Of a DNA stretch of 64,000 bases, positions 1-64,000 are shown one piece after another. The first letter of the stretch is position 1. Every line of letters starts with the position of its first letter. The DNA comes from Actinomycetota bacterium. GTDB lineage: Bacteria; Actinomycetota; Humimicrobiia; Humimicrobiales; Humimicrobiaceae. Under the pieces are notes generated by a model. It was not told the DNA's origin. It did not search any database and was given only the letters and a program-made list of their open reading frames with translations. The stretch lies in NCBI GenBank assembly GCA_012837825.1, contig DUQM01000015.1:11318-75317 (forward strand). Reading direction: 5' to 3'. The translations under genes were made by a program, and so were the position numbers.

Positions 1-40
1 CGTAAGACTTAAAATACCTTGAAATCAAGGAATTTTAGAT

Positions 41-71
41 AAAAAAAGCAGATTTTTCTATCAGAATCTGC
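41..71 (-). terminator. Rho-independent terminator of ssrA
   Basis: A 7-bp stem gcagatt/aatctgc (48-71) is followed on the minus strand by an 8-nt U-run (plus-strand A-run 41-47). It sits about 9 nt past the tmRNA CCA end. Confidence 0.6.
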
Positions 72-80
72 TGTCTTGTC

Positions 81-434
81 TGGTGGAGGCGGCGGGAATT
101 GAACCCGCGTCCAAAGATATCGCCACTTAAACATCTACAAGCTTATTTCATATCTAAGTTTCGCTCCGGCAAATCATATGAACAATATCTGCCTTTGCTA
201 GACTGCATTTATTTCCCTTTCCGGAAAAGCAGTCTTCTCCCGAAAAAGTATCCTGTTAATTGCGCCCTTTTAAAATCACAGGCATATCTTAAAGGACGTT
301 AGCCGCTCTTATTAGGCAGCTAAAGCTAGTTCGCTATTATCTGCGTTTATTTTTATGTCCAGCTTTTTACGAGTCTCTGGAACTCGGCTTGCAATTTAAG
401 CTCAATCTATCCCTGTCGAATCCAATACGCCCCC
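81..434 (-). ncRNA. ssrA: tmRNA (SsrA), about 354 nt
   Basis: Minus-strand 5' end reads GGGGGCGTATTGGATTCGACAGGGATAG and the 3' end reads GGACGCGGGTTCAATTCCCGCCGCCTCCACCA. Both match the canonical tmRNA 5' acceptor/D region and the T-arm plus CCA end (compare E. coli ...GGGGGTTCAAATCCCCCCGGCTCCACCA). An internal tag ORF ends GCA GAT AAT AGC GAA CTA GCT TTA GCT GCC TAA TAA (…ADNSELALAA**) at about 309-344. It lies immediately downstream of smpB. Confidence 0.85.
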
Positions 435-508
435 TTAAGGCAGTAGAAGATTATTCAAGTCAGATAAAGCACTGCATTGATATTATAGCATATGGGTACA
501 AATGCTAT

Positions 509-985
509 TTAGCGATTAAAATTCTTCAGAGTCCGCTGTACTTCCCTTTCCTGAGCTTTTTTCTCAAGATCTTTGCGCTTGTCATATTTTAATTTTGCCT
601 TTACCAGCGCAAGCTCTACTTTTGCCAGATGGCTGGCAAAATAAACGTTCAGGGGTACAAGAGTTGTGCTTTTATCATTAAGCTTACCGGAAAGCTTGCG
701 TATCTGATTTTTATGCATCAGCAGTTTTCTTGTCCTGTAAGGTTGTGTCTCCTCTATTCTTGATTTGCTGTAGGGTGAAATATGCATATTATACAGGAGC
801 AGTTCATCATTTTTTATTCTTGCATAACTATCCTTAAGATTAACTTTGTGCTCCCTCAGGGATTTTACTTCATTTCCTTTAAGGACAATTCCTGCCTCAT
901 ATTTTTCTATAATAAAAAAATCATGAAAAGCTTTTTTGTTCTGTGCAACTATTTTTTTACTTTCTTCTTTTCTGTCTTTGCTCAT
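509..985 (-). CDS. smpB: SsrA-binding protein SmpB
   Basis: A 158-aa ORF with typical SmpB length and a basic C-terminal tail (…KLKYDKRKDLEKKAQEREV). It is directly upstream of tmRNA in the conserved smpB-ssrA arrangement. Confidence 0.85.
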   Translation of the reverse strand: MSKDRKEESKKIVAQNKKAFHDFFIIEKYEAGIVLKGNEVKSLREHKVNLKDSYARIKNDELLLYNMHISPYSKSRIEETQPYRTRKLLMHKNQIRKLSGKLNDKSTTLVPLNVYFASHLAKVELALVKAKLKYDKRKDLEKKAQEREVQRTLKNFNR

Positions 986-2238
986 TTTAATAATTTTTTC
1001 ATTTCCTCGACAGCTTTGTCTTTCTGGGTATCTGTCTTTAAACCGGGATCCGGCAAAACTTTTATATCCGGTTCAATACCGGTTCCATCAATAGACTCAC
1101 CAAGCGGGAGATAATACTTTGCTGTAGTAAACTTGATTCCGGATCCGTCAGAAAGCACATGAAGAGTCTGAACCGTTCCTTTGCCGAAACTTTTCATTCC
1201 CACAAGAACAGCCCGGTCGTGATCCTGAAGTGTCCCTGCGGTTAGTTCCGAAGCGCTTGCAGAATATTCATTTATAAGAACCACGAGAGGAATATCAGGA
1301 TATTTTCCTTCCGTAGCATTATAGTCCCGACTTACCTCTTTTCCATCAACTCTTCCTGTGACCCTTACAATAAGCCTGTCTTTTTCAAGAAACAAATCGC
1401 AAAGCTTTACTGCATCATCAAGAACACCGCCAAGATTATTTCTGAAATCAAGAATGATTCCTTCAGCTCCATTGTTAATCATGCTATCTATTTCTTTTTC
1501 TACCTGTTCCGCCCCGCCCTCCTGGAAATCATAATACTGTATATAGGCAATATTTCCGTCAATCATTTCTGAAACAAAATTCGGAATCGTAAATGTGCCT
1601 CTTGTTATTGTGATTTCAAAGGTTTTTAATTCTGAAGGTCTGTAAAAAGTTATTCTGACATCTGTTCCCACAGGACCGGTTATTTTTGAAACCACTTCTT
1701 CAAGTGCAATTCTTTCCGCTTCTTCTCCGTTTACTTTCTTAATAAGATCTCCCTGTTTTATATCCAGGGAAGAAGACGGGCTATCGGGAATTACCTTTAC
1801 TATTTCCACCTGTTCCCTATCATTAACAGTGACTATAACCCCGATTCCTCCGCTCATCACTCCCTTATACGATTCCATTATTTTTGCATACTGCTCTTTT
1901 GAAAAATACTCGGCGTGATTATCTTCAAGCTTTAACAGAATTCCCTGTATGGCTGCGGCTATAAGTTCATTTTTTGTTTTCGGATTAATGGCTTCTTTTA
2001 AAATCAGCTCTATTGCCTGTTCTATTGATTTGATACTTGCAGCAGTCTCCTGCTGTTCTCCTTTATCGCCGGTTATGTTGCTGCCTGTAATAATTTTTGC
2101 TGGAATTATTTCGCTTATCCTGGGAATTCTTATATTAAATTTGTAAGTAAAATCCAGCCCCAGTAAAAACCCTGTACCAAAAATAATTAGTGCCAGGATA
2201 AAGGATAATATAATTTTTAAAGCTTTAAATTTTTTCAT
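982..2238 (-). CDS. ctpA: C-terminal processing (tail-specific) peptidase, S41 family, with PDZ domain
   Basis: N-terminal signal/TM segment, a PDZ-like stretch (GVIVTVNDREQVEIVKVIPDSPS), and the S41 motifs GIILDFRNNLGG and GKGTVQT. It is adjacent to ftsEX as in the Bacillus ftsE-ftsX-ctpB arrangement. Confidence 0.8.
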   Translation of the reverse strand: MKKFKALKIILSFILALIIFGTGFLLGLDFTYKFNIRIPRISEIIPAKIITGSNITGDKGEQQETAASIKSIEQAIELILKEAINPKTKNELIAAAIQGILLKLEDNHAEYFSKEQYAKIMESYKGVMSGGIGVIVTVNDREQVEIVKVIPDSPSSSLDIKQGDLIKKVNGEEAERIALEEVVSKITGPVGTDVRITFYRPSELKTFEITITRGTFTIPNFVSEMIDGNIAYIQYYDFQEGGAEQVEKEIDSMINNGAEGIILDFRNNLGGVLDDAVKLCDLFLEKDRLIVRVTGRVDGKEVSRDYNATEGKYPDIPLVVLINEYSASASELTAGTLQDHDRAVLVGMKSFGKGTVQTLHVLSDGSGIKFTTAKYYLPLGESIDGTGIEPDIKVLPDPGLKTDTQKDKAVEEMKKLLK

Positions 2239-2454
2239 CCCAAACTTTCTGCAAATTTTTATAGAGTTTCATGCTAACGCTTATCTTAAATTAAATTTTA
2301 GAAAACTTGAATTAACTTTTAAATAATTTTTTAAAGAATTGATTCAGATATCAGAGTATTATTTGAAGAGGAAGCACTATAAGGGTATTTTTTTAACCAC
2401 CACCGGATAAAAAAGCTGAAAGATCCGGATCTGAAATACTGACTGATTTATCTT

Positions 2455-3627
2455 CTATAAATAACCCATGGGGTTCTGTGCGGCACCATTTATTCTTACT
2501 TCAAAATGAAGATGAGGACCGGTTGTCCAGCCTGTAGTTCCCACATATCCGATAACCTGGCCTCTTTTAACCATTTGTCCCTGCCCGACTGCAAAACTTG
2601 ACATATGCGCATAGAAAGTTGCAAAACCGCCGCCATGATAAATAAGTATGGAGTAGCCATATCCACCGGAATAAGATGCCTGCAGCACTTCTCCTCCGTC
2701 AGCAGCAATTATAGGCGTTCCGCTTGGAGCTGCAAGATCTACGCCTGAATGAAATCTTGTTCCTCCAAATATCGGGTGTCTTCTGTTTCCAAAACCGGAA
2801 ATAAGCTTTCCTGCCGTAGGCCATTGAAGTCTCCCGTTTGGAGCGCTTCCATATCTTAAAGATTCAAGTATTCTCTGGATCTCGGTTTCTTTTGCAGTAA
2901 GCTGGGCTTCCATTGCAATCAGGGCATTCTTGTCAGCTTTTGCGCTTGAAAGAAGACTTTTCTTTTCGTCCAGAATCCCGGATATTTCCGTTTTTTTCTG
3001 TTCGGCCTGTGTGACCAGTTTTTCAAGATTGGATTTTTGTTCATTCTGCTTTTTCTGAAGCTCCATTATGCTTTGCTGGACGCTTAAAGTTGCATTCTTC
3101 TTGTCTTTTATTTCTTCAATGATTACTGCATCCTGGTCAGCAAGAAGATTCATCAGTTTTAACTTGGATAAAAGCTCAGTAAAGCTCTGAGCCTTAAAAA
3201 TAACATCAAGTATGTTTGTATTGCCATTTTTGTATATTGAAGCAACTCTGTTATTGAGTATAGTTGATTTTGCGTCAAGCTCCTTATTTATTTCAAGCAG
3301 TTCGCTTTCCTTGATTGCAAGATCTATGGTGGTTTTATCTATATTGCTTTTAACATCAGCAAGATTGGTGTTCAGATCATTTAACTGATCAAGACTTGAA
3401 AGCAGCTGGTCTTCAACTTTATTGACCTGACCAAGATATTCCTGCTCCTTTTTTTTTGCATCCTCTATTTTCTTCTTGGTTTCTTCTTTTTCCTTTTTTA
3501 TCTGTTCAAGCTGATCTTCAAGAGAACCGCCGGACAAAGGAGCTACAGGAATTATCGTGAAGATAATAAGAACACATATAAAAATTGAAATTGCTACGAT
3601 TAAATTGCTTCTTTTTTTCATAATCAT
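2455..3627 (-). CDS. M23 family metallopeptidase with long N-terminal coiled coil (EnvC/murein hydrolase activator-like)
   Basis: N-terminal TM segment, about 250 aa of Q/K/E-rich coiled coil, and a C-terminal M23/LytM domain (GVDLAAPSGTPI…YGYSILIYHGGGFATFYAHMS…GPHLHFEVR). It is immediately downstream of ftsEX. Confidence 0.8.
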   Translation of the reverse strand: MIMKKRSNLIVAISIFICVLIIFTIIPVAPLSGGSLEDQLEQIKKEKEETKKKIEDAKKKEQEYLGQVNKVEDQLLSSLDQLNDLNTNLADVKSNIDKTTIDLAIKESELLEINKELDAKSTILNNRVASIYKNGNTNILDVIFKAQSFTELLSKLKLMNLLADQDAVIIEEIKDKKNATLSVQQSIMELQKKQNEQKSNLEKLVTQAEQKKTEISGILDEKKSLLSSAKADKNALIAMEAQLTAKETEIQRILESLRYGSAPNGRLQWPTAGKLISGFGNRRHPIFGGTRFHSGVDLAAPSGTPIIAADGGEVLQASYSGGYGYSILIYHGGGFATFYAHMSSFAVGQGQMVKRGQVIGYVGTTGWTTGPHLHFEVRINGAAQNPMGYL

Positions 3628-3635
3628 AAATTATA

Positions 3636-4553
3636 TTATACCCTCAAATATCTTCTTAATGCAAACCCGCTGCTGAGAAGGCCTATAAGAATTCCGACAA
3701 CCATAATTGCAAGGTATATAAATATAATTACATTATTTGATCCGAGCAGTGCGAGATTCTTTATTCTCATCGTTTCAACAAGAGCAGTTTCACCCTTTAT
3801 CAGAAGAAATCTGTTCAGGAAGTAAAGAAGCAGGACAGCAATTCCCCCGCCTACAAAACCTTCAAAAGATCCTTCAAAAAGGAAAGGAGCCCTTATATAC
3901 CAGTTTGTTGCTCCAACAAGCTTCATTACCTCTATTTCTTTTCTTCTTGCATGTATGGAAAGTCTGATTGTGTTAAAAATAAGAACTATTGTAGCCAGAA
4001 CCAGAATAATTATTATAAGCAAAGCAATGGTACCGGTGACTGCAGTTATTGAAAATAGTTTCCTGACATAATTCCTGCCATAGATGACTTCGTCGACCCC
4101 TTCAATATTTCCGCCATCCTTATCAACGAATCTTAAGGCAACCTGTTCTATTTTTTGCGGATCTTTCAGCCTTATTTCAAATGATGCCGGCAGCGGATTC
4201 CCCTGTATTTCTTTCAATATATCACTGCCTTCATATTGTGTTTTAAAGCGTTCAAGAGCCTGATCTTTTGAAATAAAGACCACTTCTTCGATTTCAGGCC
4301 ATTCTTTGATTTCTTCCTCAATATAGGCTTTTAAATCATCTGATATATTGTCTTTAAGATAAACAGCAACCTCAACCTGATTTTCAATTGAATTCAAAAC
4401 ACTTTGTATGTCAAAAACAATTATGGAAAAAACCCCGACTATGAACAAAGTTATTGCAACGGTGGTAATGGCAGTGAATCCCATCAGAAAATTTCTTCTG
4501 AGACTTAAAAAAGTCTCACCGAAAATATGTTTTGGTCGAAATACCAGGCTCAA
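3636..4553 (-). CDS. ftsX: Cell division ABC transporter permease FtsX
   Basis: 305 aa with a 4-TM FtsX-like topology and a large extracellular loop between TM1 and TM2. It overlaps ftsE by 4 nt. Confidence 0.8.
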   Translation of the reverse strand: MSLVFRPKHIFGETFLSLRRNFLMGFTAITTVAITLFIVGVFSIIVFDIQSVLNSIENQVEVAVYLKDNISDDLKAYIEEEIKEWPEIEEVVFISKDQALERFKTQYEGSDILKEIQGNPLPASFEIRLKDPQKIEQVALRFVDKDGGNIEGVDEVIYGRNYVRKLFSITAVTGTIALLIIIILVLATIVLIFNTIRLSIHARRKEIEVMKLVGATNWYIRAPFLFEGSFEGFVGGGIAVLLLYFLNRFLLIKGETALVETMRIKNLALLGSNNVIIFIYLAIMVVGILIGLLSSGFALRRYLRV

Positions 4554-5242
4554 GATCCGTATACTCCTCTTCTCTGATCTCTTATAATTATTCCATCTTC
4601 AAGTTCAACTACTCTTCTTCTCATTGAATTTACTATCGATTTCTCATGTGTCGCCATAACTACAGTTGTGCCTATAAGATTAATTCTTGAAAGCAGCTTC
4701 ATTATTCCTTCGGAGGTTGCAGGATCAAGGTTTCCTGTCGGCTCGTCGGCAAGAAGTATCGGTGGCCTGTTTACAAAAGCCCTTGCAATACAGACTCTCT
4801 GCTGTTCGCCACCGGAAAGCTGATGTGGAAGTGAATCCATTTTGTTATATAATCCCACAAGTTTTAATACCTGGGGCACCTGAGCTCTGATTATATAATT
4901 CGGTTTTCCGATTACTTCAAGCGCAAATGCAATATTGTCAAATACTGTTCTGTCAGAAAGAAGCTTGTAGTCCTGAAAAATACATCCGATATTTCTTCTG
5001 AGCTGGGGGATTCTGTTGTTTTTCAGATTACATATGTTTCTTCCGGCAATAAATATTGTTCCGCTTGTGACAGAGATCTCTTTTGTAAGAACTTTTATAA
5101 ATGTTGATTTCCCTGAACCGCTTGGCCCTACCATAAAAACGAATTCGCCTTTTTTGATAACAAGATTTATATCTCTGAGTGCAGCAGAATTATTTTCATA
5201 TATTTTGTTTACGTTTCTAAATTCAATCATATTCATAGTCAA
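4550..5242 (-). CDS. ftsE: Cell division ATP-binding protein FtsE
   Basis: Walker A GPSGSGKST, ABC signature LSGGEQQRV, Walker B ILLADEPT. It has about 230 aa and is paired with ftsX. Confidence 0.85.
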   Translation of the reverse strand: MTMNMIEFRNVNKIYENNSAALRDINLVIKKGEFVFMVGPSGSGKSTFIKVLTKEISVTSGTIFIAGRNICNLKNNRIPQLRRNIGCIFQDYKLLSDRTVFDNIAFALEVIGKPNYIIRAQVPQVLKLVGLYNKMDSLPHQLSGGEQQRVCIARAFVNRPPILLADEPTGNLDPATSEGIMKLLSRINLIGTTVVMATHEKSIVNSMRRRVVELEDGIIIRDQRRGVYGS

Positions 5243-5325
5243 AAACCCTGCTGGATATAGCTGAAAAAATTGTCCAAAAATTCTAAAAAGGATATTAACA
5301 TAATGAAATTATATAGTCCATAAAA

Positions 5326-6448
5326 TTAGTTTTGTTTTATATTTTTTTCAAGATAAGATTTTATAAACACATCAATATCTCCATCAAGAACTGAATTTAC
5401 ATCACCGATCTCTGTATTGGTTCTGTGATCTTTGATCATCTGATACGGCTGAAGGACATAGCTCCTGATCTGGCTTCCCCATCCTATGTCTTTCTTTTCC
5501 CCTCTTATTCCTTCTATTTCATCCATCTTCTTTTTCATCTCAGTCTCATACAGTTTTGATCGGAGTATTTTCATTGCGGTTTCCCTGTTCATCAGCTGAG
5601 ATCTTTCATTCTGACAGGAAACAATCACTCCTGAAGGGATATGAGTTATCCTTACTGCCGAGTCTGTGACATTTACATGCTGACCTCCTGCACCGGTAGA
5701 GCGATAGGTATCTATTTTTAAATCGTCTTTGTTTATCTCAAGTTCAATGCTATCTTCAATAAGCGGTATTACATCAACTGCGGCAAAAGAAGTGTGTCTC
5801 CTTTTTGAAGAATCAAAGGGACTTATCCTTACAAGCCTGTGAACGCCTTTTTCTGACTTCAAAAGACCATAGGCATTGCTCCCGGAAACGGTAAAAGTGA
5901 CATTCTTGATTCCGGCTTCTTCACCGGGCAGATAATCTGTTATTTTATAGCTGAGCTTCTTTTTTTCAATCCACTTTGTATACATCCTTAGAAGCATTTC
6001 CACCCAGTCATGCGATTCCGTCCCCCCGGCACCGGGATGAATATTGACTATTGCAGGATTATTATCATAAGGCTCGCTTAAAAGTAATTTTTCCTCAGTC
6101 AGACTTATGAGGTTGTTTAGCTCAGCGATATTTGCATAAAGCTCATTTTTAATTGCGCTGTCATCTTCAACATTCAGTATACTTGCAGCAACTGCTGCTT
6201 CCTCAAGCTTGTCATGCATCTTATTATAAAGTTCAACATCATCCTTAAGACTGTTAATCTTCTGCATTAGATCCTGGGCTTTTTCATAATCATCCCAGAA
6301 GCCATCTTTTGCAGCAATCTGATTAAGGTCGTTTATCCTGGTTTTCTTATCTTCTATTTCAAAGACAGCCTTTCAGATATTCAACTTTTTCTTCAAGCTC
6401 TTTTATTAATTCCTCGTGCCGGGCTTCTTCATTTTTTAATTCATTCAT
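5326..6448 (-). CDS. prfB: Peptide chain release factor 2, translated with a programmed +1 ribosomal frameshift (join 6448..6362, 6360..5326 on the minus strand)
   Basis: The downstream frame has GGQ (…TGAGGQHVNVTDSAVRITHIPSG) and SPF-type RF2 features. A short frame-0 leader, ATG AAT GAA … GGC TGT CTT TGA A (MNELKNEEARHEELIKELEEKVEYLKGCL*), ends in the canonical CTT-TGA shifty stop. The +1 frame continues EIEDKK…MQKINSLKDD into the tracked ORF. Confidence 0.85.
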
Positions 6449-6468
6449 TTACTGACCTTTTAATTTTT

Positions 6469-9018
6469 TTAAAGATTTGCACCGCAACATTTTTTGTATT
6501 TTTTCCCGCTTCCGCAGGGGCAGGGATCATTTCTGCCTACTTTTCCTTCAGCTTTTACAGGTTCTTTTTTTGAAGGAGTACTGTCTCCGGGTCCGCTTGC
6601 AGTGACATTTCTATATTGCTTCTCATGTTCCTTTTCCTGTTCCTGCCCTGTGTATATTCTTGCATTATACAGTAATCTTACCGTGTCGCTCTTTATTTCT
6701 TCTATCATATCCTTGAATAAATGAAAAGATTCATGCTTGTATTCAATAAGAGGATCATGCTGGCCGTATGATCTTAACCCTATCCCTTCCTTTAGGTAGT
6801 CCATTTCCAGCAGATGATCTCTCCATCTATTGTCTATAACTGTAAGAATGACTATTCTCTTAAGCTGCTTCATTATTTCAGGCCCGAATTCTTCTTCTCT
6901 TGATTTTAAAAGAAGCAAAGCTCTTTCGAGAATTTCTTCCTTTAGCTGATTTCTGCTAACCTTTCCTGAAGCCAGTTTTTCTTTTTCAATAATACCTTCT
7001 GAGACATCCTTGCCGAATAAATTTATTAAATGATTTTTGTATTCATCTATATCCCATTCTTCATAGTAAGTATTCTGGTCAAGGTATTTGTCAAAGATCC
7101 GGCTTATTATATCTCTTATCATTTCGTTTGAAGAATCATCAAGATCCTGTTCCAGAAGAGCTTTTTTCCGTCTTTCATATATTACTTCTCTCTGCTTGTT
7201 CATTACATCGTCATATTCCAGGACATGCTTTCTTGCTTCAAAATTTCTTGCTTCAACCTGTCTCTGGGCATTTTCAATTGAACGGTTTATTATAGGGTGA
7301 GCTATGGGCATGTCATCGGGAAAATTCATTCTTTCCATTAGAAAGCTTATCCTGTCAGAACCAAACAGCCTTAAAAGATCGTCTTTAAGGCTCAGGTAAA
7401 ACTGGCTTGAACCAGGATCTCCCTGTCTTCCGCTTCTTCCTCTTAGCTGGTTATCGATTCTTCTGGATTCATGTCTTTCGGTTCCAAGAACATGCAGACC
7501 GCCAAGACCGACCACTCCTTCTCCAAGTATTATATCTGTTCCTCTTCCAGCCATATTGGTTGAAATAGTTACAGATCCCGGCTGGCCTGCCTTTGCAATT
7601 ATTTCAGCTTCCTTTTCATGATATCTTGCATTCAGCACTTCGTGGGGAATTCCCTCTTTTTTTAACATTTCGCTTAGCAGCTCGGACTTTTCAATAGATA
7701 TAGTCCCTACAAGCACCGGCTGTCCTTTGGCATATCTTTCCTTTATATCTTCAACCACTGCTTCAAACTTTGTCTGTTCAGTCTTATATATAAGATCCGG
7801 CATATCATCTCTTATCATAGGCATATTGGTAGGTATCACTGATGTTTCAAGCTTGTATATATGCCTGAATTCTTCCGCTTCCGTCAGTGCTGTTCCCGTC
7901 ATGCCGGCAAGTTTTTCATACATCCTGAAGTAATTCTGTATGGTTATCGTTGCAAGCGTCTGGTTTTCTTCCTTGATTCTTACATTTTCTTTGGCTTCAA
8001 TTGCCTGATGAAGACCCTCGCTGTAGCGTCTTCCGTCAAGAATACGTCCGGTAAACTCATCGACAATCAGCACTTCACCATCTTTGACAATATAATCGAC
8101 ATCTTTTTTAAACAAATGATAAGCTTTAAGAGCCTGGTTTAGGGCATGGATATAAAGATAATTGGAAGGATCGTATATATTTTTAATTCCTGTGATTTTC
8201 TCAACTTTTAAAACTCCTTCTTCGGTGATTGCAGCACTTTTCTGCTTTTCGTCAATTTCAAAATCAATATCTTCTTCCAGCCTTGGAACTATCCTTGCCA
8301 TTTTTTTGTAAAGCTCTGTTGACTGGTAAGGAATTCCTGAGATAATTAAAGGAGTCCGGGCTTCATCTATAAGTATGCTGTCGACTTCATCAATAATGGC
8401 ATAATGATGCTCTTTCTGCACCATCATTTCTTTGGAAGTCACCATATTATCTCTCAGGTAATCGAAACCGAATTCATTATTTGTGCCATAAACAACATCA
8501 CACAGGTAGGCGCTTATCTTGTCTCTGTACTCCTGGCTGTTTTGCAGAAGTCCGACACTCATTCCAAGCATGCTGTATACTTTTCCCATCCATTCACTGT
8601 CTCTTTTGGCAAGATAATCATTTACGGTAACAATATGGCAGCTTTTGCCGGTAAAAGAATTAAGATATGCGGGAAGAGTAGCAACAAGAGTCTTGCCTTC
8701 ACCTGTCTTCATTTCAGCTATTTTGCCTTCGAAAAGCACTATGCCTCCCAGAAGCTGTACATCAAAGTGTCTCATTCCCAGAACCCTCCTGGCAGCTTCC
8801 CTCGCTACAGCAAAAGCTTCAGGCATTATGCTTTCAAGTGTCTCGCCTTTTTCGTATCTAAGATGAAACTGTGCTTTTTTCCCCTTAATATCATAATCAG
8901 AAAGTCTGCCGGTCTCTTTTTCAAACTCGTTTATTCGGGAAATAATTGCATCATATCTTTTAATTGCCTTTCCCTGACCGGCCCTGAGCAGATTTTGTAG
9001 CTTAAACATAAAAATCAC
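6469..9018 (-). CDS. secA: Preprotein translocase ATPase SecA
   Basis: 849 aa with the DEAD-like motor ([27 protein letters not shown]), the signature SecA motif LHQAIEAKE, and a C-terminal zinc-binding tail [14 protein letters not shown]. Confidence 0.95.
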
Positions 9019-9039
9019 CAGACTTAAAAAGTCATTTAT

Positions 9040-9588
9040 TTAAGATTGTGGTTCAATCAAACCGTAATTTGTGTCTTTTCTTTTATAGATAACTGATGTT
9101 TTTCCCGTATCGGCATTTACGAAAACGAAAAAATCATGTCCCAGAAGCTCCATCTGTAAAGAAGCTTCTTCAGGTGTCATGGGTTTTATTTCAAATCTTT
9201 TTATTTTAACTATTTCTTTCAGTTCATCTTCGGATACTTCCGCCTGCTGCAACGGGCCAATCTTTGTTTCCGCAGGCTTTCTGCTTTTCTGTATCATCTT
9301 GTTCTTATATCTTTTTATCTGTCTTTCAATTTTGCTTCCCACTTTGTCTATTGCTTCAAAGAAATCAGTACCTGAATCAGCAGCTCTTATAACAGCCCTC
9401 GGAGTAAATATTGTTACCTCAGCCTTATTATTTAAATTTATGCTAGGGTTTTTTTCCAGAGAGAATTCAATCTCTGTTTTCACAGTTTTGTCAACGAATT
9501 TTTCTATCCTGTTTTTTATTTTTTTCTCAGCATACTTTTTAATGTTATCCGGAAGATTCACATTTCTGCTTTTGATTACAAATTCCAT
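9040..9588 (-). CDS. hpf: Ribosome hibernation promoting factor (long HPF, RaiA family)
   Basis: 182 aa with an N-terminal S30AE/RaiA fold plus a C-terminal dimerisation extension. It lies between secA and comFC as in the B. subtilis yvyD-secA-prfB arrangement. Confidence 0.75.
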   Translation of the reverse strand: MEFVIKSRNVNLPDNIKKYAEKKIKNRIEKFVDKTVKTEIEFSLEKNPSINLNNKAEVTIFTPRAVIRAADSGTDFFEAIDKVGSKIERQIKRYKNKMIQKSRKPAETKIGPLQQAEVSEDELKEIVKIKRFEIKPMTPEEASLQMELLGHDFFVFVNADTGKTSVIYKRKDTNYGLIEPQS

Positions 9589-9669
9589 TTTGTCCTCCTT
9601 ATCATTTTAAACAGCCATTATATACTTAAAATAAAAAAATCACTTGATTATTTGGATTTTATTTTCATT

Positions 9670-10422
9670 TTATGCATTCACCCTTGCCAGTGTCATCACA
9701 TAAACTTTATCGGCCATACATCTCTTCATTGCACATGCGACTTCATTTATAGTGCTGCCCGTTGTCACAACATCATCAATGAGTAAAATATTTTTTCTGT
9801 AATAAAGAAACGGATTCCTGGCCTTGAATACATTTTTCAAATTAAGAAGTCTTTCATTTTTATTTAACATCTGCTGCCTTGAGGTCTTTCTTATTTTTAT
9901 TATATTATTCACAAATGGTATTTTTGTTAATTCAGAAAGCTTTGATGCCAGCAGTTCCATATGGCTTCTCTCCGTCTTTTTAAAACTATTTTCATGGCTG
10001 ATATATGTTTCATCCTGTCCGATATTGAAATCCGGAACTGTTTCTATAAAATCAATATCTTCATCCGGAAAATGTTCGATAAGCATTTTTTTTAAAAGAC
10101 GGGCAAGTTCTGAAGAAACTGAATATATTTTATTGTATTTGAAATTTATTATCGCTTTTCTGAGAATTCCTTCATATCTGCCAAAACTTCTTAATTTGTA
10201 GAAGCTGAATTCCTTTTCTTTGCAGAAGCTACACAAACTGTCGGATTTGCTTTCATGGGGCAGCAGGGAACCGCAGTAACTGCATAAGTTTCCATTTATT
10301 TTATCTATTTTTCTGATACAGTCAGCACAAATATAACCTGAACATAACTCCCCACAGTTCAGACAAGTCTGTGGAGAGAAAAAATTTTTATATAAATTAA
10401 CTATAAAATTATAAAGACTCAA
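9670..10422 (-). CDS. comFC: ComF family phosphoribosyltransferase-domain protein (ComFC-like)
   Basis: N-terminal double Cys pairs (CLNCGELCSGYICADC…CSYCG) followed by a PRTase motif LLIDDVVTTGSTINE. Confidence 0.7.
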   Translation of the reverse strand: MSLYNFIVNLYKNFFSPQTCLNCGELCSGYICADCIRKIDKINGNLCSYCGSLLPHESKSDSLCSFCKEKEFSFYKLRSFGRYEGILRKAIINFKYNKIYSVSSELARLLKKMLIEHFPDEDIDFIETVPDFNIGQDETYISHENSFKKTERSHMELLASKLSELTKIPFVNNIIKIRKTSRQQMLNKNERLLNLKNVFKARNPFLYYRKNILLIDDVVTTGSTINEVACAMKRCMADKVYVMTLARVNA

Positions 10423-10482
10423 TTTTTCTTTTTTAACAATACCTCTTAATTTCTCAAATCATAATACTCTTTATTTGCAAAA

Positions 10483-11619
10483 TTACTCTTCACCGATTAT
10501 CTTCTTATCTTTTTCTATTGTAACATTTGACATTATTTTTACGCTAGGATGTATTACAATACCATCTTCAATAACACTTTTTGAACCGATTACAGCATTT
10601 TCCAGTATTGATGCTCTGTTTTTTATCTTTGTATCGTATCCGATTATGGCTCCTATAAGAGAAGCATCTTTTCCGATATAGCCGCTTCCCCATTTTATGC
10701 CCCTGTACATAATTGCTCTTTCATCTATTACAGTATTATCTCCTATAATAATGGGCCCATAAAGTTTGGCACCTTTTTTTATTACACAGTTATTGCCGAT
10801 AACAAGAGGAGGTATCACCACTACTTCTTCCTCTATCTTGCAATTTTTACCCAGCCATATTCCTTCATTGATCTGCACACCGGGTATATTTACTTTTACC
10901 CTGCCTTCAAGAGCATCAAAATTTCCCTGCTGATATTCTTCGAAACTTCCCACATCATTCCAGTATTGTGAGTGCTTGTATCCATAATAAGGTATGTTCT
11001 CCTCAAGCAGCCGGGGATACAGATCTCTTCCAAAATCATAAAAAGAACCCGGGGGGATATACCTGAATATATCAGGTTCAAAAACATAGATTCCACTGTT
11101 GGCAAGCTTGCTTTTTTCTTCTCCCATAAGCGGTTTTTCCTGAAACCCCATTATCCTGTTATTATTATCAAGCATAACCACGCCATATTGTGACGGATCC
11201 TCCACTTCCGTAAGAGCAAGTGTGCAGATGCCGCCTTTTTCTTTATGGAAAGCAAAAAGCTCCTTCAGATTGATATCAGTCAGAGCATCACCGCTAAGAA
11301 TAAGAAATGCTTCATTTTCAAAAAAAGCTTCCACGTTTTTGACTCCTCCGGCAGTTCCAAGAAGCTCCGATTCATAAGAATATGTGATTTTCACACCCCA
11401 TTTTGAGCCGTCTCCGAAATAATCTTTTATTGCCTCAGGATACCAGTGAAGATTGCAGACTATTTCAGTAAAATCATTTTCTCTGAGCAGCTCTATTATA
11501 TGTTCCATTACAGGTTTGTTCACAATAGGAGCCATGGGTTTTGAAATAAGATCTGTAAGAGGTCTTAGCCTTGTACCAAGACCGGCAGCCAGAACCATTG
11601 CTTTATTTTTTGAAGCCAT
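10483..11619 (-). CDS. Sugar-1-phosphate nucleotidyltransferase with C-terminal left-handed beta-helix (mannose-1-P guanylyl-/glucose-1-P thymidylyl-transferase-like)
   Basis: N-terminal MVLAAGLGTRLRPLT nucleotidyltransferase signature and a C-terminal hexapeptide repeat region (IGNNCVIKKGAKLYGPIIIGDNTVIDERAIM). Confidence 0.75.
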   Translation of the reverse strand: MASKNKAMVLAAGLGTRLRPLTDLISKPMAPIVNKPVMEHIIELLRENDFTEIVCNLHWYPEAIKDYFGDGSKWGVKITYSYESELLGTAGGVKNVEAFFENEAFLILSGDALTDINLKELFAFHKEKGGICTLALTEVEDPSQYGVVMLDNNNRIMGFQEKPLMGEEKSKLANSGIYVFEPDIFRYIPPGSFYDFGRDLYPRLLEENIPYYGYKHSQYWNDVGSFEEYQQGNFDALEGRVKVNIPGVQINEGIWLGKNCKIEEEVVVIPPLVIGNNCVIKKGAKLYGPIIIGDNTVIDERAIMYRGIKWGSGYIGKDASLIGAIIGYDTKIKNRASILENAVIGSKSVIEDGIVIHPSVKIMSNVTIEKDKKIIGEE

Positions 11620-11683
11620 CTAAATCTCCCCTCGGATATTCTATATACTTATTTTACTGTAATTTTTAAAACAATCACAAAAA

Positions 11684-12748
11684 TTACTTAAAAAGCTTTT
11701 TGATATTATTTTTAAACGGGCTTTTTATAACTGCCTTTTCTGTAATTATGGCAGTGATATTTCTGCACGGGGTAAAATCAAAAGAAGGATTTCTTACCGG
11801 CATAAACTCAGGGATTATTTTTTTTCCCATTACCTCTCTTATTTCATTACCGTCTCTTTCTTCAATCGGTATTTCGCTGCCTGAGGGGATATCAATATCT
11901 ATTGTGGATACCGGGGCAGCAACAAAGAAAGGTATTTTAAAATGTCTTGCAAGAATAGAAATACCTAATGTGCCTATTTTGTTTGCTGAGTCTCCATTTG
12001 CAGCAATCCGATCCGCTCCTACCACAACCGCATCCACTTCATTTTTTGACATCATGTACGCAGCCATATTATCAGCAATTATAAAATAGGGTATTCCTTC
12101 TTCGTGAAGCTCCCAGGCAGTAAGCCTTGCCCCCTGAAGATAAGGCCTTGTTTCATCAACAACTATATTTTCTACCTGTTCTTTATCTGCAAGGCTTCTT
12201 ATAACTCCTAAGGCCGTACCATATCCGGCAGTTGCAAGAGCCCCTGCATTGCAATGTGTAAGCACTTTAAATTTTTTCTTGTTTCCAAAGACATCCCTGA
12301 AGGCCTGAACCCCGTTTTCACCTATCATTTTATTGATTCTTATGTCTTCCTCTTCCATCTTTTCCGCTTCATCTACAAGCTTTCTTTGAATAACTTCAAT
12401 TTTTTCACCCTGTAAGCCATCAATGACTTTTTGCATTCTCTTTAAAGCCCAGAAAAGGTTGACGGCAGTCGGTCTTGAGCTTTCTATTCTTGCTATCGCC
12501 TTTTTTAAAAAGACGTTAAAATCTGTTTCAGAATTTCCAAAATACTGATTTGCTGCAATAGCAACTCCGTAAGCAGCAGTAACGCCTATGGCAGGCGCCC
12601 CTCTTACCACCATATCTTTAATTGCAAGGTATATTTTTTCATATGAATCACAGTCCACATATTCTACAACAAGCGGAAGCTTTCTCTGATCAACAAGCTT
12701 TAAAGACTTCCCGTCCCATATCAGTGTCATTACATTGCCATCTTTCAA
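11684..12748 (-). CDS. mtnA: eIF-2B alpha/beta/delta-like sugar-phosphate isomerase (methylthioribose-1-phosphate isomerase MtnA or ribose-1,5-bisphosphate isomerase)
   Basis: …LIWDGKSLKLVDQRKLP… N-terminus and the typical MtnA/e2b2 family length and motifs (VGADRIAANGDSANKIGT). Confidence 0.65.
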   Translation of the reverse strand: MKDGNVMTLIWDGKSLKLVDQRKLPLVVEYVDCDSYEKIYLAIKDMVVRGAPAIGVTAAYGVAIAANQYFGNSETDFNVFLKKAIARIESSRPTAVNLFWALKRMQKVIDGLQGEKIEVIQRKLVDEAEKMEEEDIRINKMIGENGVQAFRDVFGNKKKFKVLTHCNAGALATAGYGTALGVIRSLADKEQVENIVVDETRPYLQGARLTAWELHEEGIPYFIIADNMAAYMMSKNEVDAVVVGADRIAANGDSANKIGTLGISILARHFKIPFFVAAPVSTIDIDIPSGSEIPIEERDGNEIREVMGKKIIPEFMPVRNPSFDFTPCRNITAIITEKAVIKSPFKNNIKKLFK

Positions 12749-12763
12749 TGTTTCATCTCCTCT

Positions 12764-14035
12764 TTAAGTACCGAGATGCCATGAAGAAAGATATTCTTCC
12801 TGCTCAGGAGTAAGTTTGTCTATTTCAATTCCCATACTATTTAATTTAAGTTTGGCAATATTTTTATCTATATCTTCAGGAACGGCATAAACTTTTTTCT
12901 CCAGACTTTTTCCCTCTTTGTTTAAACCGATAATATATTCTGCACTTAGCGCCTGATTGGCAAAACTCATATCCATAACGCTCGCAGGGTGTCCCTCTGC
13001 TGCTCCAAGATTTACAAGCCTGCCTTCTGCAAGAACATATATCCTTCTTCCGTCGTTCATAATATATTCCTGAACCATAGGCTTTAGAGTCCTTACCGAT
13101 TTTGAATTTTTCTTCAGATAATTCAGATCTATTTCAGCGTCAAAATGTCCGGAATTTGCTACAATGGTTCTGTCTTTGCAGGCAGACAATATCGGTTCTC
13201 CAATTACATTTTTATTACCGGTCACTGAGAGAAATATGTCTCCGGTTTTTGCAGCTTCTGTATTTTTCATAACATTAAAGCCGTCCATTCTGGCTTCTAT
13301 TGCTTTCAGTGGATTGATTTCAAGAACTACCACATCTGCTCCCATTCCCCTGGCTCTCATTGCAATGCCTCTGCCACACCATCCATAACCGACAACAACA
13401 AATTTTTTTCCGGCAAGCAGGACATTGGTTGCTCTTAAGATGCCGTCTATTGTGCTTTGCCCTGTACCATACCTGTTATCAAAAAAATGCTTTGTCTTTG
13501 CTTCATTGACGGCAATTATCGGATAAAGCAGCACATTATTTTTCTCCATGCTTCTCAATCTTATTACGCCCGTGGTTGTTTCTTCTGTTCCTCCCATTAT
13601 ATTTTCAATAAGATCCTTTCTTTTGCTGTGAAGCATTGAAACAAGATCTGCGCCATCATCCATTGTAATATTAGGTTTGGCATCAAGCACACTGTTTATG
13701 TGATCATAATAGACATTATTGCTTTCGCCCTTGATGGCATAAGTCAGTATCCCGTAATCAGACACAAGTGAAGCAGCCACATCATCCTGAGTGCTTAAAG
13801 GGTTTGATGCACACAGCCTTACATCTGCCCCTCCTGCCTTAAGAGCTATCATTAAATTTGCTGTTTCAGAAGTTACATGAAGGCATGCACTTATTTTTAT
13901 CCCTTCAAGCGGTTTTTTTTTGCTGAACTCTTCTCTTATGCTTCTAAGCACCGGCATATCAGCTTCAGCCCACTGTATTCTCTCTTTACCTTCAGAAGCA
14001 AGGTTCTTATCTTTTATATCGTAATCCATTAACAT
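12764..14035 (-). CDS. ahcY: Adenosylhomocysteinase (S-adenosyl-L-homocysteine hydrolase)
   Basis: 423 aa with a conserved N-terminus (…[16 protein letters not shown]…), a Rossmann NAD site [25 protein letters not shown], and a C-terminal HxxE region. Confidence 0.85.
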
Positions 14036-14085
14036 CCTCCAATATGATTATCAAGAGTATAATGATATTATTTTATTCTTTATTT

Positions 14086-15153
14086 TTAAAGTTCCGCAAG
14101 TTTTGTTTTTAACGTATTTATTTTATCTATGGGAGTAGGATCAACTCCGTTCAGCAAGGCAAGGTAAACACTGGCAATGCCGCCAAGAAAAATAGTGCTG
14201 AGAACTTTTTCAATAGGTGTTTTTCCTTTAATATCAATTTCAATTGTATCTGCGAAATTATATTTTATCAGCTCTACTGTAATTTTTATTCTGGCATTTA
14301 TTCTCTCCGGAGCCTCTTTATCAATAAAATAAATCAGCACAAATTCTTTCGTTATATTTTTTAATCTTTCCCATCCCACGGTTTCATTATGATTAAGTTC
14401 CGGAAATTCATTAAAGAATGCCGGTGTTTTGGAATTCTCATTTATCTGGCACTTCCACCTGTATGCTACCGGCGATAACTCGCTTTCAAAACTATATATT
14501 ACCGGCAGAAAATTACCGATTCCTGCTGCCAGCTGTTTTGCCGGATTATCTTTAAAAGGAATGTTTCTGTTATACTCTTTTGCCAGGACATCAATTAGTT
14601 TAACGGCATCTCCTATTTCTTTTTCTGTAACTGATGACAAACCAATTTTGTTTAATACAACAAGCAGAGGTATCATCAGGTAGCCTGAAGCAGCTCTCGG
14701 CTGAAATCCTCCGGGAATTTTTATAATACATTTCCTTTTTTCCTGAGCAATTTTCTCAGCACTTCCTCCTGAGGAAATAAAAATAATTTCGCAATCTCTT
14801 TTTAATGCTTCTTCTGTTGCGGTAAGCGTTTCCTCAGTATTTCCGGAATAGCTTAGAGAAATTACAAGCCAGTCTCTGCTGACATATGCAGGCAGGCTAT
14901 AACCCTTGATTACGACGATCGGAATTTCTGACCTGTTTATTAACAGACTTTTTATTATATCGCCTGTAAAACCTGAGCCGCCCATTCCAAGAAATGCAAT
15001 GCCTGCAAAATTTCTTCCTCTTATGCCGGTAATATCAGCAGCAGCTCCAATTTTTTGTGCCTCAGCAAGCTGGTCTGCAAAATTTTCCTCTATAGCCAGC
15101 ATATTCAGGGTATCAAGCTGTTTTATTTTCCCATCATCATCAAGAATATTCAT
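14086..15153 (-). CDS. Bifunctional phosphoglucose/phosphomannose isomerase (SIS-domain, archaeal-type PGI/PMI)
   Basis: 355 aa with two SIS-like halves and a GMGGSGFTGD motif. It sits between ahcY and the PMM/gmd genes. Confidence 0.65.
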   Translation of the reverse strand: MNILDDDGKIKQLDTLNMLAIEENFADQLAEAQKIGAAADITGIRGRNFAGIAFLGMGGSGFTGDIIKSLLINRSEIPIVVIKGYSLPAYVSRDWLVISLSYSGNTEETLTATEEALKRDCEIIFISSGGSAEKIAQEKRKCIIKIPGGFQPRAASGYLMIPLLVVLNKIGLSSVTEKEIGDAVKLIDVLAKEYNRNIPFKDNPAKQLAAGIGNFLPVIYSFESELSPVAYRWKCQINENSKTPAFFNEFPELNHNETVGWERLKNITKEFVLIYFIDKEAPERINARIKITVELIKYNFADTIEIDIKGKTPIEKVLSTIFLGGIASVYLALLNGVDPTPIDKINTLKTKLAEL

Positions 15154-15156
15154 ACA

Positions 15157-16611
15157 TTAATCTCCTTTGACTATCAGTCTTCCAAGAGCAAGTAGCCGCT
15201 TAAGTCTTTCTGAACTGAAACTTTCTGAATACACTCTTACAACTGCTTCTGTTCCGCTCGGCCTTATCATCAGCCAGCTTCCATCATTTAGGATATACTT
15301 GTATCCGTCTATCGTAACCACTTCACTGACACCTTCTTTTGCTATTATGTCCGGGATATCCTTATCAAGCCGGTTTCTTATATTATCTCTTTTCTCTGTT
15401 TCTGTTTCATAATCATTGCGGCCGTAAACAAAATACCCGTATTGCTTATATATTTCATCCAGGATTTCATTAAGAGTCTTTCCGTTTTTAACCATTATCT
15501 CCAGGAGTTTCAAACCCATCAGTATTCCGTCTCTTTCCGGAATATTCCCGTTTGTCCACAAACCTCCGCTTTCTTCTCCGCCCATGAGCACATCCTGCTT
15601 TAATATCTCCTCGCCTATATACTTAAAACCTACAGGCGTGATAAAAATATCCAGATTATTTTTCTGCGCCATCCTGTCTATTATTGAAGACGTGGTAACC
15701 GTTTTTACAACTCTTCCGTTTTTTCTGCCATTATTTATCAGATCATCCAGGACAATTGCAAATATATGATGGGAGCTTATAAAATTGCCTTTTTCTCCTA
15801 TAGCCCCTATTCTGTCTGCATCTCCATCCACACATATTCCTACTTTCAGATTATTCTTTAAAACAAATTCTGATGCTTCATTCAGATTATCTCCAATAGG
15901 TTCAGGATTAATGCCGCCAAAAGAAGGATTGATCACATTATGGATCTCAAATATATTTCCGATATTGTATTTGTCAAAAAAAGTTCTGTACAAGCCCTGT
16001 GCTGCGCCATACATCGGATCAATTAAAAAACCGAAATCAATATTTTTTATGATATTCAAATCTATTATTCTTTCTATCTGCTGCCGGTACTTGTCCAGAA
16101 AGCCGGTTTTTATATAACTGTTACCGCCGGAAGCAGTATTTTTCTTAAGGCTGTTTATCGCCTCCTTAAAAGAACCGTCCGATAATCCTTTATTAACAAT
16201 GTCTTCTATTTCATTTACTATATCCATGGTTGCAGATCCGCCAAAAGGGCCTTTTATTTTAAAGCCATTATATATGCACGGATTATGGCTTGCGGTAATC
16301 ATTATTCCGAGATCTGCGTTTTCGGCAAGAACTGCGTTTGAAAGTACGGGAGTAGGAATAAAGGTATCAGACATCAGCGTCTCAATACCATTAAGCGAAA
16401 AAATCTCTGCAGCGCTTCTGGCAAAATAATCCGACAAAAATCTTGTATCATATCCGATGACCACTCTTGGGATTTTGTTTTTAAGATTTTTTTTATTTAA
16501 AAGATACCGGCTTATGCCATGGGCAATGTATTCAATTTTTTCCACAGTAAAATCTTTTGCTATAATTCCTCTGAACCCGTCGGTGCCGAATTTAATTACT
16601 TTTTCAGTCAT
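15157..16611 (-). CDS. Phosphoglucomutase/phosphomannomutase (alpha-D-phosphohexomutase family)
   Basis: Active-site Ser loop TASHNPCIYNGFK, metal-binding DGDADR and a sugar-binding GEESGG motif. Confidence 0.85.
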   Translation of the reverse strand: MTEKVIKFGTDGFRGIIAKDFTVEKIEYIAHGISRYLLNKKNLKNKIPRVVIGYDTRFLSDYFARSAAEIFSLNGIETLMSDTFIPTPVLSNAVLAENADLGIMITASHNPCIYNGFKIKGPFGGSATMDIVNEIEDIVNKGLSDGSFKEAINSLKKNTASGGNSYIKTGFLDKYRQQIERIIDLNIIKNIDFGFLIDPMYGAAQGLYRTFFDKYNIGNIFEIHNVINPSFGGINPEPIGDNLNEASEFVLKNNLKVGICVDGDADRIGAIGEKGNFISSHHIFAIVLDDLINNGRKNGRVVKTVTTSSIIDRMAQKNNLDIFITPVGFKYIGEEILKQDVLMGGEESGGLWTNGNIPERDGILMGLKLLEIMVKNGKTLNEILDEIYKQYGYFVYGRNDYETETEKRDNIRNRLDKDIPDIIAKEGVSEVVTIDGYKYILNDGSWLMIRPSGTEAVVRVYSESFSSERLKRLLALGRLIVKGD

Positions 16612-16709
16612 CCTTAAATATCCTTATTTTAAAAACCCTTTAATTGATTATCTTTGACAGAATACCGGATCATCTTTTATTAAACTAATGAGCCGGCAGA
16701 GGCCCTGAT

Positions 16710-17672
16710 CTATTTTCCGGCCAGTAATTTATAATCAGACTCAACCATCATTTCTACAAGCTGCTCAAAATTTACTTTTGGCTCCCATCTGAGGATTTCT
16801 TTTGCTTTGCTTGCATCACCTATAAGCAGATCAACTTCAGCAGGCCTGATAAATCTTTCATCTATTTTTACATATTTTTTCCAGTTCAGGTTAAGATGGC
16901 CAAACGCAATCTCTATCAGCTCCTGAACAGAATGGGTCTCGCCCATGGAAATAACATAATTATCAGGTTTGTCATGCTGGAGCATAAGCCACATAGCTTC
17001 AACATAATCTCCGGCAAATCCCCAATCTCTTTTTGCATCAAGATTTCCCATATATAATTTATCTGAAAGCCCAAGCTTTATCCTGGCTGCATTATATGTA
17101 ACTTTTCTGGTTACAAATTCCAGACCTCTTCTCGGAGACTCATGGTTAAAGAGAATACCCGAACATGCAAAGATATCATAGCTTTCCCTGTAGTTTACGG
17201 TAATATAATGTCCGTATACTTTTGCAACGCCGTACGGACTTCTCGGATATAGAGGTGTGGTTTCTTTCTGGGGAACTTCCTGTACTTTTCCAAACATTTC
17301 CGAACTGGAAGCCTGATAAAATTTTATATCCTTATTGACATGTCTTATGGCTTCAAGAATCCTTGTTACGCCCAGTGCGGTAAATTCTCCTGTGAGAACA
17401 GGCTGATCCCAGGATGTGGGCACAAATGACTGTGCTGCAAGATTATATATCTCATCCGGAGCAGATTCCCTTACTGCACTGATAATCGAAAACTGATCCA
17501 GCAGATCAGCCTGGACAAGCTTTATCTTTTCTCTTATATGCTCTATCCTGCCAAAATTTTCAGAAGAAGATCTTCTTACCATCCCATATACTTCATATCC
17601 CTTTTCAAGAAGCAGCTCTGCCAGATAGGAACCGTCCTGGCCTGTTATTCCTGTTATTAATGCCCTCTTCAA
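16710..17672 (-). CDS. gmd: GDP-mannose 4,6-dehydratase
   Basis: [36 protein letters not shown]… matches the characteristic GMD N-terminus, together with the [10 protein letters not shown] catalytic YxxxK. Confidence 0.9.
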
Positions 17673-17720
17673 AAAAGCCTCCCTAAAATAAAAAGAAAAT
17701 GTTGTTAAATAATTTCAGAA

Positions 17721-18836
17721 TCAAAAGAATATTTCTCCATCTTTGATTTTTGTGCCTACATTAATTTTGATATGGTTTTTTAAAATATTATTATTGCCGA
17801 TTTCTGCATTATCGCCCACAACTGAATTGTTTTCTATAATAACTTTATCCCTGATAATGGCATTATATGAAATGATTGAATCCTTGATAATGCAGTTTTT
17901 CCCTATTTTTACACCATCAAACAACACACTGCCATTTATTGCGGAACCGGCGCCAATACTGCAATTATCTCCAATGACAGTAAGAGGACTTATTACGGCA
18001 GATTTATCAACATGGCAGTTATTTCCTATCACCAGAGGGCTTGAAAGCAGACTTTCTTTATGATAATCAGTATTTTCCCCGATTCTTATATGGCCGGCTA
18101 TTTCCCTTTCCCGAAAATCAAATTTTACTCTTCCGTTAAGGATATCATGGTGAGCCTGAAGATATTTTGACGGCGTCCCCAAATCAAGCCAGTAAGCGTT
18201 TGAGACAAACCCAAATATCTTATACCCTATTTCAAGAGCATTGGGGAACAGGCCTCTTTCAAAAGAATAGTTATCATTCGGAGGGACAAGCTCCAGAAGG
18301 TTTCTTTCGATTATATATGTGCCCGCATTAATCAGATTTGTAGTTATTTCGTCCCAGCTTGGTTTTTCAAGAAACTTCTCCACCCTTCCATCCTCATCTA
18401 TAGGCACCAGTCCGTAAGAAGTCGGATCTTCAACAGGTGTCAGGGCAATGGTTATATCTGATTTTTTATCCTTGTGAAACTTTATCATATCATTCAGATT
18501 TATTGCTGAAAGAACATCTCCGTTAAAAACCATAAAGCTGTCATTTTCAAGCAATCCCTCAAGATTTTTCACTGCCCCGCATGTGCCGAGAGGCTCCTCT
18601 TCCGTAATATAGCTTATATTTACACCCAGGTCTTCACCGTTTTTAAAATATTCCTCAAATACTTTAGGAAGGTATCCTATTGAAAGTATGATATCTTTTA
18701 TTTCATATGATTTTATCCATGAAATAAAATTATGCATAAACGGCTTGTTGATAAGCGGAAGCATGGGTTTGGGATTTAAACAGGTCAGCGGTCTTATTCT
18801 TGTTCCGAAACCTCCGGCCAAAATAACAGCTTTCAT
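17721..18836 (-). CDS. Mannose-1-phosphate guanylyltransferase-like NTP transferase with LbH C-terminal domain
   Basis: MKAVILAGGFGTRIRPLT… nucleotidyltransferase fold plus C-terminal hexapeptide repeats. It is a paralogue of the 10483..11619 gene and overlaps the downstream reductase start. Confidence 0.75.
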   Translation of the reverse strand: MKAVILAGGFGTRIRPLTCLNPKPMLPLINKPFMHNFISWIKSYEIKDIILSIGYLPKVFEEYFKNGEDLGVNISYITEEEPLGTCGAVKNLEGLLENDSFMVFNGDVLSAINLNDMIKFHKDKKSDITIALTPVEDPTSYGLVPIDEDGRVEKFLEKPSWDEITTNLINAGTYIIERNLLELVPPNDNYSFERGLFPNALEIGYKIFGFVSNAYWLDLGTPSKYLQAHHDILNGRVKFDFREREIAGHIRIGENTDYHKESLLSSPLVIGNNCHVDKSAVISPLTVIGDNCSIGAGSAINGSVLFDGVKIGKNCIIKDSIISYNAIIRDKVIIENNSVVGDNAEIGNNNILKNHIKINVGTKIKDGEIFF

Positions 18837-19795
18837 ACAATATTCCTCCAGTAATTCAAAATGTCTTTTAATGTTTCATTAATTGAGTATCCAGGCAACC
18901 ATCCCGTATGCTCCTTTATTTTGCTATTATCTCCATACATAATTTTATTATCCACCGGCCTCAGCTTTGAGCTGTCAACTCTGACAGCGACGTTCTTTTC
19001 TTTGCTGAAAGAAATAAGGGTTTTCAGGATATCAGAAATTTTTATTTTTTCTCCTGAACATATATTATATACTTCCCCCGGCTTTCCCTTATTCATAATA
19101 TAATAATATGCATTTACAACATCTCTGACATCAAGAAAATCCCGGCATGCTTCCAGATTGCCGACAAAAATCTCAGGCTTTCTTAATTTTTTTTCTATCT
19201 GGGCAATCTGTTTTGCAAAATCAGAACAAACAAAACCGATAGATTGTCCGGGGCCAATATGATTAAAGGAACGACTGACAAAAACAGGAATTTTGTAGCC
19301 CAGATAATAAGTAATCGAAAAAAAATCAAGAGCTGCTTTGCTTATTGCATAAGGATTAGTAGGATATATTCTGTCTTCCTCCTTAATGGGCATGGAAGGG
19401 TTTTCAGAAATTCCATACACTTCTGCGGTACAGACTGACAGAAACCTGCATTTATTATTATATTTTCTGATGCTTTCAAGAAGATTTACTCCCCCGAAAA
19501 CATTATTTTTAAAAGTGTTTATCGGTTCTTTCCAGGAATTGCTGACAGATGCCTGTGCGGCAAGATGGTATACCTGGTCAGGAATAAAATCTCTGATCAG
19601 CTTATCCACATCATTTTCATCAGTAAGATCAATGTTGAAAAGTTCCGTATTATTTTTGTTTCCTTCAAATTTTTCAAAAAAATTGCCGGTGCTTATATCA
19701 ACCCCGGCAATTACGGATGAGTTATCAATTTTCGATAAATGATTGGCAAGATATGTTCCTGCAAAACCATTTATACCTGTTATTAATATCTTCAA
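18833..19795 (-). CDS. NAD(P)-dependent epimerase/dehydratase family reductase, likely GDP-4-keto-6-deoxy-D-mannose reductase (Rmd-like)
   Basis: MKILITGINGFAGTYLANHL Rossmann motif and a YAISKAA catalytic YxxxK. Its position directly after gmd/manC suggests GDP-6-deoxyhexose formation, but the Rmd versus fucose-synthase-type assignment is an inference. Confidence 0.6.
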   Translation of the reverse strand: MKILITGINGFAGTYLANHLSKIDNSSVIAGVDISTGNFFEKFEGNKNNTELFNIDLTDENDVDKLIRDFIPDQVYHLAAQASVSNSWKEPINTFKNNVFGGVNLLESIRKYNNKCRFLSVCTAEVYGISENPSMPIKEEDRIYPTNPYAISKAALDFFSITYYLGYKIPVFVSRSFNHIGPGQSIGFVCSDFAKQIAQIEKKLRKPEIFVGNLEACRDFLDVRDVVNAYYYIMNKGKPGEVYNICSGEKIKISDILKTLISFSKEKNVAVRVDSSKLRPVDNKIMYGDNSKIKEHTGWLPGYSINETLKDILNYWRNIV

Positions 19796-19900
19796 AATTT
19801 TTCCTTATATTGAATTGATAAAACATCCCGAAAATATTTTTAATAATTCTATATTTATTTCACTCATAAATCAAAAAAGTATGTGTTTTTAACTTATATT

Positions 19901-20866
19901 TTATCTTTTATTTCTTGTGCATTCTGTATTGCCTGATTTCCGGCATTTAACCCATGTCAGAAAAATTCTGAATCCCAGTATCGGCAAAACAAAGGGGATA
20001 AGGATTATTTTCCAGGACTTTTTATTAACCTTTAAGAAGAATCGGAGAGCACTTTTCTGCATCAGCTTCTGCACTTTAACAGGATTATTATCTCCGCTCT
20101 TGCCGATATGGTGAAGCACTTTTATGTCAGGGAAATAAATGACTTTATACCCTGATTGCCACATCCTGTAGCATAAATCCACATCTTCCACATACATAAA
20201 ATATTTTTCATCAAAAAGGCCTGAGATATTAAGAGCCGCTTTTGATATTAGCATTGCCGAGCCGGAGACCCAGTCCGTTTCAAAACTTCTGCTCCTATCG
20301 GCATCTGACATCTTATAGTGTCTGGAAAACCTGTTGTCAGGGTTTATCAGGGAGAGGATATTATGGGCAGCAGCATTAATAAGTGATGGAAATTTCCGGC
20401 AGGAATACTGAACAGTACCGTCTGAATTTATTATTTTCGGGCCCAGGATGCCTATCTTGTCTGAGGGTATATCATTCTTTATATATCTCAGCACGTTTTC
20501 AATTGAGTTTTCAAAAATTTCTGTATCGCTGTTAAGTAAAAAGAAATAGTCTGCCGAAGAAGAAGAGATTGCCTGATTGTTTGCATAGGCAAATCCCATA
20601 TTTTTATCATTCATGATACTTCTTATAAAAAAATGGTTTCTGCAGAATTCTTCAACAAGCCCTTTTGAGCCATCAGTAGAATTATTATCTACAATAATTA
20701 TTTCGATAAGCTCCTTATCTTTTTCAGGTATAAATTTTATTACAGAGTCAATGCATTTTTGCAGATATTTTTTACTGTTATAGCTTGCAACTATTACGGC
20801 AAGCAGTATGCCGTCCGATGGCGGTGCTTCAGATTTAAAATACTTTTCCGGTTTGCCTGTTTCCAT
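19901..20866 (-). CDS. Glycosyltransferase family 2
   Basis: GT-A fold signatures (LAVIVASYNSKKYLQKCIDS…, VDNNSTDGS, DAD-type motif LLNSDTE). It is the first gene of the minus-strand nucleotide-sugar operon. Confidence 0.75.
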   Translation of the reverse strand: METGKPEKYFKSEAPPSDGILLAVIVASYNSKKYLQKCIDSVIKFIPEKDKELIEIIIVDNNSTDGSKGLVEEFCRNHFFIRSIMNDKNMGFAYANNQAISSSSADYFFLLNSDTEIFENSIENVLRYIKNDIPSDKIGILGPKIINSDGTVQYSCRKFPSLINAAAHNILSLINPDNRFSRHYKMSDADRSRSFETDWVSGSAMLISKAALNISGLFDEKYFMYVEDVDLCYRMWQSGYKVIYFPDIKVLHHIGKSGDNNPVKVQKLMQKSALRFFLKVNKKSWKIILIPFVLPILGFRIFLTWVKCRKSGNTECTRNKR

Positions 20867-21300
20867 AATAATTCAGTATTATAAAAATTTAACAGTGAAA
20901 GTTTTATGATATTCTATCATAAAAAACAATTACTTTTTCCGTTAATCTTTAAAAGAAACACGTTTCTTTTATGAGTTTTTTATAATCCCTGACAGGCCGG
21001 TATTTATCTGTTTCCTTTTACGTGAAACTCTTTCAATGCCGGATGAAAGACAGTTTTTGATTTTTACATCTATGCTGTCACTACTGTCACTATATTTAAT
21101 GACTTTTTTCCTGATTTTGTAAATGAAGTAATATAAAAAGTGCCTGATTTATTTTTCAACAGCCCGAAACCTCCCCGCAGGAGCACAGTGGGGATCACTA
21201 AATAAAAAAACCTTATGTGTCGGGACAGATACCGGCATCACAGGATTCAAATATGGTCTGTCTTAAAACCATGTTCTCTGCTGCTATCGGTAAACCTGTT

Positions 21301-22167
21301 CTATAATTCTGAAGACATTATCTTTTCCCAAATATTCTTTATTTCCTTTCCTGCGATGCTTTCCATGTCATCTACAGCAAAAGTATTGTTGGCAAGATTA
21401 AACGGTATTCTTTCATCATAAGGTATTTCCCCAATTATTTCAGTATTGGCAGAATTGCAGAACTTTATTATTTTCTGACGGTTATCCTCGTTTAAATCTT
21501 TCTTATTTATTACCACAAATGGTTTTATTCCAAAAAATTTAACGACATCATATATCTTTAAAAAATCACTAATCCCTGACAGTGTAGGCTCGATCATTAT
21601 GACTGCAAGATCAACACCATTTAAGGAAGCTATCACTGAACAGCCTATCCCGGGCGCAGCGTCAATTATTATAAGGTCTTTGTTTTCCCTGTAGACAAGA
21701 TCTTCCGCAATATTTCTTACAATCGTAACAAGCTTTCCTGAGTTTTCTGCCCCAGGATCAAGTCTTGCATGAACAAATTTTCCAAAAACTGTATCGGATA
21801 TATAATATTCACCCTGCTTTTCTGCTTTAAGCCCGATTGCATCTGCCGGACAGATATATTCACAGACTCCGCAACCTTCACATTTTAAGGAATCGAATTT
21901 TATATCTGTAATAGAGTCGCTTATTGCATCAAATCTGCATAATTCCTCGCATCTGCCACAGTTTATGCACTCACTTTTAAGATATGCAACAGGACCCCCT
22001 ATAAATTCCTGTGTCTTGAGAATATTGGGTTTTAATAATATATACAGATTGGAAGCATCCACATCTGCATCAACAGCCACATGGTTCTTTGCAAGTCTTA
22101 TAAAATTTGAAGCAAGCGTAGTTTTTCCGGTTCCTCCCTTGCCGCTTATTATAGTCATTTGTTTCAT
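21301..22167 (-). CDS. MinD/ParA-family P-loop ATPase with inserted 2x[4Fe-4S] ferredoxin domain (COG1149-like)
   Basis: Deviant Walker A GKGGTGKTT and two CxxCxxCxxxCP motifs (CINCGRCEELCRFDAI, CEGCGVCEYICPADAI). The start was re-assigned to MKQMTIISGKGG (ATG overlapping the upstream stop in an ATGA junction). The ORF-track N-terminal 22 aa overlap the upstream gene and are probably not translated. Confidence 0.75.
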   Translation of the reverse strand: MKQMTIISGKGGTGKTTLASNFIRLAKNHVAVDADVDASNLYILLKPNILKTQEFIGGPVAYLKSECINCGRCEELCRFDAISDSITDIKFDSLKCEGCGVCEYICPADAIGLKAEKQGEYYISDTVFGKFVHARLDPGAENSGKLVTIVRNIAEDLVYRENKDLIIIDAAPGIGCSVIASLNGVDLAVIMIEPTLSGISDFLKIYDVVKFFGIKPFVVINKKDLNEDNRQKIIKFCNSANTEIIGEIPYDERIPFNLANNTFAVDDMESIAGKEIKNIWEKIMSSEL

Positions 22168-23003
22168 CTGCCCACTTCCTCTTTTATTACATCGATTATT
22201 CCTAAAAACTTGTCTTTCATTTTCGGATCCCACTCAAGAAGAGAACCCCCTTTTGAATAAGTTTTTGCGATGTTTATATCATTGGGGATTTTTAAGAGTA
22301 TTTTATATGAATTCTGTCTGCAGAAGTCTTCAAGCTCTTTGTTTCCGATCCCGTCACGATTTATGATAATTCCAAACTTTTTATCCAGGTTTTTAAGTAT
22401 GTCGATAGATATCTTTAAATCACTCAGTCCGTACAAGGTAGGCTCTGTAACCAGTATGCAATAATCACAATTTTTAACAGCATTTACCATATTGCATGAA
22501 TTTCCGGGAGGACTGTCAATTATAACAGTCTGGCTTCTGTCCAGCATCTTTTCAAGATCCCCCTGAATATTGGAAGTCCTCATGCTTTTTGGCTTTAGAT
22601 TCCCCATAAAAAAATAAATGCCGGGACTTTTAAAACCCTTGCTTATTTCACCGACTTCAACATCTTTTTCCCTGACATAGCCCTCAGGGCCTACGAGTAT
22701 GCACCCTCCGCATCCATGACAGAGTTCTTCAAAAAAAATATAATCCTCACCAATAGAAGCAATCGCATTAAAATGACAGAAGTCTGAGCATGCCTTGAAA
22801 GATACTCCTTCTTTTTTAATGAAATAAGGATATTTTACATATACTTTCTGATAATGATTGATATCCGGCTTCAGAAAAATATCAGAATTTGGTGCCTCAA
22901 CATCAAAATCGTAAAAATTACAATATCCCAGAGACTGGGCAAGCGCTACAGAAACAGTAGTCTTTCCGGTTCCTCCTTTTCCGCTGGCAACTGAAATAAT
23001 CAC
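22164..23003 (-). CDS. MinD/ParA-family P-loop ATPase with Cys-rich (Fe-S) insert, paralogue of preceding gene
   Basis: Walker A GKGGTGKTT, Cys motifs (CSDFCHFNAI…CHGCGGC). It is homologous to the 21301 ORF. Confidence 0.75.
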   Translation of the reverse strand: MIISVASGKGGTGKTTVSVALAQSLGYCNFYDFDVEAPNSDIFLKPDINHYQKVYVKYPYFIKKEGVSFKACSDFCHFNAIASIGEDYIFFEELCHGCGGCILVGPEGYVREKDVEVGEISKGFKSPGIYFFMGNLKPKSMRTSNIQGDLEKMLDRSQTVIIDSPPGNSCNMVNAVKNCDYCILVTEPTLYGLSDLKISIDILKNLDKKFGIIINRDGIGNKELEDFCRQNSYKILLKIPNDINIAKTYSKGGSLLEWDPKMKDKFLGIIDVIKEEVGR

Positions 23004-23018
23004 TTATAACCTCCGTTT

Positions 23019-23390
23019 TTACTCTTTACCCATACCGTAATGAGACTGCACACTGGGACCGGAAGCAGATGTTAGCTGGTTTGCTTTATACTTCGCTATT
23101 GCTTCTTTTATCGGTCCGCTTACACCTGTATATATTTTTATTTTTGCGCTTTCAAACACCCTGTAAGAATTAGGGCCGATATTTCCGGTTATTACTGCTT
23201 CCACACCTTTGGAAATGACTTCCTGTGCTGCCTGTATCCCTGCACCGCCCATTGCATTTCTGCTTGAATTTGAAATAAACTCATAATTCTCAGTACCGTC
23301 ATCATAAATCAGAAAGAAAGGGCATCTTCCAAATCTTGGATCTACTGAAGAATCAATATTGTCACCTGTAGAAGATATACATATTTTCAT
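23019..23390 (-). CDS. NifX/NifB-like dinitrogenase FeMo-cofactor-binding domain protein (COG1433-like)
   Basis: 123 aa. MKICISSTGDNIDSSVDPRFGRCPFFLIYD… and …GAGIQAAQEVISKGVEAVITGNIGPN… are characteristic of the NifX/NafY/NifB C-terminal domain fold. Confidence 0.7.
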   Translation of the reverse strand: MKICISSTGDNIDSSVDPRFGRCPFFLIYDDGTENYEFISNSSRNAMGGAGIQAAQEVISKGVEAVITGNIGPNSYRVFESAKIKIYTGVSGPIKEAIAKYKANQLTSASGPSVQSHYGMGKE

Positions 23391-23416
23391 TTTTACTCCT
23401 TAATTAAACTAATTTA

Positions 23417-23641
23417 TTATTCTCTTGTCATAACAGTACCACATTTTGGACATTCGGTCTGACTGCATGGTACTCCTTGCTGATGGGGCACTTTCTCGCC
23501 ACAGCTCGGGCATACACAGTAACCTCCGATACCGGCACCTCTGCCCATTCCGCCGCCTCTTCCTGAGTAAACTCCTCTTCCCAGACCTCTTCCTGTTCCG
23601 GGACCCTGTCCTGCAGGTCCTGTTCCGTCTCCTCTTGGCAT
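23417..23641 (-). CDS. DUF5320-like Gly/Arg-rich small protein with C-terminal zinc ribbon
   Basis: Begins MPRGDGTGPAGQGPGTGRGLGRG, a conserved N-terminus shared with the 24187 ORF, and ends with CxxC…CxxC (CPSCGEKV…CPKCGTV). Confidence 0.6.
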   Translation of the reverse strand: MPRGDGTGPAGQGPGTGRGLGRGVYSGRGGGMGRGAGIGGYCVCPSCGEKVPHQQGVPCSQTECPKCGTVMTRE

Positions 23642-23757
23642 TTCCCCTCCTTTTAACTGAATTGTTTTAATTTTAATCTTTTATTAATATATTTTATATT
23701 CTATTTTGATTCTTTTCTATCTTCAGATATTTTTCCTATACATCTTCTATGGGTTTT

Positions 23758-24150
23758 TTATGTATGATGGCATTCGCCTTTCTCAACACCCATGCCTTTT
23801 CCGCTTCCCGGCTCACAAACACTGTCCTTTTTTTCAAGTTCATTATTTATGTATGCCTTTACTACATCGTCGGAAACACCTTCAATACCAACATAGCATT
23901 CAATATTATACTGGCTGAAAAGCTCCCGCGCTCTCATCCCCATGCCACCTGTTATAATTAACTCAACTCCTTTATTTTTTAAAAACTCAGGAATAACTCC
24001 TACTTCATGGCCCGGATTATCTATTGCCTCTTTGCTTTTTACTTTTTTATCCTCAATATCGTAAATCGTAAACTGCGGACTTCTCCCAAAATGGGGGAAA
24101 ACCATATTATTTTCAGTAGCTACAGCAATTTTCAAAACATCCTCCTTCAA
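23758..24150 (-). CDS. NifX/NifB-like cofactor-binding domain protein with Cys/His-rich C-terminal tail
   Basis: …IAVATENNMVFPHFGRSPQFTIYD…GVELIITGGMGMRA… matches the NifX-like domain. It has an extra C-terminal CEPGSGKGMGVEKGECHHT tail. Confidence 0.7.
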   Translation of the reverse strand: MKEDVLKIAVATENNMVFPHFGRSPQFTIYDIEDKKVKSKEAIDNPGHEVGVIPEFLKNKGVELIITGGMGMRARELFSQYNIECYVGIEGVSDDVVKAYINNELEKKDSVCEPGSGKGMGVEKGECHHT

Positions 24151-24186
24151 ATATTATTATTTTCTATCTTTTCATAAAAAATAATT

Positions 24187-24597
24187 TTATTTATTTTCCT
24201 GATTTTCGTTTTTTTCCAGTTCCGCCAGCCTGCTTTCAATGTCTGAAATCTGGCTTTTTAAAAACTCTGCCTGATCTTTTAAAAATGCCTTCTCATCTTC
24301 TGCTGCCCCAAATCGGGAAGCGCCCTGAAAAGGGTATGGTTCCGTTCCCCGGTATGAGCCTCGTGCAGGCATTCCTGCATTTGCCCTGTACCATCCGGGA
24401 AGACCTGTTGCATAATACATATTCCTGTAGCCTCTTCCTCTTCCGAAACCGCCTCCGAAAAATCCCGGACCTCTGAAAGCGCCTCTTCCGAATGCCGGAT
24501 TGGCAAAACCGGGTACGGAGTACCCCGCACAATAGCCTGCTGCCTTTCCGGTCATCGGGCCCATTCCTGCCGGTCCTGTTCCGTCTCCTCTTGGCAT
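24187..24597 (-). CDS. DUF5320-like Gly/Arg-rich protein with C-terminal coiled coil
   Basis: N-terminus MPRGDGTGPAGMGPMTGKAAGYCAGY… is paralogous to the 23417 ORF. It has a G/R/F-rich middle and an acidic coiled-coil C-terminus. Confidence 0.6.
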   Translation of the reverse strand: MPRGDGTGPAGMGPMTGKAAGYCAGYSVPGFANPAFGRGAFRGPGFFGGGFGRGRGYRNMYYATGLPGWYRANAGMPARGSYRGTEPYPFQGASRFGAAEDEKAFLKDQAEFLKSQISDIESRLAELEKNENQENK

Positions 24598-24726
24598 AAT
24601 AACACCTCCTGTAAATATTAGAAAATATAATTAAAATATAAATGAACTATGGTTCAATACTATATTAATGAACCATAGTTCATTTGTCAAGATTATATCT
24701 TTTTTTTTATAAAAAAATATTTTTTA

Positions 24727-25281
24727 CTATCCGGCCGAAAATCCTCTCTTTGCAAAACATTTTTCAAGAGCAAAATAGCCTTTATTTATATAAGCAAATG
24801 TATCCAGTTTTTCAACAGAAACGGCATCATTTTCATCCAGAATATTTTCATCCATCATACAGCTTACAACTTCCCCGAAAATAATATTTCCTCCACCTAT
24901 CTTTATGATATCTGCAACCCTGCATTCATAATTTATAGGACACTCTGCAATAAGCTTCGGCTTTATAACTGATGAATCAATTTTTGTAAGACAGGTTTTT
25001 TCAAATTTGTCGACCTGTTCACCGCTGTTTTGACCACAGAAATCAACTTTCTCAAGTATTGAGGAACATGGTATATTCAGACCGAATTCTTTTGTTTCAT
25101 TTATAAGCCTGTAGGAATACTTTTCCCCTCCAATGGAAATCATGACAATCGGTGGAACTCTTGAAGCATTGCTTGTCCAGGCAATTGTAATAATATTATC
25201 ATTTCCATCAGAGTCACAGCATGTAACAAGCGCTATGGGTTGTGGATAAATAATGTTTGAGGGTTGAATATTTTTCTTCAT
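24727..25281 (-). CDS. Flavin reductase-like FMN-binding domain protein (flavoredoxin family)
   Basis: 184 aa. …PQPIALVTCCDSDGNDNIITIAWTS… is typical of the flavin reductase-like split-barrel domain. Confidence 0.65.
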   Translation of the reverse strand: MKKNIQPSNIIYPQPIALVTCCDSDGNDNIITIAWTSNASRVPPIVMISIGGEKYSYRLINETKEFGLNIPCSSILEKVDFCGQNSGEQVDKFEKTCLTKIDSSVIKPKLIAECPINYECRVADIIKIGGGNIIFGEVVSCMMDENILDENDAVSVEKLDTFAYINKGYFALEKCFAKRGFSAG

Positions 25282-25438
25282 AAAAACTCCTGTCTGGTTT
25301 TTTGATAATCCGAATCAGTTCGAACGGTTTATTTTTTCCAAAATAATTAATTGATAACTTATGAACTATGGATCAATATGATTTATTATATTTTTATGCG
25401 GCAATTTACAGGAAAAAGATAAGTGGCTGCGCCTGATA

Positions 25439-25927
25439 TTAAAATCTTCCCTGCCGCAATCTTCCACCACGGCCATGCCCATAACCAGAATTACACTTCT
25501 TAAGCATCTCTTCCATATTTTCTACATCATCTTCTTTGCAGCTTGGGCAGTTTTCTTCAATATCCAAACCCTTGTTCTGTTCATCTGCTTTCAGATCCCA
25601 TTCATATCCACACTTCCTGCATCTGTAGGCATTATTAACAAAAACAAAACTGCCTCCCTCTATACGTATTGCATAACCGTTAACAATAGCGCTCCCTATC
25701 TTTTTATGCGCACTACCTAACAGTCTTGTAAAAGTAGGCCTTGAGATCTCCATACTTTTCGCTGATTCAAGATGATTTAAATTCTCAATATCAACAAGCC
25801 TGATTGCTTCATATTCATCAACAGTCAGATTTACCGATTCAAGTTTGGAAGCAGGTACCCCGGCAGGCTTAAAAAAATAAAATCTTGGCGGATAAAGAAC
25901 TTTTCTCTTTTTTTTCGGCTTAACCAT
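25439..25927 (-). CDS. DUF134/UPF0251 family putative DNA-binding protein with C-terminal zinc ribbon (COG1342-like)
   Basis: The N-terminal region (…LTVDEYEAIRLVDIENLNHLESAKSMEISRPTFTRLLGSAHKKIGSAIVNG…) resembles a sigma-70 region-4-like HTH typical of DUF134. The C-terminus has CRKCGYEW…CPSCKED. Confidence 0.6.
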   Translation of the reverse strand: MVKPKKKRKVLYPPRFYFFKPAGVPASKLESVNLTVDEYEAIRLVDIENLNHLESAKSMEISRPTFTRLLGSAHKKIGSAIVNGYAIRIEGGSFVFVNNAYRCRKCGYEWDLKADEQNKGLDIEENCPSCKEDDVENMEEMLKKCNSGYGHGRGGRLRQGRF

Positions 25928-26332
25928 AACTTATTTAATATCCGGTTTTTATTTATACTAAATAAAATATTTATAAATTTTATAACTTATAACAGATTAT
26001 CTGTTTTGTTTTATAAATATGTGATCGGTATTGCAAATAATGATATTTAAAAATAATTTTTATTTCCCGCTATTACTATTATAGTATCACACCCATTGAT
26101 TAATTTCAGCTTATAGAACATGCCGGAACTCAATAATAAAAACCGGTCGGATTTATAATTTTTATGAATCCTTATATATAAAAAAGCCATAATAAATAAC
26201 TGTAAATATAAATTTTAAGCATGGAAAAGATAATGAAGCTATTTAAATCCAAAAAAGGCATTATTTATTATGAATACTCTTCAGAAAATCCTGTGCATAC
26301 AAAAAATTATTGAAAAATATCATTGTCTGATT

Positions 26333-27460
26333 TTATTTCATCATTTTTTGTATTATCTGGCTTGAAATAATATCAACCATCTCATCTATGCTGTTTCTTG
26401 ATAAGGAGGAAGATAGCTTATTCCCTATGCTTCCCGGATCTATTTTGCAGTTTGCGGAATCGACGTACTGTCTGGTTTTAATTTCTACATATTCACAGAA
26501 AGGAATTATTTCCTTCGATGGTGAATATTCCATTTTTGTATGTGGAAAATATTTTAGAAGAAGATCTTCTGTCATTTTCCTCAGTTTATTTTTCACTTCA
26601 ACCAGCTCATTGCCAAGCAAAGTGTTATAAGCCATTTTCGGAGGACCCATTTTTATTCCTCTTAAATCAAGAGCTTCCTTGAAACCCTGGGGGAAATTTA
26701 CTGATTTCATTGTTCTTATGAATTCAAGAATTGCAAACTGAAGCTCAAGAGCGCGGGAATGGTTCCCGTTTAAAAAATTATCATAAATGCCTACCATGAA
26801 TTCCGGAAGTATTCCGGCTGTTGCAGTCATGCAGCCTTTGCCACCGGCTGCAAGAGCAGGATACAGAATTTCTTCCGCCCCTACAAGCACCTTGAAATCA
26901 GGCTTTATTTTCTTCGTCATTTCTATAAGATTCATGACATTTATCATATTCCCTGATGAATCCTTGATGCCTACAACATTTGGAAGAACGCAGAGGTCAC
27001 GAGCTATCTGCGGTGTTACTTCATTTGCAAAAAAAGGTATATTGTATAAAAAAATCGGAATATCGACAGCAACTGCAACTTTCTTGAGATGCTCCTCAAC
27101 AATATCATTTATATTTTTGAAGAAATAAGGGCCATGAAGCACAACTGCGGAACAACCTTTTTCTTTTGCATAATCTGCCAGTTCAATTGATTTTTCAAAA
27201 CAAGTTGCTCCTGTGCCGGGAATAATGGCTACCCTTCCATTATTTTCATCAGCAACTATGTCAATCAGATACTTTCTCTCTTCCATATCCATATGCACAT
27301 ATTCACCGCATGATGAAACAGGAAAAATACCATCAACGCCACTGTCGATCAGAAAATTAACAAGTTTTCTTACTTCAATTTCGTTTACTCTCCCATCTTC
27401 TTTGAAGGGAGTAAGCATTGCAACTATTACACCTTCCGGAATAGCCATCTTTAACTCCAA
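26333..27460 (-). CDS. DapA/N-acetylneuraminate lyase family enzyme (2-keto-3-deoxy sugar-acid aldolase or dehydratase) with ~80-aa C-terminal extension
   Basis: …VIVAMLTPFKEDGRVNEIEVRKLVNFLIDSGVDGIFPVSSCGEY… TIM-barrel Schiff-base lyase family signature. It is the last gene of the sugar-acid operon. The C-terminal 80 aa lie outside the normal ~295-aa fold. Confidence 0.6.
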   Translation of the reverse strand: MELKMAIPEGVIVAMLTPFKEDGRVNEIEVRKLVNFLIDSGVDGIFPVSSCGEYVHMDMEERKYLIDIVADENNGRVAIIPGTGATCFEKSIELADYAKEKGCSAVVLHGPYFFKNINDIVEEHLKKVAVAVDIPIFLYNIPFFANEVTPQIARDLCVLPNVVGIKDSSGNMINVMNLIEMTKKIKPDFKVLVGAEEILYPALAAGGKGCMTATAGILPEFMVGIYDNFLNGNHSRALELQFAILEFIRTMKSVNFPQGFKEALDLRGIKMGPPKMAYNTLLGNELVEVKNKLRKMTEDLLLKYFPHTKMEYSPSKEIIPFCEYVEIKTRQYVDSANCKIDPGSIGNKLSSSLSRNSIDEMVDIISSQIIQKMMK

Positions 27461-27593
27461 TTTCTTTAAAACTTAAAAGATTTAAAATAATAACAGCACA
27501 AACCATGCCTGCAATCAATATATTATATGCCGGTAATCAATATATTACATATTTATATTAAAGGAAAGGTATGTAAAGTATTATTTTAATTTT

Positions 27594-28808
27594 TTAAATT
27601 TTTAATTTTTCAATTACTTCCATATTAAGTGTTATCCCAAAACCCGGCTTGTCTTCATCAATTTCCATAAATCCATCCTCCGCCCCGGGGCTCCCCAGGA
27701 TATAAGCATCCGAGAAACCACCTTTCTGCTCTTTCTTCTCCCATGAAGGAACACAGGTATCTTCTGCCCATTTTACAGAGGGACACGACATGACAAAATG
27801 CAAAGTTTCAGCATAACTCACATGTGGGGCAAGCGGAACGCCAAATGCTTCAGCAATTGCAGCAACTTTCTTTGCTTCTGTAAGACCACCCATTCTTCTA
27901 ATATCCGGCTGGATAATATCAACTACTTTTTGCGATATAAGCTGGGCAAATCCGAATCTTGTATATTCATGTTCGCCGGCTGCAATTGGTGTAGATACTT
28001 TTGTTTTAAGATATTTGTAGCCTTCAATATTATCAGGCAAAAGCGGCTCTTCCACCCAGGTAAGATTATACTTCTCAAGTCTTTTAATCATTTCCACCGA
28101 ATAATCAAGGTCGTTCCATCCCATATATGCGTCTATCATTAATTCAATCTCATCTCCAACTGCCTCTCTTACAGTTTTGACAAGCATTTCATTTCTTTTC
28201 ATGCCTTTAAATCCTTCCCTGGGACCTGTGCACATCCTTTGCTTTAATCCAAGATAGCCCTGCTTAACATAATCTTTTGCCTCAAGAGCCAGCTTTTCAT
28301 AATCAGGATTGTATATATCGCTGGGATGCAGATTGGATGCATATAGTTTTACCTTGTCTTTTGTTTTTCCTCCCAGAAGCTTATAGACAGGAACCTTAAG
28401 GGCTTTTCCTTTTAAATCCCATAAAGCATTGTCAACACCGCTTATTGCTTCGATTGCAGCACCTTTGCGTCCAAAAACAATAGAAGCCCGATACATTTTA
28501 TCCCATAAAGCCTCGGAATCAAAAGGATCCGCTCCTATAAGATAATTTTTATAATGGTTTTCTATAAGGATTCTTCCCGCTGCTGCAGTACCGCCGCAGC
28601 AAAAACCATAGCCCTCAATACCGCTGTCTGTCTTTATTATAACTATGGGAACTATCCAGTCAGTACCGCCTGTCCACATCCCCCGATCGGTTGCATATTC
28701 CTCATAGGGTTCCATCACTCCAACCAAAGGAGAATATCTTATAAATTTGGCAAATCCCTCTGATTTTGTTGCGGCAATATCAATTACCTGAACGTCTGTA
28801 ATCTTCAT
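27594..28808 (-). CDS. Enolase-superfamily (mandelate racemase/muconate lactonizing enzyme family) sugar-acid dehydratase, candidate L-rhamnonate/6-deoxyhexonate dehydratase
   Basis: 404 aa with an N-terminal capping domain and a barrel domain bearing acid/base and metal-ligand residues (…ELMIDAYMGWN…LTWVEEP…). Its operon context includes RhaM. Confidence 0.65.
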   Translation of the reverse strand: MKITDVQVIDIAATKSEGFAKFIRYSPLVGVMEPYEEYATDRGMWTGGTDWIVPIVIIKTDSGIEGYGFCCGGTAAAGRILIENHYKNYLIGADPFDSEALWDKMYRASIVFGRKGAAIEAISGVDNALWDLKGKALKVPVYKLLGGKTKDKVKLYASNLHPSDIYNPDYEKLALEAKDYVKQGYLGLKQRMCTGPREGFKGMKRNEMLVKTVREAVGDEIELMIDAYMGWNDLDYSVEMIKRLEKYNLTWVEEPLLPDNIEGYKYLKTKVSTPIAAGEHEYTRFGFAQLISQKVVDIIQPDIRRMGGLTEAKKVAAIAEAFGVPLAPHVSYAETLHFVMSCPSVKWAEDTCVPSWEKKEQKGGFSDAYILGSPGAEDGFMEIDEDKPGFGITLNMEVIEKLKI

Positions 28809-28889
28809 TTAACACCCGTCTTTATTTAAAAATTTTATTATAATAAATCTTTATTTTATATCTTTGCCCTACAAAACAATTGATTTTAT

Positions 28890-29669
28890 TTATTTTATCA
28901 GACCGGAAGGAAAATCTTTATCCAGAATATCAGGATCATGGCTTGTCAGAACAATATCAGCCCTGCTGCTGATTTTCTTATATGCTTCAAAGCATTCCCA
29001 GAGATTATAAAATAGTCCGACAGGATGATTGTTTTTTACATTACTTTTTAAAAAAGCCACATCTGAAGTCATTACAACCTTTCCTGATTGTGTCTCTGCT
29101 TCCACAGCCATACAGCAGGGCGTATGTCCTCCGACATAAAATACTTTAAGCCCGGGTAGTATTTCTTCTTCTTCGCCAGCGAGAATTATTTTTTCTGCAG
29201 GTAGTGAAGAGATATATTGTATCGGTTCAGTCGGGAAAAGTGCATCATTATAATAATAAGGTCTTTTCTTTTTCATATACTCAAGCCAGCCTTTGCGAGA
29301 TAATACGACTTTGGCATTTTTAAAAATCCCGACATTTGATGAATGATCATGATGAAGGTGGCTTATTATCACATAATCTACTTTTTCCGGGATGATCCTT
29401 CTTTTTTTGATATAGGACTGTATTCTTTCCTCTTCAGGAAGATCAAAGCTGATTTTCCCCTTAAATTCTTTAAAAAGCATTTTATTTATAATATCGGTAT
29501 CTCCGCATCCGGTATCTACAAGAATGGTTCTGTTTCCGGACTTTAGCTGAAAAAAATAAGTATGAAGATTATAACTATTGTCCCATTCGCTCAGATAAAA
29601 CATTTCAGGTCCGGGAGCGCTTGTCTGCCCGTTCTTAAAAATCTCAATTGAATATTTCATAACAGCCAA
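28890..29669 (-). CDS. MBL-fold metallo-hydrolase (candidate sugar lactonase)
   Basis: HxHxDH motif (ISHLHHDHSSN) and downstream His/Asp ligands. The lactonase role is inferred from pathway context only. Confidence 0.55.
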   Translation of the reverse strand: MAVMKYSIEIFKNGQTSAPGPEMFYLSEWDNSYNLHTYFFQLKSGNRTILVDTGCGDTDIINKMLFKEFKGKISFDLPEEERIQSYIKKRRIIPEKVDYVIISHLHHDHSSNVGIFKNAKVVLSRKGWLEYMKKKRPYYYNDALFPTEPIQYISSLPAEKIILAGEEEEILPGLKVFYVGGHTPCCMAVEAETQSGKVVMTSDVAFLKSNVKNNHPVGLFYNLWECFEAYKKISSRADIVLTSHDPDILDKDFPSGLIK

Positions 29670-29706
29670 ACCTTTTTAAATATTTAACACAATATTTTTA
29701 TTTATT

Positions 29707-30498
29707 TTATTGCTCTTGTTCTGAAACATTGATAAGCATTCCGTTATTTATCATTATTCCGCCTTCTACAAAAATAGTTGAGCCCGTGACATAATCGCAG
29801 TCAGCCGATGAAAGAAAAACTGCAGCCTTTCCCATATCTTCAGGTGTTCCCCATCTATGAAGCGGAATTATTTTATTTAATCTGTCAACCAGTCCCGGAA
29901 ATTCTTCTATCTGTACCTTATTTATATCTGTAATTACTGCGCCGGCTGCAATGGTATTGACATTTATCTTATACTCAGCCAGTTCAAGCGCCATGCTCTT
30001 GGCAAGCATTTTTATAGCACTCTTAGTTATACTGTATACGCCCTGGCTGCCGTTTGGTACTTCCTGATTAAAAGAAGTTACAAAAACTATTTTGCCGCCT
30101 TTATTTCTTTTAACAAGGTATCTTGCAACTTCCTGCCCGACATTAAAAGCTCCCACCAGATTTATATTCATCTGAAAATCCCAGGCTTCCTTGGTAATCT
30201 CCAGAAAAGGCTCAAACTTTACAACCCCGGCATTATTAATAAGTATATCAAGCTCATTTTTAGAAATTATTTCAGAAATCATTCTGTCAACTTCACATCT
30301 GTTTGAAACATCTGCTTTGATGCTATAGGCTTGTACTCCAAGATTTTTTAATTCCTTAACAGTTTCCTCTGCCTTTCCGGGGTCAGAAACATAATTAACA
30401 ACAACATTGCATCCTTCTTTGGCAAGTTCAATGCTTATACCTTTCCCTATGCCTCTTCCACCACCTGTAATCAGTGCCCATTTATTTTTTAGTCTCAT
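29707..30498 (-). CDS. SDR family NAD(P)-dependent oxidoreductase (candidate L-rhamnose/6-deoxyhexose 1-dehydrogenase)
   Basis: TGGGRGIGKG cofactor motif, NNAG, and catalytic S…YxxxK (YSITKSA). Confidence 0.7.
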   Translation of the reverse strand: MRLKNKWALITGGGRGIGKGISIELAKEGCNVVVNYVSDPGKAEETVKELKNLGVQAYSIKADVSNRCEVDRMISEIISKNELDILINNAGVVKFEPFLEITKEAWDFQMNINLVGAFNVGQEVARYLVKRNKGGKIVFVTSFNQEVPNGSQGVYSITKSAIKMLAKSMALELAEYKINVNTIAAGAVITDINKVQIEEFPGLVDRLNKIIPLHRWGTPEDMGKAAVFLSSADCDYVTGSTIFVEGGIMINNGMLINVSEQEQ

Positions 30499-30544
30499 AA
30501 CTGCTCCAAATTATTTTTATTTAAATATTTTAATTAATTTTCCT

Positions 30545-30880
30545 TTAATGCATCAGCTTTCCGTTTTCATAGCTGAATATCAGCGGAAGTTCTTTCATGC
30601 TTTCATTAAGTTCCGGAACAGATTTAGTCATTGCAAGTGTAATTGCATTCCACCTCTTCAAGCCTTCATCACTTTCAAAAACCTCAAGCATCTTTTTTTT
30701 GTCTTCTACTTCAAGATAAATAAAAACAAGGTTTTTAAAGATTGCAATCTCTTCTTTTATTACTCCGGCCTTTTTATTTACCTGTATTATTTCAGGCCAC
30801 ACATTTTCTTTTTTATGAATTTTTATATAATTTTCTATTTCATCTTCTTTAAGTTCCATTAGCCAGATGATTCTTTCCAT
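30545..30880 (-). CDS. rhaM: L-rhamnose mutarotase (RhaM/YiiL family)
   Basis: About 104-111 aa, MERIIWLMELKEDEIENYIKIHKK…VWPEI…RWNAIT…. The size and motif pattern match the RhaM family. Confidence 0.65.
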   Translation of the reverse strand: MERIIWLMELKEDEIENYIKIHKKENVWPEIIQVNKKAGVIKEEIAIFKNLVFIYLEVEDKKKMLEVFESDEGLKRWNAITLAMTKSVPELNESMKELPLIFSYENGKLMH

Positions 30881-30996
30881 AATAGCTCCAAGATAAAAAA
30901 AATTCTTTATTAGTAGTTCTTTTTTATAAAAATAATAAGTGTTTGGTTGGTCAAGATAATTTATAGGGGGCTTTTATTTAAGCCCCCTATAAATAC

Positions 30997-32058
30997 TTAA
31001 ATCAGGTCTTTAAATTCGTCAATATTGTCTTTATTAAATCTGAATAAAGAATCGCCTAAAAATACAAGACCTTGTTCATCACCAGCTTGTTCTCCAATAG
31101 TATACTTGCCAAGTCTTCCGGCTTCAAATGTTTCTCCCGGTTTGCCGGTAATAGCACCGGTAGCCAATAAATGAGTGGAATATGCATTTACATAACCAAG
31201 ATCAATAGGGTTCCATAGAGCAAATATAGGAGACGCACCATTTTTTACATATTCAGCCATTTCGCTAGGCATACCCAGTCCGGTTACAAAGACTTTTCCA
31301 ATCATGTCTTCGTCAGTCACAGCTCTTGCTGTAGCTGCAACTCCAACCGTTGTAGGAGCTATTATCCCTTTTAAATCCGGATAAGATTTAAACAAGCCAA
31401 GTGCTTCATTATAGCTCTTTTCCCTGACATCATCTCCATAAACAACACTGACAAGTTCTATTTTTGAATACTCAGGCTTCTCCAATTCTTCTTTCATGTA
31501 TTCAATCCATGTGTTTTGATTGGCCATTGTGGCGGCAGCACTTAAAATCGCTATCTGCCCTTCACCATCTATCAGTTCAGAAATAATTTTCACCTGATCA
31601 ATACCAATTACTTTCTGGTCTACGGGTTCAACAGAAAGTTGCCTGCTTCCAGGAACATTTCCGGATTCCCATCCTACAACTGCAATGCCTGCATCCATAG
31701 CTTTTTTTGCAACTGAGGCGATTGATTGAGGATCATTTGCTACATAAGTAATACCATCAACTTTCTGTGCAATGAGCTGCTCCATTATCTCTATCTGACC
31801 CTCTGGAGTAGGTTGTTCCGGACCTCTGAATATTGATTCATCTCCTAATTCTGCTGCAGCTTCATCCCAGCCTTTTTTAATAGCATCGAAAAAAGGATTG
31901 CCTATATTTTTTACTACCAAAGCAATTTTAAGACCGCCTTCCTTTGCTGCACCAGCTCCTTCTGTAACAGCAGCTTTTGTTTTGCACCCTATCCCAAAAG
32001 ATAGTGTTAAAACAATACATACAATAAAGAAAGTAAAAATCATTACTTTTCTTTTCAT
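30997..32058 (-). CDS. Sugar ABC transporter periplasmic substrate-binding protein (RbsB/RhaS-like)
   Basis: N-terminal lipoprotein-type signal (…LSFGIGC) followed by a periplasmic-binding-protein type I fold. It is adjacent to the RbsC-type permeases. Confidence 0.7.
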   Translation of the reverse strand: MKRKVMIFTFFIVCIVLTLSFGIGCKTKAAVTEGAGAAKEGGLKIALVVKNIGNPFFDAIKKGWDEAAAELGDESIFRGPEQPTPEGQIEIMEQLIAQKVDGITYVANDPQSIASVAKKAMDAGIAVVGWESGNVPGSRQLSVEPVDQKVIGIDQVKIISELIDGEGQIAILSAAATMANQNTWIEYMKEELEKPEYSKIELVSVVYGDDVREKSYNEALGLFKSYPDLKGIIAPTTVGVAATARAVTDEDMIGKVFVTGLGMPSEMAEYVKNGASPIFALWNPIDLGYVNAYSTHLLATGAITGKPGETFEAGRLGKYTIGEQAGDEQGLVFLGDSLFRFNKDNIDEFKDLI

Positions 32059-32120
32059 GTATCCTCCTCTCTTTTGATAAATTATTTATTAATTATCTGA
32101 ATAGCCGCTAAAATTAATTT

Positions 32121-33110
32121 CTATTGCCGTAAAGGCTTTGGTTTTGTGAAATTTTTTACAAAATTGTTGATAAGTATAGATAAAATCAGAAGGGTGCCTG
32201 AAATTATCAACATAATCTGCCCCGGAACATTATGAAGCCCCAGGCCATATCTTATAGTTCCTATCAGAAATATTGATATAATTACACCGGGCATAGTGCC
32301 TGTTCCTCCAGACATCATTACCCCTCCCAGAATTACGATAGTTATTATTTCCAGCTCAAATCCTGTTGCCAGATTTGGTCTGGTATTTCCTATTCTGGCA
32401 GTTAAAAACATTGCAGCAAAACTGGAAATAAAGCCGGAAAGAGTAAATAAAATCAATTTTATTTTTTTTACCGGTATTCCTGATGCAAAACAGGAATTTT
32501 CATTCCATCCTATTGCATATATCATTCTACCCATAAAAGTTTTGTGAAGAACCAGAGAAAATATGATGGCAAGCACAATAAAAACAATAAGAGGGAATGG
32601 TATTTTTGTATTGCCGATATAACCCTGACCAAGATAAGTAAATTTTTCCGTAAAACCGCTGACTGCTTTATCCCCAAGTATTACATAAGAAATCCCTCTG
32701 TAAAATGAAAAAGTAGCCAGGGTTATTATCATAGACGGCAAAGAAAGTCTTGTTATTATAAATCCGTTTAAAAAACCGCAGAAAGTTCCTGCCAGTATGC
32801 CTAATAGTACTGATATCCATATATTTATTCCTGATTGAAAGCTTACAGCCATTACTACTGACGACAGACTCATTGTCGATGCAACTGAAAGATCAATATT
32901 GCCTGTAATTATTATGAGTGTCATAATAAGAGCAATCAGACCCTTTTCCATAAAAATAAAAGTCATATCAAGTATATTCCGGGCATTGAGATAATGAGGT
33001 GTGGTAAAACTCATTATAATATTGAAAATTATAAATATAAGAAACAACATTGTTTCCCATCTGGAAAATACTGATTTAAAGCGATTACTCTTTTTAACCA
33101 TATCTGTCAT
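32121..33110 (-). CDS. Sugar ABC transporter permease (RbsC/AraH family)
   Basis: 329 aa and polytopic, with a branched-chain/ribose permease-like pattern. It is in an operon with the SBP and the dual-NBD ATPase. Confidence 0.7.
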   Translation of the reverse strand: MTDMVKKSNRFKSVFSRWETMLFLIFIIFNIIMSFTTPHYLNARNILDMTFIFMEKGLIALIMTLIIITGNIDLSVASTMSLSSVVMAVSFQSGINIWISVLLGILAGTFCGFLNGFIITRLSLPSMIITLATFSFYRGISYVILGDKAVSGFTEKFTYLGQGYIGNTKIPFPLIVFIVLAIIFSLVLHKTFMGRMIYAIGWNENSCFASGIPVKKIKLILFTLSGFISSFAAMFLTARIGNTRPNLATGFELEIITIVILGGVMMSGGTGTMPGVIISIFLIGTIRYGLGLHNVPGQIMLIISGTLLILSILINNFVKNFTKPKPLRQ

Positions 33111-33111
33111 T

Positions 33112-34137
33112 TTATATATGCTTTCTTTCTTTCAATGCTTTATTTATATTTCTTGCAAGAACTGCGTCAATAATTACCGCTACCAAAATGATTCCTCCAT
33201 TGATCGCCAGTTTCCAGAATGGAGATACCCCGATTAGATTTAAAGAACTGTTAATTGCACCTATAAGAATTGAGCCAAATAATACTCCCCATATTGACCC
33301 TGAACCGCCAGCTATAGCTACCCCTCCCAGAATTACTGCTGTAATTGTAGTAAATTCAAATCCTGAAGCAGAATCTGTCTGTGCTGAAGTATATCTGGCA
33401 ACCCATAAAACTCCTGCCATTCCAACAAGTATTCCGGTAATGATATAGGTAAGAAAAATTGTCTTTTTTATATTTATGCCTATGATTTTTGCACTTTCAG
33501 GACTGCTTCCGGTTGCATATGTTTCCCGACCGGCAGTAGTGTGATTCAAGAAGTAATAAAAAATCAGATAAACTATAATGGTAATTAGTATTAAATTAGG
33601 TATCTTTAAGAATGTCCCTCTTGCAAAGTTCTTAAAAGCTTCCGGCAGCTTGTCTGCTCCAACCCATTGACCGCCATTAATCTGATAGTTGATTATAAAA
33701 GTAAGACCCCTGAAAACATTCATGGTGCCAAGCGTAGCTATAATAGGTGGGATATTGCCTTTTACAATTAATACACCATTAAGAGCTCCCATTGCTGCAC
33801 CGATTATCATACCTATAAGTATAGCCAGCAAGGGATTGAAATTTGCGGTGTCTTTTATTATCAAAGCCACTATCATTCCTGAAAGACCAATACCTGCGCC
33901 TACCGAAATATCAATACCTCTGGTAAGAATTACCATCATCTGCCCAACGGCAACTATCGCAAGGATTGCGGTATCAAGAGCAATATCATATATATTGTCC
34001 AGACTGATAAAAACAGGATTAATCAAAGATATTACCAGAGAAAAAACAATTAAAAATCCAAGTACGCTTATTTCTCTTATACTGGCGAATTTTACAACCA
34101 GACTACTTGATGAGTTTGAATTTTTCTTATCAGTCAT
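33112..34137 (-). CDS. Sugar ABC transporter permease (RbsC/AraH family), second subunit
   Basis: 341 aa and polytopic, paralogous to the preceding permease. Confidence 0.7.
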   Translation of the reverse strand: MTDKKNSNSSSSLVVKFASIREISVLGFLIVFSLVISLINPVFISLDNIYDIALDTAILAIVAVGQMMVILTRGIDISVGAGIGLSGMIVALIIKDTANFNPLLAILIGMIIGAAMGALNGVLIVKGNIPPIIATLGTMNVFRGLTFIINYQINGGQWVGADKLPEAFKNFARGTFLKIPNLILITIIVYLIFYYFLNHTTAGRETYATGSSPESAKIIGINIKKTIFLTYIITGILVGMAGVLWVARYTSAQTDSASGFEFTTITAVILGGVAIAGGSGSIWGVLFGSILIGAINSSLNLIGVSPFWKLAINGGIILVAVIIDAVLARNINKALKERKHI

Positions 34138-34146
34138 TTGTGTTTT

Positions 34147-35655
34147 TTATGTCTTTTTATTACTAATATTAGATAATGCTGCTTCCAGTATTTTTTCCTG
34201 ATTAGCTTCAGACCTTGAAAAGGAACCTGTGACAAGGCCTTCATGCATTATTAAAATATTATCGCTCATTCCAATTATTTCAGGCAGATCTGAAGAAATC
34301 ATTAAAATACCGTTTCCTTTAACAGCAAGTTCACTTATAAATTTATGCACGGAAGCTTTTGCTCCTACATCAATACCTTTGGTAGGTTCATCAAAAATAA
34401 ATATCTTGGTTTTAGTTGCCAGCCATTTGGCAAGCGAGACTTTCTGCTTATTTCCTCCGCTTAGGTTCATTACTTTCTGGTCAATACCTGAGGTTTTTAT
34501 TTCAAGAATATCCACAAATTTATTTGTTAATTCTTTTTCAGCTTCTAAATCCAGCCATGTAAGTTTGCTTATTTTACTTAAAATAGGTAATGAAATATTA
34601 GAAACAAGATTCATCCCAAGTATTATGCCTTCTTCATCTCTGTTTTCAGGAATATAAGCTATGCCTTTTTCAATAGCCTGGGAAGGAGTTAATCTATTTA
34701 ACTTCTGCCCTTCTAAAAAAACTTCTCCGCTATCATAAGGATCCATGCCGAAAATAGCTTTTGCCAGCTCAGTCCTTCCGGAACCTATTAAACCGTATAA
34801 ACCAAGTATTTCCCCTTTATGCAGAGAAAAATTTACATCCTTAAAAGCACCTTTTTTTGAAAGGTTTTTAGTGCTTAAAATTTCCTCACCTATTTCTGCA
34901 TCAAGTTTGGGGTATAAATTATCAACTTTACGCCCCACCATCATTTGAATTAGATCATCTTTAGTCACTTCTTCTATAGTTTTTGTACCTACGCATTTCC
35001 CGTCTCTAAGCACGGTAAGCCTGTCGGTTACTCTAAAGATATCTTCAATCCTGTGAGATATGAATATTACTGATACTCCCGAATCTTTTAACTGAGCTAT
35101 TATTTCAAATAATTTTTCCGACTCGGAAATACTAAGCGCAGATGTAGGTTCGTCCATTATTATTATTTTGGATTTAATGGAAAGTGCTTTGGCAATTTCA
35201 ACCATCTGTCTTTCAGCAAGGCTGAGTGATCTTATTTTCTGCTTTGGATTCAGATTAATATTAAGTTCTTTCATCAGATTTTCTGTTTTTTTGTAAAGGT
35301 TGCGCCAGGATATTTTTCTAGTATATTTGTTGTAGGACTGATGTCCCATGAATATGTTTTCAGCAATATTAAGATCCGGAAAGATTGCAGGTTCCTGATA
35401 AATAGCTGCTATACCGCTATTTATTGATTCCATCGGACTAGACCAGACAATATCTTCTCCTTCATAAATGATTTTTCCGCTTGTCGGAAAATAAACGCCG
35501 GTAATTATTTTAATTAAAGTTGATTTGCCGGCTCCGTTTTCACCGATAATTGAGTGAACTTCTCCATATTTTAATGAAAAATCAACATCATCCAGAGCAG
35601 CGCCTCCGGAAAAAATCTTTGTTATATTTTTCAGTTCTAAGATATATTCAGACAT
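34147..35655 (-). CDS. Sugar ABC transporter ATP-binding protein with duplicated NBDs (RbsA-like)
   Basis: Two Walker A (GENGAGKST; GLIGSGRTE), two signature (LSLAERQMVEIAKAL; LSGGNKQKVSLAKWL) and two Walker B motifs. Confidence 0.85.
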   Translation of the reverse strand: MSEYILELKNITKIFSGGAALDDVDFSLKYGEVHSIIGENGAGKSTLIKIITGVYFPTSGKIIYEGEDIVWSSPMESINSGIAAIYQEPAIFPDLNIAENIFMGHQSYNKYTRKISWRNLYKKTENLMKELNINLNPKQKIRSLSLAERQMVEIAKALSIKSKIIIMDEPTSALSISESEKLFEIIAQLKDSGVSVIFISHRIEDIFRVTDRLTVLRDGKCVGTKTIEEVTKDDLIQMMVGRKVDNLYPKLDAEIGEEILSTKNLSKKGAFKDVNFSLHKGEILGLYGLIGSGRTELAKAIFGMDPYDSGEVFLEGQKLNRLTPSQAIEKGIAYIPENRDEEGIILGMNLVSNISLPILSKISKLTWLDLEAEKELTNKFVDILEIKTSGIDQKVMNLSGGNKQKVSLAKWLATKTKIFIFDEPTKGIDVGAKASVHKFISELAVKGNGILMISSDLPEIIGMSDNILIMHEGLVTGSFSRSEANQEKILEAALSNISNKKT

Positions 35656-35660
35656 ATTTT

Positions 35661-36704
35661 TTATTTAGCTTTATATTGTTTATTTTTATATTTAGACGCT
35701 GATTTTCTTTTTATCAGTCTGGACTCCAGATTAATGATATTACCTTTCCCGGCCTGCCTTTTTTTAATAATATCAAGCATCATTTCCATAGCTTTTTCAC
35801 CCATCTGTTCTTTTGGCTGTTCAATTGTAGTAAGAGGCGGATCAAGAAAAGCGCTGAGCAGAAGATTGTCAAACCCCAGAACAGAAACATCTTCAGGGAT
35901 TTTACACCCTTTCTCTTTAAGAATATTATAAATACCTGCTGCTACATTATCAGTTACTGTCATGATGGCAGTAGGAAAACTGCCGTCTTCAAAAAATTTT
36001 TTTGCGTACTCATAAGTCATTCCCATTTCATCCATAGAATACTGTTTCATAATCAATACGTTTTCCTGCCTGTACTCTAAGCCATTCTGTAATAATCCTT
36101 CCTTAAACCCTTCAAATCTTTCACTGACTGTATGCCTTTCCTTAAATTCAAAAGTGATATATCCGATATCTCTGTGGCCAAGCGAAGCAAGATAATCGAC
36201 TCCTGATTTTGCAGCTTCAAAATTGTTAATAAGCACTGAAGGTATATCTTCACCAACTTTTCTTGCGACAAGCACAATAGGAAATTTTTCATTGTTAAGT
36301 TCTCTTATGCATCTTTCATTATCAAGACCACTCACAAATATGGCTCCGTCCACATACTGATTTTTTAAATTTTCAATAAGCCTGGTTTCTTCATCGCTGT
36401 CATAAAAAGTATTGACGATGATAATATGAAAATCATTTTTATTAGCTATTTTATTAATCCCAATAAGTACCTGTGAAAAAAACTGACTTGCTATATTTGG
36501 AATAAAGACAGCTATTGTGTTGAGTGATTTTTTTCTTAAACCTTTTGCCAGGGTACTTGCCTTATAGCCCATTTCGGAAGCAGTGGAGAATATTTTTTCT
36601 TTTGTTTCTTTTTTTACATATCTGGAGCCATTCAGCGCATGGGAAACTGTGGAAATTGAAACTCCGCAAGCTTTTGCAACATCTTTTATATTATATCTAG
36701 CCAT
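35661..36704 (-). CDS. LacI family transcriptional regulator
   Basis: N-terminal HTH MARYNIKDVAKACGVSISTVSHALNG and a periplasmic-binding-like effector domain. Confidence 0.85.
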   Translation of the reverse strand: MARYNIKDVAKACGVSISTVSHALNGSRYVKKETKEKIFSTASEMGYKASTLAKGLRKKSLNTIAVFIPNIASQFFSQVLIGINKIANKNDFHIIIVNTFYDSDEETRLIENLKNQYVDGAIFVSGLDNERCIRELNNEKFPIVLVARKVGEDIPSVLINNFEAAKSGVDYLASLGHRDIGYITFEFKERHTVSERFEGFKEGLLQNGLEYRQENVLIMKQYSMDEMGMTYEYAKKFFEDGSFPTAIMTVTDNVAAGIYNILKEKGCKIPEDVSVLGFDNLLLSAFLDPPLTTIEQPKEQMGEKAMEMMLDIIKKRQAGKGNIINLESRLIKRKSASKYKNKQYKAK

Positions 36705-36746
36705 TTGTTATTAGACTGTATATAAAATATATAAAATTCTCTAATA

Positions 36747-36773
36747 CGAAACGATTTCTGCGAAACGATTTCT
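36747..36773. promoter_or_regulatory. Tandem candidate LacI-family operator half-palindromes (CGAAACGATTTCT x2)
   Basis: Two exact 13-nt copies separated by 1 nt, each GAAAcgaTTTC with palindromic ends resembling LacI/CcpA-type operators. They lie 43-70 bp upstream of the LacI regulator start, the first gene of the operon. Confidence 0.4.
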
Positions 36774-37055
36774 ATATTAAATCACCTTGCATTTTTTGTC
36801 AATATTGATTTTTATTTTTATATTATTTTAAGGAAATAATATCTGCTATTCTTTTAATATAAACAGTTCTGGATATATTCTGATAGTCTGGCTGTGGCAA
36901 TAAGCCTGGGGCTTAGTCGGCACGTTTAAAGAAAAAATAAGGCTGATAAGCTTAAATCTGCTTCCGGTCTACGATGATGAATGCATGGAAAAATGTGCGT
37001 TCAAAAAAGGCAGGCAGGGATTTGGATATTAACGGATTACGGATTGTGAAAAATC

Positions 37056-37137
37056 AACAGACTTGATTGCTTATATAAAAAATAATGCCTGATATGAAAC
37101 AGACTTGATTGCTTATATAAAAAATAATGCCTGATAT
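37056..37137. repeat. Perfect tandem direct repeat, 2 x ~40 bp (aacagacttgattgcttatataaaaaataatgcctgatat), period 42
   Basis: Both copies were read directly from the sequence. The unit contains TTGATT…TGATATAAA, which is compatible with a -35/extended -10 promoter. Confidence 0.7.
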
Positions 37138-37170
37138 AAAAATCTCTCTTGACTGTACCGGCTCTTCATC

Positions 37171-37204
37171 AAAAAAAATGAGGCCGATTTGAGATCAGCC
37201 TCAT
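37171..37204 (-). terminator. Rho-independent terminator (minus strand)
   Basis: Stem atgaggc/gcctcat with a 13-nt loop, followed on the minus strand by an 8-nt U-run (plus-strand A-run 37171-37178). It is downstream of the small 37318..37575 gene. Confidence 0.6.
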
Positions 37205-37317
37205 TAAAAATAATATCAACTGCATATCATTTCCGTTCCGGGAAACTGTTTCTTTCTGTAATAAAAAATTCCCTGCAGATTTGAGGAAATGTGCTGCGCT
37301 ACAGTTTCATGGTTTAC

Positions 37318-37545
37318 CTATTTGCTGCTCCGTTCAGCAGCTTCAAGCATTTTCTTTGCAAGCCTTAATTCAGTCTTCCTCTTTATTTCCTCATTATAGA
37401 CTCTCAGCTCTGCAACAAGCTTGTTATACCTGGTAATATAGATTGTATCACCCAGATTTTCAGTAAGATATTTGGTCAGATTAATCCTAAGATCATTGGT
37501 GTCAATTCTTAATACATTATCTCCGAGTTTTTCATTATTATCCAT
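37318..37545 (-). CDS. Small Phd/YefM-like antitoxin-fold protein (orphan)
   Basis: …LRIDTNDLRINLTKYLTE…GDTIYITRYNKLVAELRVYNE… matches the Phd/YefM pattern. The probable start is the internal Met (MDNNEKLG). No toxin partner lies adjacent and a terminator follows. Confidence 0.4.
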   Translation of the reverse strand: MDNNEKLGDNVLRIDTNDLRINLTKYLTENLGDTIYITRYNKLVAELRVYNEEIKRKTELRLAKKMLEAAERSSK

Positions 37546-37778
37546 TTTTCCTCCTGATTGAAATAAAAAAATCACTTAACAATATCAGTGAAAAATATCA
37601 AAGATATATTAATACTCTGATTAGCAATATATTAATTGTTATATTAAAACTAATTTAAGTATAATGCAATCATAAATAAAATAAATATATAAATATTGAT
37701 AAATGATTTATTAAAGACAAATATTTATATTATTACTTTGACTAAAAACCGGATTATTTCCTTTTCATTCTGAAGCTG

Positions 37779-38927
37779 TCAGGCATTCTTTCTTGTTTTC
37801 CCGTAGACATAACCAAGTGCTTTTGCCGTATCTATAAAAAGAAGCATAAAAGGCGCAAGCACAATAGACAGCATTTTAAGACATACTCTTTTAAAAGGAT
37901 TTCTTATATGTGACCACGTATCATTTACTCTCAGTAGCGGTTTATAGATATAAAACAATATAAGGGGTGCAAAAAGCACCAGAAGCCAGGGACTTGCAAA
38001 AATTGAAGCAACTATTAAGGCAATAAACACTACCAGTGATAAAAATCTGATCAAATGACGATGGGTGTACATTTTCCCGATTGCATCTCCTTTTGCATAA
38101 CGGAAAAATTGTTTAAAAACCATCACAAGACTTTCCCTCATCCTCCAGTAAACTACTGCATCCGGATTGTATGCTATCTTAAATCCTTTCTGAACCAGGT
38201 TAAAGTTAAACTTCATATCTTCTCCATAATCAAGATACCGGGGATATCCTCCGACTGCCCGCCATGCACTTTTTAAAAAGCTTATGTTTCTTGATGAAGG
38301 CATGAACTTTTTGGAATCTATTTCCTTTTTTCCCGGCATTATGCACATCTCAAGAAGTTTTTCAAGAAAAGTAAGCGCGACAGGGTGAGAGAATCCTCCT
38401 GCTGCCGAAAACTGATTTTTATCATCAAAATAATATCTGGTTATTTCAAATGACCAGTTTTTATCAAGACTGCATCCCCCGTCGCTGCCACAGATTATTT
38501 CATTTGATGCATGACTTATTGCAATGTTTCTCCCTTCCGATATATTTGATCCGGGTGAGCTGAACAACCTGATTCTGACTTTAGTTTTCCCGCCTGTTCC
38601 GGCTTCTTCTCCAAAACCGGCAGGGTCTTTCAGGGTCAGGGAAAAATCTTCGATGACTTCTTCATTTTTTACATGAACAGATGCATTATATTGTTTATTG
38701 TTTCCAGCTTTCAGAAACCGGTTATCTGATTTTTCTGAAAAGAAATTAATTACGCATGCAATGGTATTATCTGAAGAACCGCCGTCAACAATGATTATTT
38801 CTTCAGGAATAAAGTTCTGCTCAAGCAAGCTTTTAAGAAAACCGGTTATTGATCTTTCCTCATTAAAAATAGTTGTTATAAAACTGACTTTTTCTAACAC
38901 TTTCTGGTATTTTTTTTCCATTTTCAT
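37779..38927 (-). CDS. Glycosyltransferase family 2 with C-terminal transmembrane region
   Basis: The N-terminus has GT-A hallmarks (VSFITTIFNEERSI…IIIVDGGSSDNT, CGSDGGCSLD DxD-like). It has an inserted low-complexity segment and C-terminal TM helices. Confidence 0.65.
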   Translation of the reverse strand: MKMEKKYQKVLEKVSFITTIFNEERSITGFLKSLLEQNFIPEEIIIVDGGSSDNTIACVINFFSEKSDNRFLKAGNNKQYNASVHVKNEEVIEDFSLTLKDPAGFGEEAGTGGKTKVRIRLFSSPGSNISEGRNIAISHASNEIICGSDGGCSLDKNWSFEITRYYFDDKNQFSAAGGFSHPVALTFLEKLLEMCIMPGKKEIDSKKFMPSSRNISFLKSAWRAVGGYPRYLDYGEDMKFNFNLVQKGFKIAYNPDAVVYWRMRESLVMVFKQFFRYAKGDAIGKMYTHRHLIRFLSLVVFIALIVASIFASPWLLVLFAPLILFYIYKPLLRVNDTWSHIRNPFKRVCLKMLSIVLAPFMLLFIDTAKALGYVYGKTRKNA

Positions 38928-39913
38928 GAACCTGACAAATAAGATTTTATTGCTTTAAAATAATTACATGATCTTATAATATTTTTTCTTTTAAAAGTAA
39001 AAAGATATAATAATAAAAACAGAAAAGCTCTTTTGAGATTCCCGCAAAAACATAGAAAACTAATGACAAGCGCATGTTTTCCGGAATGATTTTTTTCAAA
39101 ATACAGTTTTCTGCTTTTCCATATTCCTTTTTCCCTGTTTGCAAAGTCCCTTAAAGCAATGGCGCTGTCCAGATGAATTATTTCAAAATCCGGAAAGTAA
39201 TAATTTTTATAGCCTTTTTTTTTCAGCCTCTTGCAGAGATCTGTATCTTCGCTGTACATGAAATAATCTTCATCAAATCCGTTCATGCTGAAAAATAATT
39301 CTTTCTTTATTAACAAAAAAGAACCTGAAACCCAGTCTACTTCCCTGCTTTCTCTATGATCCCACCATGTCATGAAATAAGAACCGAAAATGCGTGATTT
39401 CCTGAATAATTTTGCCAGAAAAAAACTTTCATAAAACTGTCTGGCAATTGTCGGGAATGTTCTGCAACTGAACTGAAGAGTGCCGTCTATATTCAGCGTC
39501 TTTACACCCAGAGCTCCCATCCTGTCGCCTGAATCTGCTTTTTCTTCTACAAAAGAAAGCAGAATATCAGGATTCTTTGTTTTTATCACTGTATCAGGGT
39601 TGAGAAATACAAGATACTCTGATTCTGCCTGTCTTGCTGCTTCATTTGAAGCAAAGCAAAAGCCTGTATTTGTTTTTGATTCAATCAGTCTCAAATTAGT
39701 ATTCATTAAGCATTTTTCTCTGAGAAATTCCAGGCTGCCATCTGTTGAACCGTTGTCGAAAAAAATCGCCTCCCAGACAGAATCATACGATTTTTTATAA
39801 TTAACAGCACTTTTTTCCCCGTAGCCGGTATTTAATTCCTCAAGGCTTTCCAAAAGCCCGTTCAGAAAATCCATACCATTATAATTTACTATTATGAAGC
39901 TTAATATTTTCAT
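38924..39913 (-). CDS. Glycosyltransferase family 2
   Basis: FIIVNYNGMDFL…, FFDNGSTDGS, LNPDTV and a (Q/E)xxRW-like region, typical of GT2 rhamnosyl/glucosyltransferases. Confidence 0.7.
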   Translation of the reverse strand: MKILSFIIVNYNGMDFLNGLLESLEELNTGYGEKSAVNYKKSYDSVWEAIFFDNGSTDGSLEFLREKCLMNTNLRLIESKTNTGFCFASNEAARQAESEYLVFLNPDTVIKTKNPDILLSFVEEKADSGDRMGALGVKTLNIDGTLQFSCRTFPTIARQFYESFFLAKLFRKSRIFGSYFMTWWDHRESREVDWVSGSFLLIKKELFFSMNGFDEDYFMYSEDTDLCKRLKKKGYKNYYFPDFEIIHLDSAIALRDFANREKGIWKSRKLYFEKNHSGKHALVISFLCFCGNLKRAFLFLLLYLFTFKRKNIIRSCNYFKAIKSYLSGS

Positions 39914-39942
39914 GAATTCAGTTCAGGTATAAATAAAAAATA

Positions 39943-41625
39943 TCAGTCTTTTTTTAATTTTTCGGTAGCTTCAGCAATAATTTTTAAAAGATTCTCTTCA
40001 AAATTTTTGTTTGAATATTTCCGGGAATCGCTTATTGCCCTGAATTTTATTTTATCAATATGATCATAATTTTTTATAACATAAATAGTCTTTTCTTTCA
40101 GCTCAGAAATATCTTCGAATTTAAAGCCGTTTACTGCCTCTTCTATTATTTCTTTCTGACCTCCCCTGTTTATAACAACAGGAATACATCCAGCAGACAT
40201 CGCTTCAACGGTTGTTATGCCGAAATGTTCAAATTTTGCAGGATTTTTATTTTCATCTTCATTCAGCCCGGCAGCATGCCAGAAGATCATTGCCTTTGAA
40301 AAAAGGTCTTTAAGCTCGCTCCAGGAAATATTGGTCCTTATTTCGATAGGATAACCCTCGGATATTTCTTTTATTTTTTCAACATATGCAGTATGGCTTT
40401 CCCGGTTTTCAAGACCGCCCGCAAGAATCAGTCTGTAATCTTTCATCTCATTCGGATCGGTTTTTACCATTTCTGTAAATGCTCTGGCAAGCTCATACTG
40501 TTTTTTATTATGATGCTCGGGGAAAAATCTTCCCACGCTCAGAATTATTTTTTCCTTTGATCCTGCCTTGAAGCTTTCAGTATCAACAGGAGGAAAAAGT
40601 ATTCTGCTGTCTTTTTTCCAGTATCTTTTTATCCAGTATTCCGTGTACCCTGATATTGACAGTATTTCATTATAACTTTCCAGAAATTTAAAACCTGAAG
40701 GATAGGTTACAAGAAACATCGGGATATATCCGAGAATTTTAAAAAAAATCTTTTTCGGAAGGCTGATATCTGATTCATCATATAAAACAACACCGAGCTT
40801 TCTTGAGTCCTGTTCCCGGCCGTTTTTACCTGAGGGAGTAAAAACATCGGAACTGATTTTAATATAACTGACTTCATCCGGTCTGACTGGTACTTTAATA
40901 CTCTTTTTCTGACCTGCCCCCAGATTCTCTTCAATGATTACAGAAGGAGACCGGGATACTGCTGACGGATGTACAGATATTCTTACGCTCATATTCTCCA
41001 GGCCGGTATCTACGGGATTTTTTATACCCAGCTTTATAAACAAATCATTATTCTTTTTATCATCTTCGGAAAAATACATATTATCCGGAATAAAGCTGCT
41101 TCTGTCTGCTCTTATTATTATTTCCCCGGTACTCCAGCTTCCTCTTCCAAGCATAAATCTTTTTAAATCATAAATTCCTTCAGTTATTTCGTTTCTTCCA
41201 GGAGATGAAAGAAATTTTTCAGATTTTCCGTAAAGCCATCTCGCCGGTTTCCTGAAAAAGGCCAGCAAAAAACGATGAACAGGCCTGAAGTCTGAATCAA
41301 ACGGAGTGGGAAAATAGCACACATATATATTGTATTTTGCCCTGGGCGCAAAAGCGCTTAAATAAGTTGCATTTATAAATATGTCATAGCCGCCTGTAAT
41401 GTTTTGAGCATAATCATCAGAAATAAAGGGCAGGATTCTCAGTTCCGTCTCTGACAGATCCAGGTTCAGCCTTTCAGAAACTTCCGATAAATCGCTGTAA
41501 AGATCTGTAATCAGATCAACCTTATAGTTATTATTTTTTGACAATACTTCTGCCATTTTACAGCTGTATCTTTCACCGCCGCCGAGAGTTGACAGATACC
41601 TGTCAAAAATACCGATTTTTATCAT
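39943..41625 (-). CDS. Glycosyltransferase family 4 (GT-B, RfaB-like) with extended N-terminal domain
   Basis: C-terminal GT4 donor-binding region (…GITTVEAMSAGCIPVVINRGGQKEII…) and a large N-terminal domain of about 330 aa. Confidence 0.65.
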   Translation of the reverse strand: MIKIGIFDRYLSTLGGGERYSCKMAEVLSKNNNYKVDLITDLYSDLSEVSERLNLDLSETELRILPFISDDYAQNITGGYDIFINATYLSAFAPRAKYNIYVCYFPTPFDSDFRPVHRFLLAFFRKPARWLYGKSEKFLSSPGRNEITEGIYDLKRFMLGRGSWSTGEIIIRADRSSFIPDNMYFSEDDKKNNDLFIKLGIKNPVDTGLENMSVRISVHPSAVSRSPSVIIEENLGAGQKKSIKVPVRPDEVSYIKISSDVFTPSGKNGREQDSRKLGVVLYDESDISLPKKIFFKILGYIPMFLVTYPSGFKFLESYNEILSISGYTEYWIKRYWKKDSRILFPPVDTESFKAGSKEKIILSVGRFFPEHHNKKQYELARAFTEMVKTDPNEMKDYRLILAGGLENRESHTAYVEKIKEISEGYPIEIRTNISWSELKDLFSKAMIFWHAAGLNEDENKNPAKFEHFGITTVEAMSAGCIPVVINRGGQKEIIEEAVNGFKFEDISELKEKTIYVIKNYDHIDKIKFRAISDSRKYSNKNFEENLLKIIAEATEKLKKD

Positions 41626-41707
41626 CTTGCTTTGATCACTCTTTTTTAATCAATTTTTTATTCCGGAAACAAAACCTGATATCCAATAATAATAAAAAAA
41701 GAAAAAA

Positions 41708-43210
41708 TTAAAAATCATTTAACCATTTTATTATTTCATCATCGCTTATAATTTTATTTTTTCTTATTTTTATTCTTTCCGGAAGTTTCCGGAAAAACAG
41801 TATAAAAAATTCAAAAAGTATTCTTATCCTTATAGGGACATCCGGTCTTGAAGAAGATATTTTTCTTATTTTTAAAATTATCCCGTATGCCAGGCCAATG
41901 AATGCCGATGCAGCAAAAGACAGATAATTTTTTATAAATGCTCCGAACCATGCACATTTGTATATCATCAGCATCCTGTTTCTCAGCACATGATATGTAA
42001 AGCTATATGACCATTCTGTTCCGGACCCGCAATGCAGATGTCTTAGCACAGAATCAGCACAGATATAACTTCTGTATCCTGAAAGTTTAAGGCGCCAGAA
42101 AAAATCTATATCTTCATAATATGTGAAAAATTTACTGTCAAAAAAGCCTGCAGCCTCCAGAACGCTTTTTCTGCATAAAAATCCTGTGCCGGGTATGGCA
42201 AATACTTCTGTTATTTTTTCATCCCGGGCTGCCGGAATTTCTGCCTGGGTTCTTGTGTCTGATTCTGAATCAAATTCGTCATAACCTATTTCTTTTGCAT
42301 AGAATTTTTTATTTATCATGCTGCCTCTGCTGTTCACAATATATCGCGGGGCCTGCAAACCGGCATCATTAATTTCAAATGCAATTATTTCCCTGTTGTT
42401 TTCAATTGTTTTTGAAATAATTTCCTTATCTGCGATTTTTATATTAATCCTCTCACCGACCGGCAGGACTGAAAAATCAATTCTGATACTTATTTTAAAA
42501 TTACTGTCAGGCACAGGAATTCCTATAAGAGATTTTCTTTCAGTTTTATAAATAATCTCCCCATTGCTGTTCCTTCCTGCAGGGACTATTCCCGAAAGAT
42601 ATCTTATGCTTCTTTTTAGTAAAAACCCGGTAATTTCACTTTCATTTTTTTGCTGTTGCTGTGATTCATGGGATTTATCATAAATTTCAGAAATAATATT
42701 TAATTCAATTTTGTTTATTTCAGCACAATGGGTGTCGCCGCTGCCGCTACCTGTATTATTCCTTTCAAAACAGATGTTCAGCGGGTAATAGCGGTAATAA
42801 AAAAATATCTTTGAGCCTATTGCCCCGACTTTGCAGCTTCTGTTCCCGGAATCAGCTGATTCCTTTTCTTTTTCGAATAAAGCCCTGACCATCGCTAAAA
42901 GCCATCCGGGTTCAGCCACACAATCATTATTGATTATTGCAATTAGTTCTCCGTCTGCATGGCTTAAACCGATATTATTTCCTTCTGCAAATCCGGTATT
43001 TTTCCTGCATCTGATTATTTTTACAAAAGGGAAATTTTCCTGTGTAAAGCGGACTGAATCATCGCCGGAAGCATTGTCAACCATTATGATCTGGATTTTA
43101 TCTTTCGGATAGTCCAGGAGGCTGAGCGATTCAAACAGATTTTTGAGATAAACTTTTCCGTTATAATTTACTGTTATAATGGAAACAAGAGGCAAAGAAT
43201 TTAAATTCAA
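41708..43210 (-). CDS. Glycosyltransferase family 2 with long internal insertion
   Basis: The N-terminus VSIITVNYNGKVYL…IMVDNASGDDS…IINNDCV is split from the C-terminal GT2 region (…YYEDIDFFWRLKLSGY…) by an insert of about 200 aa. Confidence 0.65.
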   Translation of the reverse strand: MNLNSLPLVSIITVNYNGKVYLKNLFESLSLLDYPKDKIQIIMVDNASGDDSVRFTQENFPFVKIIRCRKNTGFAEGNNIGLSHADGELIAIINNDCVAEPGWLLAMVRALFEKEKESADSGNRSCKVGAIGSKIFFYYRYYPLNICFERNNTGSGSGDTHCAEINKIELNIISEIYDKSHESQQQQKNESEITGFLLKRSIRYLSGIVPAGRNSNGEIIYKTERKSLIGIPVPDSNFKISIRIDFSVLPVGERINIKIADKEIISKTIENNREIIAFEINDAGLQAPRYIVNSRGSMINKKFYAKEIGYDEFDSESDTRTQAEIPAARDEKITEVFAIPGTGFLCRKSVLEAAGFFDSKFFTYYEDIDFFWRLKLSGYRSYICADSVLRHLHCGSGTEWSYSFTYHVLRNRMLMIYKCAWFGAFIKNYLSFAASAFIGLAYGIILKIRKISSSRPDVPIRIRILFEFFILFFRKLPERIKIRKNKIISDDEIIKWLNDF

Positions 43211-43233
43211 TTATTACCTTTCGGAAAAATTTC

Positions 43234-45546
43234 CTAAAGTTTTCTTGCAAGAAAATATCTGCTTGTAAACTGAAGGCCTATCAGTTTGTCGATATTATCA
43301 AAATCCTTGCTTATAAGATCTATTTTATCTTCGATTCCGGCTTTTTCCTCAGTGCCGGTCTTTAAATTTGAAATTATCTGCTTAAGCTCATTCATATCAT
43401 AGCCAAGATTTTTTATTTCAAACATAAGCTGTTTAAATATATTAAAATATATAAGTATGAGCCTTTCCCTGTTTTTCCTGTTAAGCTCGTTAATTTCATT
43501 GTTTATCTGCAGATGAATATTGTTGTTAATTGATTTCATGACTTCATTGAAACTCTTCCTTACATTCTCAAAATAAAGACTCGTAAGTGAATAGAAATAT
43601 TTTTTCAATTTCCCTTTTACCGATCTGTCACTGTTAAGCTCTTCGGAACTCAGGATATCAAACTTGCTTAAAAGCTTTAAGCTCCTGAAATTATCCTGTT
43701 TCATCTTAATCTCAAATAATTCAAATAATTCATTTTTGCCGTATATCTCTCCTATCTCGGAATAAGCTTTTGAAAGATCTGATTCTTCATCGGATTTTTC
43801 ATAATTTCCTTTTTCTATAATGTCAAACCCTACATTTTTCAGGATATATTCGATTGTAAAGTTGTCTATGGTTTCTCTGTTGTCAAATGATTTTCCGCTA
43901 ATATTTACCAGCTGGCTGAGGCCTTTTTTTTCAGGAATTGAGAAAAACAATATTCCGTCATTTTTTAGCCGCATATTTATAATATTTACTATGTCATAAA
44001 AATTTTTGGAGGTAAGGCTTTGAAATGCATTATTGACTATGACTGTATCAAAACTGGTTCTTTTAAGAATTAAATTCTTTATCCTGCTTATTGTCCCCTG
44101 ATAATTGTCGTCAATTTTGTTTTTTTCAGATTCAGGATTTGTTTCAATAAAAAAGACTTTCCCAAGTTCATTTTCGCCGATATATTGCGCATCTCTGTTT
44201 TTGTTATCCGTTATGAATAAAGCATTTGTAATACCTTCAATATTATTCTTGACAAGATTTATCATTTTTTTATTCTGCATCTCAATGATTTTAAAAAGAT
44301 TCTTCTTGTCCGGTGCAGGTTCTGACTTTGCACAGTAATCAGCCAGAGGTGCGGCTACATTCTGCCATAAATATTTAGGTGCAATCTTATTAAGGTTTCT
44401 CTTGTATATTTCCCTCAGGCTTTTATTGGAAAGAGTGCTGTCAAGAACACGCGCAAGATTCTGAGCATTCTCATACTTAACTACTTCTCCGATATTTTCT
44501 TCCTTGACCAGTTTTGCTATTGAATCTCCCTCAGTTGTAATTATGGGAAGCCTTGCCCATATATAGTCCATTACTCTGGTTCTGTATGAAAACTCGGTCT
44601 CTATTCTTTTCTGGTGAATTGATATTCCCACATCCGCTTCCAGAAGAAAATTCTGTCTAAGATCATAGGGAGCCCATTCATTGAAAAACACATATTCATC
44701 CAGAAGCTCAAGCTCTTTGCAGAAATTTATCGCTTCTATGCATTTCTGCATTTCGGGGAGTTTGGGGTCAGGATGCTTAATGCCTAAAAATACAAGCTTT
44801 ATATCGTTTCTGTGCCTTGAAAGCTCCCAGACAGATTTAATAGCTGTAATCGGGTCAAGCCAGTTCCATATGCCTCCGCCCCAGAGGATTATCTTGTCCT
44901 CAGCTTTTATTTTTGGAAAAACAGTTCTTATCATTTCCCGGTTATGCTCAGGAGCATTTGCGGGTATCCCGAAAGGCACAACATCTATAAGCTTTCTCAG
45001 TGAACTGTCATTGTCATAATTATAAGGGTTTATTCTACCAAGAGAAGCCAGCATGCCTATCCAGTAATCTCTTTGTTTCTCACTTGCGCAAATAAAAAAA
45101 TCTCCGATTGAAAGCTGTGTATTAAGTATATTAAGGTTATTTTTGTCAATCCTGACTCTTTCTGCCTCATTTTCATTCCTGTACATTTCAAGGCTCTCGA
45201 GGTTAAAAGGATTGTAAAGGTCAACAACTATCTTTCCTTTGAAATTTCTGATATATGGGAAGTAATAAAGAAGATGCCCCTGTATAAAAATGGTATCTGC
45301 AGATTCCATGGCTTTTTGTATGGATTTGTAATTATTTAAATCATAGGTAAAAGATCTGAAGCCCGGTGTTCCTATATCAATCTTATTGGGTACGGCAAGA
45401 GTTACATCGCAAACTGCTGAAAGAATTTTGGATAATTCATAGAATCTAATTCCCGGACCGGCCATATTCTGTCCGACAAAATCATAGCTTATTATCAGAA
45501 CTCTTTTCTTCCCAATTATATTTTCAGAAATTATCTCATTTTCCAT
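43234..45546 (-). CDS. Multidomain glycosyltransferase (GT4-like N-terminal module) fused to a class I SAM-dependent methyltransferase-like domain and C-terminal coiled coil
   Basis: The N-terminal ~420 aa are paralogous to the C-terminal module of the 61608.. ORF (QLSIGDFFICASEKQRDYWIGMLASLGRINP…IDVVPFG versus QLYWGDFFLCASERQRDFWLGMLAALNRINP…IDVVPFG). The middle region VIVNNAFQSL…DGILFFSIPEKKG resembles an MTase. The C-terminus is rich in heptads. Confidence 0.55.
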   Translation of the reverse strand: MENEIISENIIGKKRVLIISYDFVGQNMAGPGIRFYELSKILSAVCDVTLAVPNKIDIGTPGFRSFTYDLNNYKSIQKAMESADTIFIQGHLLYYFPYIRNFKGKIVVDLYNPFNLESLEMYRNENEAERVRIDKNNLNILNTQLSIGDFFICASEKQRDYWIGMLASLGRINPYNYDNDSSLRKLIDVVPFGIPANAPEHNREMIRTVFPKIKAEDKIILWGGGIWNWLDPITAIKSVWELSRHRNDIKLVFLGIKHPDPKLPEMQKCIEAINFCKELELLDEYVFFNEWAPYDLRQNFLLEADVGISIHQKRIETEFSYRTRVMDYIWARLPIITTEGDSIAKLVKEENIGEVVKYENAQNLARVLDSTLSNKSLREIYKRNLNKIAPKYLWQNVAAPLADYCAKSEPAPDKKNLFKIIEMQNKKMINLVKNNIEGITNALFITDNKNRDAQYIGENELGKVFFIETNPESEKNKIDDNYQGTISRIKNLILKRTSFDTVIVNNAFQSLTSKNFYDIVNIINMRLKNDGILFFSIPEKKGLSQLVNISGKSFDNRETIDNFTIEYILKNVGFDIIEKGNYEKSDEESDLSKAYSEIGEIYGKNELFELFEIKMKQDNFRSLKLLSKFDILSSEELNSDRSVKGKLKKYFYSLTSLYFENVRKSFNEVMKSINNNIHLQINNEINELNRKNRERLILIYFNIFKQLMFEIKNLGYDMNELKQIISNLKTGTEEKAGIEDKIDLISKDFDNIDKLIGLQFTSRYFLARKL

Positions 45547-45630
45547 AGAAACTCCTGTAATTGATTGTTTAAAGTTTAATAATAGAATAAATTCAGATTA
45601 ATTAAAATAATTAAATGTTTTTTAATTGGT

Positions 45631-46677
45631 TCATACAGATAAGTATAGCTTTTTTATTTTATACAGTCTTAGTGAATTTCCGGCCTTGATAAAAAGATTT
45701 AACAGACAGAAAACCGAATTTATAAGATATGCTTTTATTAAAGGGCCTGCCTGGTCTCTGGTTGCCATTGTCTTAAGCCACTTCGGTTCAAGCAAAAAAA
45801 AGATTTTAAATATTCCTGCAAAAGACGAATTAATGACTGCGCACCTTATTCGGTTTTTATGATAGTAGTAATAAAAATTTTTTGAAAACTTTCTGCTTGA
45901 AGCACCCTCAAAGTGCCTTGTGACTGAAGAAGGTTCAGCAATTATTTTAAGACCCAGCCTTTTTACCTTGAGGCAGTAATCAAGCTCCTCAAAGTAAGCC
46001 GGTCTGTAACCACTGTCAAATCCCCCAAGACTCCTGAACAAATCAAAAGGTGTCATAAAAAAAGCTCCTGTTACATAATCAGGATTGATTTTTTCAAGAG
46101 AATCCAGATAGGAAGCATCATTATTTATTATTTTTCCAATATCAATATTGTCATTTTGTTCTTTGTGATAGGTCACAAAGTTTGGCAGCATATATCCCCC
46201 CAGATTCTGCACACTATCACTGTCATATTCAAGGATAAGTCCGCCTGCAGCCCCTATATTGCTGCTCCTGCCGCCATGAGAATCATAGCCGTCATTTCGT
46301 TTGTTCCCGCGAAAGATATTTATGAGGTTTTGAATTGAATAGTCGTCAAGAACCATGTCGGGATTGATTAAAAGAATATAATCAAATTCCGTTTCAATAT
46401 TTTTTCTTTTCGGCAAACTTTTAAAGACAGCAAAATTAATCGCTCCGGCAAAACCTTTGTTTTTCTTCAGTTTTATGAATCTGAAATTTGAGGGAGGGAT
46501 TCTGCTCTCCGCATTTCTGTAATTTTTTACTATTTCAACAGTTTTGTCAGTTGAAGCATTATCGATGACAAACAAAGTAAAATTCTTAAAATTCTGGTTT
46601 GCTATTGAGAAAAGACACCTTTCAATAAAATTCTCACTATTATAGGTCACAACAACTATAAGTATTCTATTTTCCAT
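45631..46677 (-). CDS. Glycosyltransferase family 2
   Basis: ILIVVVTYNSENFI…FVIDNASTD…LINPDMV and YFEELDY motifs. Confidence 0.7.
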   Translation of the reverse strand: MENRILIVVVTYNSENFIERCLFSIANQNFKNFTLFVIDNASTDKTVEIVKNYRNAESRIPPSNFRFIKLKKNKGFAGAINFAVFKSLPKRKNIETEFDYILLINPDMVLDDYSIQNLINIFRGNKRNDGYDSHGGRSSNIGAAGGLILEYDSDSVQNLGGYMLPNFVTYHKEQNDNIDIGKIINNDASYLDSLEKINPDYVTGAFFMTPFDLFRSLGGFDSGYRPAYFEELDYCLKVKRLGLKIIAEPSSVTRHFEGASSRKFSKNFYYYYHKNRIRCAVINSSFAGIFKIFFLLEPKWLKTMATRDQAGPLIKAYLINSVFCLLNLFIKAGNSLRLYKIKKLYLSV

Positions 46678-46683
46678 AAGTTT

Positions 46684-48141
46684 TTAAGTTTTTCTTATTT
46701 TTCTTTTCAGGATTTTAAAATATCCGTATATTCTTCTTAGCGGGTTTCTGCTTGCAATACTTTCAAGCTCCTGTATCCTTGAGTCTTTTTCTTTTATCAT
46801 TTTTGACTGGTTTTTTATAATTTTGTCGCAGTTTTTAAGAGCTTCTTCTTTTTCAAAAAAAATCCGTTTTTCCGTATTTCTGTCAGGAGCAAAACCCGGA
46901 TGAAGCACCCATTCCGTAAAAGGTTTTGAAGTTTCAGCAAAGCTGAAATAATCGGAGGCATAATTCTTTGCTTTGAGAGCTGTTTTCTTAAGCTCTTCTT
47001 TTTTATATGAAAGCTCAACCAGCTTTTCAGAAAGATTCTCAGGATCATGCGGTTTGAAGGTATAACCTATTTTTTCTTTTTCCATTATTTTCGTAAGTTC
47101 GCACACATTGGATGAAAGAACAGGAAGGCCTGCCCTCATCCAGTCAAGTATCCTGCTCTTGCTTCCCAGCTTCACCTCGTAAATATCTCTGTCTATATTT
47201 ATTCCAATGTCTGCTTCAAAGTAATAATTGGGTACATCTTTTCCGTTTATCCAACCCATTAAAACAAAGTTTTCCTCAAAAGCGCTTTTATTTATAAGTT
47301 CCTTAAAATGAGGATAGGTGGTAATATCCTGTTCAGGTATTTCTCCCCCCGTTGAAACAAATTTTATTTTCGGATTTATTTTCATTGCTGATGTCAGTCC
47401 CTGAAATAAAGTATCCACATCTGTCCAGGTATTAAAACCCCCGGTCCATAAAACTACAAAATCATCATCCCGGATTTTACCTGTTCCGCGGAAAACCCGT
47501 TTCTCATGAACATATTTCTCGTCCGGTATCCCTATGGGTATTACTCTTGTAAATTCATATCCGGAAGTTTTTCTGTTTAGTCTTCCCGCTGCTCCAAGCT
47601 CGCCAATTGTTGCATAAGCCTGTCTGCCTGAGACACATGAAAGTATATCTGCATTTCTTATAATGCTGTATTCTTTGTTCCAGTAATGAAAAAGGCATTC
47701 ATCTGAATCATCTATAAAAGCTCTTGCCTGTCCTTCGGCCATCACATGTCCGAACAGGTCGGCCCAAAACGGTAAATCTGCCTTCCCTCTTAAAAACTGA
47801 ACTGTTTCCGAAGCTGCAAAGCTTGGGTAAAATGTTGCTCCCGCTATGACATCCGGGGAGAAATCCGAAACAAGACCTGACAATAAACCGATATCCTCAA
47901 AATCCTGTGGAGATATGATGTGATTTAAAAATGACCTGCCGTCATATGATTTTTTTTTATTCAGCACGCTTTTGAAATCACTGTCAAATGCTGAAGGAAT
48001 TGCATAAGAGATAAGGCACACTTCATGATTTTCCCTCAAAAGAGGCATTAAGAACTGCCAAGTTCTTATTCCCGTTCCATATGCTTTTTTTTCATTTTCA
48101 AACGGGAGAGGACTCATTCCGAAAAGAACGACCTTGCTCAT
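46684..48141 (-). CDS. Glycosyltransferase family 4-like with C-terminal coiled-coil tail
   Basis: GT-B fold features (…LMGWINGKDVPNYYFEADIGINIDRD…LDWMRAGLPVLSSN…) and a C-terminal KIIKNQSKMIKEKDSRIQELE coiled coil. Confidence 0.6.
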   Translation of the reverse strand: MSKVVLFGMSPLPFENEKKAYGTGIRTWQFLMPLLRENHEVCLISYAIPSAFDSDFKSVLNKKKSYDGRSFLNHIISPQDFEDIGLLSGLVSDFSPDVIAGATFYPSFAASETVQFLRGKADLPFWADLFGHVMAEGQARAFIDDSDECLFHYWNKEYSIIRNADILSCVSGRQAYATIGELGAAGRLNRKTSGYEFTRVIPIGIPDEKYVHEKRVFRGTGKIRDDDFVVLWTGGFNTWTDVDTLFQGLTSAMKINPKIKFVSTGGEIPEQDITTYPHFKELINKSAFEENFVLMGWINGKDVPNYYFEADIGINIDRDIYEVKLGSKSRILDWMRAGLPVLSSNVCELTKIMEKEKIGYTFKPHDPENLSEKLVELSYKKEELKKTALKAKNYASDYFSFAETSKPFTEWVLHPGFAPDRNTEKRIFFEKEEALKNCDKIIKNQSKMIKEKDSRIQELESIASRNPLRRIYGYFKILKRKIRKT

Positions 48142-48270
48142 TGATTTCCTTAAATTTTATGATGGCTTTATAATAGTATTAATTTGCCTTAAGCTTTCAT
48201 TTATTATATATTTACTTAAAATTAAAATGCAAATTTATGTTTAAGAAAGCCCTTTCGGAAATAATACAGG

Positions 48271-50061
48271 ATGCGGACTACAGCAATAATAATTACGATA
48301 CTTTTTGTTCTGGCTTTAAGTCTTTTACTTGTTTTTGCCTTTAATTTTCTTTCTCCGTCCGGCAGAACAATCAACGATGGGAAAGAAATAATCACCACTA
48401 CCCGGACAACTTCCGGCACTGATGGGAATACAGCCACTTCCGGACAGACAACTGCTGCCGGGCCTGAAAAAGAAGATATGTCCATAGAAAAAATTGAAGT
48501 TTACCTTGACGGCACAAAAGAAGCCGGGGGAATTTTTCTTGGCGAAGCAGAATACGGACTTGCTTCTCCTGAAACTGAAAGCATGTATGGAGGAGAATTT
48601 TCAAAATCCGGATTTGAGCTTTCCTGGGACAGCACCGGATATGTCTTTGAGCCCGGTACAACCCATAGTTTTTATGTTTATGCATATATTACAGGCTCCG
48701 GATGGGAATATGCCAGAGAAACCATAACAGTGCCGGGTGAACGCCTGCAATCTTCAAATATAAAATTTTTTATTGATACTCCCGCAAACGGCAGCATTGT
48801 CGAACAGGAAACAAATATAGGAGGGTGGGCAGTTAATGCTTCGGTTCCTGATTCGCCGGGGATTTCAGCAATAGAACTTTACCTGAATGGCCCAAAAGGT
48901 TTTGGGAAAAAAGTCGGAAATGCTTCGCTCGGGGCAGCAAGAGAAGATGTGGCGGCATCAACAGGCAATCCTGCATATCTGAACAGCGGCTTTAATTTTC
49001 TGCTTCCTGCAAATATATTCGAGCCCGGAACAGATAATTCTTTATACTGCTATGCAGTTTCGGCAAATGGAGAAAGTTATGAGAACATCCTTGAGTTAAA
49101 ATCTGCAGGCAGCAGAAAAGATCAGACTGCCGTTATTTCTGTTGATAATAATATAACCTCTGAAATCGTGCAGGGTTTTGTTAAAATCCGGGGCTGGGCG
49201 GTCTTAAAGAAATCTTTTCAGGAAAACATCGTCGCAGGTACGGAAGAGAAACAATACAGCATAAAGAAAATAGTATTTACTTCGGCAAGAACAGGTAATG
49301 AGGATATATTTTCAATGAATATTGATGGATCGGAACTGACTCAGCTTACAGATAATCCTTCAAACGACATGTATCCCCAGATAAATCCGGATGGAACCAA
49401 AATCCTTTATACTTCAGACATAAACGGAACCTGGCAGATTATGAGCATGAATACTGACGGTTCAGAAAAAAAACAGCTCACAAACGGAAGATACCGAAGT
49501 GGATTTCCTACAATGACATTTGAGGGAAAATATATTTTTTACGAAGTGTATATTGATAATAACTGGGAGTTATTCAGAATGAATTCAGATGGAACAAATC
49601 AGATCAGGCTTACCTTCAGTCCGGGTATTGATGACTGGCACCCATTCGCCCATCCTTTTGAGTTTAAAATAATATATGAATCCGGTTCCATAGGCAATGA
49701 AGATATCTATTTCATGAACTACAATGGTTCAGATATAAGCAGAGTTTCTGATTTTCAGATAAGAAAAAGAGTTCCCGGTATTTCAAAAGACGGGAAATAT
49801 ATTGTCTTTGCCGGTTATGAACAAAATTTTTCTTCAATATTTATAATGAATTCTGACGGAAGCGGGCTGAAGAAACTTACCGACAATCCGGCATATAATG
49901 TCCAGCCCTGCATTTCTCCTGATAATCAGTTTATTGCTTTTTACAGCGATATAACGGGAAATGATGAAATATATATAATGAATCTTGACGGCTCGGATAT
50001 CCGGAAACTGACAGATATCCCGGGGGATGACTGGGGACCTGTATTTTTATATCAGGAATAA
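48271..50061 (+). CDS. Secreted/anchored TolB-like PD40 beta-propeller protein with Thr-rich linker and Ig-like middle region
   Basis: N-terminal signal-anchor, a TTTRTTSGTDGNTATSGQTTAAG linker, and a C-terminal series of PD40/WD40-like blades repeating the pattern DG(S/T)xIx(F/Y)xSD(R/I)xGxxEI(Y/F)xMNxDGSxxxxLTDNP. Confidence 0.7.
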   Translation: MRTTAIIITILFVLALSLLLVFAFNFLSPSGRTINDGKEIITTTRTTSGTDGNTATSGQTTAAGPEKEDMSIEKIEVYLDGTKEAGGIFLGEAEYGLASPETESMYGGEFSKSGFELSWDSTGYVFEPGTTHSFYVYAYITGSGWEYARETITVPGERLQSSNIKFFIDTPANGSIVEQETNIGGWAVNASVPDSPGISAIELYLNGPKGFGKKVGNASLGAAREDVAASTGNPAYLNSGFNFLLPANIFEPGTDNSLYCYAVSANGESYENILELKSAGSRKDQTAVISVDNNITSEIVQGFVKIRGWAVLKKSFQENIVAGTEEKQYSIKKIVFTSARTGNEDIFSMNIDGSELTQLTDNPSNDMYPQINPDGTKILYTSDINGTWQIMSMNTDGSEKKQLTNGRYRSGFPTMTFEGKYIFYEVYIDNNWELFRMNSDGTNQIRLTFSPGIDDWHPFAHPFEFKIIYESGSIGNEDIYFMNYNGSDISRVSDFQIRKRVPGISKDGKYIVFAGYEQNFSSIFIMNSDGSGLKKLTDNPAYNVQPCISPDNQFIAFYSDITGNDEIYIMNLDGSDIRKLTDIPGDDWGPVFLYQE

Positions 50062-50237
50062 TTAATAATATTCATCATAAATAAGCCGGTAGTGCGTAAG
50101 GAAGCTGCTGCATTTATTTCAGAAATAATCAATAATATCCATAACCCGGATAGCCGTTCTATTTAAATTTTACATAACAAATAAAGATAAAAAGTGGCTG
50201 ATCTTTTAAAATATCGAACGGTTTTAAACCAGCTATA

Positions 50238-50708
50238 TTACTGCCTGACTTCCCAGGTATCAGTAATTCTCAGTTGTCGCTGACGCTTAAATCTCAATTT
50301 AACCGAAACTCCCAGCGATATTCCCAGCCAGACAGCCCAAATGATATCTCGTGAAAAAAGGTAAAAAGCAAGCTCCGACAATTGCTTGCTGCCCCCAAAA
50401 AAATATGTGATGATAAGACTGGTTATCTGTCCGCCTGACAATATAAGAAGTATAAAAGGCAGTATGCCGGTCTTTAAGAATATCCTGTAGTCAAAACAGT
50501 TTTTCATTCCTTCGTGGCCTCTTAGAATCGATATTACAATGCCAAGACAGAACCCTGCTGCAATAAGAAATAATATCTTTATGGTTGTTATTGCCGGACC
50601 CGGCATTCCTGATAAGGGAATTTTCCCAAGCATATAATCAAACAATGAATAAAGAATAAAATAAAGGATAATATTTATATATGAAAAAATAATTAAAAAT
50701 TTACGCAA
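50238..50708 (-). CDS. Small integral membrane protein (4 predicted TM helices)
   Basis: 156 aa, hydrophobic with a basic C-terminal tail. It has no recognisable catalytic motif. A GtrA-like flippase role is speculative. Confidence 0.35.
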   Translation of the reverse strand: MRKFLIIFSYINIILYFILYSLFDYMLGKIPLSGMPGPAITTIKILFLIAAGFCLGIVISILRGHEGMKNCFDYRIFLKTGILPFILLILSGGQITSLIITYFFGGSKQLSELAFYLFSRDIIWAVWLGISLGVSVKLRFKRQRQLRITDTWEVRQ

Positions 50709-50806
50709 AAACCCGTACCTCCGCTTTTAGTTAAATCTATGCCAAAATTATCAGCTTTTAAAAATAAAATCAAAAACAGGAACGAAACAAATGTTTTTAT
50801 CCGATT

Positions 50807-52987
50807 TTATTCAAGTTTTTGAATTTCCATGCTTTTAAAGAAAACAGAAAGGCTTCTTGAATCATTGCTGATTCCAAGCTCTGCGGGAGTGGTGCTGTAT
50901 TTATAATCAAAAGTCATAACATTAAATCCTTCATTAAAAAGAGTCCCTTTTAGTATTAATTCGGTTTTTTCAAATTCCGCGATGCTTTCATATTTGTAAT
51001 CAGATACTTTTTCATCATTAATATGAATATTTATTCTCTGATTGCTTTTGCCATTATGAAGCGGCCTGGACTCTATTGTCAGTTTGTAATCCGCATTTGT
51101 GTCATCGATATTTAAAAATAAGACAGATATCAGCCCTGTCGCCCATGTCCCGCTGTTTTCTTCTACATGGCTGAAACCATAAACCAGATATTTTTCAGCG
51201 GCTTTGTTTGTAAAATCAAAAAATATTTTACCGCTTTCTTTCAGACTTATAATATGAGCATTGTCAGATTGGAAAACATCTGAAAGCAGTATTCTCTCAT
51301 CCCTGTCTGTGACAGGAAAGAAATACAGTCTTGATACATCATCTCTTGCAGTCAGCACCTGATACTGGCCGGATTTCTCCAGGACATCAAGGATTAAGGG
51401 ATCCACATGCTCTTTGGTAAACAGGGATCTTGAGGTAATCACCCATATATTTTTATCTGTATTTTCATTCAGGATATTAAAAAAAGCCATGGGACTTCTT
51501 AAAAGCTCCACTCCATAAGTATCATCGATTATCCTGCCGCTTTCATTATGATAAGGAGCCCAGGAAACAAGATTGCCGGTCCACAGCCAGTAATTCACTC
51601 TGCCCGTATAAGGAGGAGAATTGTATATGTCAGTTGTAATTATTATATCGTCCTCCCCGGCGTGCTCCGCCACATATTTCCCTGCCGTTGCCGCATCCCA
51701 GTGGACTGACCAGGAGTTGGAAATGGAATAAAAAATATTTAACTTCTCATTGTGCGGCCTGTAAGGCAGGGATATTGCTTCCCGGGGTTTTATTCCATTT
51801 ACAAGCAGTGCTGAAGAAATAACAAATACTGCTGCCAGAATTACCGCTCCTGCTTTTTCTGACTTTGCTTTTGAAAAGCCTGTGATTATTTTCTTTAAAA
51901 AAAGTGAAAACAGAAAGACGGTATAAGAAAAACCGGTTACAAAAACCGGCATAAGAAAATATACATACCTCTGCTGGCCATACATCTTTCCAAGGGAAAT
52001 AAATATAACAGACAGGATAAAACTTGAAAGTATCAGAAAATAATTATAGGGCCATCTTAACCTCCCCCATTTTATAAAATTTTCTTTTTCAAGATAATTG
52101 TCTTCTGCCGCCTCTTTCTTAATGGAAATTATTATTGAAAAAATTATAAAAAATACTATCCCTGCCATAAAAACATAAAACATCCCGGGGAACATAAGTT
52201 TTATTACATTAAAATAATAAGGATCGGGTATCTGAAAATATGCTTTAGTCATTGAACGCAGGCCTGTACCTTCGGAATAAAAACTTCTTCCTACCTTCCA
52301 GAAAAAAACCTGGTTGATTATCTGTGCTGCGTCAAGCACAAAAACTATAACAAGCGGAATTATTGTTTCTTTTTTAAAGAATTTTTTACCTTTGTAAAAA
52401 AGCAGCAGAATGAAAAGAAGTATAAGCACTATGCCTACACCATGAACCAGCGGGGTAAGCACCATAAAAATTACCGCAAGCACCCTGAAGGGCTTTTTGT
52501 TTTTTACAAAACCCAGATAAAAGAAAAGAAATGATAGCATATAAAAGAACTGATAATCCTGATAGTATCTTGCTTCTCTTGAAAACTGCACATACCATGT
52601 GGAAAAAGCAATTATAAAAGCTCCAAGGAGTCCTACAAACCTGTTTGCAAGCTCTTTCCCGAAAAAATATGTTGCAAGTATTGTTCCCGTGCCGAAAAAA
52701 ACACTTACTATTCTTAGAGAAAATTCACTTGTTCCCAGAAAAAAAGAGGGCAGCGCCTTGAGGTAATAATCAAAAATGCCATGCCATAAAACATTCCCTG
52801 AAGGAAGAAGAGGATAACCATGTTTAAGAATGCTGACTGTTCCTATGAATGTGTGGCCGTCATCTCCCCAGAGCGACAGATAGCTGAGATTCCTGACCCT
52901 GAGCACAAAACCGAGAACACAGATAAGCAAAAGAAATATAAAGGTAAATATATTGGATTTTTTACTGAAGTACTCTTTGATTTTCAT
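50807..52987 (-). CDS. GT-C fold polytopic membrane glycosyltransferase (ArnT/PMT, GT39/GT83-like) with C-terminal extracytoplasmic domain
   Basis: 726 aa. An N-terminal region of about 380 aa has more than 10 TM helices and a first-loop acidic motif (SLWGDDGHTF) like the PMT/ArnT DE/DD motif. A soluble C-terminal domain follows. Confidence 0.55.
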   Translation of the reverse strand: MKIKEYFSKKSNIFTFIFLLLICVLGFVLRVRNLSYLSLWGDDGHTFIGTVSILKHGYPLLPSGNVLWHGIFDYYLKALPSFFLGTSEFSLRIVSVFFGTGTILATYFFGKELANRFVGLLGAFIIAFSTWYVQFSREARYYQDYQFFYMLSFLFFYLGFVKNKKPFRVLAVIFMVLTPLVHGVGIVLILLFILLLFYKGKKFFKKETIIPLVIVFVLDAAQIINQVFFWKVGRSFYSEGTGLRSMTKAYFQIPDPYYFNVIKLMFPGMFYVFMAGIVFFIIFSIIISIKKEAAEDNYLEKENFIKWGRLRWPYNYFLILSSFILSVIFISLGKMYGQQRYVYFLMPVFVTGFSYTVFLFSLFLKKIITGFSKAKSEKAGAVILAAVFVISSALLVNGIKPREAISLPYRPHNEKLNIFYSISNSWSVHWDAATAGKYVAEHAGEDDIIITTDIYNSPPYTGRVNYWLWTGNLVSWAPYHNESGRIIDDTYGVELLRSPMAFFNILNENTDKNIWVITSRSLFTKEHVDPLILDVLEKSGQYQVLTARDDVSRLYFFPVTDRDERILLSDVFQSDNAHIISLKESGKIFFDFTNKAAEKYLVYGFSHVEENSGTWATGLISVLFLNIDDTNADYKLTIESRPLHNGKSNQRINIHINDEKVSDYKYESIAEFEKTELILKGTLFNEGFNVMTFDYKYSTTPAELGISNDSRSLSVFFKSMEIQKLE

Positions 52988-53183
52988 TTTTCTAACTGTT
53001 TTTATTTTTTTAATTTAATTAAAAAACAAATATAATTAAAGACTGACAACTATAAAAAAATACTATTTAATGTATAATAGCTAAAAAATATCTGAAAAAC
53101 CAAAAACAAAAAGTTTAAAAAGTAATATTATAAATTTTACCTGATTTTTTTAATTAAATATACTTATTTAAGAGGTTTGTTTA

Positions 53184-54152
53184 TTGAATATATTGGTAAC
53201 AGGCGGGGCAGGCTTTATAGGCTCAAGTCTTACTGACAGATTGCTGGAAAATGGCGCCGGGATTTTATGTCTGGATAATTTCAATGATTTTTATAATCCG
53301 CTTATCAAAGAAAACAATATAAGCTGCAGTCTGAAAAATAAGAATTTTAGCCTCATCCCGGGTGACATACTTGACAAAAAACTGCTTGATAGAATTTTTT
53401 CCGGCAATGAAATTCACATGGTCATCCATCTTGCAGCAATGGCAGGAGTCAGACCTTCAATTGAAAATCCGCTTCTTTATGAAAAGGTAAATATAGAAGG
53501 TACGATAAATCTTCTTGAATGCATGAAAACCCACAATGTAAAAAAGATGCTTTTTGCTTCTTCCTCTTCCGTATACGGCGGAAATAAAAAAGTGCCTTTT
53601 TCTGAAACAGACAGCGTAGACAAACCGGTTTCGCCATATGCAGCCACAAAAAAAGCCGGCGAACTTTTATGCTATAACTACCATCATCTTTATGGTTTTG
53701 CCATATACTGCCTGAGATTTTTTACAGTTTACGGTCCGCGTCAGAGACCGGAAATGGCGATACACAAGTTTACAAGACAGTTATATTCCGGAAAGAGCAT
53801 GACTGTCTTCGGAGACGGTTCAACCAGCAGGGATTATACATACATAGACGATGTCGTAAACGGCATCATTAATTGCATTGACAGGGTTAATGGATATGAA
53901 ATAATTAATCTTGGCAACTCCAGTCCGACAAAGCTGGCAGATCTTGTAAGGCTTATACAGGATATTTCGGGCAGAAAGTCTGAAATCAGAATGGAAGAAA
54001 TGAAGCCGGGAGATGTTTTTACAACTTTTGCAGATATAGAAAAGGCAAAAAAAATAATAGGATACAGGCCTGAAACATCAATTAAGGAAGGGCTTGGAAA
54101 ATTTATATTATGGTATGAAAAAAATTTAAAAGATGGAAAATTATATGAGTAA
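53184..54152 (+). CDS. NAD-dependent nucleotide-sugar epimerase (UDP-glucuronate/UDP-glucose 4-epimerase family)
   Basis: MNILVTGGAGFIGSSLTDRLLENG Rossmann motif, catalytic YAATKKAGE (YxxxK), about 322 aa. Confidence 0.8.
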   Translation: MNILVTGGAGFIGSSLTDRLLENGAGILCLDNFNDFYNPLIKENNISCSLKNKNFSLIPGDILDKKLLDRIFSGNEIHMVIHLAAMAGVRPSIENPLLYEKVNIEGTINLLECMKTHNVKKMLFASSSSVYGGNKKVPFSETDSVDKPVSPYAATKKAGELLCYNYHHLYGFAIYCLRFFTVYGPRQRPEMAIHKFTRQLYSGKSMTVFGDGSTSRDYTYIDDVVNGIINCIDRVNGYEIINLGNSSPTKLADLVRLIQDISGRKSEIRMEEMKPGDVFTTFADIEKAKKIIGYRPETSIKEGLGKFILWYEKNLKDGKLYE

Positions 54153-55140
54153 AAATCAGAGAATGGTCAAAGCCTGCAGTTTTCACGACGAGAAAGAGGA
54201 GATATATCTTTCCGTGGTAATACCTGTATATAATGAAAAACAAAGTCTTAAACATCTTTATGAAAATTTAAATGCCGTTCTTCCGGGAATCGGAAAAAAC
54301 TACGAAGTAATACTTGTAGATGACGGAAGCAGTGACGGCAGTTTTATGGAATTAAAGAAAATCCACGAAAAAAACAATAATTACAAGATCATCAGATTCA
54401 GAAAAAATTTCGGCCAGACTCCTGCCATGAGCGCCGGTTTTGATTATGCAAGAGGAGAAGTAATAATCACTCTTGATGCAGACCTTCAGAATGATCCGAA
54501 AGACATACCGCTTCTTCTTGGAAAAATGGAAGAAGGATATGACATAGTGTCGGGATGGAGAGCAAAAAGACAGGATAAGACAATTTCAAGAAAACTGCCT
54601 TCTGTAATTGCAAACTGGCTTATTGCAAAACTCACCAGAGTCCATATACATGATTACGGATGCACTCTTAAGGCATACAGCAGGGATGTGATCAAGAATA
54701 TCGAGCTTTACGGTGAAATGCACCGTTATATTCCGGCAGTTGCAAGCTGGATGGGAATTAATGTCGCAGAAGTAAAAGTAAATCATCACAGCAGAAAATT
54801 CGGCAAATCAAAATACGGTATCTCCAGAACCATAAGGGTTATTCTGGACATTATAACCATTAAATATCTTCTAAGCTATTCGCAAAGACCTATACAGATT
54901 TTTGGCCTGCTGGGTCTTTTCACCGGGACTGCCGGCCTCATAATTACCATATACCTGATAATTATGAGATTGTTCTTTCAAATGTCCCTTGCAGACAGAC
55001 CTCTTTTTACATTGTCTATCTTCATGATTTTTATCGGAGTGCAGTTAATAACAATGGGCATCCTTGCCGAGCTTATTATGCGGACTTATCATGAAGCTTC
55101 CGGAAAACCAACTTATGCGGTCAGGGAAATCATTGATTAA
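54133..55140 (+). CDS. Polyprenol-phosphate glycosyltransferase, GT2 (ArnC/GtrB/DPM1-like) with C-terminal 2-TM anchor
   Basis: LSVVIPVYNEKQSL, ILVDDGSSDGS, a DAD motif (TLDADLQND) and two C-terminal TM helices. This architecture is typical of undecaprenyl-phosphate sugar transferases. Confidence 0.8.
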   Translation: MENYMSKNQRMVKACSFHDEKEEIYLSVVIPVYNEKQSLKHLYENLNAVLPGIGKNYEVILVDDGSSDGSFMELKKIHEKNNNYKIIRFRKNFGQTPAMSAGFDYARGEVIITLDADLQNDPKDIPLLLGKMEEGYDIVSGWRAKRQDKTISRKLPSVIANWLIAKLTRVHIHDYGCTLKAYSRDVIKNIELYGEMHRYIPAVASWMGINVAEVKVNHHSRKFGKSKYGISRTIRVILDIITIKYLLSYSQRPIQIFGLLGLFTGTAGLIITIYLIIMRLFFQMSLADRPLFTLSIFMIFIGVQLITMGILAELIMRTYHEASGKPTYAVREIID

Positions 55141-55400
55141 AACTGAAGCCTGCTTATTATTTCAATGACTTTCTTTCCAAAATTGCCGTCAAGCAACCTG
55201 TAATCAAAAATCTCAATGAATATAATAAGGGCAATAAAAAAGATAAAAGCGTAAAAGAGATAATAGAAAATTTTGGCTATCCAGATTTTATACAACTTTT
55301 TCCTTCTTAAATAATTGAAACCATTCTTTTGACTTTACTGACTCAATTAAAATATAAATAGTATAAAATTTCAAAGGAAAAGAACGGATTTATAATCTTT

Positions 55401-57236
55401 TTATTTTCTCATACCGTATCCGTCCAGATATTGAACCACATAATTAAAAATAGTCTGTGCAACTACTGCTGAGCCTTCAGGGGTATAATGAACCCAGTCA
55501 AGCACATAACGTCCCGGATCCCTTGAAAGAGGCGTACAGATATCAACCACCGGGACTCCGTTTGCAGCTCCGACATTATAAATGATTCTCTGATAATACG
55601 GCCAGTCTTTTTTCGAAGGCTCTATCGAAGTATTTATGTAACCTATGCTTTCAAGGAAAACCGTTGCATTGATTGCTTTTGCTTTTCCAACAAGCCCGTT
55701 TAAATAATAATTAAACTTTTCAGTTCCTCCGCCGGTATCGTTTGTACCATAGCCTATTATTACTATATGCGGCCTGTAACCGGCAACGGATGAATCAAAA
55801 CGGTGAAATCCTCCAGAAGCATTTTCCTGGGAAATGCCGCTTGCAATAATGCTATAATCACTTCTCGGATAAGTTGCCTCCAGCATGCTCCCCAGTATCT
55901 GCGGCCAGTTTGACCTTGCAATAAGAGAGTCCCCCATGCAGACTATTGTGACCTTGAAATTGGCTTTTATGCCTATTTCTGCCTGCTCTACTTTAAAATC
56001 AGTCCCGTTTGAACTTAAGCTGAAATCCGTTTCTATTGTACCTCCGTTTGTCATACCGGAATAAACCTGAAAATCAAGGCTGACTTCTTTCTTTTCACCG
56101 ACATCTATTTTCTTTATCCTGAAAATTATCCCTTCATCAGAGGATTCAATTATTTCTGCATTGCTGCATTTTGCGCTTCCGGGAACATATGAGGTATACT
56201 GGGGAACAGGACAGGTAATTATCACATCTTCCGCCCATACATCGCCTGTATTTTCTATAGTCATATTTGAGCTTATGATGTCTCCCGCCCACAGATATTC
56301 TCCATTCTTATCCGAAAGAGTAACTACCGAATTATCAAACTCAGGGAAAAGACTGACCGTTGATTCCGCCGAAACCTGAAGATTGTCGTTTTGTTCACTT
56401 GTCAGACTTGCTGAATGCTCCAGAATTTCATCCATGGTGACTCCCTCAAGGATTCTGATACTGTAGGAAAAAGAAGTTTCGCTACCTGCTTCATAATTAC
56501 CTATTTCCCATATTATTTTATTGCTTTTCAGTTCAAATTCTTTTGGTGATATGCTGTTTTTGATAATCTCTGTTTTTTGAGGTATCTGAGCTTCAACTCT
56601 TACTCCCGTCGCATTCATGTCTCCCTTGTTTGAAGCATTAAAACTAATATTTAAAGTATCCCCTATTCTCAAATCGCTTCCGTCTTTATCTTTAAGAGAT
56701 ATCCCGCTTAAATTCATTTTGGGAGAACTGGTGATTTTAAAAGTCATTTCTTCACCAAGAATAATAGTTTTTGATTCATTGCCTAATTTATATTTCATTT
56801 CAACAGACGGGGTTTTTATTTCCATGCCATTGTCAAGCGGTTTGTCAGCTACAAGAACAATCTGTATCTTTTTGCCTTCATCTCTTTTAATAACCGGTTC
56901 CTCAAATACAAGTTTGTTTCCTTCCTCAAAATACTCTCCTGAAAAATCACCTTCATTTATTTTTGTATTCTCCGGAATTGGAAATTCAATATGGATATCA
57001 TTAACTTCCCTTCTTCCCGTATTAAAATAACCAAGTTCAATAGTTATTTTTCCGCCGGGCTTTAACTCTGCAGGAGAAAGGCTTCTGACATAATTAAGAG
57101 TCCTGTCTTCAAAATTGGGACTGAGTCTTATGAGGAAATTATATGAGATAAAAAGTCCGATGCCTATTATTGCAATTGCAATTATAACCATCAGAAAAAC
57201 ATTTAAAATTGATTTTATATCTTTCTTAATATCCAT
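55401..57236 (-). CDS. Membrane-anchored DUF11/CARDB-like repeat protein fused to C-terminal SGNH/GDSL hydrolase domain
   Basis: N-terminal TM helix, two or three beta-sandwich repeat regions, and a C-terminal SGNH block (VTIVCMGDSLIARSNW…GYGTNDTGG…DWVHYT). Confidence 0.6.
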   Translation of the reverse strand: MDIKKDIKSILNVFLMVIIAIAIIGIGLFISYNFLIRLSPNFEDRTLNYVRSLSPAELKPGGKITIELGYFNTGRREVNDIHIEFPIPENTKINEGDFSGEYFEEGNKLVFEEPVIKRDEGKKIQIVLVADKPLDNGMEIKTPSVEMKYKLGNESKTIILGEEMTFKITSSPKMNLSGISLKDKDGSDLRIGDTLNISFNASNKGDMNATGVRVEAQIPQKTEIIKNSISPKEFELKSNKIIWEIGNYEAGSETSFSYSIRILEGVTMDEILEHSASLTSEQNDNLQVSAESTVSLFPEFDNSVVTLSDKNGEYLWAGDIISSNMTIENTGDVWAEDVIITCPVPQYTSYVPGSAKCSNAEIIESSDEGIIFRIKKIDVGEKKEVSLDFQVYSGMTNGGTIETDFSLSSNGTDFKVEQAEIGIKANFKVTIVCMGDSLIARSNWPQILGSMLEATYPRSDYSIIASGISQENASGGFHRFDSSVAGYRPHIVIIGYGTNDTGGGTEKFNYYLNGLVGKAKAINATVFLESIGYINTSIEPSKKDWPYYQRIIYNVGAANGVPVVDICTPLSRDPGRYVLDWVHYTPEGSAVVAQTIFNYVVQYLDGYGMRK

Positions 57237-57957
57237 TTACATACCACAAAAAAACCAGAAATCCAAAATCTATGATAAGAAGCACTATATATGAGATAAA
57301 TATGGAAAGTCCTTTTCTTTTTACAGGCCTGAATTTTGTTATTCTCAGTATTTCAATCAGTACTACTCCCAGCAAGAAGATATAAAAAAAAGTAAGATAT
57401 TTGTTGGAGTACAATTTTTTAAAGAATTCCACAAACGGATGGTTTCTAAACCATGGAACTGTCTTTAAATCTTTAAAATAGCCGGGGCCTATTCGAAAAT
57501 TATCTTTCCCGGGTGAATTTAAAAATTTTCCTATGTTTATCCTGTTTAAATCAGCATTGCCGTCTATTTTCAAACTGATTTCTATATAGCTGTAGTCCCT
57601 GCAGTCAAAAGAAATGCCGTCCGTGAAATCATCTTCATTTAAGATGCAGTCAAATGTAAGAGCTTTCTCCGATATTATTATTTTGTCGTTTTCTTCAAAA
57701 GCTGATTTCTCAATATTGTCAAATACCCCGTCAGTGGAAAGAGATCCTGTGAAATTTATTTTTTTCCTGTCAGAACTCCAGGAAATATTGATTTTCCCGC
57801 TATCATCTTCCCAGATAAAATAGCCGAGGCTTACACCGGGCAGAAATAATGTTTTGGTGCATGAAGTAGCAAGCAGCATTATTGCAATTGCCGATACTGC
57901 AAGAAGCATGAGCCTGAAATACAATTTTTTATTTTTTATTTTTTCCGGTATTTTCAT
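57226..57957 (-). CDS. Hypothetical membrane protein (N-terminal signal/lipoprotein-like, C-terminal 2 TM)
   Basis: 243 aa. It overlaps the start of the SGNH gene by 11 nt (operonic). It has no recognisable catalytic motifs. Confidence 0.4.
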   Translation of the reverse strand: MKIPEKIKNKKLYFRLMLLAVSAIAIMLLATSCTKTLFLPGVSLGYFIWEDDSGKINISWSSDRKKINFTGSLSTDGVFDNIEKSAFEENDKIIISEKALTFDCILNEDDFTDGISFDCRDYSYIEISLKIDGNADLNRINIGKFLNSPGKDNFRIGPGYFKDLKTVPWFRNHPFVEFFKKLYSNKYLTFFYIFLLGVVLIEILRITKFRPVKRKGLSIFISYIVLLIIDFGFLVFLWYVNGY

Positions 57958-57969
57958 ATTTATATATTT

Positions 57970-59295
57970 TTATAATCCTGTTTTGTCAGACAGCTCATTT
58001 TCTCTGGAAGTTTTCCTGTTAAACAAATAAATAAGATAAACCATCCACAGGGTAATTCCCGTAAATATGCTCCTGAATATATTCACAAATTTTGCCGGAT
58101 CATAGAACCTGTTTATAAGAGGTATGGGTCCGGGCAGATAAATGAAAAATCTGTGATCAAATGAAGCAAAAAGGAATTTTGTTATAAGATCTCCCCAGTA
58201 AATGAAAACAACTGCCAGAAACAAGAACTGTACCCACTGGAAATAGTACATATTTTTCTGTTTGCCGGCAACATATAAAACAAAAGGAACACTCCATAAA
58301 AGATACTGCGGATGAAAGTATGAAAGCGCCACATATAACAGATAAATCATTGCACAGTACGACATTAAAAAATCGAAGGATTTATTTTTCAGTTTTATGA
58401 AGCTGAGAATCAGTACAGTATAAACAACCAGGAATATAAAAATCCGGTCATGAACTATGAGCTCAAGCTTGGATGAAATAATGTAGTTGAAATGTTCCGC
58501 ATTAAGCAGGGAGAATATAACGCTTTTCCCGAATGCAATATATGATACTGCCTCAATTGCAATCAGGCCGGAAAGACCTATCGCTCCCATAATCATATAA
58601 TCTTTTTTCTTCTCAGCAAGATAAATTATAAGAATCGGAAGAACCATTATCGGAAAAAATCTTATAGCCTCTGCAATGGCAAGGACAAGGACAGCCCAGT
58701 ATTTTCTTTTCTTCTTTGCCAGAAGAAAAGAAAGAAGCGTTACAAAAAGACCGATTGTGTCATGTCTTGCAAAAAGATAAAGTACAAAAATTACAATGGG
58801 GTTGAACATCCAGTACTTGAATATTTTTAATTTTTTCCGAGTGTCTCCGTCATAAAAAAGCCTCAGGATTACAAATATGCAGGCTATGTCAAAAATAAAA
58901 TATAAAAATTTGAATATGGCAAGTATAATAAAAATATTATCGCTTTTTACAAATTCAACCCAGGAAACCCACGTATCCTGATTCAGCAGAATATCTTTAT
59001 ATGAATTAATGAAAGGAAAGATGGTTTTTGACAGCAGAAAATAAACAGAATGTATTATATTTGTTATAAGCTGCTGAAAATCAGAACCTATGTTTCCATT
59101 GAAAACCGTATCCGCTGCTCTCTGATAGGTTGAAAGAAGGTCTCTCTGAAAAAAGAAAGGCATAAAAAGAAACCTGATAAATATGCCTCCAAGAAAATAT
59201 TTGTAAAAAAGAGTTAAAGATCTCCCGTCGTTTGTGATTTCAGGTGAAATAAAAATGCAACCGAGTTTTTTAAAAAAATTTTTTGCTCTTGCCAT
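57970..59295 (-). CDS. Polytopic integral membrane protein (>=10 TM), candidate GT-C-like glycosyltransferase/polymerase
   Basis: 441 aa and highly hydrophobic throughout. Its context within the glycan locus is the only functional clue. Confidence 0.35.
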   Translation of the reverse strand: MARAKNFFKKLGCIFISPEITNDGRSLTLFYKYFLGGIFIRFLFMPFFFQRDLLSTYQRAADTVFNGNIGSDFQQLITNIIHSVYFLLSKTIFPFINSYKDILLNQDTWVSWVEFVKSDNIFIILAIFKFLYFIFDIACIFVILRLFYDGDTRKKLKIFKYWMFNPIVIFVLYLFARHDTIGLFVTLLSFLLAKKKRKYWAVLVLAIAEAIRFFPIMVLPILIIYLAEKKKDYMIMGAIGLSGLIAIEAVSYIAFGKSVIFSLLNAEHFNYIISSKLELIVHDRIFIFLVVYTVLILSFIKLKNKSFDFLMSYCAMIYLLYVALSYFHPQYLLWSVPFVLYVAGKQKNMYYFQWVQFLFLAVVFIYWGDLITKFLFASFDHRFFIYLPGPIPLINRFYDPAKFVNIFRSIFTGITLWMVYLIYLFNRKTSRENELSDKTGL

Positions 59296-59516
59296 TTATT
59301 TTACTATTTCTGAATTTAAGACAAATTATAATTTATGTTATTATTAGCAAATATAATTAATACATTAATCAGTCACTAAAATTAATATTTTACTTAATAT
59401 TTAAAATAATTAAAGCAAATCGGTAAAATTTACAGATAATAACTTATTGCCGCATGATAATTCAAATACTGTAAGTTTTTTCGGCTATTAAAAAACAAAA
59501 CTCAGGGGGCTGCAAT

Positions 59517-60308
59517 ATGGATGAGGAAAATAAGATAATCAGTAGCACTTCAGAAGATAAAGACAATGAAATAAAAAAAATAGATGAAAAAGTAAGATCA
59601 AAATCGCTTACAAAACCGGGAGGTTCCAAATTCAAAAAATACTGCGACTTTTTTGTAGGAAAACGCGGATTTTTTGCCTTTCTGAAATATGAGATAATCA
59701 CCGGCCTTTTTGCAAGCTGTCCCGGAGCCGCAGGAATATTTTTAAGAGGTATTTTTTACAGATTTTTATTTAAAAAGGTCGGAAAAGGAGTCAGCTTCGG
59801 TAAAAATATAATGTTCAGGCACCCGAATAAAATAATTATAGGAAATAATGTAGTAATTGATGATAACTGCATGCTTGATGCAAAAGGTAATACTAACGGC
59901 GGAATAGTTATTGAAGATGGCGTATTTCTGGGAAGAAACACTATTTTAAGCTGTAAGGACGGCGATATAATCTTAAGGGAGAATGTAAATCTTGGATTTA
60001 ACTGTGATATCTTCAGCGGCAAAAAGATTGAAATAGGAAAAGATACAATGATCGCGGCTTACACTTATTTTGTGGCAGGCAACTATGTTTATGATTCCGC
60101 AGACAAACCGGCAACTGAAATGGATACCATCTGCAAAGGAATATATGTGGGCGAAAATTGCTGGTTCGGGGCAAAAGCCCTTATATTTGACGGAGTAACC
60201 ATCGGGAGAAACTCAATAATCGGAGGGGCGGCTGTGGTGAATGAAGACATACCTGAATATTCAGTAGCGGTAGGCATGCCGGCAAAAGTCGTAAAATCAA
60301 GAAAATAA
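59517..60308 (+). CDS. Hexapeptide-repeat (left-handed beta-helix) sugar O-acetyltransferase (WcaF/LacA/NodL-like)
   Basis: Repeating [LIV]G-x4 hexapeptides (IIIGNNVVIDDNCML…VFLGRNTILSC…IEIGKDTMIAAYTYF…VTIGRNSIIGGAAVV) and an AG-anchored SD. Confidence 0.75.
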   Translation: MDEENKIISSTSEDKDNEIKKIDEKVRSKSLTKPGGSKFKKYCDFFVGKRGFFAFLKYEIITGLFASCPGAAGIFLRGIFYRFLFKKVGKGVSFGKNIMFRHPNKIIIGNNVVIDDNCMLDAKGNTNGGIVIEDGVFLGRNTILSCKDGDIILRENVNLGFNCDIFSGKKIEIGKDTMIAAYTYFVAGNYVYDSADKPATEMDTICKGIYVGENCWFGAKALIFDGVTIGRNSIIGGAAVVNEDIPEYSVAVGMPAKVVKSRK

Positions 60309-60403
60309 TGTCTGTTTAATTTATATGGCTTTTGTTTTATAATTTACTGATTGTTTTTAAGGAAATATTTTTTTGGTAAAAATTAAAAGGTATCGGTAGT
60401 TTT

Positions 60404-61477
60404 TTGAATATAGACAAAAAAAAGTTAAAAAACAGGATTTTTATCGCACTTAGGATTTTAATAAGCGTAGGTATATTATTCTTCCTTTTTAAAACCCAGT
60501 TCGGCAATTTTTCGGAAATCATTTCCTATATTTCCAGGACAAAGGTTAATTTCTGGATGATAGGACTTTCTTTTTTAATGTACTGGCTCGGTATTTATTT
60601 TCTTGTCCTGAGATGGCAGATTCTTTTGAAGACACAGCAGATAAAAGCTTCCATGCCTTTTTTGTTCGGTTCCTATCTTGTCGGATATTTTTTCAACAAT
60701 TTCCTGCCAACCTCTATCGGCGGAGATGTTTACAGGATTTATGACACTTCCAGACTTAAAAACAGTTCAGGCATGAAGGCTGCTTCAATCGTGCTGATGG
60801 AAAGAACCACAGGAGTCGTGAGCTCAATAATATATCTGGTTTTCGCTCTTGCAGTAGGATTCTTAAGGACTTCACATGTTGAATTCAAGATGGGAAAATG
60901 GAATATTTCAAACAACATCCTTATAGTGATGATACTTACATTTTTTATACTGGCGGTTCTTGTAATCCTTATTATGCTTTTCCCTGATTACTTCAGGCTT
61001 AACAAAGTTTTCAGGAAATTAAGATTTCTGCACAAATGGGAAGACAAGCTGAGACAAATGTATAATACATTCAAAGATTTCAGGAAATTCAAGCTTATTA
61101 TGCTTGTGACTATTATTCTGAGCATGCTTCTGCAGTTTACTTTTACTCTTAATTCTTCATTCTGCAGCCAGGGTTTCGGGATAACCCAGCTAAACCTTAT
61201 AGCCTATATATTCATAATACAGATAAGCTCAATACTTACAATGATACCAATATCCATAGGAGGCATAGGAGTCAGAGAAGGCGCTTTTGTAGTGCTTGTC
61301 GGCGCTCTTGGCGGCCCGAAGGACATAGCAACCATAGTTTCAATAGCTGTTCTCATCATGATACTTGTTCCGGGTATTATAGGCGGAATAATATATGCTC
61401 TAAGACCATACATGGACAGAAAAAGAAAACAGGCTGAGATGACAGAAAGCAAGGAATCCCCTCAAAAGGAAGCGTAA
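60404..61477 (+). CDS. UPF0104/lysylphosphatidylglycerol-synthase-TM-domain-like (flippase-like) membrane protein
   Basis: 357 aa with 8 TM helices and the family motif FLPTSIGGDVYRIYD…. Confidence 0.65.
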   Translation: MNIDKKKLKNRIFIALRILISVGILFFLFKTQFGNFSEIISYISRTKVNFWMIGLSFLMYWLGIYFLVLRWQILLKTQQIKASMPFLFGSYLVGYFFNNFLPTSIGGDVYRIYDTSRLKNSSGMKAASIVLMERTTGVVSSIIYLVFALAVGFLRTSHVEFKMGKWNISNNILIVMILTFFILAVLVILIMLFPDYFRLNKVFRKLRFLHKWEDKLRQMYNTFKDFRKFKLIMLVTIILSMLLQFTFTLNSSFCSQGFGITQLNLIAYIFIIQISSILTMIPISIGGIGVREGAFVVLVGALGGPKDIATIVSIAVLIMILVPGIIGGIIYALRPYMDRKRKQAEMTESKESPQKEA

Positions 61478-61607
61478 TATAATACTTTATGGTATCTGCA
61501 ATAGCCTTATTAAAATCCCTGATTTAATGCTGTGATTTTGTGATTATATAATCTTCCTATTTTCAGATCCGGATTTTTTTAATATGTCTTTAATGCAGGC
61601 AGTAATG

Positions 61608-64000
61608 CTATTTACGATTTAAATAGTTTGAAACATAATTAAAAGTTTTTTTCGGTCCGCTTCTGGAAAGATGGTAAAAAAAACTTGATATAAGACATCT
61701 TTTTCTGCCTCCCGGTGATGCTGCGGAGCAGTTATCTTTTTCAAAAGACTGCCCTTCGGTATCCTTAACGGCACTTATAACAGGATCCATGCAAAATTTT
61801 ACAAGCGGGCTGCATGCTTTTTCCCACCTGTAATCATCGGCAATACGGGAAATATTTTCTACACAGCTTTTATAAAATACTTTATCATCAGCAATTTTCT
61901 TTATGGCTTCGGCAATATCCTGTGGATCTTTCTCCTTTACAACCAGACCGATTTTTTCTGTTTTTATAAGATCGCTGAAAAAATCACCTTCTGTCGATAT
62001 TACCGGAAGATCTGCCCAGATATAGTCAAGAACTCTTGTCCTGAATGAAAATCTTGTTTCTATATGAAGAGGATGTGTGATTATTCCTGCATCAGATTCC
62101 ATAAGATAATTCTGTCTTTCATCATATTTCACCCAGCCGAAATTGAAGAAAACATTTTTCTCGAAAATTCCAAGGCTCTTTGCAAGATTTACCGTTTCAC
62201 CGACAAGGGATAGCTCTTTTACCATGGGATTGGGATGCTTTACTCCCATAAAGAATAATTTTATATCATCCCTTTCCAGACTTATGAGTTTCATTGCCTT
62301 TATAAGCGAAAGAGGATCAAACCAGTTATATATTCCTCCGCCCCATATAATCACAAAATCATCTTCCCTGATTCCGCCAACAACTCCCTTCAATACTTTT
62401 GTTGTATGAACAGGTTTACTGTCAGGAAGGCCGAAAGGCACGACATCTATTGTTTTTCTCAATGTGCTGTCTGCATAATAAGTAATCGGGTTGATCCTGT
62501 TTAAGGCAGCAAGCATTCCCAACCAGAAATCTCTCTGTCTTTCTGAAGCACAGAGAAAGAAATCTCCCCAGTAAAGCTGCTCATTTATAGTTTTTACTAC
62601 TTCTTCATGAATCCCTATTCTTTCCTTTATGGGCTTTGAGCTGTATTCTTCAAGGGTTGCAAGGTTATAAGGGTCATATATGTCAAGGATTAAAAACCTG
62701 TCTTTCCTTTTCAGGCTCTTAAATTTGTTAAAAGAAGTTCCGCCGCATAGAATTATATCAGCTCTTTCAACGAGTTTTCCAAGGGAAATGTCATCAGAAT
62801 ACCAGCTTATCTCAAATTCCATATCAGGGAGGTCAGGTTTGTTAGGGCTTGCTATTATTACATGCATGTAGCGGGAAAGGACTTCTGCAAAATTCCATAT
62901 CCTTATAGCCGGACCGGCCATTTCTTTATCTATTACTTCATCCGAGACAAGAAGGATGGTTCTTTTTATTTTCTTGTTAAAAATATCATAGATGCCAAGA
63001 GATGAAAGCATGTTTATCTGCTGTTTCTGATAGTTTTCATCACCGGATACTGAAAGGAATTGTCCTTTGAAATAGGTAAATAATGCCTTGTCGTCTCTTC
63101 TTCTGTTTGATTGAATAAAATCTCTTTTTGCTTTATGTATTGCTATATTGTCAAGAAAATCTTTCACCGCCATCAGGGAACTCAAAGGCTGTGGATCTAT
63201 TTCAAGCTGCCTGATCTTATCACCTATTTTTTTTGAAAGCTCGCTTGATTTTTTATCATTTATGTCGAAATTATAATAACTCTTATAATCAAATTTAAAA
63301 TCGGTAAATATTCTTGCAAAAATATTGGAAAACGTTGCAGCAAGAATGGCAGAAAGACTCTGTTCCCCGTAATTCTTATAAAGAGATATAAGGGCATTTC
63401 TTTCTTTAAGATATCTCAGTTTGTCATCGCTGAAAGCTTTTGATGTCCCGTGATGCATGTGGTAAATAATTGAATCAGGGGCAAATACTACTTTATAACC
63501 CAGAACCCAGAGTCTCCATCCAAGATCCACATCTTCATAATAGGCAAAAAAATCCTCGTCAAATCCGCCCGAATTCAGAAAAACATCTCTTTTGACAAGC
63601 ATGGCTCCCCCGTTTACAAAAGGAAGAAATCTTTCTATATTATGATTATCTTTCTCTTTTGGCCTACCGTAATCAATCTGAAAACCCTTTGCTTCAAAAT
63701 TGATCATGCCGCCCGCAAAATCAATACTTTTACCGTCAAAAGAAAGTACTTTGGAGCCTGAGCAGATTATTTCATCTGAGCCGTAGACAGGTCTCAGGAG
63801 TTCTATAAGCCAGTTTTCATCAACTTTGGTGTCATTATTTAAAAAAGCAACATAGTCTCCTTTTGCTTCTGCAGCTGCCTGATTGTTTGCTTTTGCAAAT
63901 CCCAGATTACCATTATTGCAAATGAGTTTTACTTCCGGATAATTATTTCTTACAAATTCAACAGAATCATCATTGGAACCATTATCAACAATAATTATTT
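61608..64000 (-). CDS. Bifunctional GT2 (N-terminal) - GT4-like (C-terminal) glycosyltransferase, 5' end truncated by window edge
   Basis: The reading frame stays open upstream of the tracked Met (63707) to the window end. Translating 63708-64000 gives …IIIVDNGSNDDSVEFVRNNYPEVKLICNNGNLGFAKANNQAAA…, a GT2 N-terminus. The C-terminal module is paralogous to the N-terminal module of 43234..45546. Confidence 0.65.
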   Translation of the reverse strand, partial: IIIVDNGSNDDSVEFVRNNYPEVKLICNNGNLGFAKANNQAAAEAKGDYVAFLNNDTKVDENWLIELLRPVYGSDEIICSGSKVLSFDGKSIDFAGGMINFEAKGFQIDYGRPKEKDNHNIERFLPFVNGGAMLVKRDVFLNSGGFDEDFFAYYEDVDLGWRLWVLGYKVVFAPDSIIYHMHHGTSKAFSDDKLRYLKERNALISLYKNYGEQSLSAILAATFSNIFARIFTDFKFDYKSYYNFDINDKKSSELSKKIGDKIRQLEIDPQPLSSLMAVKDFLDNIAIHKAKRDFIQSNRRRDDKALFTYFKGQFLSVSGDENYQKQQINMLSSLGIYDIFNKKIKRTILLVSDEVIDKEMAGPAIRIWNFAEVLSRYMHVIIASPNKPDLPDMEFEISWYSDDISLGKLVERADIILCGGTSFNKFKSLKRKDRFLILDIYDPYNLATLEEYSSKPIKERIGIHEEVVKTINEQLYWGDFFLCASERQRDFWLGMLAALNRINPITYYADSTLRKTIDVVPFGLPDSKPVHTTKVLKGVVGGIREDDFVIIWGGGIYNWFDPLSLIKAMKLISLERDDIKLFFMGVKHPNPMVKELSLVGETVNLAKSLGIFEKNVFFNFGWVKYDERQNYLMESDAGIITHPLHIETRFSFRTRVLDYIWADLPVISTEGDFFSDLIKTEKIGLVVKEKDPQDIAEAIKKIADDKVFYKSCVENISRIADDYRWEKACSPLVKFCMDPVISAVKDTEGQSFEKDNCSAASPGGRKRCLISSFFYHLSRSGPKKTFNYVSNYLNRK

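Follow-up and report, generated by a model that had tools for sequence, protein, structure and literature searches.

Gene content and setting

The window, 64,000 nucleotides of contig DUQM01000015.1, comes from a member of Candidatus Humimicrobiia, a class of low-GC Actinomycetota that is still uncultured. In its interval 37779-64000, Pfam places GT2 or GT4 domains in nine genes, in agreement with the "at least nine" of the reading first made from the letters alone (here the sequence-only reading). GT2 domains are in 37779-38927, 38924-39913, 41708-43210, 45631-46677, and 54133-55140, GT4 domains are in 39943-41625, 43234-45546, and 46684-48141, and a fusion of both is in 61608-64000. Pfam and fold comparison both uphold the assignments, as does the homology between ArnC, GtrB, and the 335-aa GT2 protein g12 along its full length. 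The genes and one candidate signal are as follows.

37177..37205, minus strand: terminator-like hairpin of 12 pairs then a T run, 3' of the glycosyltransferase operon (consensus match only)
37779..38927, minus strand: g01, GT2, 382 aa, two C-terminal TM helices, last gene of the seven-GT operon (Glycos_transf_2 E = 1 × 10−12, TM prediction, syntenic orthologues)
38924..39913, minus strand: g02, GT2, 329 aa, C-terminal TM helix (Pfam, TM helices, synteny)
39943..41625, minus strand: g03, GT4, 560 aa (Pfam Glycos_transf_1 E = 2 × 10−18, syntenic)
41708..43210, minus strand: g04, GT2, 500 aa, large internal insertion and C-terminal TM helix (Pfam, TM helices, synteny)
43234..45546, minus strand: g05, 770 aa, GT4-like module, putative pseudo-methyltransferase domain, helical arm, terminal strand
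45631..46677, minus strand: g06, GT2, 348 aa, C-terminal TM helix (Pfam, TM helices, synteny)
46684..48141, minus strand: g07, GT4, 485 aa, C-terminal heptad segment and basic amphipathic end, first gene of the operon
48271..50061, plus strand: g08, membrane-anchored PD40 beta-propeller with Thr/Ser-rich linker and Ig-like domains
50238..50708, minus strand: g09, 156-aa membrane protein, always paired with the PD40 gene (synteny)
50807..52987, minus strand: g10, GT-C-type membrane glycosyltransferase (PMT_2), 726 aa, about 9 TM helices
53184..54152, plus strand: g11, NAD-dependent sugar-nucleotide epimerase/dehydratase (domain matches)
54133..55140, plus strand: g12, polyprenyl-phosphate glycosyltransferase (ArnC/GtrB/PgfS-like), two C-terminal TM helices
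55401..57236, minus strand: g13, membrane-anchored DUF11/CLIPPER repeats and SGNH (GDSL) domain (syntenic)
57226..57957, minus strand: g14, 243-aa membrane protein, kept beside g15
57970..59295, minus strand: g15, 441-aa polytopic membrane protein, about 8 TM helices, kept beside g18 orthologues
59517..60308, plus strand: g16, hexapeptide O-acetyltransferase (WcaF/WbbJ-like; domain matches)
60404..61477, plus strand: g17, flippase-like membrane protein (LPG_synthase_TM / TIGR00374; domain matches)
61608..64000, minus strand: g18, GT2-GT4 fusion, 837 aa in full, N-terminal 41 aa beyond the window edge

The sequence-only reading had all the glycosyltransferase genes back to back; that holds for seven, the minus-strand operon 37779-48141 with gaps of −4 to 84 nt, while g12 and g18 stand apart. 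Its figure of more than 15 other glycan-related genes is an overcount, there being nine other open reading frames of at least 150 aa, five or six of them with a glycan-related annotation. It was right that g18 is cut by the window edge, to which the frame is open, and the full version (P0121, 100% identical) adds just the 41 aa. Just past the edge an 845-aa GT4-GT2 fusion protein is encoded, followed by a further GT4.

The g12 protein has full-length PDB matches to ArnC (E = 4 × 10−64) and GtrB (E = 1 × 10−45), with which NCBIfam agrees. The g10 protein passes Pfam PMT_2 at 26.3 bits against a cut-off of 26.1, has weak Agl23/STT3 matches, and has no sequence relative detectable among solved structures. 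G09 has no Pfam match and g14 no family match in domain searches; g15, whose sole family match is GT87 at E = 0.11, is possibly GT-C-like. G08 is found next to the operon in almost every related locus, frequently in duplicate.

A shared GT4-like module and the age of the locus

Two proteins of the locus carry the module that the sequence-only reading had recognized from three pairs of motifs.

44317..45510, minus strand: GT-B (GT4-like) module, g05 residues 13-410, paralogous to the C-terminal part of g18
61791..62966, minus strand: GT4-like module, g18 residues 345-736 (window numbering), paralogous to g05

BLASTP aligns g05 residues 13-405 to g18 345-736 with 42% identity, 64% positives, and 3 gaps (E = 2 × 10−110), and all three motif pairs fall inside this alignment, so the paralogy is real. 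Foldseek matches the g05 module, which has a GT-B fold, to GT4 structures at E = 3 × 10−14, and its invariant residues include E316, R322, R324, and D327. The g07 protein is a third, more distant paralogue (23% to 29% identity, E = 2 × 10−23 and 6 × 10−32) that the sequence-only reading had not mentioned; g03 has no similarity to g05 and lies outside the family.

The paralogy had been taken as a duplication within the locus, and the locus as an island. Glycan clusters are frequently variable, and two copies 16 kb apart in one locus with long motifs in common are what a recent duplication inside a horizontally acquired, variable island would look like. That reading is contradicted here, and we give it next to no credence. 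The g05 and g18 modules form separate clades, each class-wide in Humimicrobiia (bootstrap 199/200 and 167/200), and are exclusive sisters in only 32/200 replicates; a stand-alone Anaerolineae homologue is as near to either as they are to each other. Module identity is 57% to 82% within clades versus 37% to 45% between them, DNA similarity is weak, and third codon positions at identical residues are only 54% identical. The tree, the identity ranges, and the third positions are all evidence against a recent duplication in the locus. The module was instead duplicated before the class radiated, then fused to different partners in g05, g18, and g07.

Nor is there the compositional break expected of an island, GC content being flat across the window. 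The surroundings of the locus are housekeeping genes. Actinomycetota MAGs yielded about 65 related loci, the closest genome being that of Ca. Humimicrobium oleiphilum at 90% identity, and the great majority of these loci keep the order g07-g06-g05-g04-g03-g02-g01, even where g05 protein identity falls to 53%. In two distant genomes g05 and g18 orthologues are on one contig, 28 to 35 kb apart. The interval 37779-64000 is probably a conserved cell-envelope sugar-polymer gene set of this uncultured Actinomycetota group, neither a recent duplication nor a variable island. It is an ordinary type of system with one unusual protein, g05.

The C-terminal half of g05

Beyond its GT module, g05 has three further parts.

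43792..44238, minus strand: class I methyltransferase fold without a glycine-rich SAM loop, residues 437-585
43282..43731, minus strand: helical arm, residues 606-755 (structure model, orthologue alignment)
43240..43266, minus strand: terminal beta-strand, residues 761-769 (pLDDT about 80 in both models)

The sequence-only reading saw here a SAM-methyltransferase-like domain followed by a coiled-coil tail. The fold and the homology are as it supposed: hhalign joins residues 433-591 to methyltransferases with an intact VLDIGCGxG motif at 97.5% (E = 5 × 10−12, 156 columns). Whether g05 is an active bifunctional glycosyltransferase and O-methyltransferase, for instance adding a chain-terminating methyl cap as WsaE or WbdD do, is another matter. 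Its homologs are genuine polysaccharide-cluster methyltransferases, N505 and N506 are conserved at the motif IV position, the window carries SAM-cycle genes, and a methyltransferase-GT fusion has a precedent in WsaE of a Gram-positive S-layer glycan pathway (PMC2943079). Activity is nonetheless unlikely because the SAM loop is missing in all 36 orthologues. At the DxGxGxG position the family has (I/V)T(S/D)NK, and the loop columns hold at most one glycine each, with none in 14 of 16. The EH that is invariant after strand 4 in this methyltransferase family has become NN, and strand 2 does not end in a conserved acidic residue. The best that Pfam methyltransferase models give is E = 0.05 to 0.8, matching with the C-terminal half of the profile alone. 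The domain is also the least conserved folded part of g05, its mean identity being 50% where the GT-B lobes have 70%. In at least one related genome a separate methyltransferase with intact motif adjoins Wzm/Wzt. We infer a non-catalytic pseudo-methyltransferase, although the conserved polar residues T446, D452, K490, D500, N505, and N506 suggest that it may retain ligand binding, and a non-canonical SAM site is conceivable.

The tail is better described as a helical arm. The g05 structure models are of moderate confidence (pLDDT 66.7 and 58.8), the long helices at 643-712 are of low confidence, and a crude heptad scan of g05 falls below its shuffle threshold, so the coiled coil was not borne out. 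As for coiled-coil C-termini said to be carried by several of the GTs, g07 passes the scan at residues 432-461, g18 passes marginally, and no other GT does. The arm is all the same well conserved, residues 606-712 having a mean identity of 67% with no length variation among orthologues, and its motif is also present in the divergent relatives P0248, P0260, and P0253. A search of 1.84 billion representatives with the methyltransferase-like domain plus arm gave 29 matches, mostly fragments of the same family, by which the combination appears almost confined to the g05 family. The terminal strand, RYFLARKL, corresponds by eye to DYAMIARKI or DYAVVGYKI at the C-termini of stand-alone methyltransferases.

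The partner domain in g05 probably derives from a methyltransferase family with N-terminal coiled coils, and it has lost the SAM-binding loop and gained the conserved arm. It may now be the scaffold, docking, or chain-end/length-sensing part of a multi-enzyme polymerization complex, a role that we model on the coiled-coil terminator proteins of ABC-transporter-dependent pathways.

Assembly, export, and destination of the product

An O-antigen or S-layer-glycan likeness, proposed in the sequence-only reading, is apt in view of what relatives have near g18. Beside the g18 orthologue, other Humimicrobiia genomes encode Wzm and a Wzt that bears Wzt_C, together with a Bac_transf priming enzyme, a Wzy_C ligase-like protein, and a methyltransferase whose SAM-binding motif is intact. 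Wzt homologs of about 12 lineages are on contigs equal in length to contigs bearing g05/g18 orthologues. Neither the window nor the 10 kb beyond its end has an exporter homolog (Wzm/Wzt, Wzx), a priming phosphoglycosyl transferase, a polymerase, or a Wzy_C ligase; in genomes of the window's type the exporter position is held by a radical SAM/SPASM protein, an HpnA-like epimerase, and a second flippase-like protein. The GDP-6-deoxyhexose supply genes proposed at 10483-20866 are confirmed (Gmd, at 451 bits, clears its equivalog cut-off, and PGI/PMI passes too), but 17 kb of unrelated genes separate them from the locus, for MinD-like Fe-S proteins, sugar-acid catabolism, a sugar ABC importer, and LacI.

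Taking together the observed gene content, paralogy and its age, synteny, folds, motif I loss, and Wzm/Wzt association in relatives, we consider it likely that the interval makes up most of the conserved locus for a cell-envelope glycan in a bacterium akin to Candidatus Humimicrobium. The machinery would be of the ABC-transporter-dependent type known from O-antigens and S-layer glycans. We infer the lipid carrier, the assembly topology, and the identity and destination of the glycan. The seven-gene operon, from 48141 down to 37779, combines membrane-associated GT2 with soluble GT4 enzymes, which presumably work on the cytoplasmic side of the membrane and assemble a glycan attached to a lipid carrier. 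A polyprenyl-phosphate-sugar branch at 50807-55140 (epimerase, ArnC/GtrB-like synthase, and GT-C enzyme) would add a sugar outside the membrane. The genes around g18, with acetyltransferase, flippase-like proteins, and membrane proteins of uncharacterized families, may be a second assembly block, running on past the window edge with the GT4-GT2 fusion and the further GT4.

A locus that mainly glycosylates proteins is also to be considered, with Streptococcus mutans Pgf, actinobacterial Pmt/Ppm1 O-mannosylation, and Gram-positive S-layer glycan clusters as models, and the PD40/DUF11 membrane-anchored proteins or an S-layer protein as putative acceptors. It overlaps with the envelope-polymer explanation and the two do not exclude one another, but as the main function it has a minor, if appreciable, chance. 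In its favor are the PMT_2 GT-C enzyme, ArnC/PgfS-like synthase, and epimerase found together, the Thr/Ser-rich linker after the g08 membrane anchor, and the synteny across the class of the PD40/TM156 pair and the DUF11-SGNH protein with the GT operon. Loci of relatives hold an Asn-synthase homolog and the Wzy_C protein, which is of the family of the WsaB oligosaccharyl:protein transferase (PMC2943079). Against these, the window is without a Wzy_C homolog, and g10 has its PMT_2 match at threshold and no detectable sequence relative among solved structures; the number of cytoplasmic GTs, seven, points to a glycan that is long or complex, and either a protein or the wall could be the acceptor of such a glycan. 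Much less probable is a polysaccharide that serves in the cytoplasm for storage or as a carrier, comparable to the methylmannose or methylglucose polysaccharides of mycobacteria. It would explain the missing exporter beside the operon, the window does carry GDP-mannose supply genes, and the fold matches include 7qsg, a methylmannose-polysaccharide mannosyltransferase, albeit as just one among hundreds to GT4 structures. The C-terminal TM helices in four GT2 enzymes, the flanking membrane-anchored and presumably extracytoplasmic proteins, the linkage to GT-C and flippase-like genes, and a methyltransferase-like domain without its SAM loop all speak against it.

Comparison with known systems

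The envelope-polymer interpretation leans on a paradigm in which terminator, coiled coil, and GT modules are combined (PMC11231755, PMC3482155, PMC2943079). The sequence-only reading called the fusions unusual, but glycosyltransferases of ABC-transporter-dependent pathways normally have several modules (PMC11231755). The methyltransferase-kinase WbdD, from Escherichia coli O9a / Klebsiella O3, sits on a coiled-coil ruler (PMC3482155, PMC11231755). Like WbdD, g05 has a domain of class I methyltransferase fold joined to an extended helical region; its locus includes multi-module GT4 enzymes and genes that supply GDP-mannose, and relatives have Wzm and Wzt bearing Wzt_C. Unlike WbdD, g05 has its own N-terminal GT4 module, no kinase, and no SAM-binding loop, its helices are inserted inside the methyltransferase fold and are not a C-terminal ruler ending in a membrane helix, it does not pass the heptad scan for coiled coils, no ABC exporter is in the window, and the host is of Actinomycetota, a Gram-positive phylum.

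Klebsiella pneumoniae O7 ORF6 and O12 WbbB have terminator, coiled coil, and GT modules in single polypeptides (PMC11231755). G05 too unites a terminator-type domain with a GT module, but theirs have the coiled coil between an active terminator and the GT modules, whereas its GT module is directly beside a methyltransferase-like domain that is apparently inactive. WsaE of the Geobacillus stearothermophilus S-layer glycan pathway has an N-terminal O-methyltransferase and two rhamnosyltransferase domains (PMC2943079). It resembles g05 in fusing a methyltransferase-fold domain to a GT module in a Gram-positive host, and loci related to that of g05 hold Wzm/Wzt, a priming transferase, a Wzy_C-family protein, and an Asn-synthase homolog. 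It differs in that g05 has the reverse domain order, a GT4-like in place of a GT2 module, and no motif I, in a window with GDP-mannose/Gmd and no dTDP-rhamnose genes or identified S-layer protein.

Closest to the g05 domain are stand-alone methyltransferases of the 3dli type (3dli is the best PDB sequence match of g05, E = 0.015), including a 403-aa protein beside Wzm/Wzt in the related locus L087 and P0263, P0265, and P0266. They are homologous to g05 433-591 with a C-terminal strand motif similar by eye, but they keep VLDIGCGxG, the EH motif, and a DPTH motif, have their coiled coil N-terminally, and are without the GT module or the helical insertion of about 150 aa. The g12 gene, overlapping the epimerase gene and near the GT-C protein, recalls the three-component polyprenyl-phosphate-sugar systems ArnC/ArnT, GtrA/B/C, PgfS/E/M, and Ppm1/Pmt, though g12 does not reach the equivalog cut-offs for ArnC and PgfS, and the window has neither GtrA nor ArnE/F; loci of relatives do include an EamA-like gene of 125 aa. 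Last, while domain families and their order differ from those of WbdA-type polymerases, g18 (GT2-GT4) and the 845-aa GT4-GT2 protein are, like these, two-module enzymes, and in relatives they adjoin Wzm/Wzt.

Gene content and operon structure

From 37779 to the end of the window there are 18 ORFs of at least 150 aa, here called g01 to g18, with the following assignments, those of the GT2 and GT4 genes being by Pfam.

37779-38927, minus strand: GT2 (g01)
38924-39913, minus strand: GT2 (g02)
39943-41625, minus strand: GT4-type, Glycos_transf_1 (g03)
41708-43210, minus strand: GT2 (g04)
43234-45546, minus strand: GT4-type, Glycos_transf_1, 770 aa (g05)
45631-46677, minus strand: GT2 (g06)
46684-48141, minus strand: GT4-type, Glycos_transf_1, 485 aa (g07)
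g08: PD40 beta-propeller protein, membrane-anchored
g09: membrane protein, 156 aa (TM156)
g10: GT-C protein, PMT_2 type
g11: sugar-nucleotide epimerase
54133-55140: GT2 (g12)
g13: DUF11 plus SGNH protein
g14 and g15: two membrane proteins without a family
g16: acetyltransferase, WcaF/WbbJ-like
g17: LPG_synthase_TM protein, flippase-like
61608-64000: GT2 and GT4 both (g18)

The Pfam count is nine GT2 or GT4 genes, as had been claimed from the sequence alone, and five of them are GT2; the more than 15 other glycan genes claimed alongside is an overcount, since the interval has only nine other ORFs. The last gene, g18, is cut by the window edge as described, with 41 aa missing from a full length of 837 aa.

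The genes g01 to g07 have intergenic spacings of -4 to 84 nt, and a strong terminator-like hairpin, recognized by consensus match, lies 3' of them at 37177-37205, so the seven GT genes fit one operon. About 1 kb (36705-37778) separates the last GT gene from a LacI-family gene, and the sole ORF there encodes 85 aa (37318-37575, minus strand). A promoter scan returns 56 matches versus 49 +/- 6.5 expected, which is not above chance. Pfam searched at E up to 10 has no match for g09, g14, or the 85-aa ORF, and for g15 it has nothing other than GT87 at E = 0.11.

Conservation of the locus

The interval had been taken for an island. Across the window, GC content stays within 0.32-0.39 and shows no step at 37779, housekeeping genes are in the window, its left part carrying tmRNA, smpB, ftsEX, prfB, secA, and hpf, and gene order is conserved among relatives, all of which argues against that description. 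The tmRNA gene (81-434, minus strand; Rfam RF00023, 210 bits) directly adjoins smpB (509-985, minus strand), an ordinary pairing that marks the region as core chromosome. By tblastn of the window's proteins against 80 related loci, the order g07-g06-g05-g04-g03-g02-g01 is kept in the great majority of the Humimicrobiia loci, as gene order is in the great majority of the about 65 related loci, with the PD40/TM156 pair (g08 and g09) beside the GT operon, often duplicated, and the DUF11-SGNH gene close by. Orthologues of g05 and g18 are on one contig, 28-35 kb apart, in two distant genomes, so the wider linkage is conserved too.

Two local variations in this layout were seen. The divergently arranged genes for PD40 and the membrane protein of about 156 aa occur as a single pair in the window (48271-50708), whereas many other Humimicrobiia genomes have two such pairs in tandem (loci L006, L009, L010, L014, L065, L066, and L084); the GT operon is always adjacent. 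Between the g05 and g04 orthologues, distant relatives have a 125-aa EamA-like (ArnE/F-like) membrane gene (L084, 12357-12734), and at that place the window has a 23-nt gap (43211-43233) and no homologue of this gene.

The shared GT4-like module

The paralogy between g05 and g18, and the motifs quoted for it in the sequence-only reading, are real on alignment, g05 residues 13-405 matching g18 residues 345-736 at 42% identity with three gaps (E = 2e-110). A third and more distant member of the module is g07 (E = 2e-23 and 6e-32). Two other candidates were set aside, the 560-aa GT4 g03, which has no similarity to the module, and an 845-aa GT4-GT2 protein past the window edge, of which only the GT2 part resembles g18 (24% identity). 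The module is found by itself or as part of a fusion, in which it follows a GT2 or precedes a methyltransferase-like domain. A Chloroflexia genome (L074, 9971-12729) has two tandem stand-alone copies, 34% identical to each other, each with a short coiled-coil-like stretch and a basic amphipathic helix at its end, which resembles the g07 C-terminus.

A two-Rossmann-lobe GT-B fold is modelled with good confidence at g05 15-410 and matches solved GT4 enzymes, Foldseek against the PDB giving sucrose-phosphate synthase, MshA, BshA, WaaG, and PimA at E = 3e-14 to 1e-10. Against the gathering score of 26.4 bits for Pfam Glycos_transf_1 (PF00534), g18 (41.1) and g07 (36.8) are above and g05 (25.6) is just below. 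Homologues from Chloroflexota and Microbacterium share 27 invariant residues with g05 and g18, including a WGGGxxxWxD stretch, and most of these are retained in g07 also. A variant acidic motif, E316-x5-R/K-x-R-x2-D327, is invariant in the same set and common to g07, with a spacing unlike the canonical EX7E of the GT4 C-terminal lobe.

The duplication of the module had been placed within this locus. Full-length g05 homologues (757-784 aa, 53-99% identity) are abundant in metagenomes and, where named, belong to Candidatus Humimicrobiaceae or Actinomycetota MAGs, and among species genomes Ca. Humimicrobium oleiphilum UBA1414 is the closest (90% identity). These organisms also have a separate set of g18 orthologues (815-915 aa, 56-92% identity). 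A module tree with 200 rooted bootstrap replicates puts the g05 orthologues in one clade (199/200) and the g18 orthologues in another (167/200), the two being exclusive sisters in just 32/200. Modules of one clade are 57-82% identical and modules of different clades 37-45%, and a stand-alone Anaerolineae homologue of 456-480 aa has 44-48% identity to both the g05 and the g18 modules. As DNA, the g05 and g18 modules align only in their best conserved stretches, at 68-71%, and where residues are identical their third codon positions agree in 54% of cases. Separate class-wide clades, low between-clade identity, and weak DNA similarity therefore make the duplication older than the radiation of Humimicrobiia and not a recent event in the locus.

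The methyltransferase-like domain of g05

The structure model of g05 has pLDDT 66.7, with its GT-B domain confident and a predicted class I methyltransferase fold, seven-stranded and Rossmann-like, at residues 437-585. The PDB sequence search has no match for g05 as a whole. Pfam methyltransferase models align to g05 at E = 0.05-0.8 only, by the C-terminal half of the profile only, and none is at its gathering score: Methyltransf_11 has 14.6 bits (21.2 needed), Methyltransf_12 14.1 (30), and Methyltransf_31 9.8 (27). A profile of the g05 family matches the methyltransferase 3dli at E = 0.015. The stronger link comes from a 403-aa protein adjoining Wzm/Wzt in the related locus L087, a methyltransferase with an N-terminal coiled coil and an intact VLDIGCGxG, to which an HMM search of 1.84 billion representatives adds three more methyltransferases with both features. 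By hhalign the profile of these four aligns with g05 433-591 over 156 columns at 97.5% probability and E = 5e-12, significance that is obtained only with the four-sequence profile, the L087 methyltransferase alone against the g05 profile scoring a nonsignificant E = 0.14.

The earlier description of a methyltransferase fusion implied that this domain is active. In the alignment, the SAM loop DIGCGxG falls on ITDNKNRD in the window's g05 and on (I/V)T(S/D)NK in the family, and the glycine-rich motif I (E/DxGxGxG) after strand 1 is missing in g05. Over columns 440-455 of 36 orthologues there is at most one glycine per column, and none in 14 of the 16 columns. The invariant EH of the methyltransferase family is NN in g05. 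Hence an active fusion is unsupported, the SAM loop having been replaced throughout the g05 family, and from these residues the domain is probably a pseudo-methyltransferase. This domain, without its SAM loop, is the sole candidate for a chain-terminating activity, and no kinase or Kdo-transferase domain was found.

The helical arm

Residues 606-755 of g05 form a helical arm, with helices predicted at 643-683 and 689-712 at low pLDDT. There is no length variation over 606-712 in the 36 orthologues, and mean identity is 67% for the arm versus 50% for the methyltransferase-like core. The motif SLYFEN-R-SYN...INNNI-LQIN-E-NE-N persists in divergent relatives, one of them from Ca. Hakubella. A coiled coil in g05 is plausible, although a heptad scan, a crude home-made one of low power, scores 0.89, under the 95% shuffle threshold of 0.93. 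How the arm is configured is suggested by the g05 C-terminus, RYFLARKL, which by eye resembles the C-terminal strand DYAMIARKI of stand-alone methyltransferases and is modelled as a confident strand. On that likeness the arm would sit inside the methyltransferase fold, inserted between its last two strands, and would not be a free tail. As to spread, an HMM search of the whole representative library with the methyltransferase-like-plus-arm module has 29 matches at E <= 0.001, mostly fragments of the g05 family.

A putative polyprenyl-phosphate branch, and sugar supply

The GT2 protein g12 is homologous over its full length to ArnC (E = 4e-64, residues 26-334) and GtrB (E = 1e-45), and has a GT2 catalytic domain followed by two C-terminal TM helices (259-277 and 294-312). 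NCBIfam gives it 247 bits for ArnC and 183 bits for PgfS, both below the equivalog cut-offs. Its gene overlaps the epimerase gene and is near g10, which scores 26.3 bits for PMT_2 against a cut-off of 26.1, has about 9 TM helices, and has no relative among PDB sequences. By analogy, g12, the epimerase, and g10 appear to be organized like the polyprenyl-phosphate-sugar systems that attach sugars to polymers or proteins outside the membrane, and the Thr/Ser-rich PD40 protein is a candidate acceptor.

A GDP-6-deoxyhexose supply had been assigned to 10483-20866. The genes there are real: Gmd (451 bits) and a bifunctional PGI/PMI both pass equivalog cut-offs, and with them are a PMM/PGM-like mutase, two ManC-like nucleotidyltransferases, a further SDR, and a GT2, which supports supply of GDP-mannose/GDP-6-deoxyhexose. 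These genes and the glycan locus are 17 kb apart, with unrelated genes between. Amid the GDP-mannose/Gmd genes are SAM-cycle genes, an MtnA/IF-2B-family gene and an S-adenosylhomocysteine hydrolase gene (11684-14035, minus strand). Two neighbouring genes (21301-23003, minus strand) encode MinD/ParA-like P-loop proteins that contain 4Fe-4S ferredoxin inserts and are unrelated to the glycan locus.

Neighbours past the edge and in relatives

Past the window edge, the same genome encodes the divergent GT4-GT2 fusion of 845 aa and a GT4 of 386 aa, followed by a radical SAM/SPASM protein, an HpnA-like epimerase, and another flippase-like protein, the second in the locus. Methylamine genes unrelated to it come next, which puts the end of the locus about 7 kb beyond the window. 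This arrangement recurs in relatives at 78% and 70% identity. In window-type genomes the GT4, radical SAM/SPASM, HpnA-like epimerase, and second LPG_synthase_TM (HpnL-like) genes occupy L081 3060-7349 (about 2.6-7 kb beyond 64000), and more distant relatives have at the equivalent place Wzm/Wzt, a methyltransferase, and a priming enzyme. An export or modification module may possibly have been replaced between the two.

In distant Humimicrobiia the g18 orthologue, a GT4-GT2, and a GT4 directly adjoin Wzm and a Wzt with the Wzt_C carbohydrate-binding domain, and the same neighbourhood has further GT4 genes, the 403-aa methyltransferase with its intact SAM motif, and a Bac_transf priming enzyme. 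Another genome has a 740-aa Wzy_C protein and an asparagine-synthase homologue beside the g18 orthologue. About 12 of the best 120 Wzt homologues are on contigs size-matched to ones with g05 or g18 orthologues, and among those 120, listed down to 68% identity, none was matched to the window-type genus. No Wzm homologue, just generic ABC ATPase similarity, is found in the window, L081, L086, L088, or L001, and the window has no homologue of the export, priming, or ligation genes found in relatives. The gene set in relatives is that of ABC-transporter-dependent O-antigen and Gram-positive S-layer glycan pathways, and with Wzm/Wzt, priming, and Wzy_C genes beside g18 orthologues, the general likeness to O-antigen or S-layer glycan synthesis in the sequence-only reading is reasonable.

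Discussion

Taken as a whole, the main observations are real, while the reading of the interval as an island, recently duplicated and with an active methyltransferase fusion, is unsupported. A cytoplasmic methylated polysaccharide as the product was weighed as well and is judged very unlikely. What remains of interest is a glycan locus conserved throughout an uncultured class of Actinomycetota, and in it a GT whose probable pseudo-methyltransferase holds an inserted, conserved arm. In this way g05 probably illustrates a terminator-type methyltransferase recruited as a noncatalytic part of a GT. Humimicrobiia are widespread, uncultured anaerobic Actinomycetota whose cell envelope, to our knowledge, has not been described. 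A GT operon conserved in the same order across the class is a concrete candidate for making their main envelope glycan. For annotation, g05 should not be called a methyltransferase, paralogous modules in one locus are not necessarily recent duplications, and a dense glycan cluster is not necessarily an island.

We think it rather unlikely that g05 represents an undescribed way of organizing or limiting glycan polymerization in Gram-positive-type bacteria, in which a GT is permanently joined to a dead methyltransferase. Under that reading the domain's role would have shifted from capping the chain to reading its end or binding a ligand, and the conserved arm, inserted in the methyltransferase fold, would dock other GTs of the operon or set product length. 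If true, an envelope polymer specific to the class Humimicrobiia would be the product of the seven-GT operon together with its PD40/TM156 partners.

In ABC-transporter-dependent O-antigen and S-layer glycan pathways, chains are terminated by a capping methyltransferase, in many cases on a coiled-coil protein, and the cap is recognized by Wzt (PMC11231755, PMC3482155, PMC2943079). An extra length-determining factor is probably needed in S-layer glycan pathways (PMC2943079), and g05 bears on how chain length is set in the Gram-positive ABC-transporter-dependent ones. Compared with WbdD, WbbB, and O7 ORF6, which are coiled-coil terminator/ruler proteins, g05 is probably without an active terminating domain and the window is without Wzm/Wzt, and the Humimicrobiia polymer, if the dead-methyltransferase reading of g05 were true, would be made by a mechanism outside the WbdD/WbbB ruler model.

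Follow-up and report, generated by a model that had tools for sequence, protein, structure and literature searches.

The window, meaning the whole 64,000-nucleotide stretch of DNA that was analysed, derives from an uncultured actinobacterium close to Candidatus Humimicrobium. Loci used for comparison are identified below by L numbers. The features under discussion are the following:

37779..48141, minus strand: eight cytoplasmic GT2/GT4 glycosyltransferase genes (Pfam)
48271..50061, plus strand: membrane-anchored PD40 beta-propeller protein with Ig-like repeats, 596 aa (PD40 and DUF5050 Pfam matches)
50238..50708, minus strand: 156-aa protein with four hydrophobic segments, on the same strand as the GT-C gene and 98 bp downstream of it
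50807..52987, minus strand: 726-aa GT-C protein (GT-C_A class), about 11 TM helices, loop 1 WGD42[D/E]G
52988..53183, no strand: AT-rich divergent intergenic region of 196 bp between the GT-C and epimerase starts (sequence reading)
53184..54152, plus strand: SDR of UDP-glucuronate 4-epimerase type (UDP-GlcA <-> UDP-GalA), 322 aa (PDB matches and active-site residues)
54133..55140, plus strand: ArnC/GtrB-type GT2, polyprenyl-phosphate glycosyltransferase, 335 aa (PF00535, 122 bits)
55401..57236, minus strand: membrane-anchored DUF11-repeat protein with a C-terminal SGNH/GDSL hydrolase domain, 611 aa (DUF11 and Lipase_GDSL_2 Pfam matches)
57226..57957, minus strand: membrane protein with three hydrophobic segments, 243 aa, co-operonic with the 441-aa GT-C
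57970..59295, minus strand: second, previously unannotated GT-C (GT-C_B class, ALG3/PIG-M/PimE-like), 441 aa
59517..60308, plus strand: left-handed beta-helix (LbH) sugar O-acetyltransferase-like protein with a hydrophobic N-terminal extension, 263 aa (Hexapep Pfam; WcaF/WbbJ NCBIfam)
60404..61477, plus strand: LPG_synthase_TM / COG0392 (UPF0104) flippase-like membrane protein, 357 aa (PF03706, TIGR00374)

All the features described in an earlier, sequence-only reading of this DNA were recovered where it had placed them, including the small protein beside the GT-C gene, with its four hydrophobic segments, and the PD40 propeller with its Ser/Thr-rich linker. That reading had passed over the second GT-C, the O-acetyltransferase partner, the DUF11-SGNH hydrolase and a CBM-like C-terminal domain of the first GT-C. 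The divergent layout that it reported holds, with the GT-C gene on the minus strand, the epimerase and GT2 genes on the plus strand and 196 bp between the starts, as does the coupling of the epimerase to the GT2, whose genes overlap by 20 nt. The epimerase starts at a TTG, with a Shine-Dalgarno-like AAGAGG upstream. Each strand of the intergenic region has promoter-like hexamers, although no more commonly than shuffled sequence does, and a scan of positions 50000-55500 for promoters and terminators returned 16 sites against the 19 expected from shuffled sequence.

The GT2 and its coupled epimerase

Residues 26-334 of the GT2 align with residues 10-314 of ArnC (9hwj) at E = 3.7e-64, and the protein also matches the solved GtrB sll0501 (1e-45). 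Its DxD motif is Asp-Ala-Asp at residues 115-117 (LDADLQND), and two hydrophobic helices lie near the C-terminus (about 259-277 and 294-312). The polyprenol-phosphate transferase features claimed from the sequence, namely the DAD motif and the two-helix C-terminal anchor, are therefore borne out by an end-to-end alignment to ArnC and GtrB. The ArnC match and that of the epimerase to 5u4q (281 bits) are far above chance. The GT2 nevertheless falls below the NCBIfam equivalog cutoffs, scoring 247 bits against 529 for ArnC and 183 bits against 500 for PgfS. Homology identifies the enzyme type; the sugar it loads is probably GalA, because the epimerase has the carboxylate-binding residues of UDP-glucuronate 4-epimerases.

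The best PDB matches of the epimerase are 5u4q, Bacillus cereus UGAepi (6zl6/6zla, 205 bits) and MoeE5. The sequence contains GGAGFIG, a run of four Ser (126-129) aligned to T126-S127-S128 of BcUGAepi, the Tyr and Lys of YAATK (152-156), and the motif FFTVYGPRQRPEMA, which bears the equivalents of T178 and R185. Seven BcUGAepi residues are kept (S127, S128, Y149, K153, T178, R185 and T280) and T126 is replaced by Ser; the roles of the UGAepi residues, that of R185 included, are taken from PMC12338863. Like 5u4q, the protein has Ala rather than Pro at position 85, and the motif FFTVYGPxxRPxM is common only to UGAepis among the PDB matches listed. The SDR motifs, the S/T-Y-K triad, the carboxylate-binding Ser/Thr and the Arg185 equivalent that mark a UDP-glucuronate 4-epimerase (EC 5.1.3.6) are all present, so that what had been called a UDP-sugar 4-epimerase can be refined to a UDP-glucuronate 4-epimerase-like protein. 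A scan of the window ORFs, complete but for a few at 16.7-24.6 kb, turned up no UDP-glucose 6-dehydrogenase that would supply UDP-GlcA.

The 726-aa GT-C and its genomic partners

Neither phmmer with the GT-C sequence nor hmmsearch with a 37-sequence profile found a solved GT-C among all PDB sequences, and family membership was therefore decided by fold; weak C-type lectin matches from the PDB search (E about 1) were taken for noise. The multi-TM core superposes structurally on solved GT-Cs, which places it in GT-C_A. Loop 1 reads W40-G-D42-D43-G44. All 37 homologues have D42, followed at position 43 by Asp in 28 of them and by Glu in the other nine; R92, R137, Y141, Q338, R340 and Y341 are likewise invariant. 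Both the kinship to GT-C enzymes and the acidic pair in loop 1 claimed by the sequence-only reading are thereby upheld, and a GT-C activity may be predicted from fold and motif. An extracytoplasmic alpha/beta domain (residues ~400-560) contains an invariant aromatic/acidic cluster, and the C-terminus (~580-726) forms a CBM-like beta-sandwich, a beta-jelly-roll fold that is not specific to carbohydrate binding.

The protein had been termed ArnT/PMT-like, which stands as structural likeness but not as membership of PMT, ArnT, YfhO or OST proper. PMT_2 is matched only at residues 78-218, with a borderline score (26.3 bits; cutoff 26.1); it is this weak match that gives GT-C homologues their NCBI 'family 39' names. 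No PF02366 or MIR match was found in Pfam, and the 37-homologue profile retrieved no solved PMT, so assignment to PMT/GT39 was rejected. Assignment to ArnT/GT83 was also rejected, ArnT being absent from the NCBIfam matches and from the PDB searches by phmmer and profile, as was assignment to the YfhO family (PgfM1, PgtC2, the CsbB partner), for which there is no PF09586 match. In L003, a separate YfhO gene adjoins the GT-C homologue. In Foldseek comparisons AglB, STT3 and PglB rank high, and ArnT and AglB score almost equal to Pmt4. Nevertheless, the protein reaches 18.6 bits with TIGR04154, whose cutoff is 450, and the invariant [D/N]-Y-W-L-W at residues 465-469 is unlike the WWDYG of the STT3/AglB/PglB oligosaccharyltransferases in order and position. 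An OST-like reading was set aside on grounds of motif and gene context rather than structure: WWDYG is missing, and having this GT2 next door suggests that a single sugar is carried through a monophosphate link.

The pairing of a polyprenyl-phosphate GT2 with this GT-C is real. The two homologues lie next to each other, a median of 23 bp apart, in 21 of the 23 loci from other phyla, and in L006 the two genes overlap. The GT-C, epimerase and GT2 genes are found together, divergent or co-directional, in L001, L002, L010-L012, L015, L020, L021, L023, L027 and L031; in L027 the GT-C, epimerase, GT2, (rSAM), (SDR), LbH and UPF0104 genes form a single co-directional string. The adjacency of an ArnC/GtrB-type GT2, seen in most of the Humimicrobiia loci as well as in those of other phyla, is indirect evidence that the GT-C may use a polyprenyl-(di)phosphate-linked donor. 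The 726-aa family, poorly described by current annotation and loosely labelled 'family 39', is a distinct and widespread GT-C family of ~700 clusters at 50% identity. In other phyla it belongs to a conserved GT2 / O-acetyltransferase / deacetylase operon.

The O-acetyltransferase is a conserved cross-phylum partner of the GT2/GT-C pair, since its gene adjoins that of the GT-C in 16 of the 23 loci from other phyla. The best PDB relatives of the 263-aa protein in the window are galactoside, maltose and polysialic-acid O-acetyltransferases. The 611-aa DUF11-SGNH protein likely works outside the cytoplasm, as an esterase or as an enzyme that handles acyl groups; it has orthologues or analogues in L003, L008, L009, L010, L011, L012 and L015, and the sister lineages L001 and L002 have a DUF11 and PF01522 deacetylase at the equivalent place. 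The 243-aa gene overlaps its neighbours by a few nucleotides and is kept beside the 441-aa GT-C gene in L009, L011, L015 and L025; its product has no family match in Pfam or NCBIfam. The 441-aa GT-C_B enzyme itself has no significant Pfam match and is not well described by current annotation. A tblastn search of the window returned no YdjC, PF01522, rSAM-SPASM or second-SDR homologues.

Flippase candidates and the acceptor

Two proteins have been considered as translocase. The 357-aa UPF0104 protein, whose gene begins 5.26 kb past the GT2 stop, belongs clearly to its family (PF03706, 129.2 bits against a cutoff of 33.4; TIGR00374, 82.7 bits against 43.2), although it has no sequence match to any solved structure. 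Among the Humimicrobiia loci examined, homologues occur in L001-L003, L008-L011, L015, L020, L021, L027 and L031. The COG0392 family has independently been predicted to flip lipid-linked sugars beside archaeal GT2, GT-C and deacetylase genes (PMC5898192). Given this co-occurrence and that prediction, the earlier proposal of the UPF0104 protein as flippase gains support; it is the better candidate translocase for the lipid-linked sugar, and the locus in turn lends bacterial comparative support to the prediction for COG0392 proteins.

The 156-aa protein fares otherwise. Its role as a flippase is not supported: the window protein and its L001 orthologue have no Pfam match even at E <= 10, and no NCBIfam match was found. 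GtrA-like and SMR (ArnE/F) assignments were rejected, there being no PF04138 or EamA/SMR match. Its relatives amount to 17 clade-restricted clusters, none named and none with a precomputed Pfam domain, and relatives outside the clade were not detected. The gene is always paired with that for the PD40 protein (L001, L002, L012, L013, L021, L027, L031, L032 and L043), and the two adjoin the GT-C gene in two arrangements, one in L027, L032 and L043 and the other in the window, L001 and L002.

The PD40 protein had been called a TolB-like partner, a description that applies to its propeller alone. The TIGR02800 match comes from the propeller repeats only and, at 151.9 bits, stays below the cutoff of 343.15, and assignment as TolB was rejected; the N-terminus comprises a TM anchor (residues 6-24), a linker and Ig-like repeats. 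The linker includes a Ser/Thr-rich stretch (12 of 25 residues, 37-61), the sole such stretch among the real genes of the window. In three of nine full-length syntenic orthologues (L027, L032 and L043), however, the linker is acidic, Pro-rich and poor in Ser and Thr. The suggestion that this protein is a glycosylation target is accordingly weak: its linkage to the GT-C survives rearrangement, but conservation does not extend to the Ser/Thr-rich linker. The protein may be a partner or a target.

We favour a glycan over a protein as acceptor, because of the CBM-like domain on the GT-C. The eight GT2/GT4 genes likely build the glycan that the module decorates; three of them (GT4_485, GT2_348 and GT4_770) are syntenic in L001, L002, L012, L013, L021 and L031. 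The window has none of the genes that would define the glycan pathway, be it for an initiating phosphoglycosyltransferase, for Wzx/Wzy or for an ABC exporter. A pure glycan model leaves unexplained the persistence of the PD40 and 156-aa genes beside the GT-C gene despite rearrangement.

Proposed pathway, alternatives and known systems

Overall, the locus is best read as an ordinary two-step lipid-carrier sugar-decoration system of a well-known kind, and the general picture of such systems is left unchanged by it. On balance we think it probable that it constitutes a module for lipid-carrier-mediated extracytoplasmic glycosylation within a large envelope-glycan gene cluster; the donor sugar, the carrier lipid and the acceptor are all inferences. 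Judging from its active-site residues, the SDR would convert UDP-GlcA to UDP-GalA. The translationally coupled GT2 would load the sugar onto polyprenyl phosphate at the cytoplasmic face, and the polyprenyl-P-sugar would be flipped, with the UPF0104 protein rather than the 156-aa protein as the best candidate on grounds of co-occurrence. The 726-aa GT-C would then move the sugar to an extracytoplasmic acceptor by means of invariant Asp42 in its first outside loop. This acceptor is most likely a cell-envelope glycan built by the flanking GT2/GT4 genes, which the GT-C would recognise by its aromatic-rich domain and CBM-like beta-sandwich. The O-acetyltransferase and the extracytoplasmic DUF11-SGNH hydrolase probably add and handle acetyl groups, either on that sugar or on that polymer, and the second GT-C may use the same or another lipid-linked donor. 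If this holds, the locus predicts a testable envelope feature of the Humimicrobiia, an uncultured actinobacterial class, in the form of extracytoplasmic GalA decoration, probably O-acetylated.

Of the alternatives, the one to be taken most seriously, although we still consider it rather unlikely, is that a sugar other than GalA is carried, the epimerase feeding UDP-GalA or another 4-epimer to cytoplasmic glycosyltransferases while the GT2 loads Glc, GlcNAc/GalNAc or an amino sugar. The sugar specificity of the GT2 is unreadable from its sequence, and relatives from other phyla have a YdjC deacetylase alongside the GT2 and GT-C: in Aminicenantes and Clostridia-like MAGs the operon runs YdjC-GT2-GT-C-LbH with no UGAepi, an arrangement that we take to resemble the amino-sugar routes NaxD/FlmF2/FlmK and LgmABC. 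In sister Humimicrobiia a PF01522 deacetylase adjoins the GT-C gene, and P0081 is a fusion of GT-C and deacetylase. The window, however, has neither type of deacetylase gene, its LbH protein is nearest to O-acetyltransferases and not N-acetyltransferases, and the epimerase, besides overlapping the GT2 gene, travels with it in all the loci listed above for the three-gene pairing and in L076. Protein O-glycosylation, in which the GT-C would modify Ser/Thr of the PD40 linker or such linkers generally, as in streptococcal PgfS/PgfE/PgfM1 and GtrB/PgtC2 or with actinobacterial Pmt, appears unlikely. It would make sense of the TM anchor followed by a Ser/Thr-rich stretch that is unique in the window, of the PD40 and 156-aa genes remaining beside the GT-C gene in both arrangements, and of the score of the GT2 against the PgfS model, but the Ser/Thr-poor linkers of the three synteny-keeping orthologues count against it. 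Moreover, GT-C homologues of 34-43% identity in L003, L008, L009 and L010 have no PD40 neighbour, and the GT-C of the window lacks the PMT MIR domain and any YfhO match, carries a CBM-like domain and resembles ArnT and AglB structurally almost as well as Pmt4.

It is more improbable still that the GT2 product is used mainly by another GT-C, either the 441-aa enzyme or paralogues elsewhere, with the 726-aa enzyme taking a different lipid-linked donor and its proximity reflecting cluster membership only. The GT2 and the second GT-C are 2.8 kb apart, several paralogous GT-Cs occur in the Humimicrobiia loci L001, L002, L009 and L010, and a 43%-identical GT-C in L008 has no GT2 within 10 kb. Against this, the GT2 adjoins 726-aa-family homologues in nearly all the loci from other phyla, where there is no homologue of the 441-aa protein, the pairing with epimerase and GT2 is kept in the loci listed above, and the 441-aa protein is present in few (L009, L011, L015 and L025).

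An extended form of the preferred GalA pathway can be put forward as speculation, and we think it improbable as a whole. A deep-branching actinobacterial lineage would use polyprenyl-phosphate-galacturonate to place anionic GalA on a wall glycan or on the membrane-anchored PD40 scaffold, as a teichuronic-like charge decoration. The clade-specific PD40 and 156-aa pair would be dedicated to a GT-C with an acquired CBM-like domain, either as its acceptor or as its presenting partner, and the 726-aa proteins would be an uncharacterised cross-phylum GT-C family with the ancestral operon YdjC-GT2-GT-C-O-acetyltransferase. To our knowledge, the polyprenyl-phosphate-galacturonate route has so far been described for LPS in Gram-negative bacteria.

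Comparison with that route is one of function only. If the sugar is GalA, the chemistry is that of RgtE with RgtA-D/F in Rhizobium and Aquifex, where bactoprenyl-P-GalA is the donor for LPS (functions of rgtDFE as summarised in PMC7663294), and the window would have the same UDP-GlcA 4-epimerase, GT2 for polyprenyl-P-GalA and GT-C transferase. A lipid A/LPS core acceptor cannot be assumed in an actinobacterial lineage, however, and the GT-C of the window has the extra CBM-like domain. A literature search on RgtE and ArnT jointly found nothing, and a looser one found secondary citations only. Relative to ArnC/ArnT (with ArnD and ArnE/F), the GT2 scores less than half the ArnC cutoff, the GT-C has no sequence-level ArnT match, and the window has UGAepi as its sugar-nucleotide enzyme in place of ArnA and ArnB, with no lipid A pathway genes or SMR-type ArnE/F. 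The mycobacterial EmbA/B/C and AftD, GT-Cs with carbohydrate-binding domains, score structurally far below Pmt4, ArnT and AglB. The PpgS/Rv3779 GalN route is also distant, the PpgS model scoring 48.6 bits against a cutoff of 370, and no arabinogalactan genes were found.

Streptococcal Pgf (PgfS/PgfE/PgfM1) and GtrB/PgtC2 have the same set of GT2, 4-epimerase and GT-C (PMC12041528). Their targets are Ser/Thr-rich disordered regions, for which the window candidate is the PD40 linker protein, whose linker is not conserved as Ser/Thr-rich; their GT-Cs belong to the YfhO family, unlike that of the window, the GT2 is far below the PgfS cutoff, and the epimerase type differs. In archaea, an AglD-like GT2 occurs with arCOG00563 (TIGR03663, Agl23) and COG0392, often with a polysaccharide deacetylase (PMC5898192), which is the triad of the window (GT2, PMT/STT3-like membrane protein, LPG_synthase_TM). 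The GT-C nevertheless matches TIGR03663 weakly (E = 8.9e-7, 28 bits, far below the cutoff of 126), and the archaeal system assembles N-glycans on dolichol, whereas the host of the window is bacterial, as indicated by its tmRNA. As for GtrA/GtrB/GtrC, the GT2 is GtrB-like, while no GtrA (PF04138) homologue is recognised in the window, the 156-aa protein having no match, and the GT-C is neither GtrC-like nor YfhO. The logic is nonetheless the same as in GtrA/B/C O-antigen glucosylation and CsbB/YfhO teichoic-acid glycosylation, namely the decoration of a pre-made polymer with one sugar.

Gene content of the locus

A tmRNA at 81-434 marks the window DNA as bacterial; the G+C content is ~36%. Homologues of the 726-aa membrane glycosyltransferase (GT-C) come from Actinomycetota MAGs that bear the name Candidatus Humimicrobiaceae, the best genome match being Candidatus Humimicrobium oleiphilum UBA1414 at 89% identity. 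All ORFs named in the sequence-only reading, which had proposed a three-component glycosylation module with a TolB-like partner, were recovered in place. The confirmed ORFs of the module and its surroundings are as follows.

48271-50061 (+), PD40 protein, a membrane-anchored beta-propeller protein
50238-50708 (-), 156-aa membrane protein
50807-52987 (-), 726-aa membrane protein (GT-C)
53184-54152 (+), SDR epimerase
54133-55140 (+), GT2, overlapping the epimerase gene by 20 nt
60404-61477 (+), UPF0104 protein, starting 5.26 kb past the GT2 stop

A second GT-C of 441 aa, a 243-aa membrane protein and a DUF11-SGNH hydrolase form one operon, running from 59295 to 55401 (-). In sister lineages, a protein with DUF11 and a PF01522 deacetylase domain replaces the SGNH protein (locus L001 12343-14388, locus L002 12455-14500), and a 996-aa homologue, P0081, joins the GT-C to a PF01522 polysaccharide deacetylase in one polypeptide. 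Taken with the hexapeptide protein LbH, whose closest relatives are sugar O-acetyltransferases, these deacetylases argue that acetyl handling is recurrent in the system.

Positions 1-36700 of the window hold housekeeping and sugar metabolism genes: the tmRNA, a CtpA-like S41 protease, a PcsB-like M23 peptidase, FtsX, RF2, SecA, NDP-sugar pyrophosphorylase, PGI, PGM/PMM, and an ABC transporter for sugar accompanied by a LacI regulator. The window ORFs scanned include no UDP-glucose dehydrogenase. At the other end, the ORF at 61608-64000 (-), listed as 699 aa, is incomplete: its frame is open to the right edge, and it matches a 902-aa GT2-GT4 fusion in L003 (57% identity) from residue 43 of that protein onward, which means that the gene continues past the window.

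The glycosyltransferases and the carried sugar

The GT2 has a D-A-D motif (115-117) and two C-terminal hydrophobic helices. It aligns end-to-end with solved ArnC 9hwj (E = 3.7e-64, residues 26-334 on 10-314) and with Synechocystis GtrB sll0501 (1e-45), both TM helices being covered in each case. Its scores fall below the equivalog cutoffs of ArnC (247 bits against 529) and PgfS (183 against 500). The GT2 is therefore an ArnC/GtrB-type polyprenyl-phosphate glycosyltransferase, a type that does not by itself specify the sugar.

The sugar is suggested by the adjacent epimerase. Among solved structures, this enzyme is closest to 5u4q from Klebsiella (281 bits), 6zl6/6zla, the B. cereus UDP-glucuronate 4-epimerase (205 bits), and MoeE5, with GalE, WbgU and WbpP scoring below these. 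Entry 5u4q is deposited under the name dTDP-glucose dehydratase; we take it to be a Gla_KP/Uge-type epimerase. The B. cereus residues S127, S128, Y149, K153, T178, R185 and T280 are kept, while T126 is replaced by Ser; in these enzymes, the substrate carboxylate is held by R185 and a Ser/Thr network (PMC12338863). The window epimerase has its FFTVYGPxxRPxM stretch in common with the three UDP-glucuronate 4-epimerases compared, where the UDP-GlcNAc 4-epimerase 6dnt reads YFNVFGPRQD. The relatives, the kept carboxylate-binding residues and this stretch together indicate that UDP-GalA is most likely the sugar nucleotide made beside GT2. That GalA is also the sugar carried we rate at slightly better than even.

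Assignment of the 726-aa protein to the GT-C class would be thin on its sequence matches: PMT_2 scores 26.3 bits with a cutoff of 26.1, TIGR03663 (Agl23) and an archaeal STT3 model match weakly, and no solved GT-C was found by sequence with either the protein or a profile of 37 homologues as query. Foldseek places AglB, STT3 and PglB high among its matches. The loop-1 DD motif is present as WGDDG (residues 40-44); all 37 homologues keep D42 and have D or E at position 43, and R92, R137, Y141, Q338, R340 and Y341 are invariant as well. The extracytoplasmic C-terminal part contains an alpha/beta domain bearing an invariant aromatic/acidic cluster (D431, D447, Y460, [D/N]465-Y-W-L-W469, W476 and W515). 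The stretch at 465-469 superficially resembles the WWDYG of oligosaccharyltransferases. The protein is not a PMT, there being no MIR domain and no PF02366 match; by sequence it is not an oligosaccharyltransferase either, since WWDYG itself is absent, nor is it ArnT or YfhO. The protein appears to belong to a family of its own, which comprises 703 clusters at 50% identity (E <= 1e-30, exhaustive profile search). Full-length matches, beta-sandwich included, were limited to about ten of the 150 best-scoring clusters listed.

Conservation of the module

Homologues of each window protein were tabulated across 88 fetched loci. In Humimicrobiia, one arm of a conserved block carries UPF0104, (LbH acetyltransferase), (second SDR), (radical SAM/SPASM), GT2 and UDP-glucuronate 4-epimerase; the divergent arm carries GT-C, (DUF11-hydrolase) and the 156-aa gene, followed by PD40 on the opposite strand and then GT4, GT2 and GT4. 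In L027, GT-C is inverted to give one co-directional string of GT-C, epimerase, GT2, radical SAM, SDR, LbH and UPF0104, which argues that these form one functional unit. The radical SAM/SPASM and second SDR genes, which may modify the sugar or its carrier, lie directly 3' of the ArnC-like GT2 in sister Humimicrobiia (L001 6923-7928, L002 6935-7765, L003 17287-18297, L010 2850-3854 and L027); they are absent from the closest relatives L011, L012 and L015 and from the window, where tblastn found nothing. A B12-binding radical SAM lies close by in L001, L002 and L010.

Outside Actinomycetota, GT-C homologues of 25-30% identity occur in Aminicenantes and Clostridia-like MAGs. Of the 23 such loci that extend 4 kb or more to each side, 21 have a GT2 homologue beside GT-C (median gap 23 bp) and 16 have the LbH homologue adjacent. 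YdjC deacetylase is present in 36 loci. The compact, conserved operon is YdjC-GT2-GT-C-LbH (L006 4135-8891, L035, L037, L038, L044, L050, L051, L055, L056, L062, L064, L065, L074, L078, L079 and others), with GT2 and GT-C overlapping in L006. The adjacency, the operon and the overlap are strong comparative evidence that GT2 and the GT-C family would work together. The operon is reminiscent of the NaxD/FlmF2/FlmK or LgmABC amino-sugar routes, except that its GT-C belongs to the distinct family of the 726-aa protein.

At L009 1275-3681, a PF01522 deacetylase is followed by a short GT2 (228 aa) and a DUF2304 small membrane protein, a layout that we take to resemble mycobacterial PpgS/Rv3632. These genomes thus encode at least two lipid-carrier sugar modules.

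Translocation, acceptor and known systems

The 156-aa protein has the four hydrophobic segments ascribed to it, but its proposed role as flippase drew nothing in support: it has no family match even at E = 10 and only 17 relatives, none named. Its gene occurs only with that of PD40. The UPF0104 protein, a clear COG0392/LPG_synthase_TM member that co-occurs with the module in Humimicrobiia loci having enough flank, is a candidate flippase for the lipid-linked sugar. It is absent from module operons of other phyla. Archaeal members are predicted to flip lipid-linked sugars and have an AglD-like GT2, a PMT/STT3-like protein and a deacetylase as neighbours (PMC5898192).

We favour a glycan as acceptor, at about an even chance: GT-C bears both a CBM-like domain and an outside domain rich in aromatic residues, the module has more than eight cytoplasmic GT genes at its flanks, and one homologue is located within a Wzy-type cluster. 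That the acceptor is a protein seems unlikely. PD40, earlier suggested as a target, carries, past its TM anchor, a stretch of 25 residues of which 12 are Ser/Thr, the sole such stretch among the real genes of the window and exactly the kind of linker glycosylated by streptococcal GT2, epimerase and GT-C systems, which act on Ser/Thr-rich regions (PMC12041528). PD40 and the 156-aa gene stay beside GT-C in two different arrangements, and the linkers of six orthologues are Ser/Thr-rich; however, those of three synteny-keeping orthologues (L027, L032 and L043) are acidic, Pro-rich and Ser/Thr-poor, and more distant GT-C homologues have no PD40 neighbour, leaving PD40 a weak candidate. Nor is it TolB, as TIGR02800 matches in the propeller only, at 152 bits where the cutoff is 343.

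Whichever the acceptor, the core of the module very probably acts as follows: GT2 would load the sugar onto polyprenyl phosphate, the linked sugar would be translocated, and GT-C would transfer it outside the cell. The sequence-only reading is supported in part: the architecture it put forward was right, and several components had escaped it. Such a module would work like the ArnC/ArnT, RgtE/RgtA-D, GtrB/GtrC, PgfS/PgfM1 and archaeal AglD-Agl23-COG0392 sets, while its GT-C falls, at the sequence level, outside the GT-C families of all of these.
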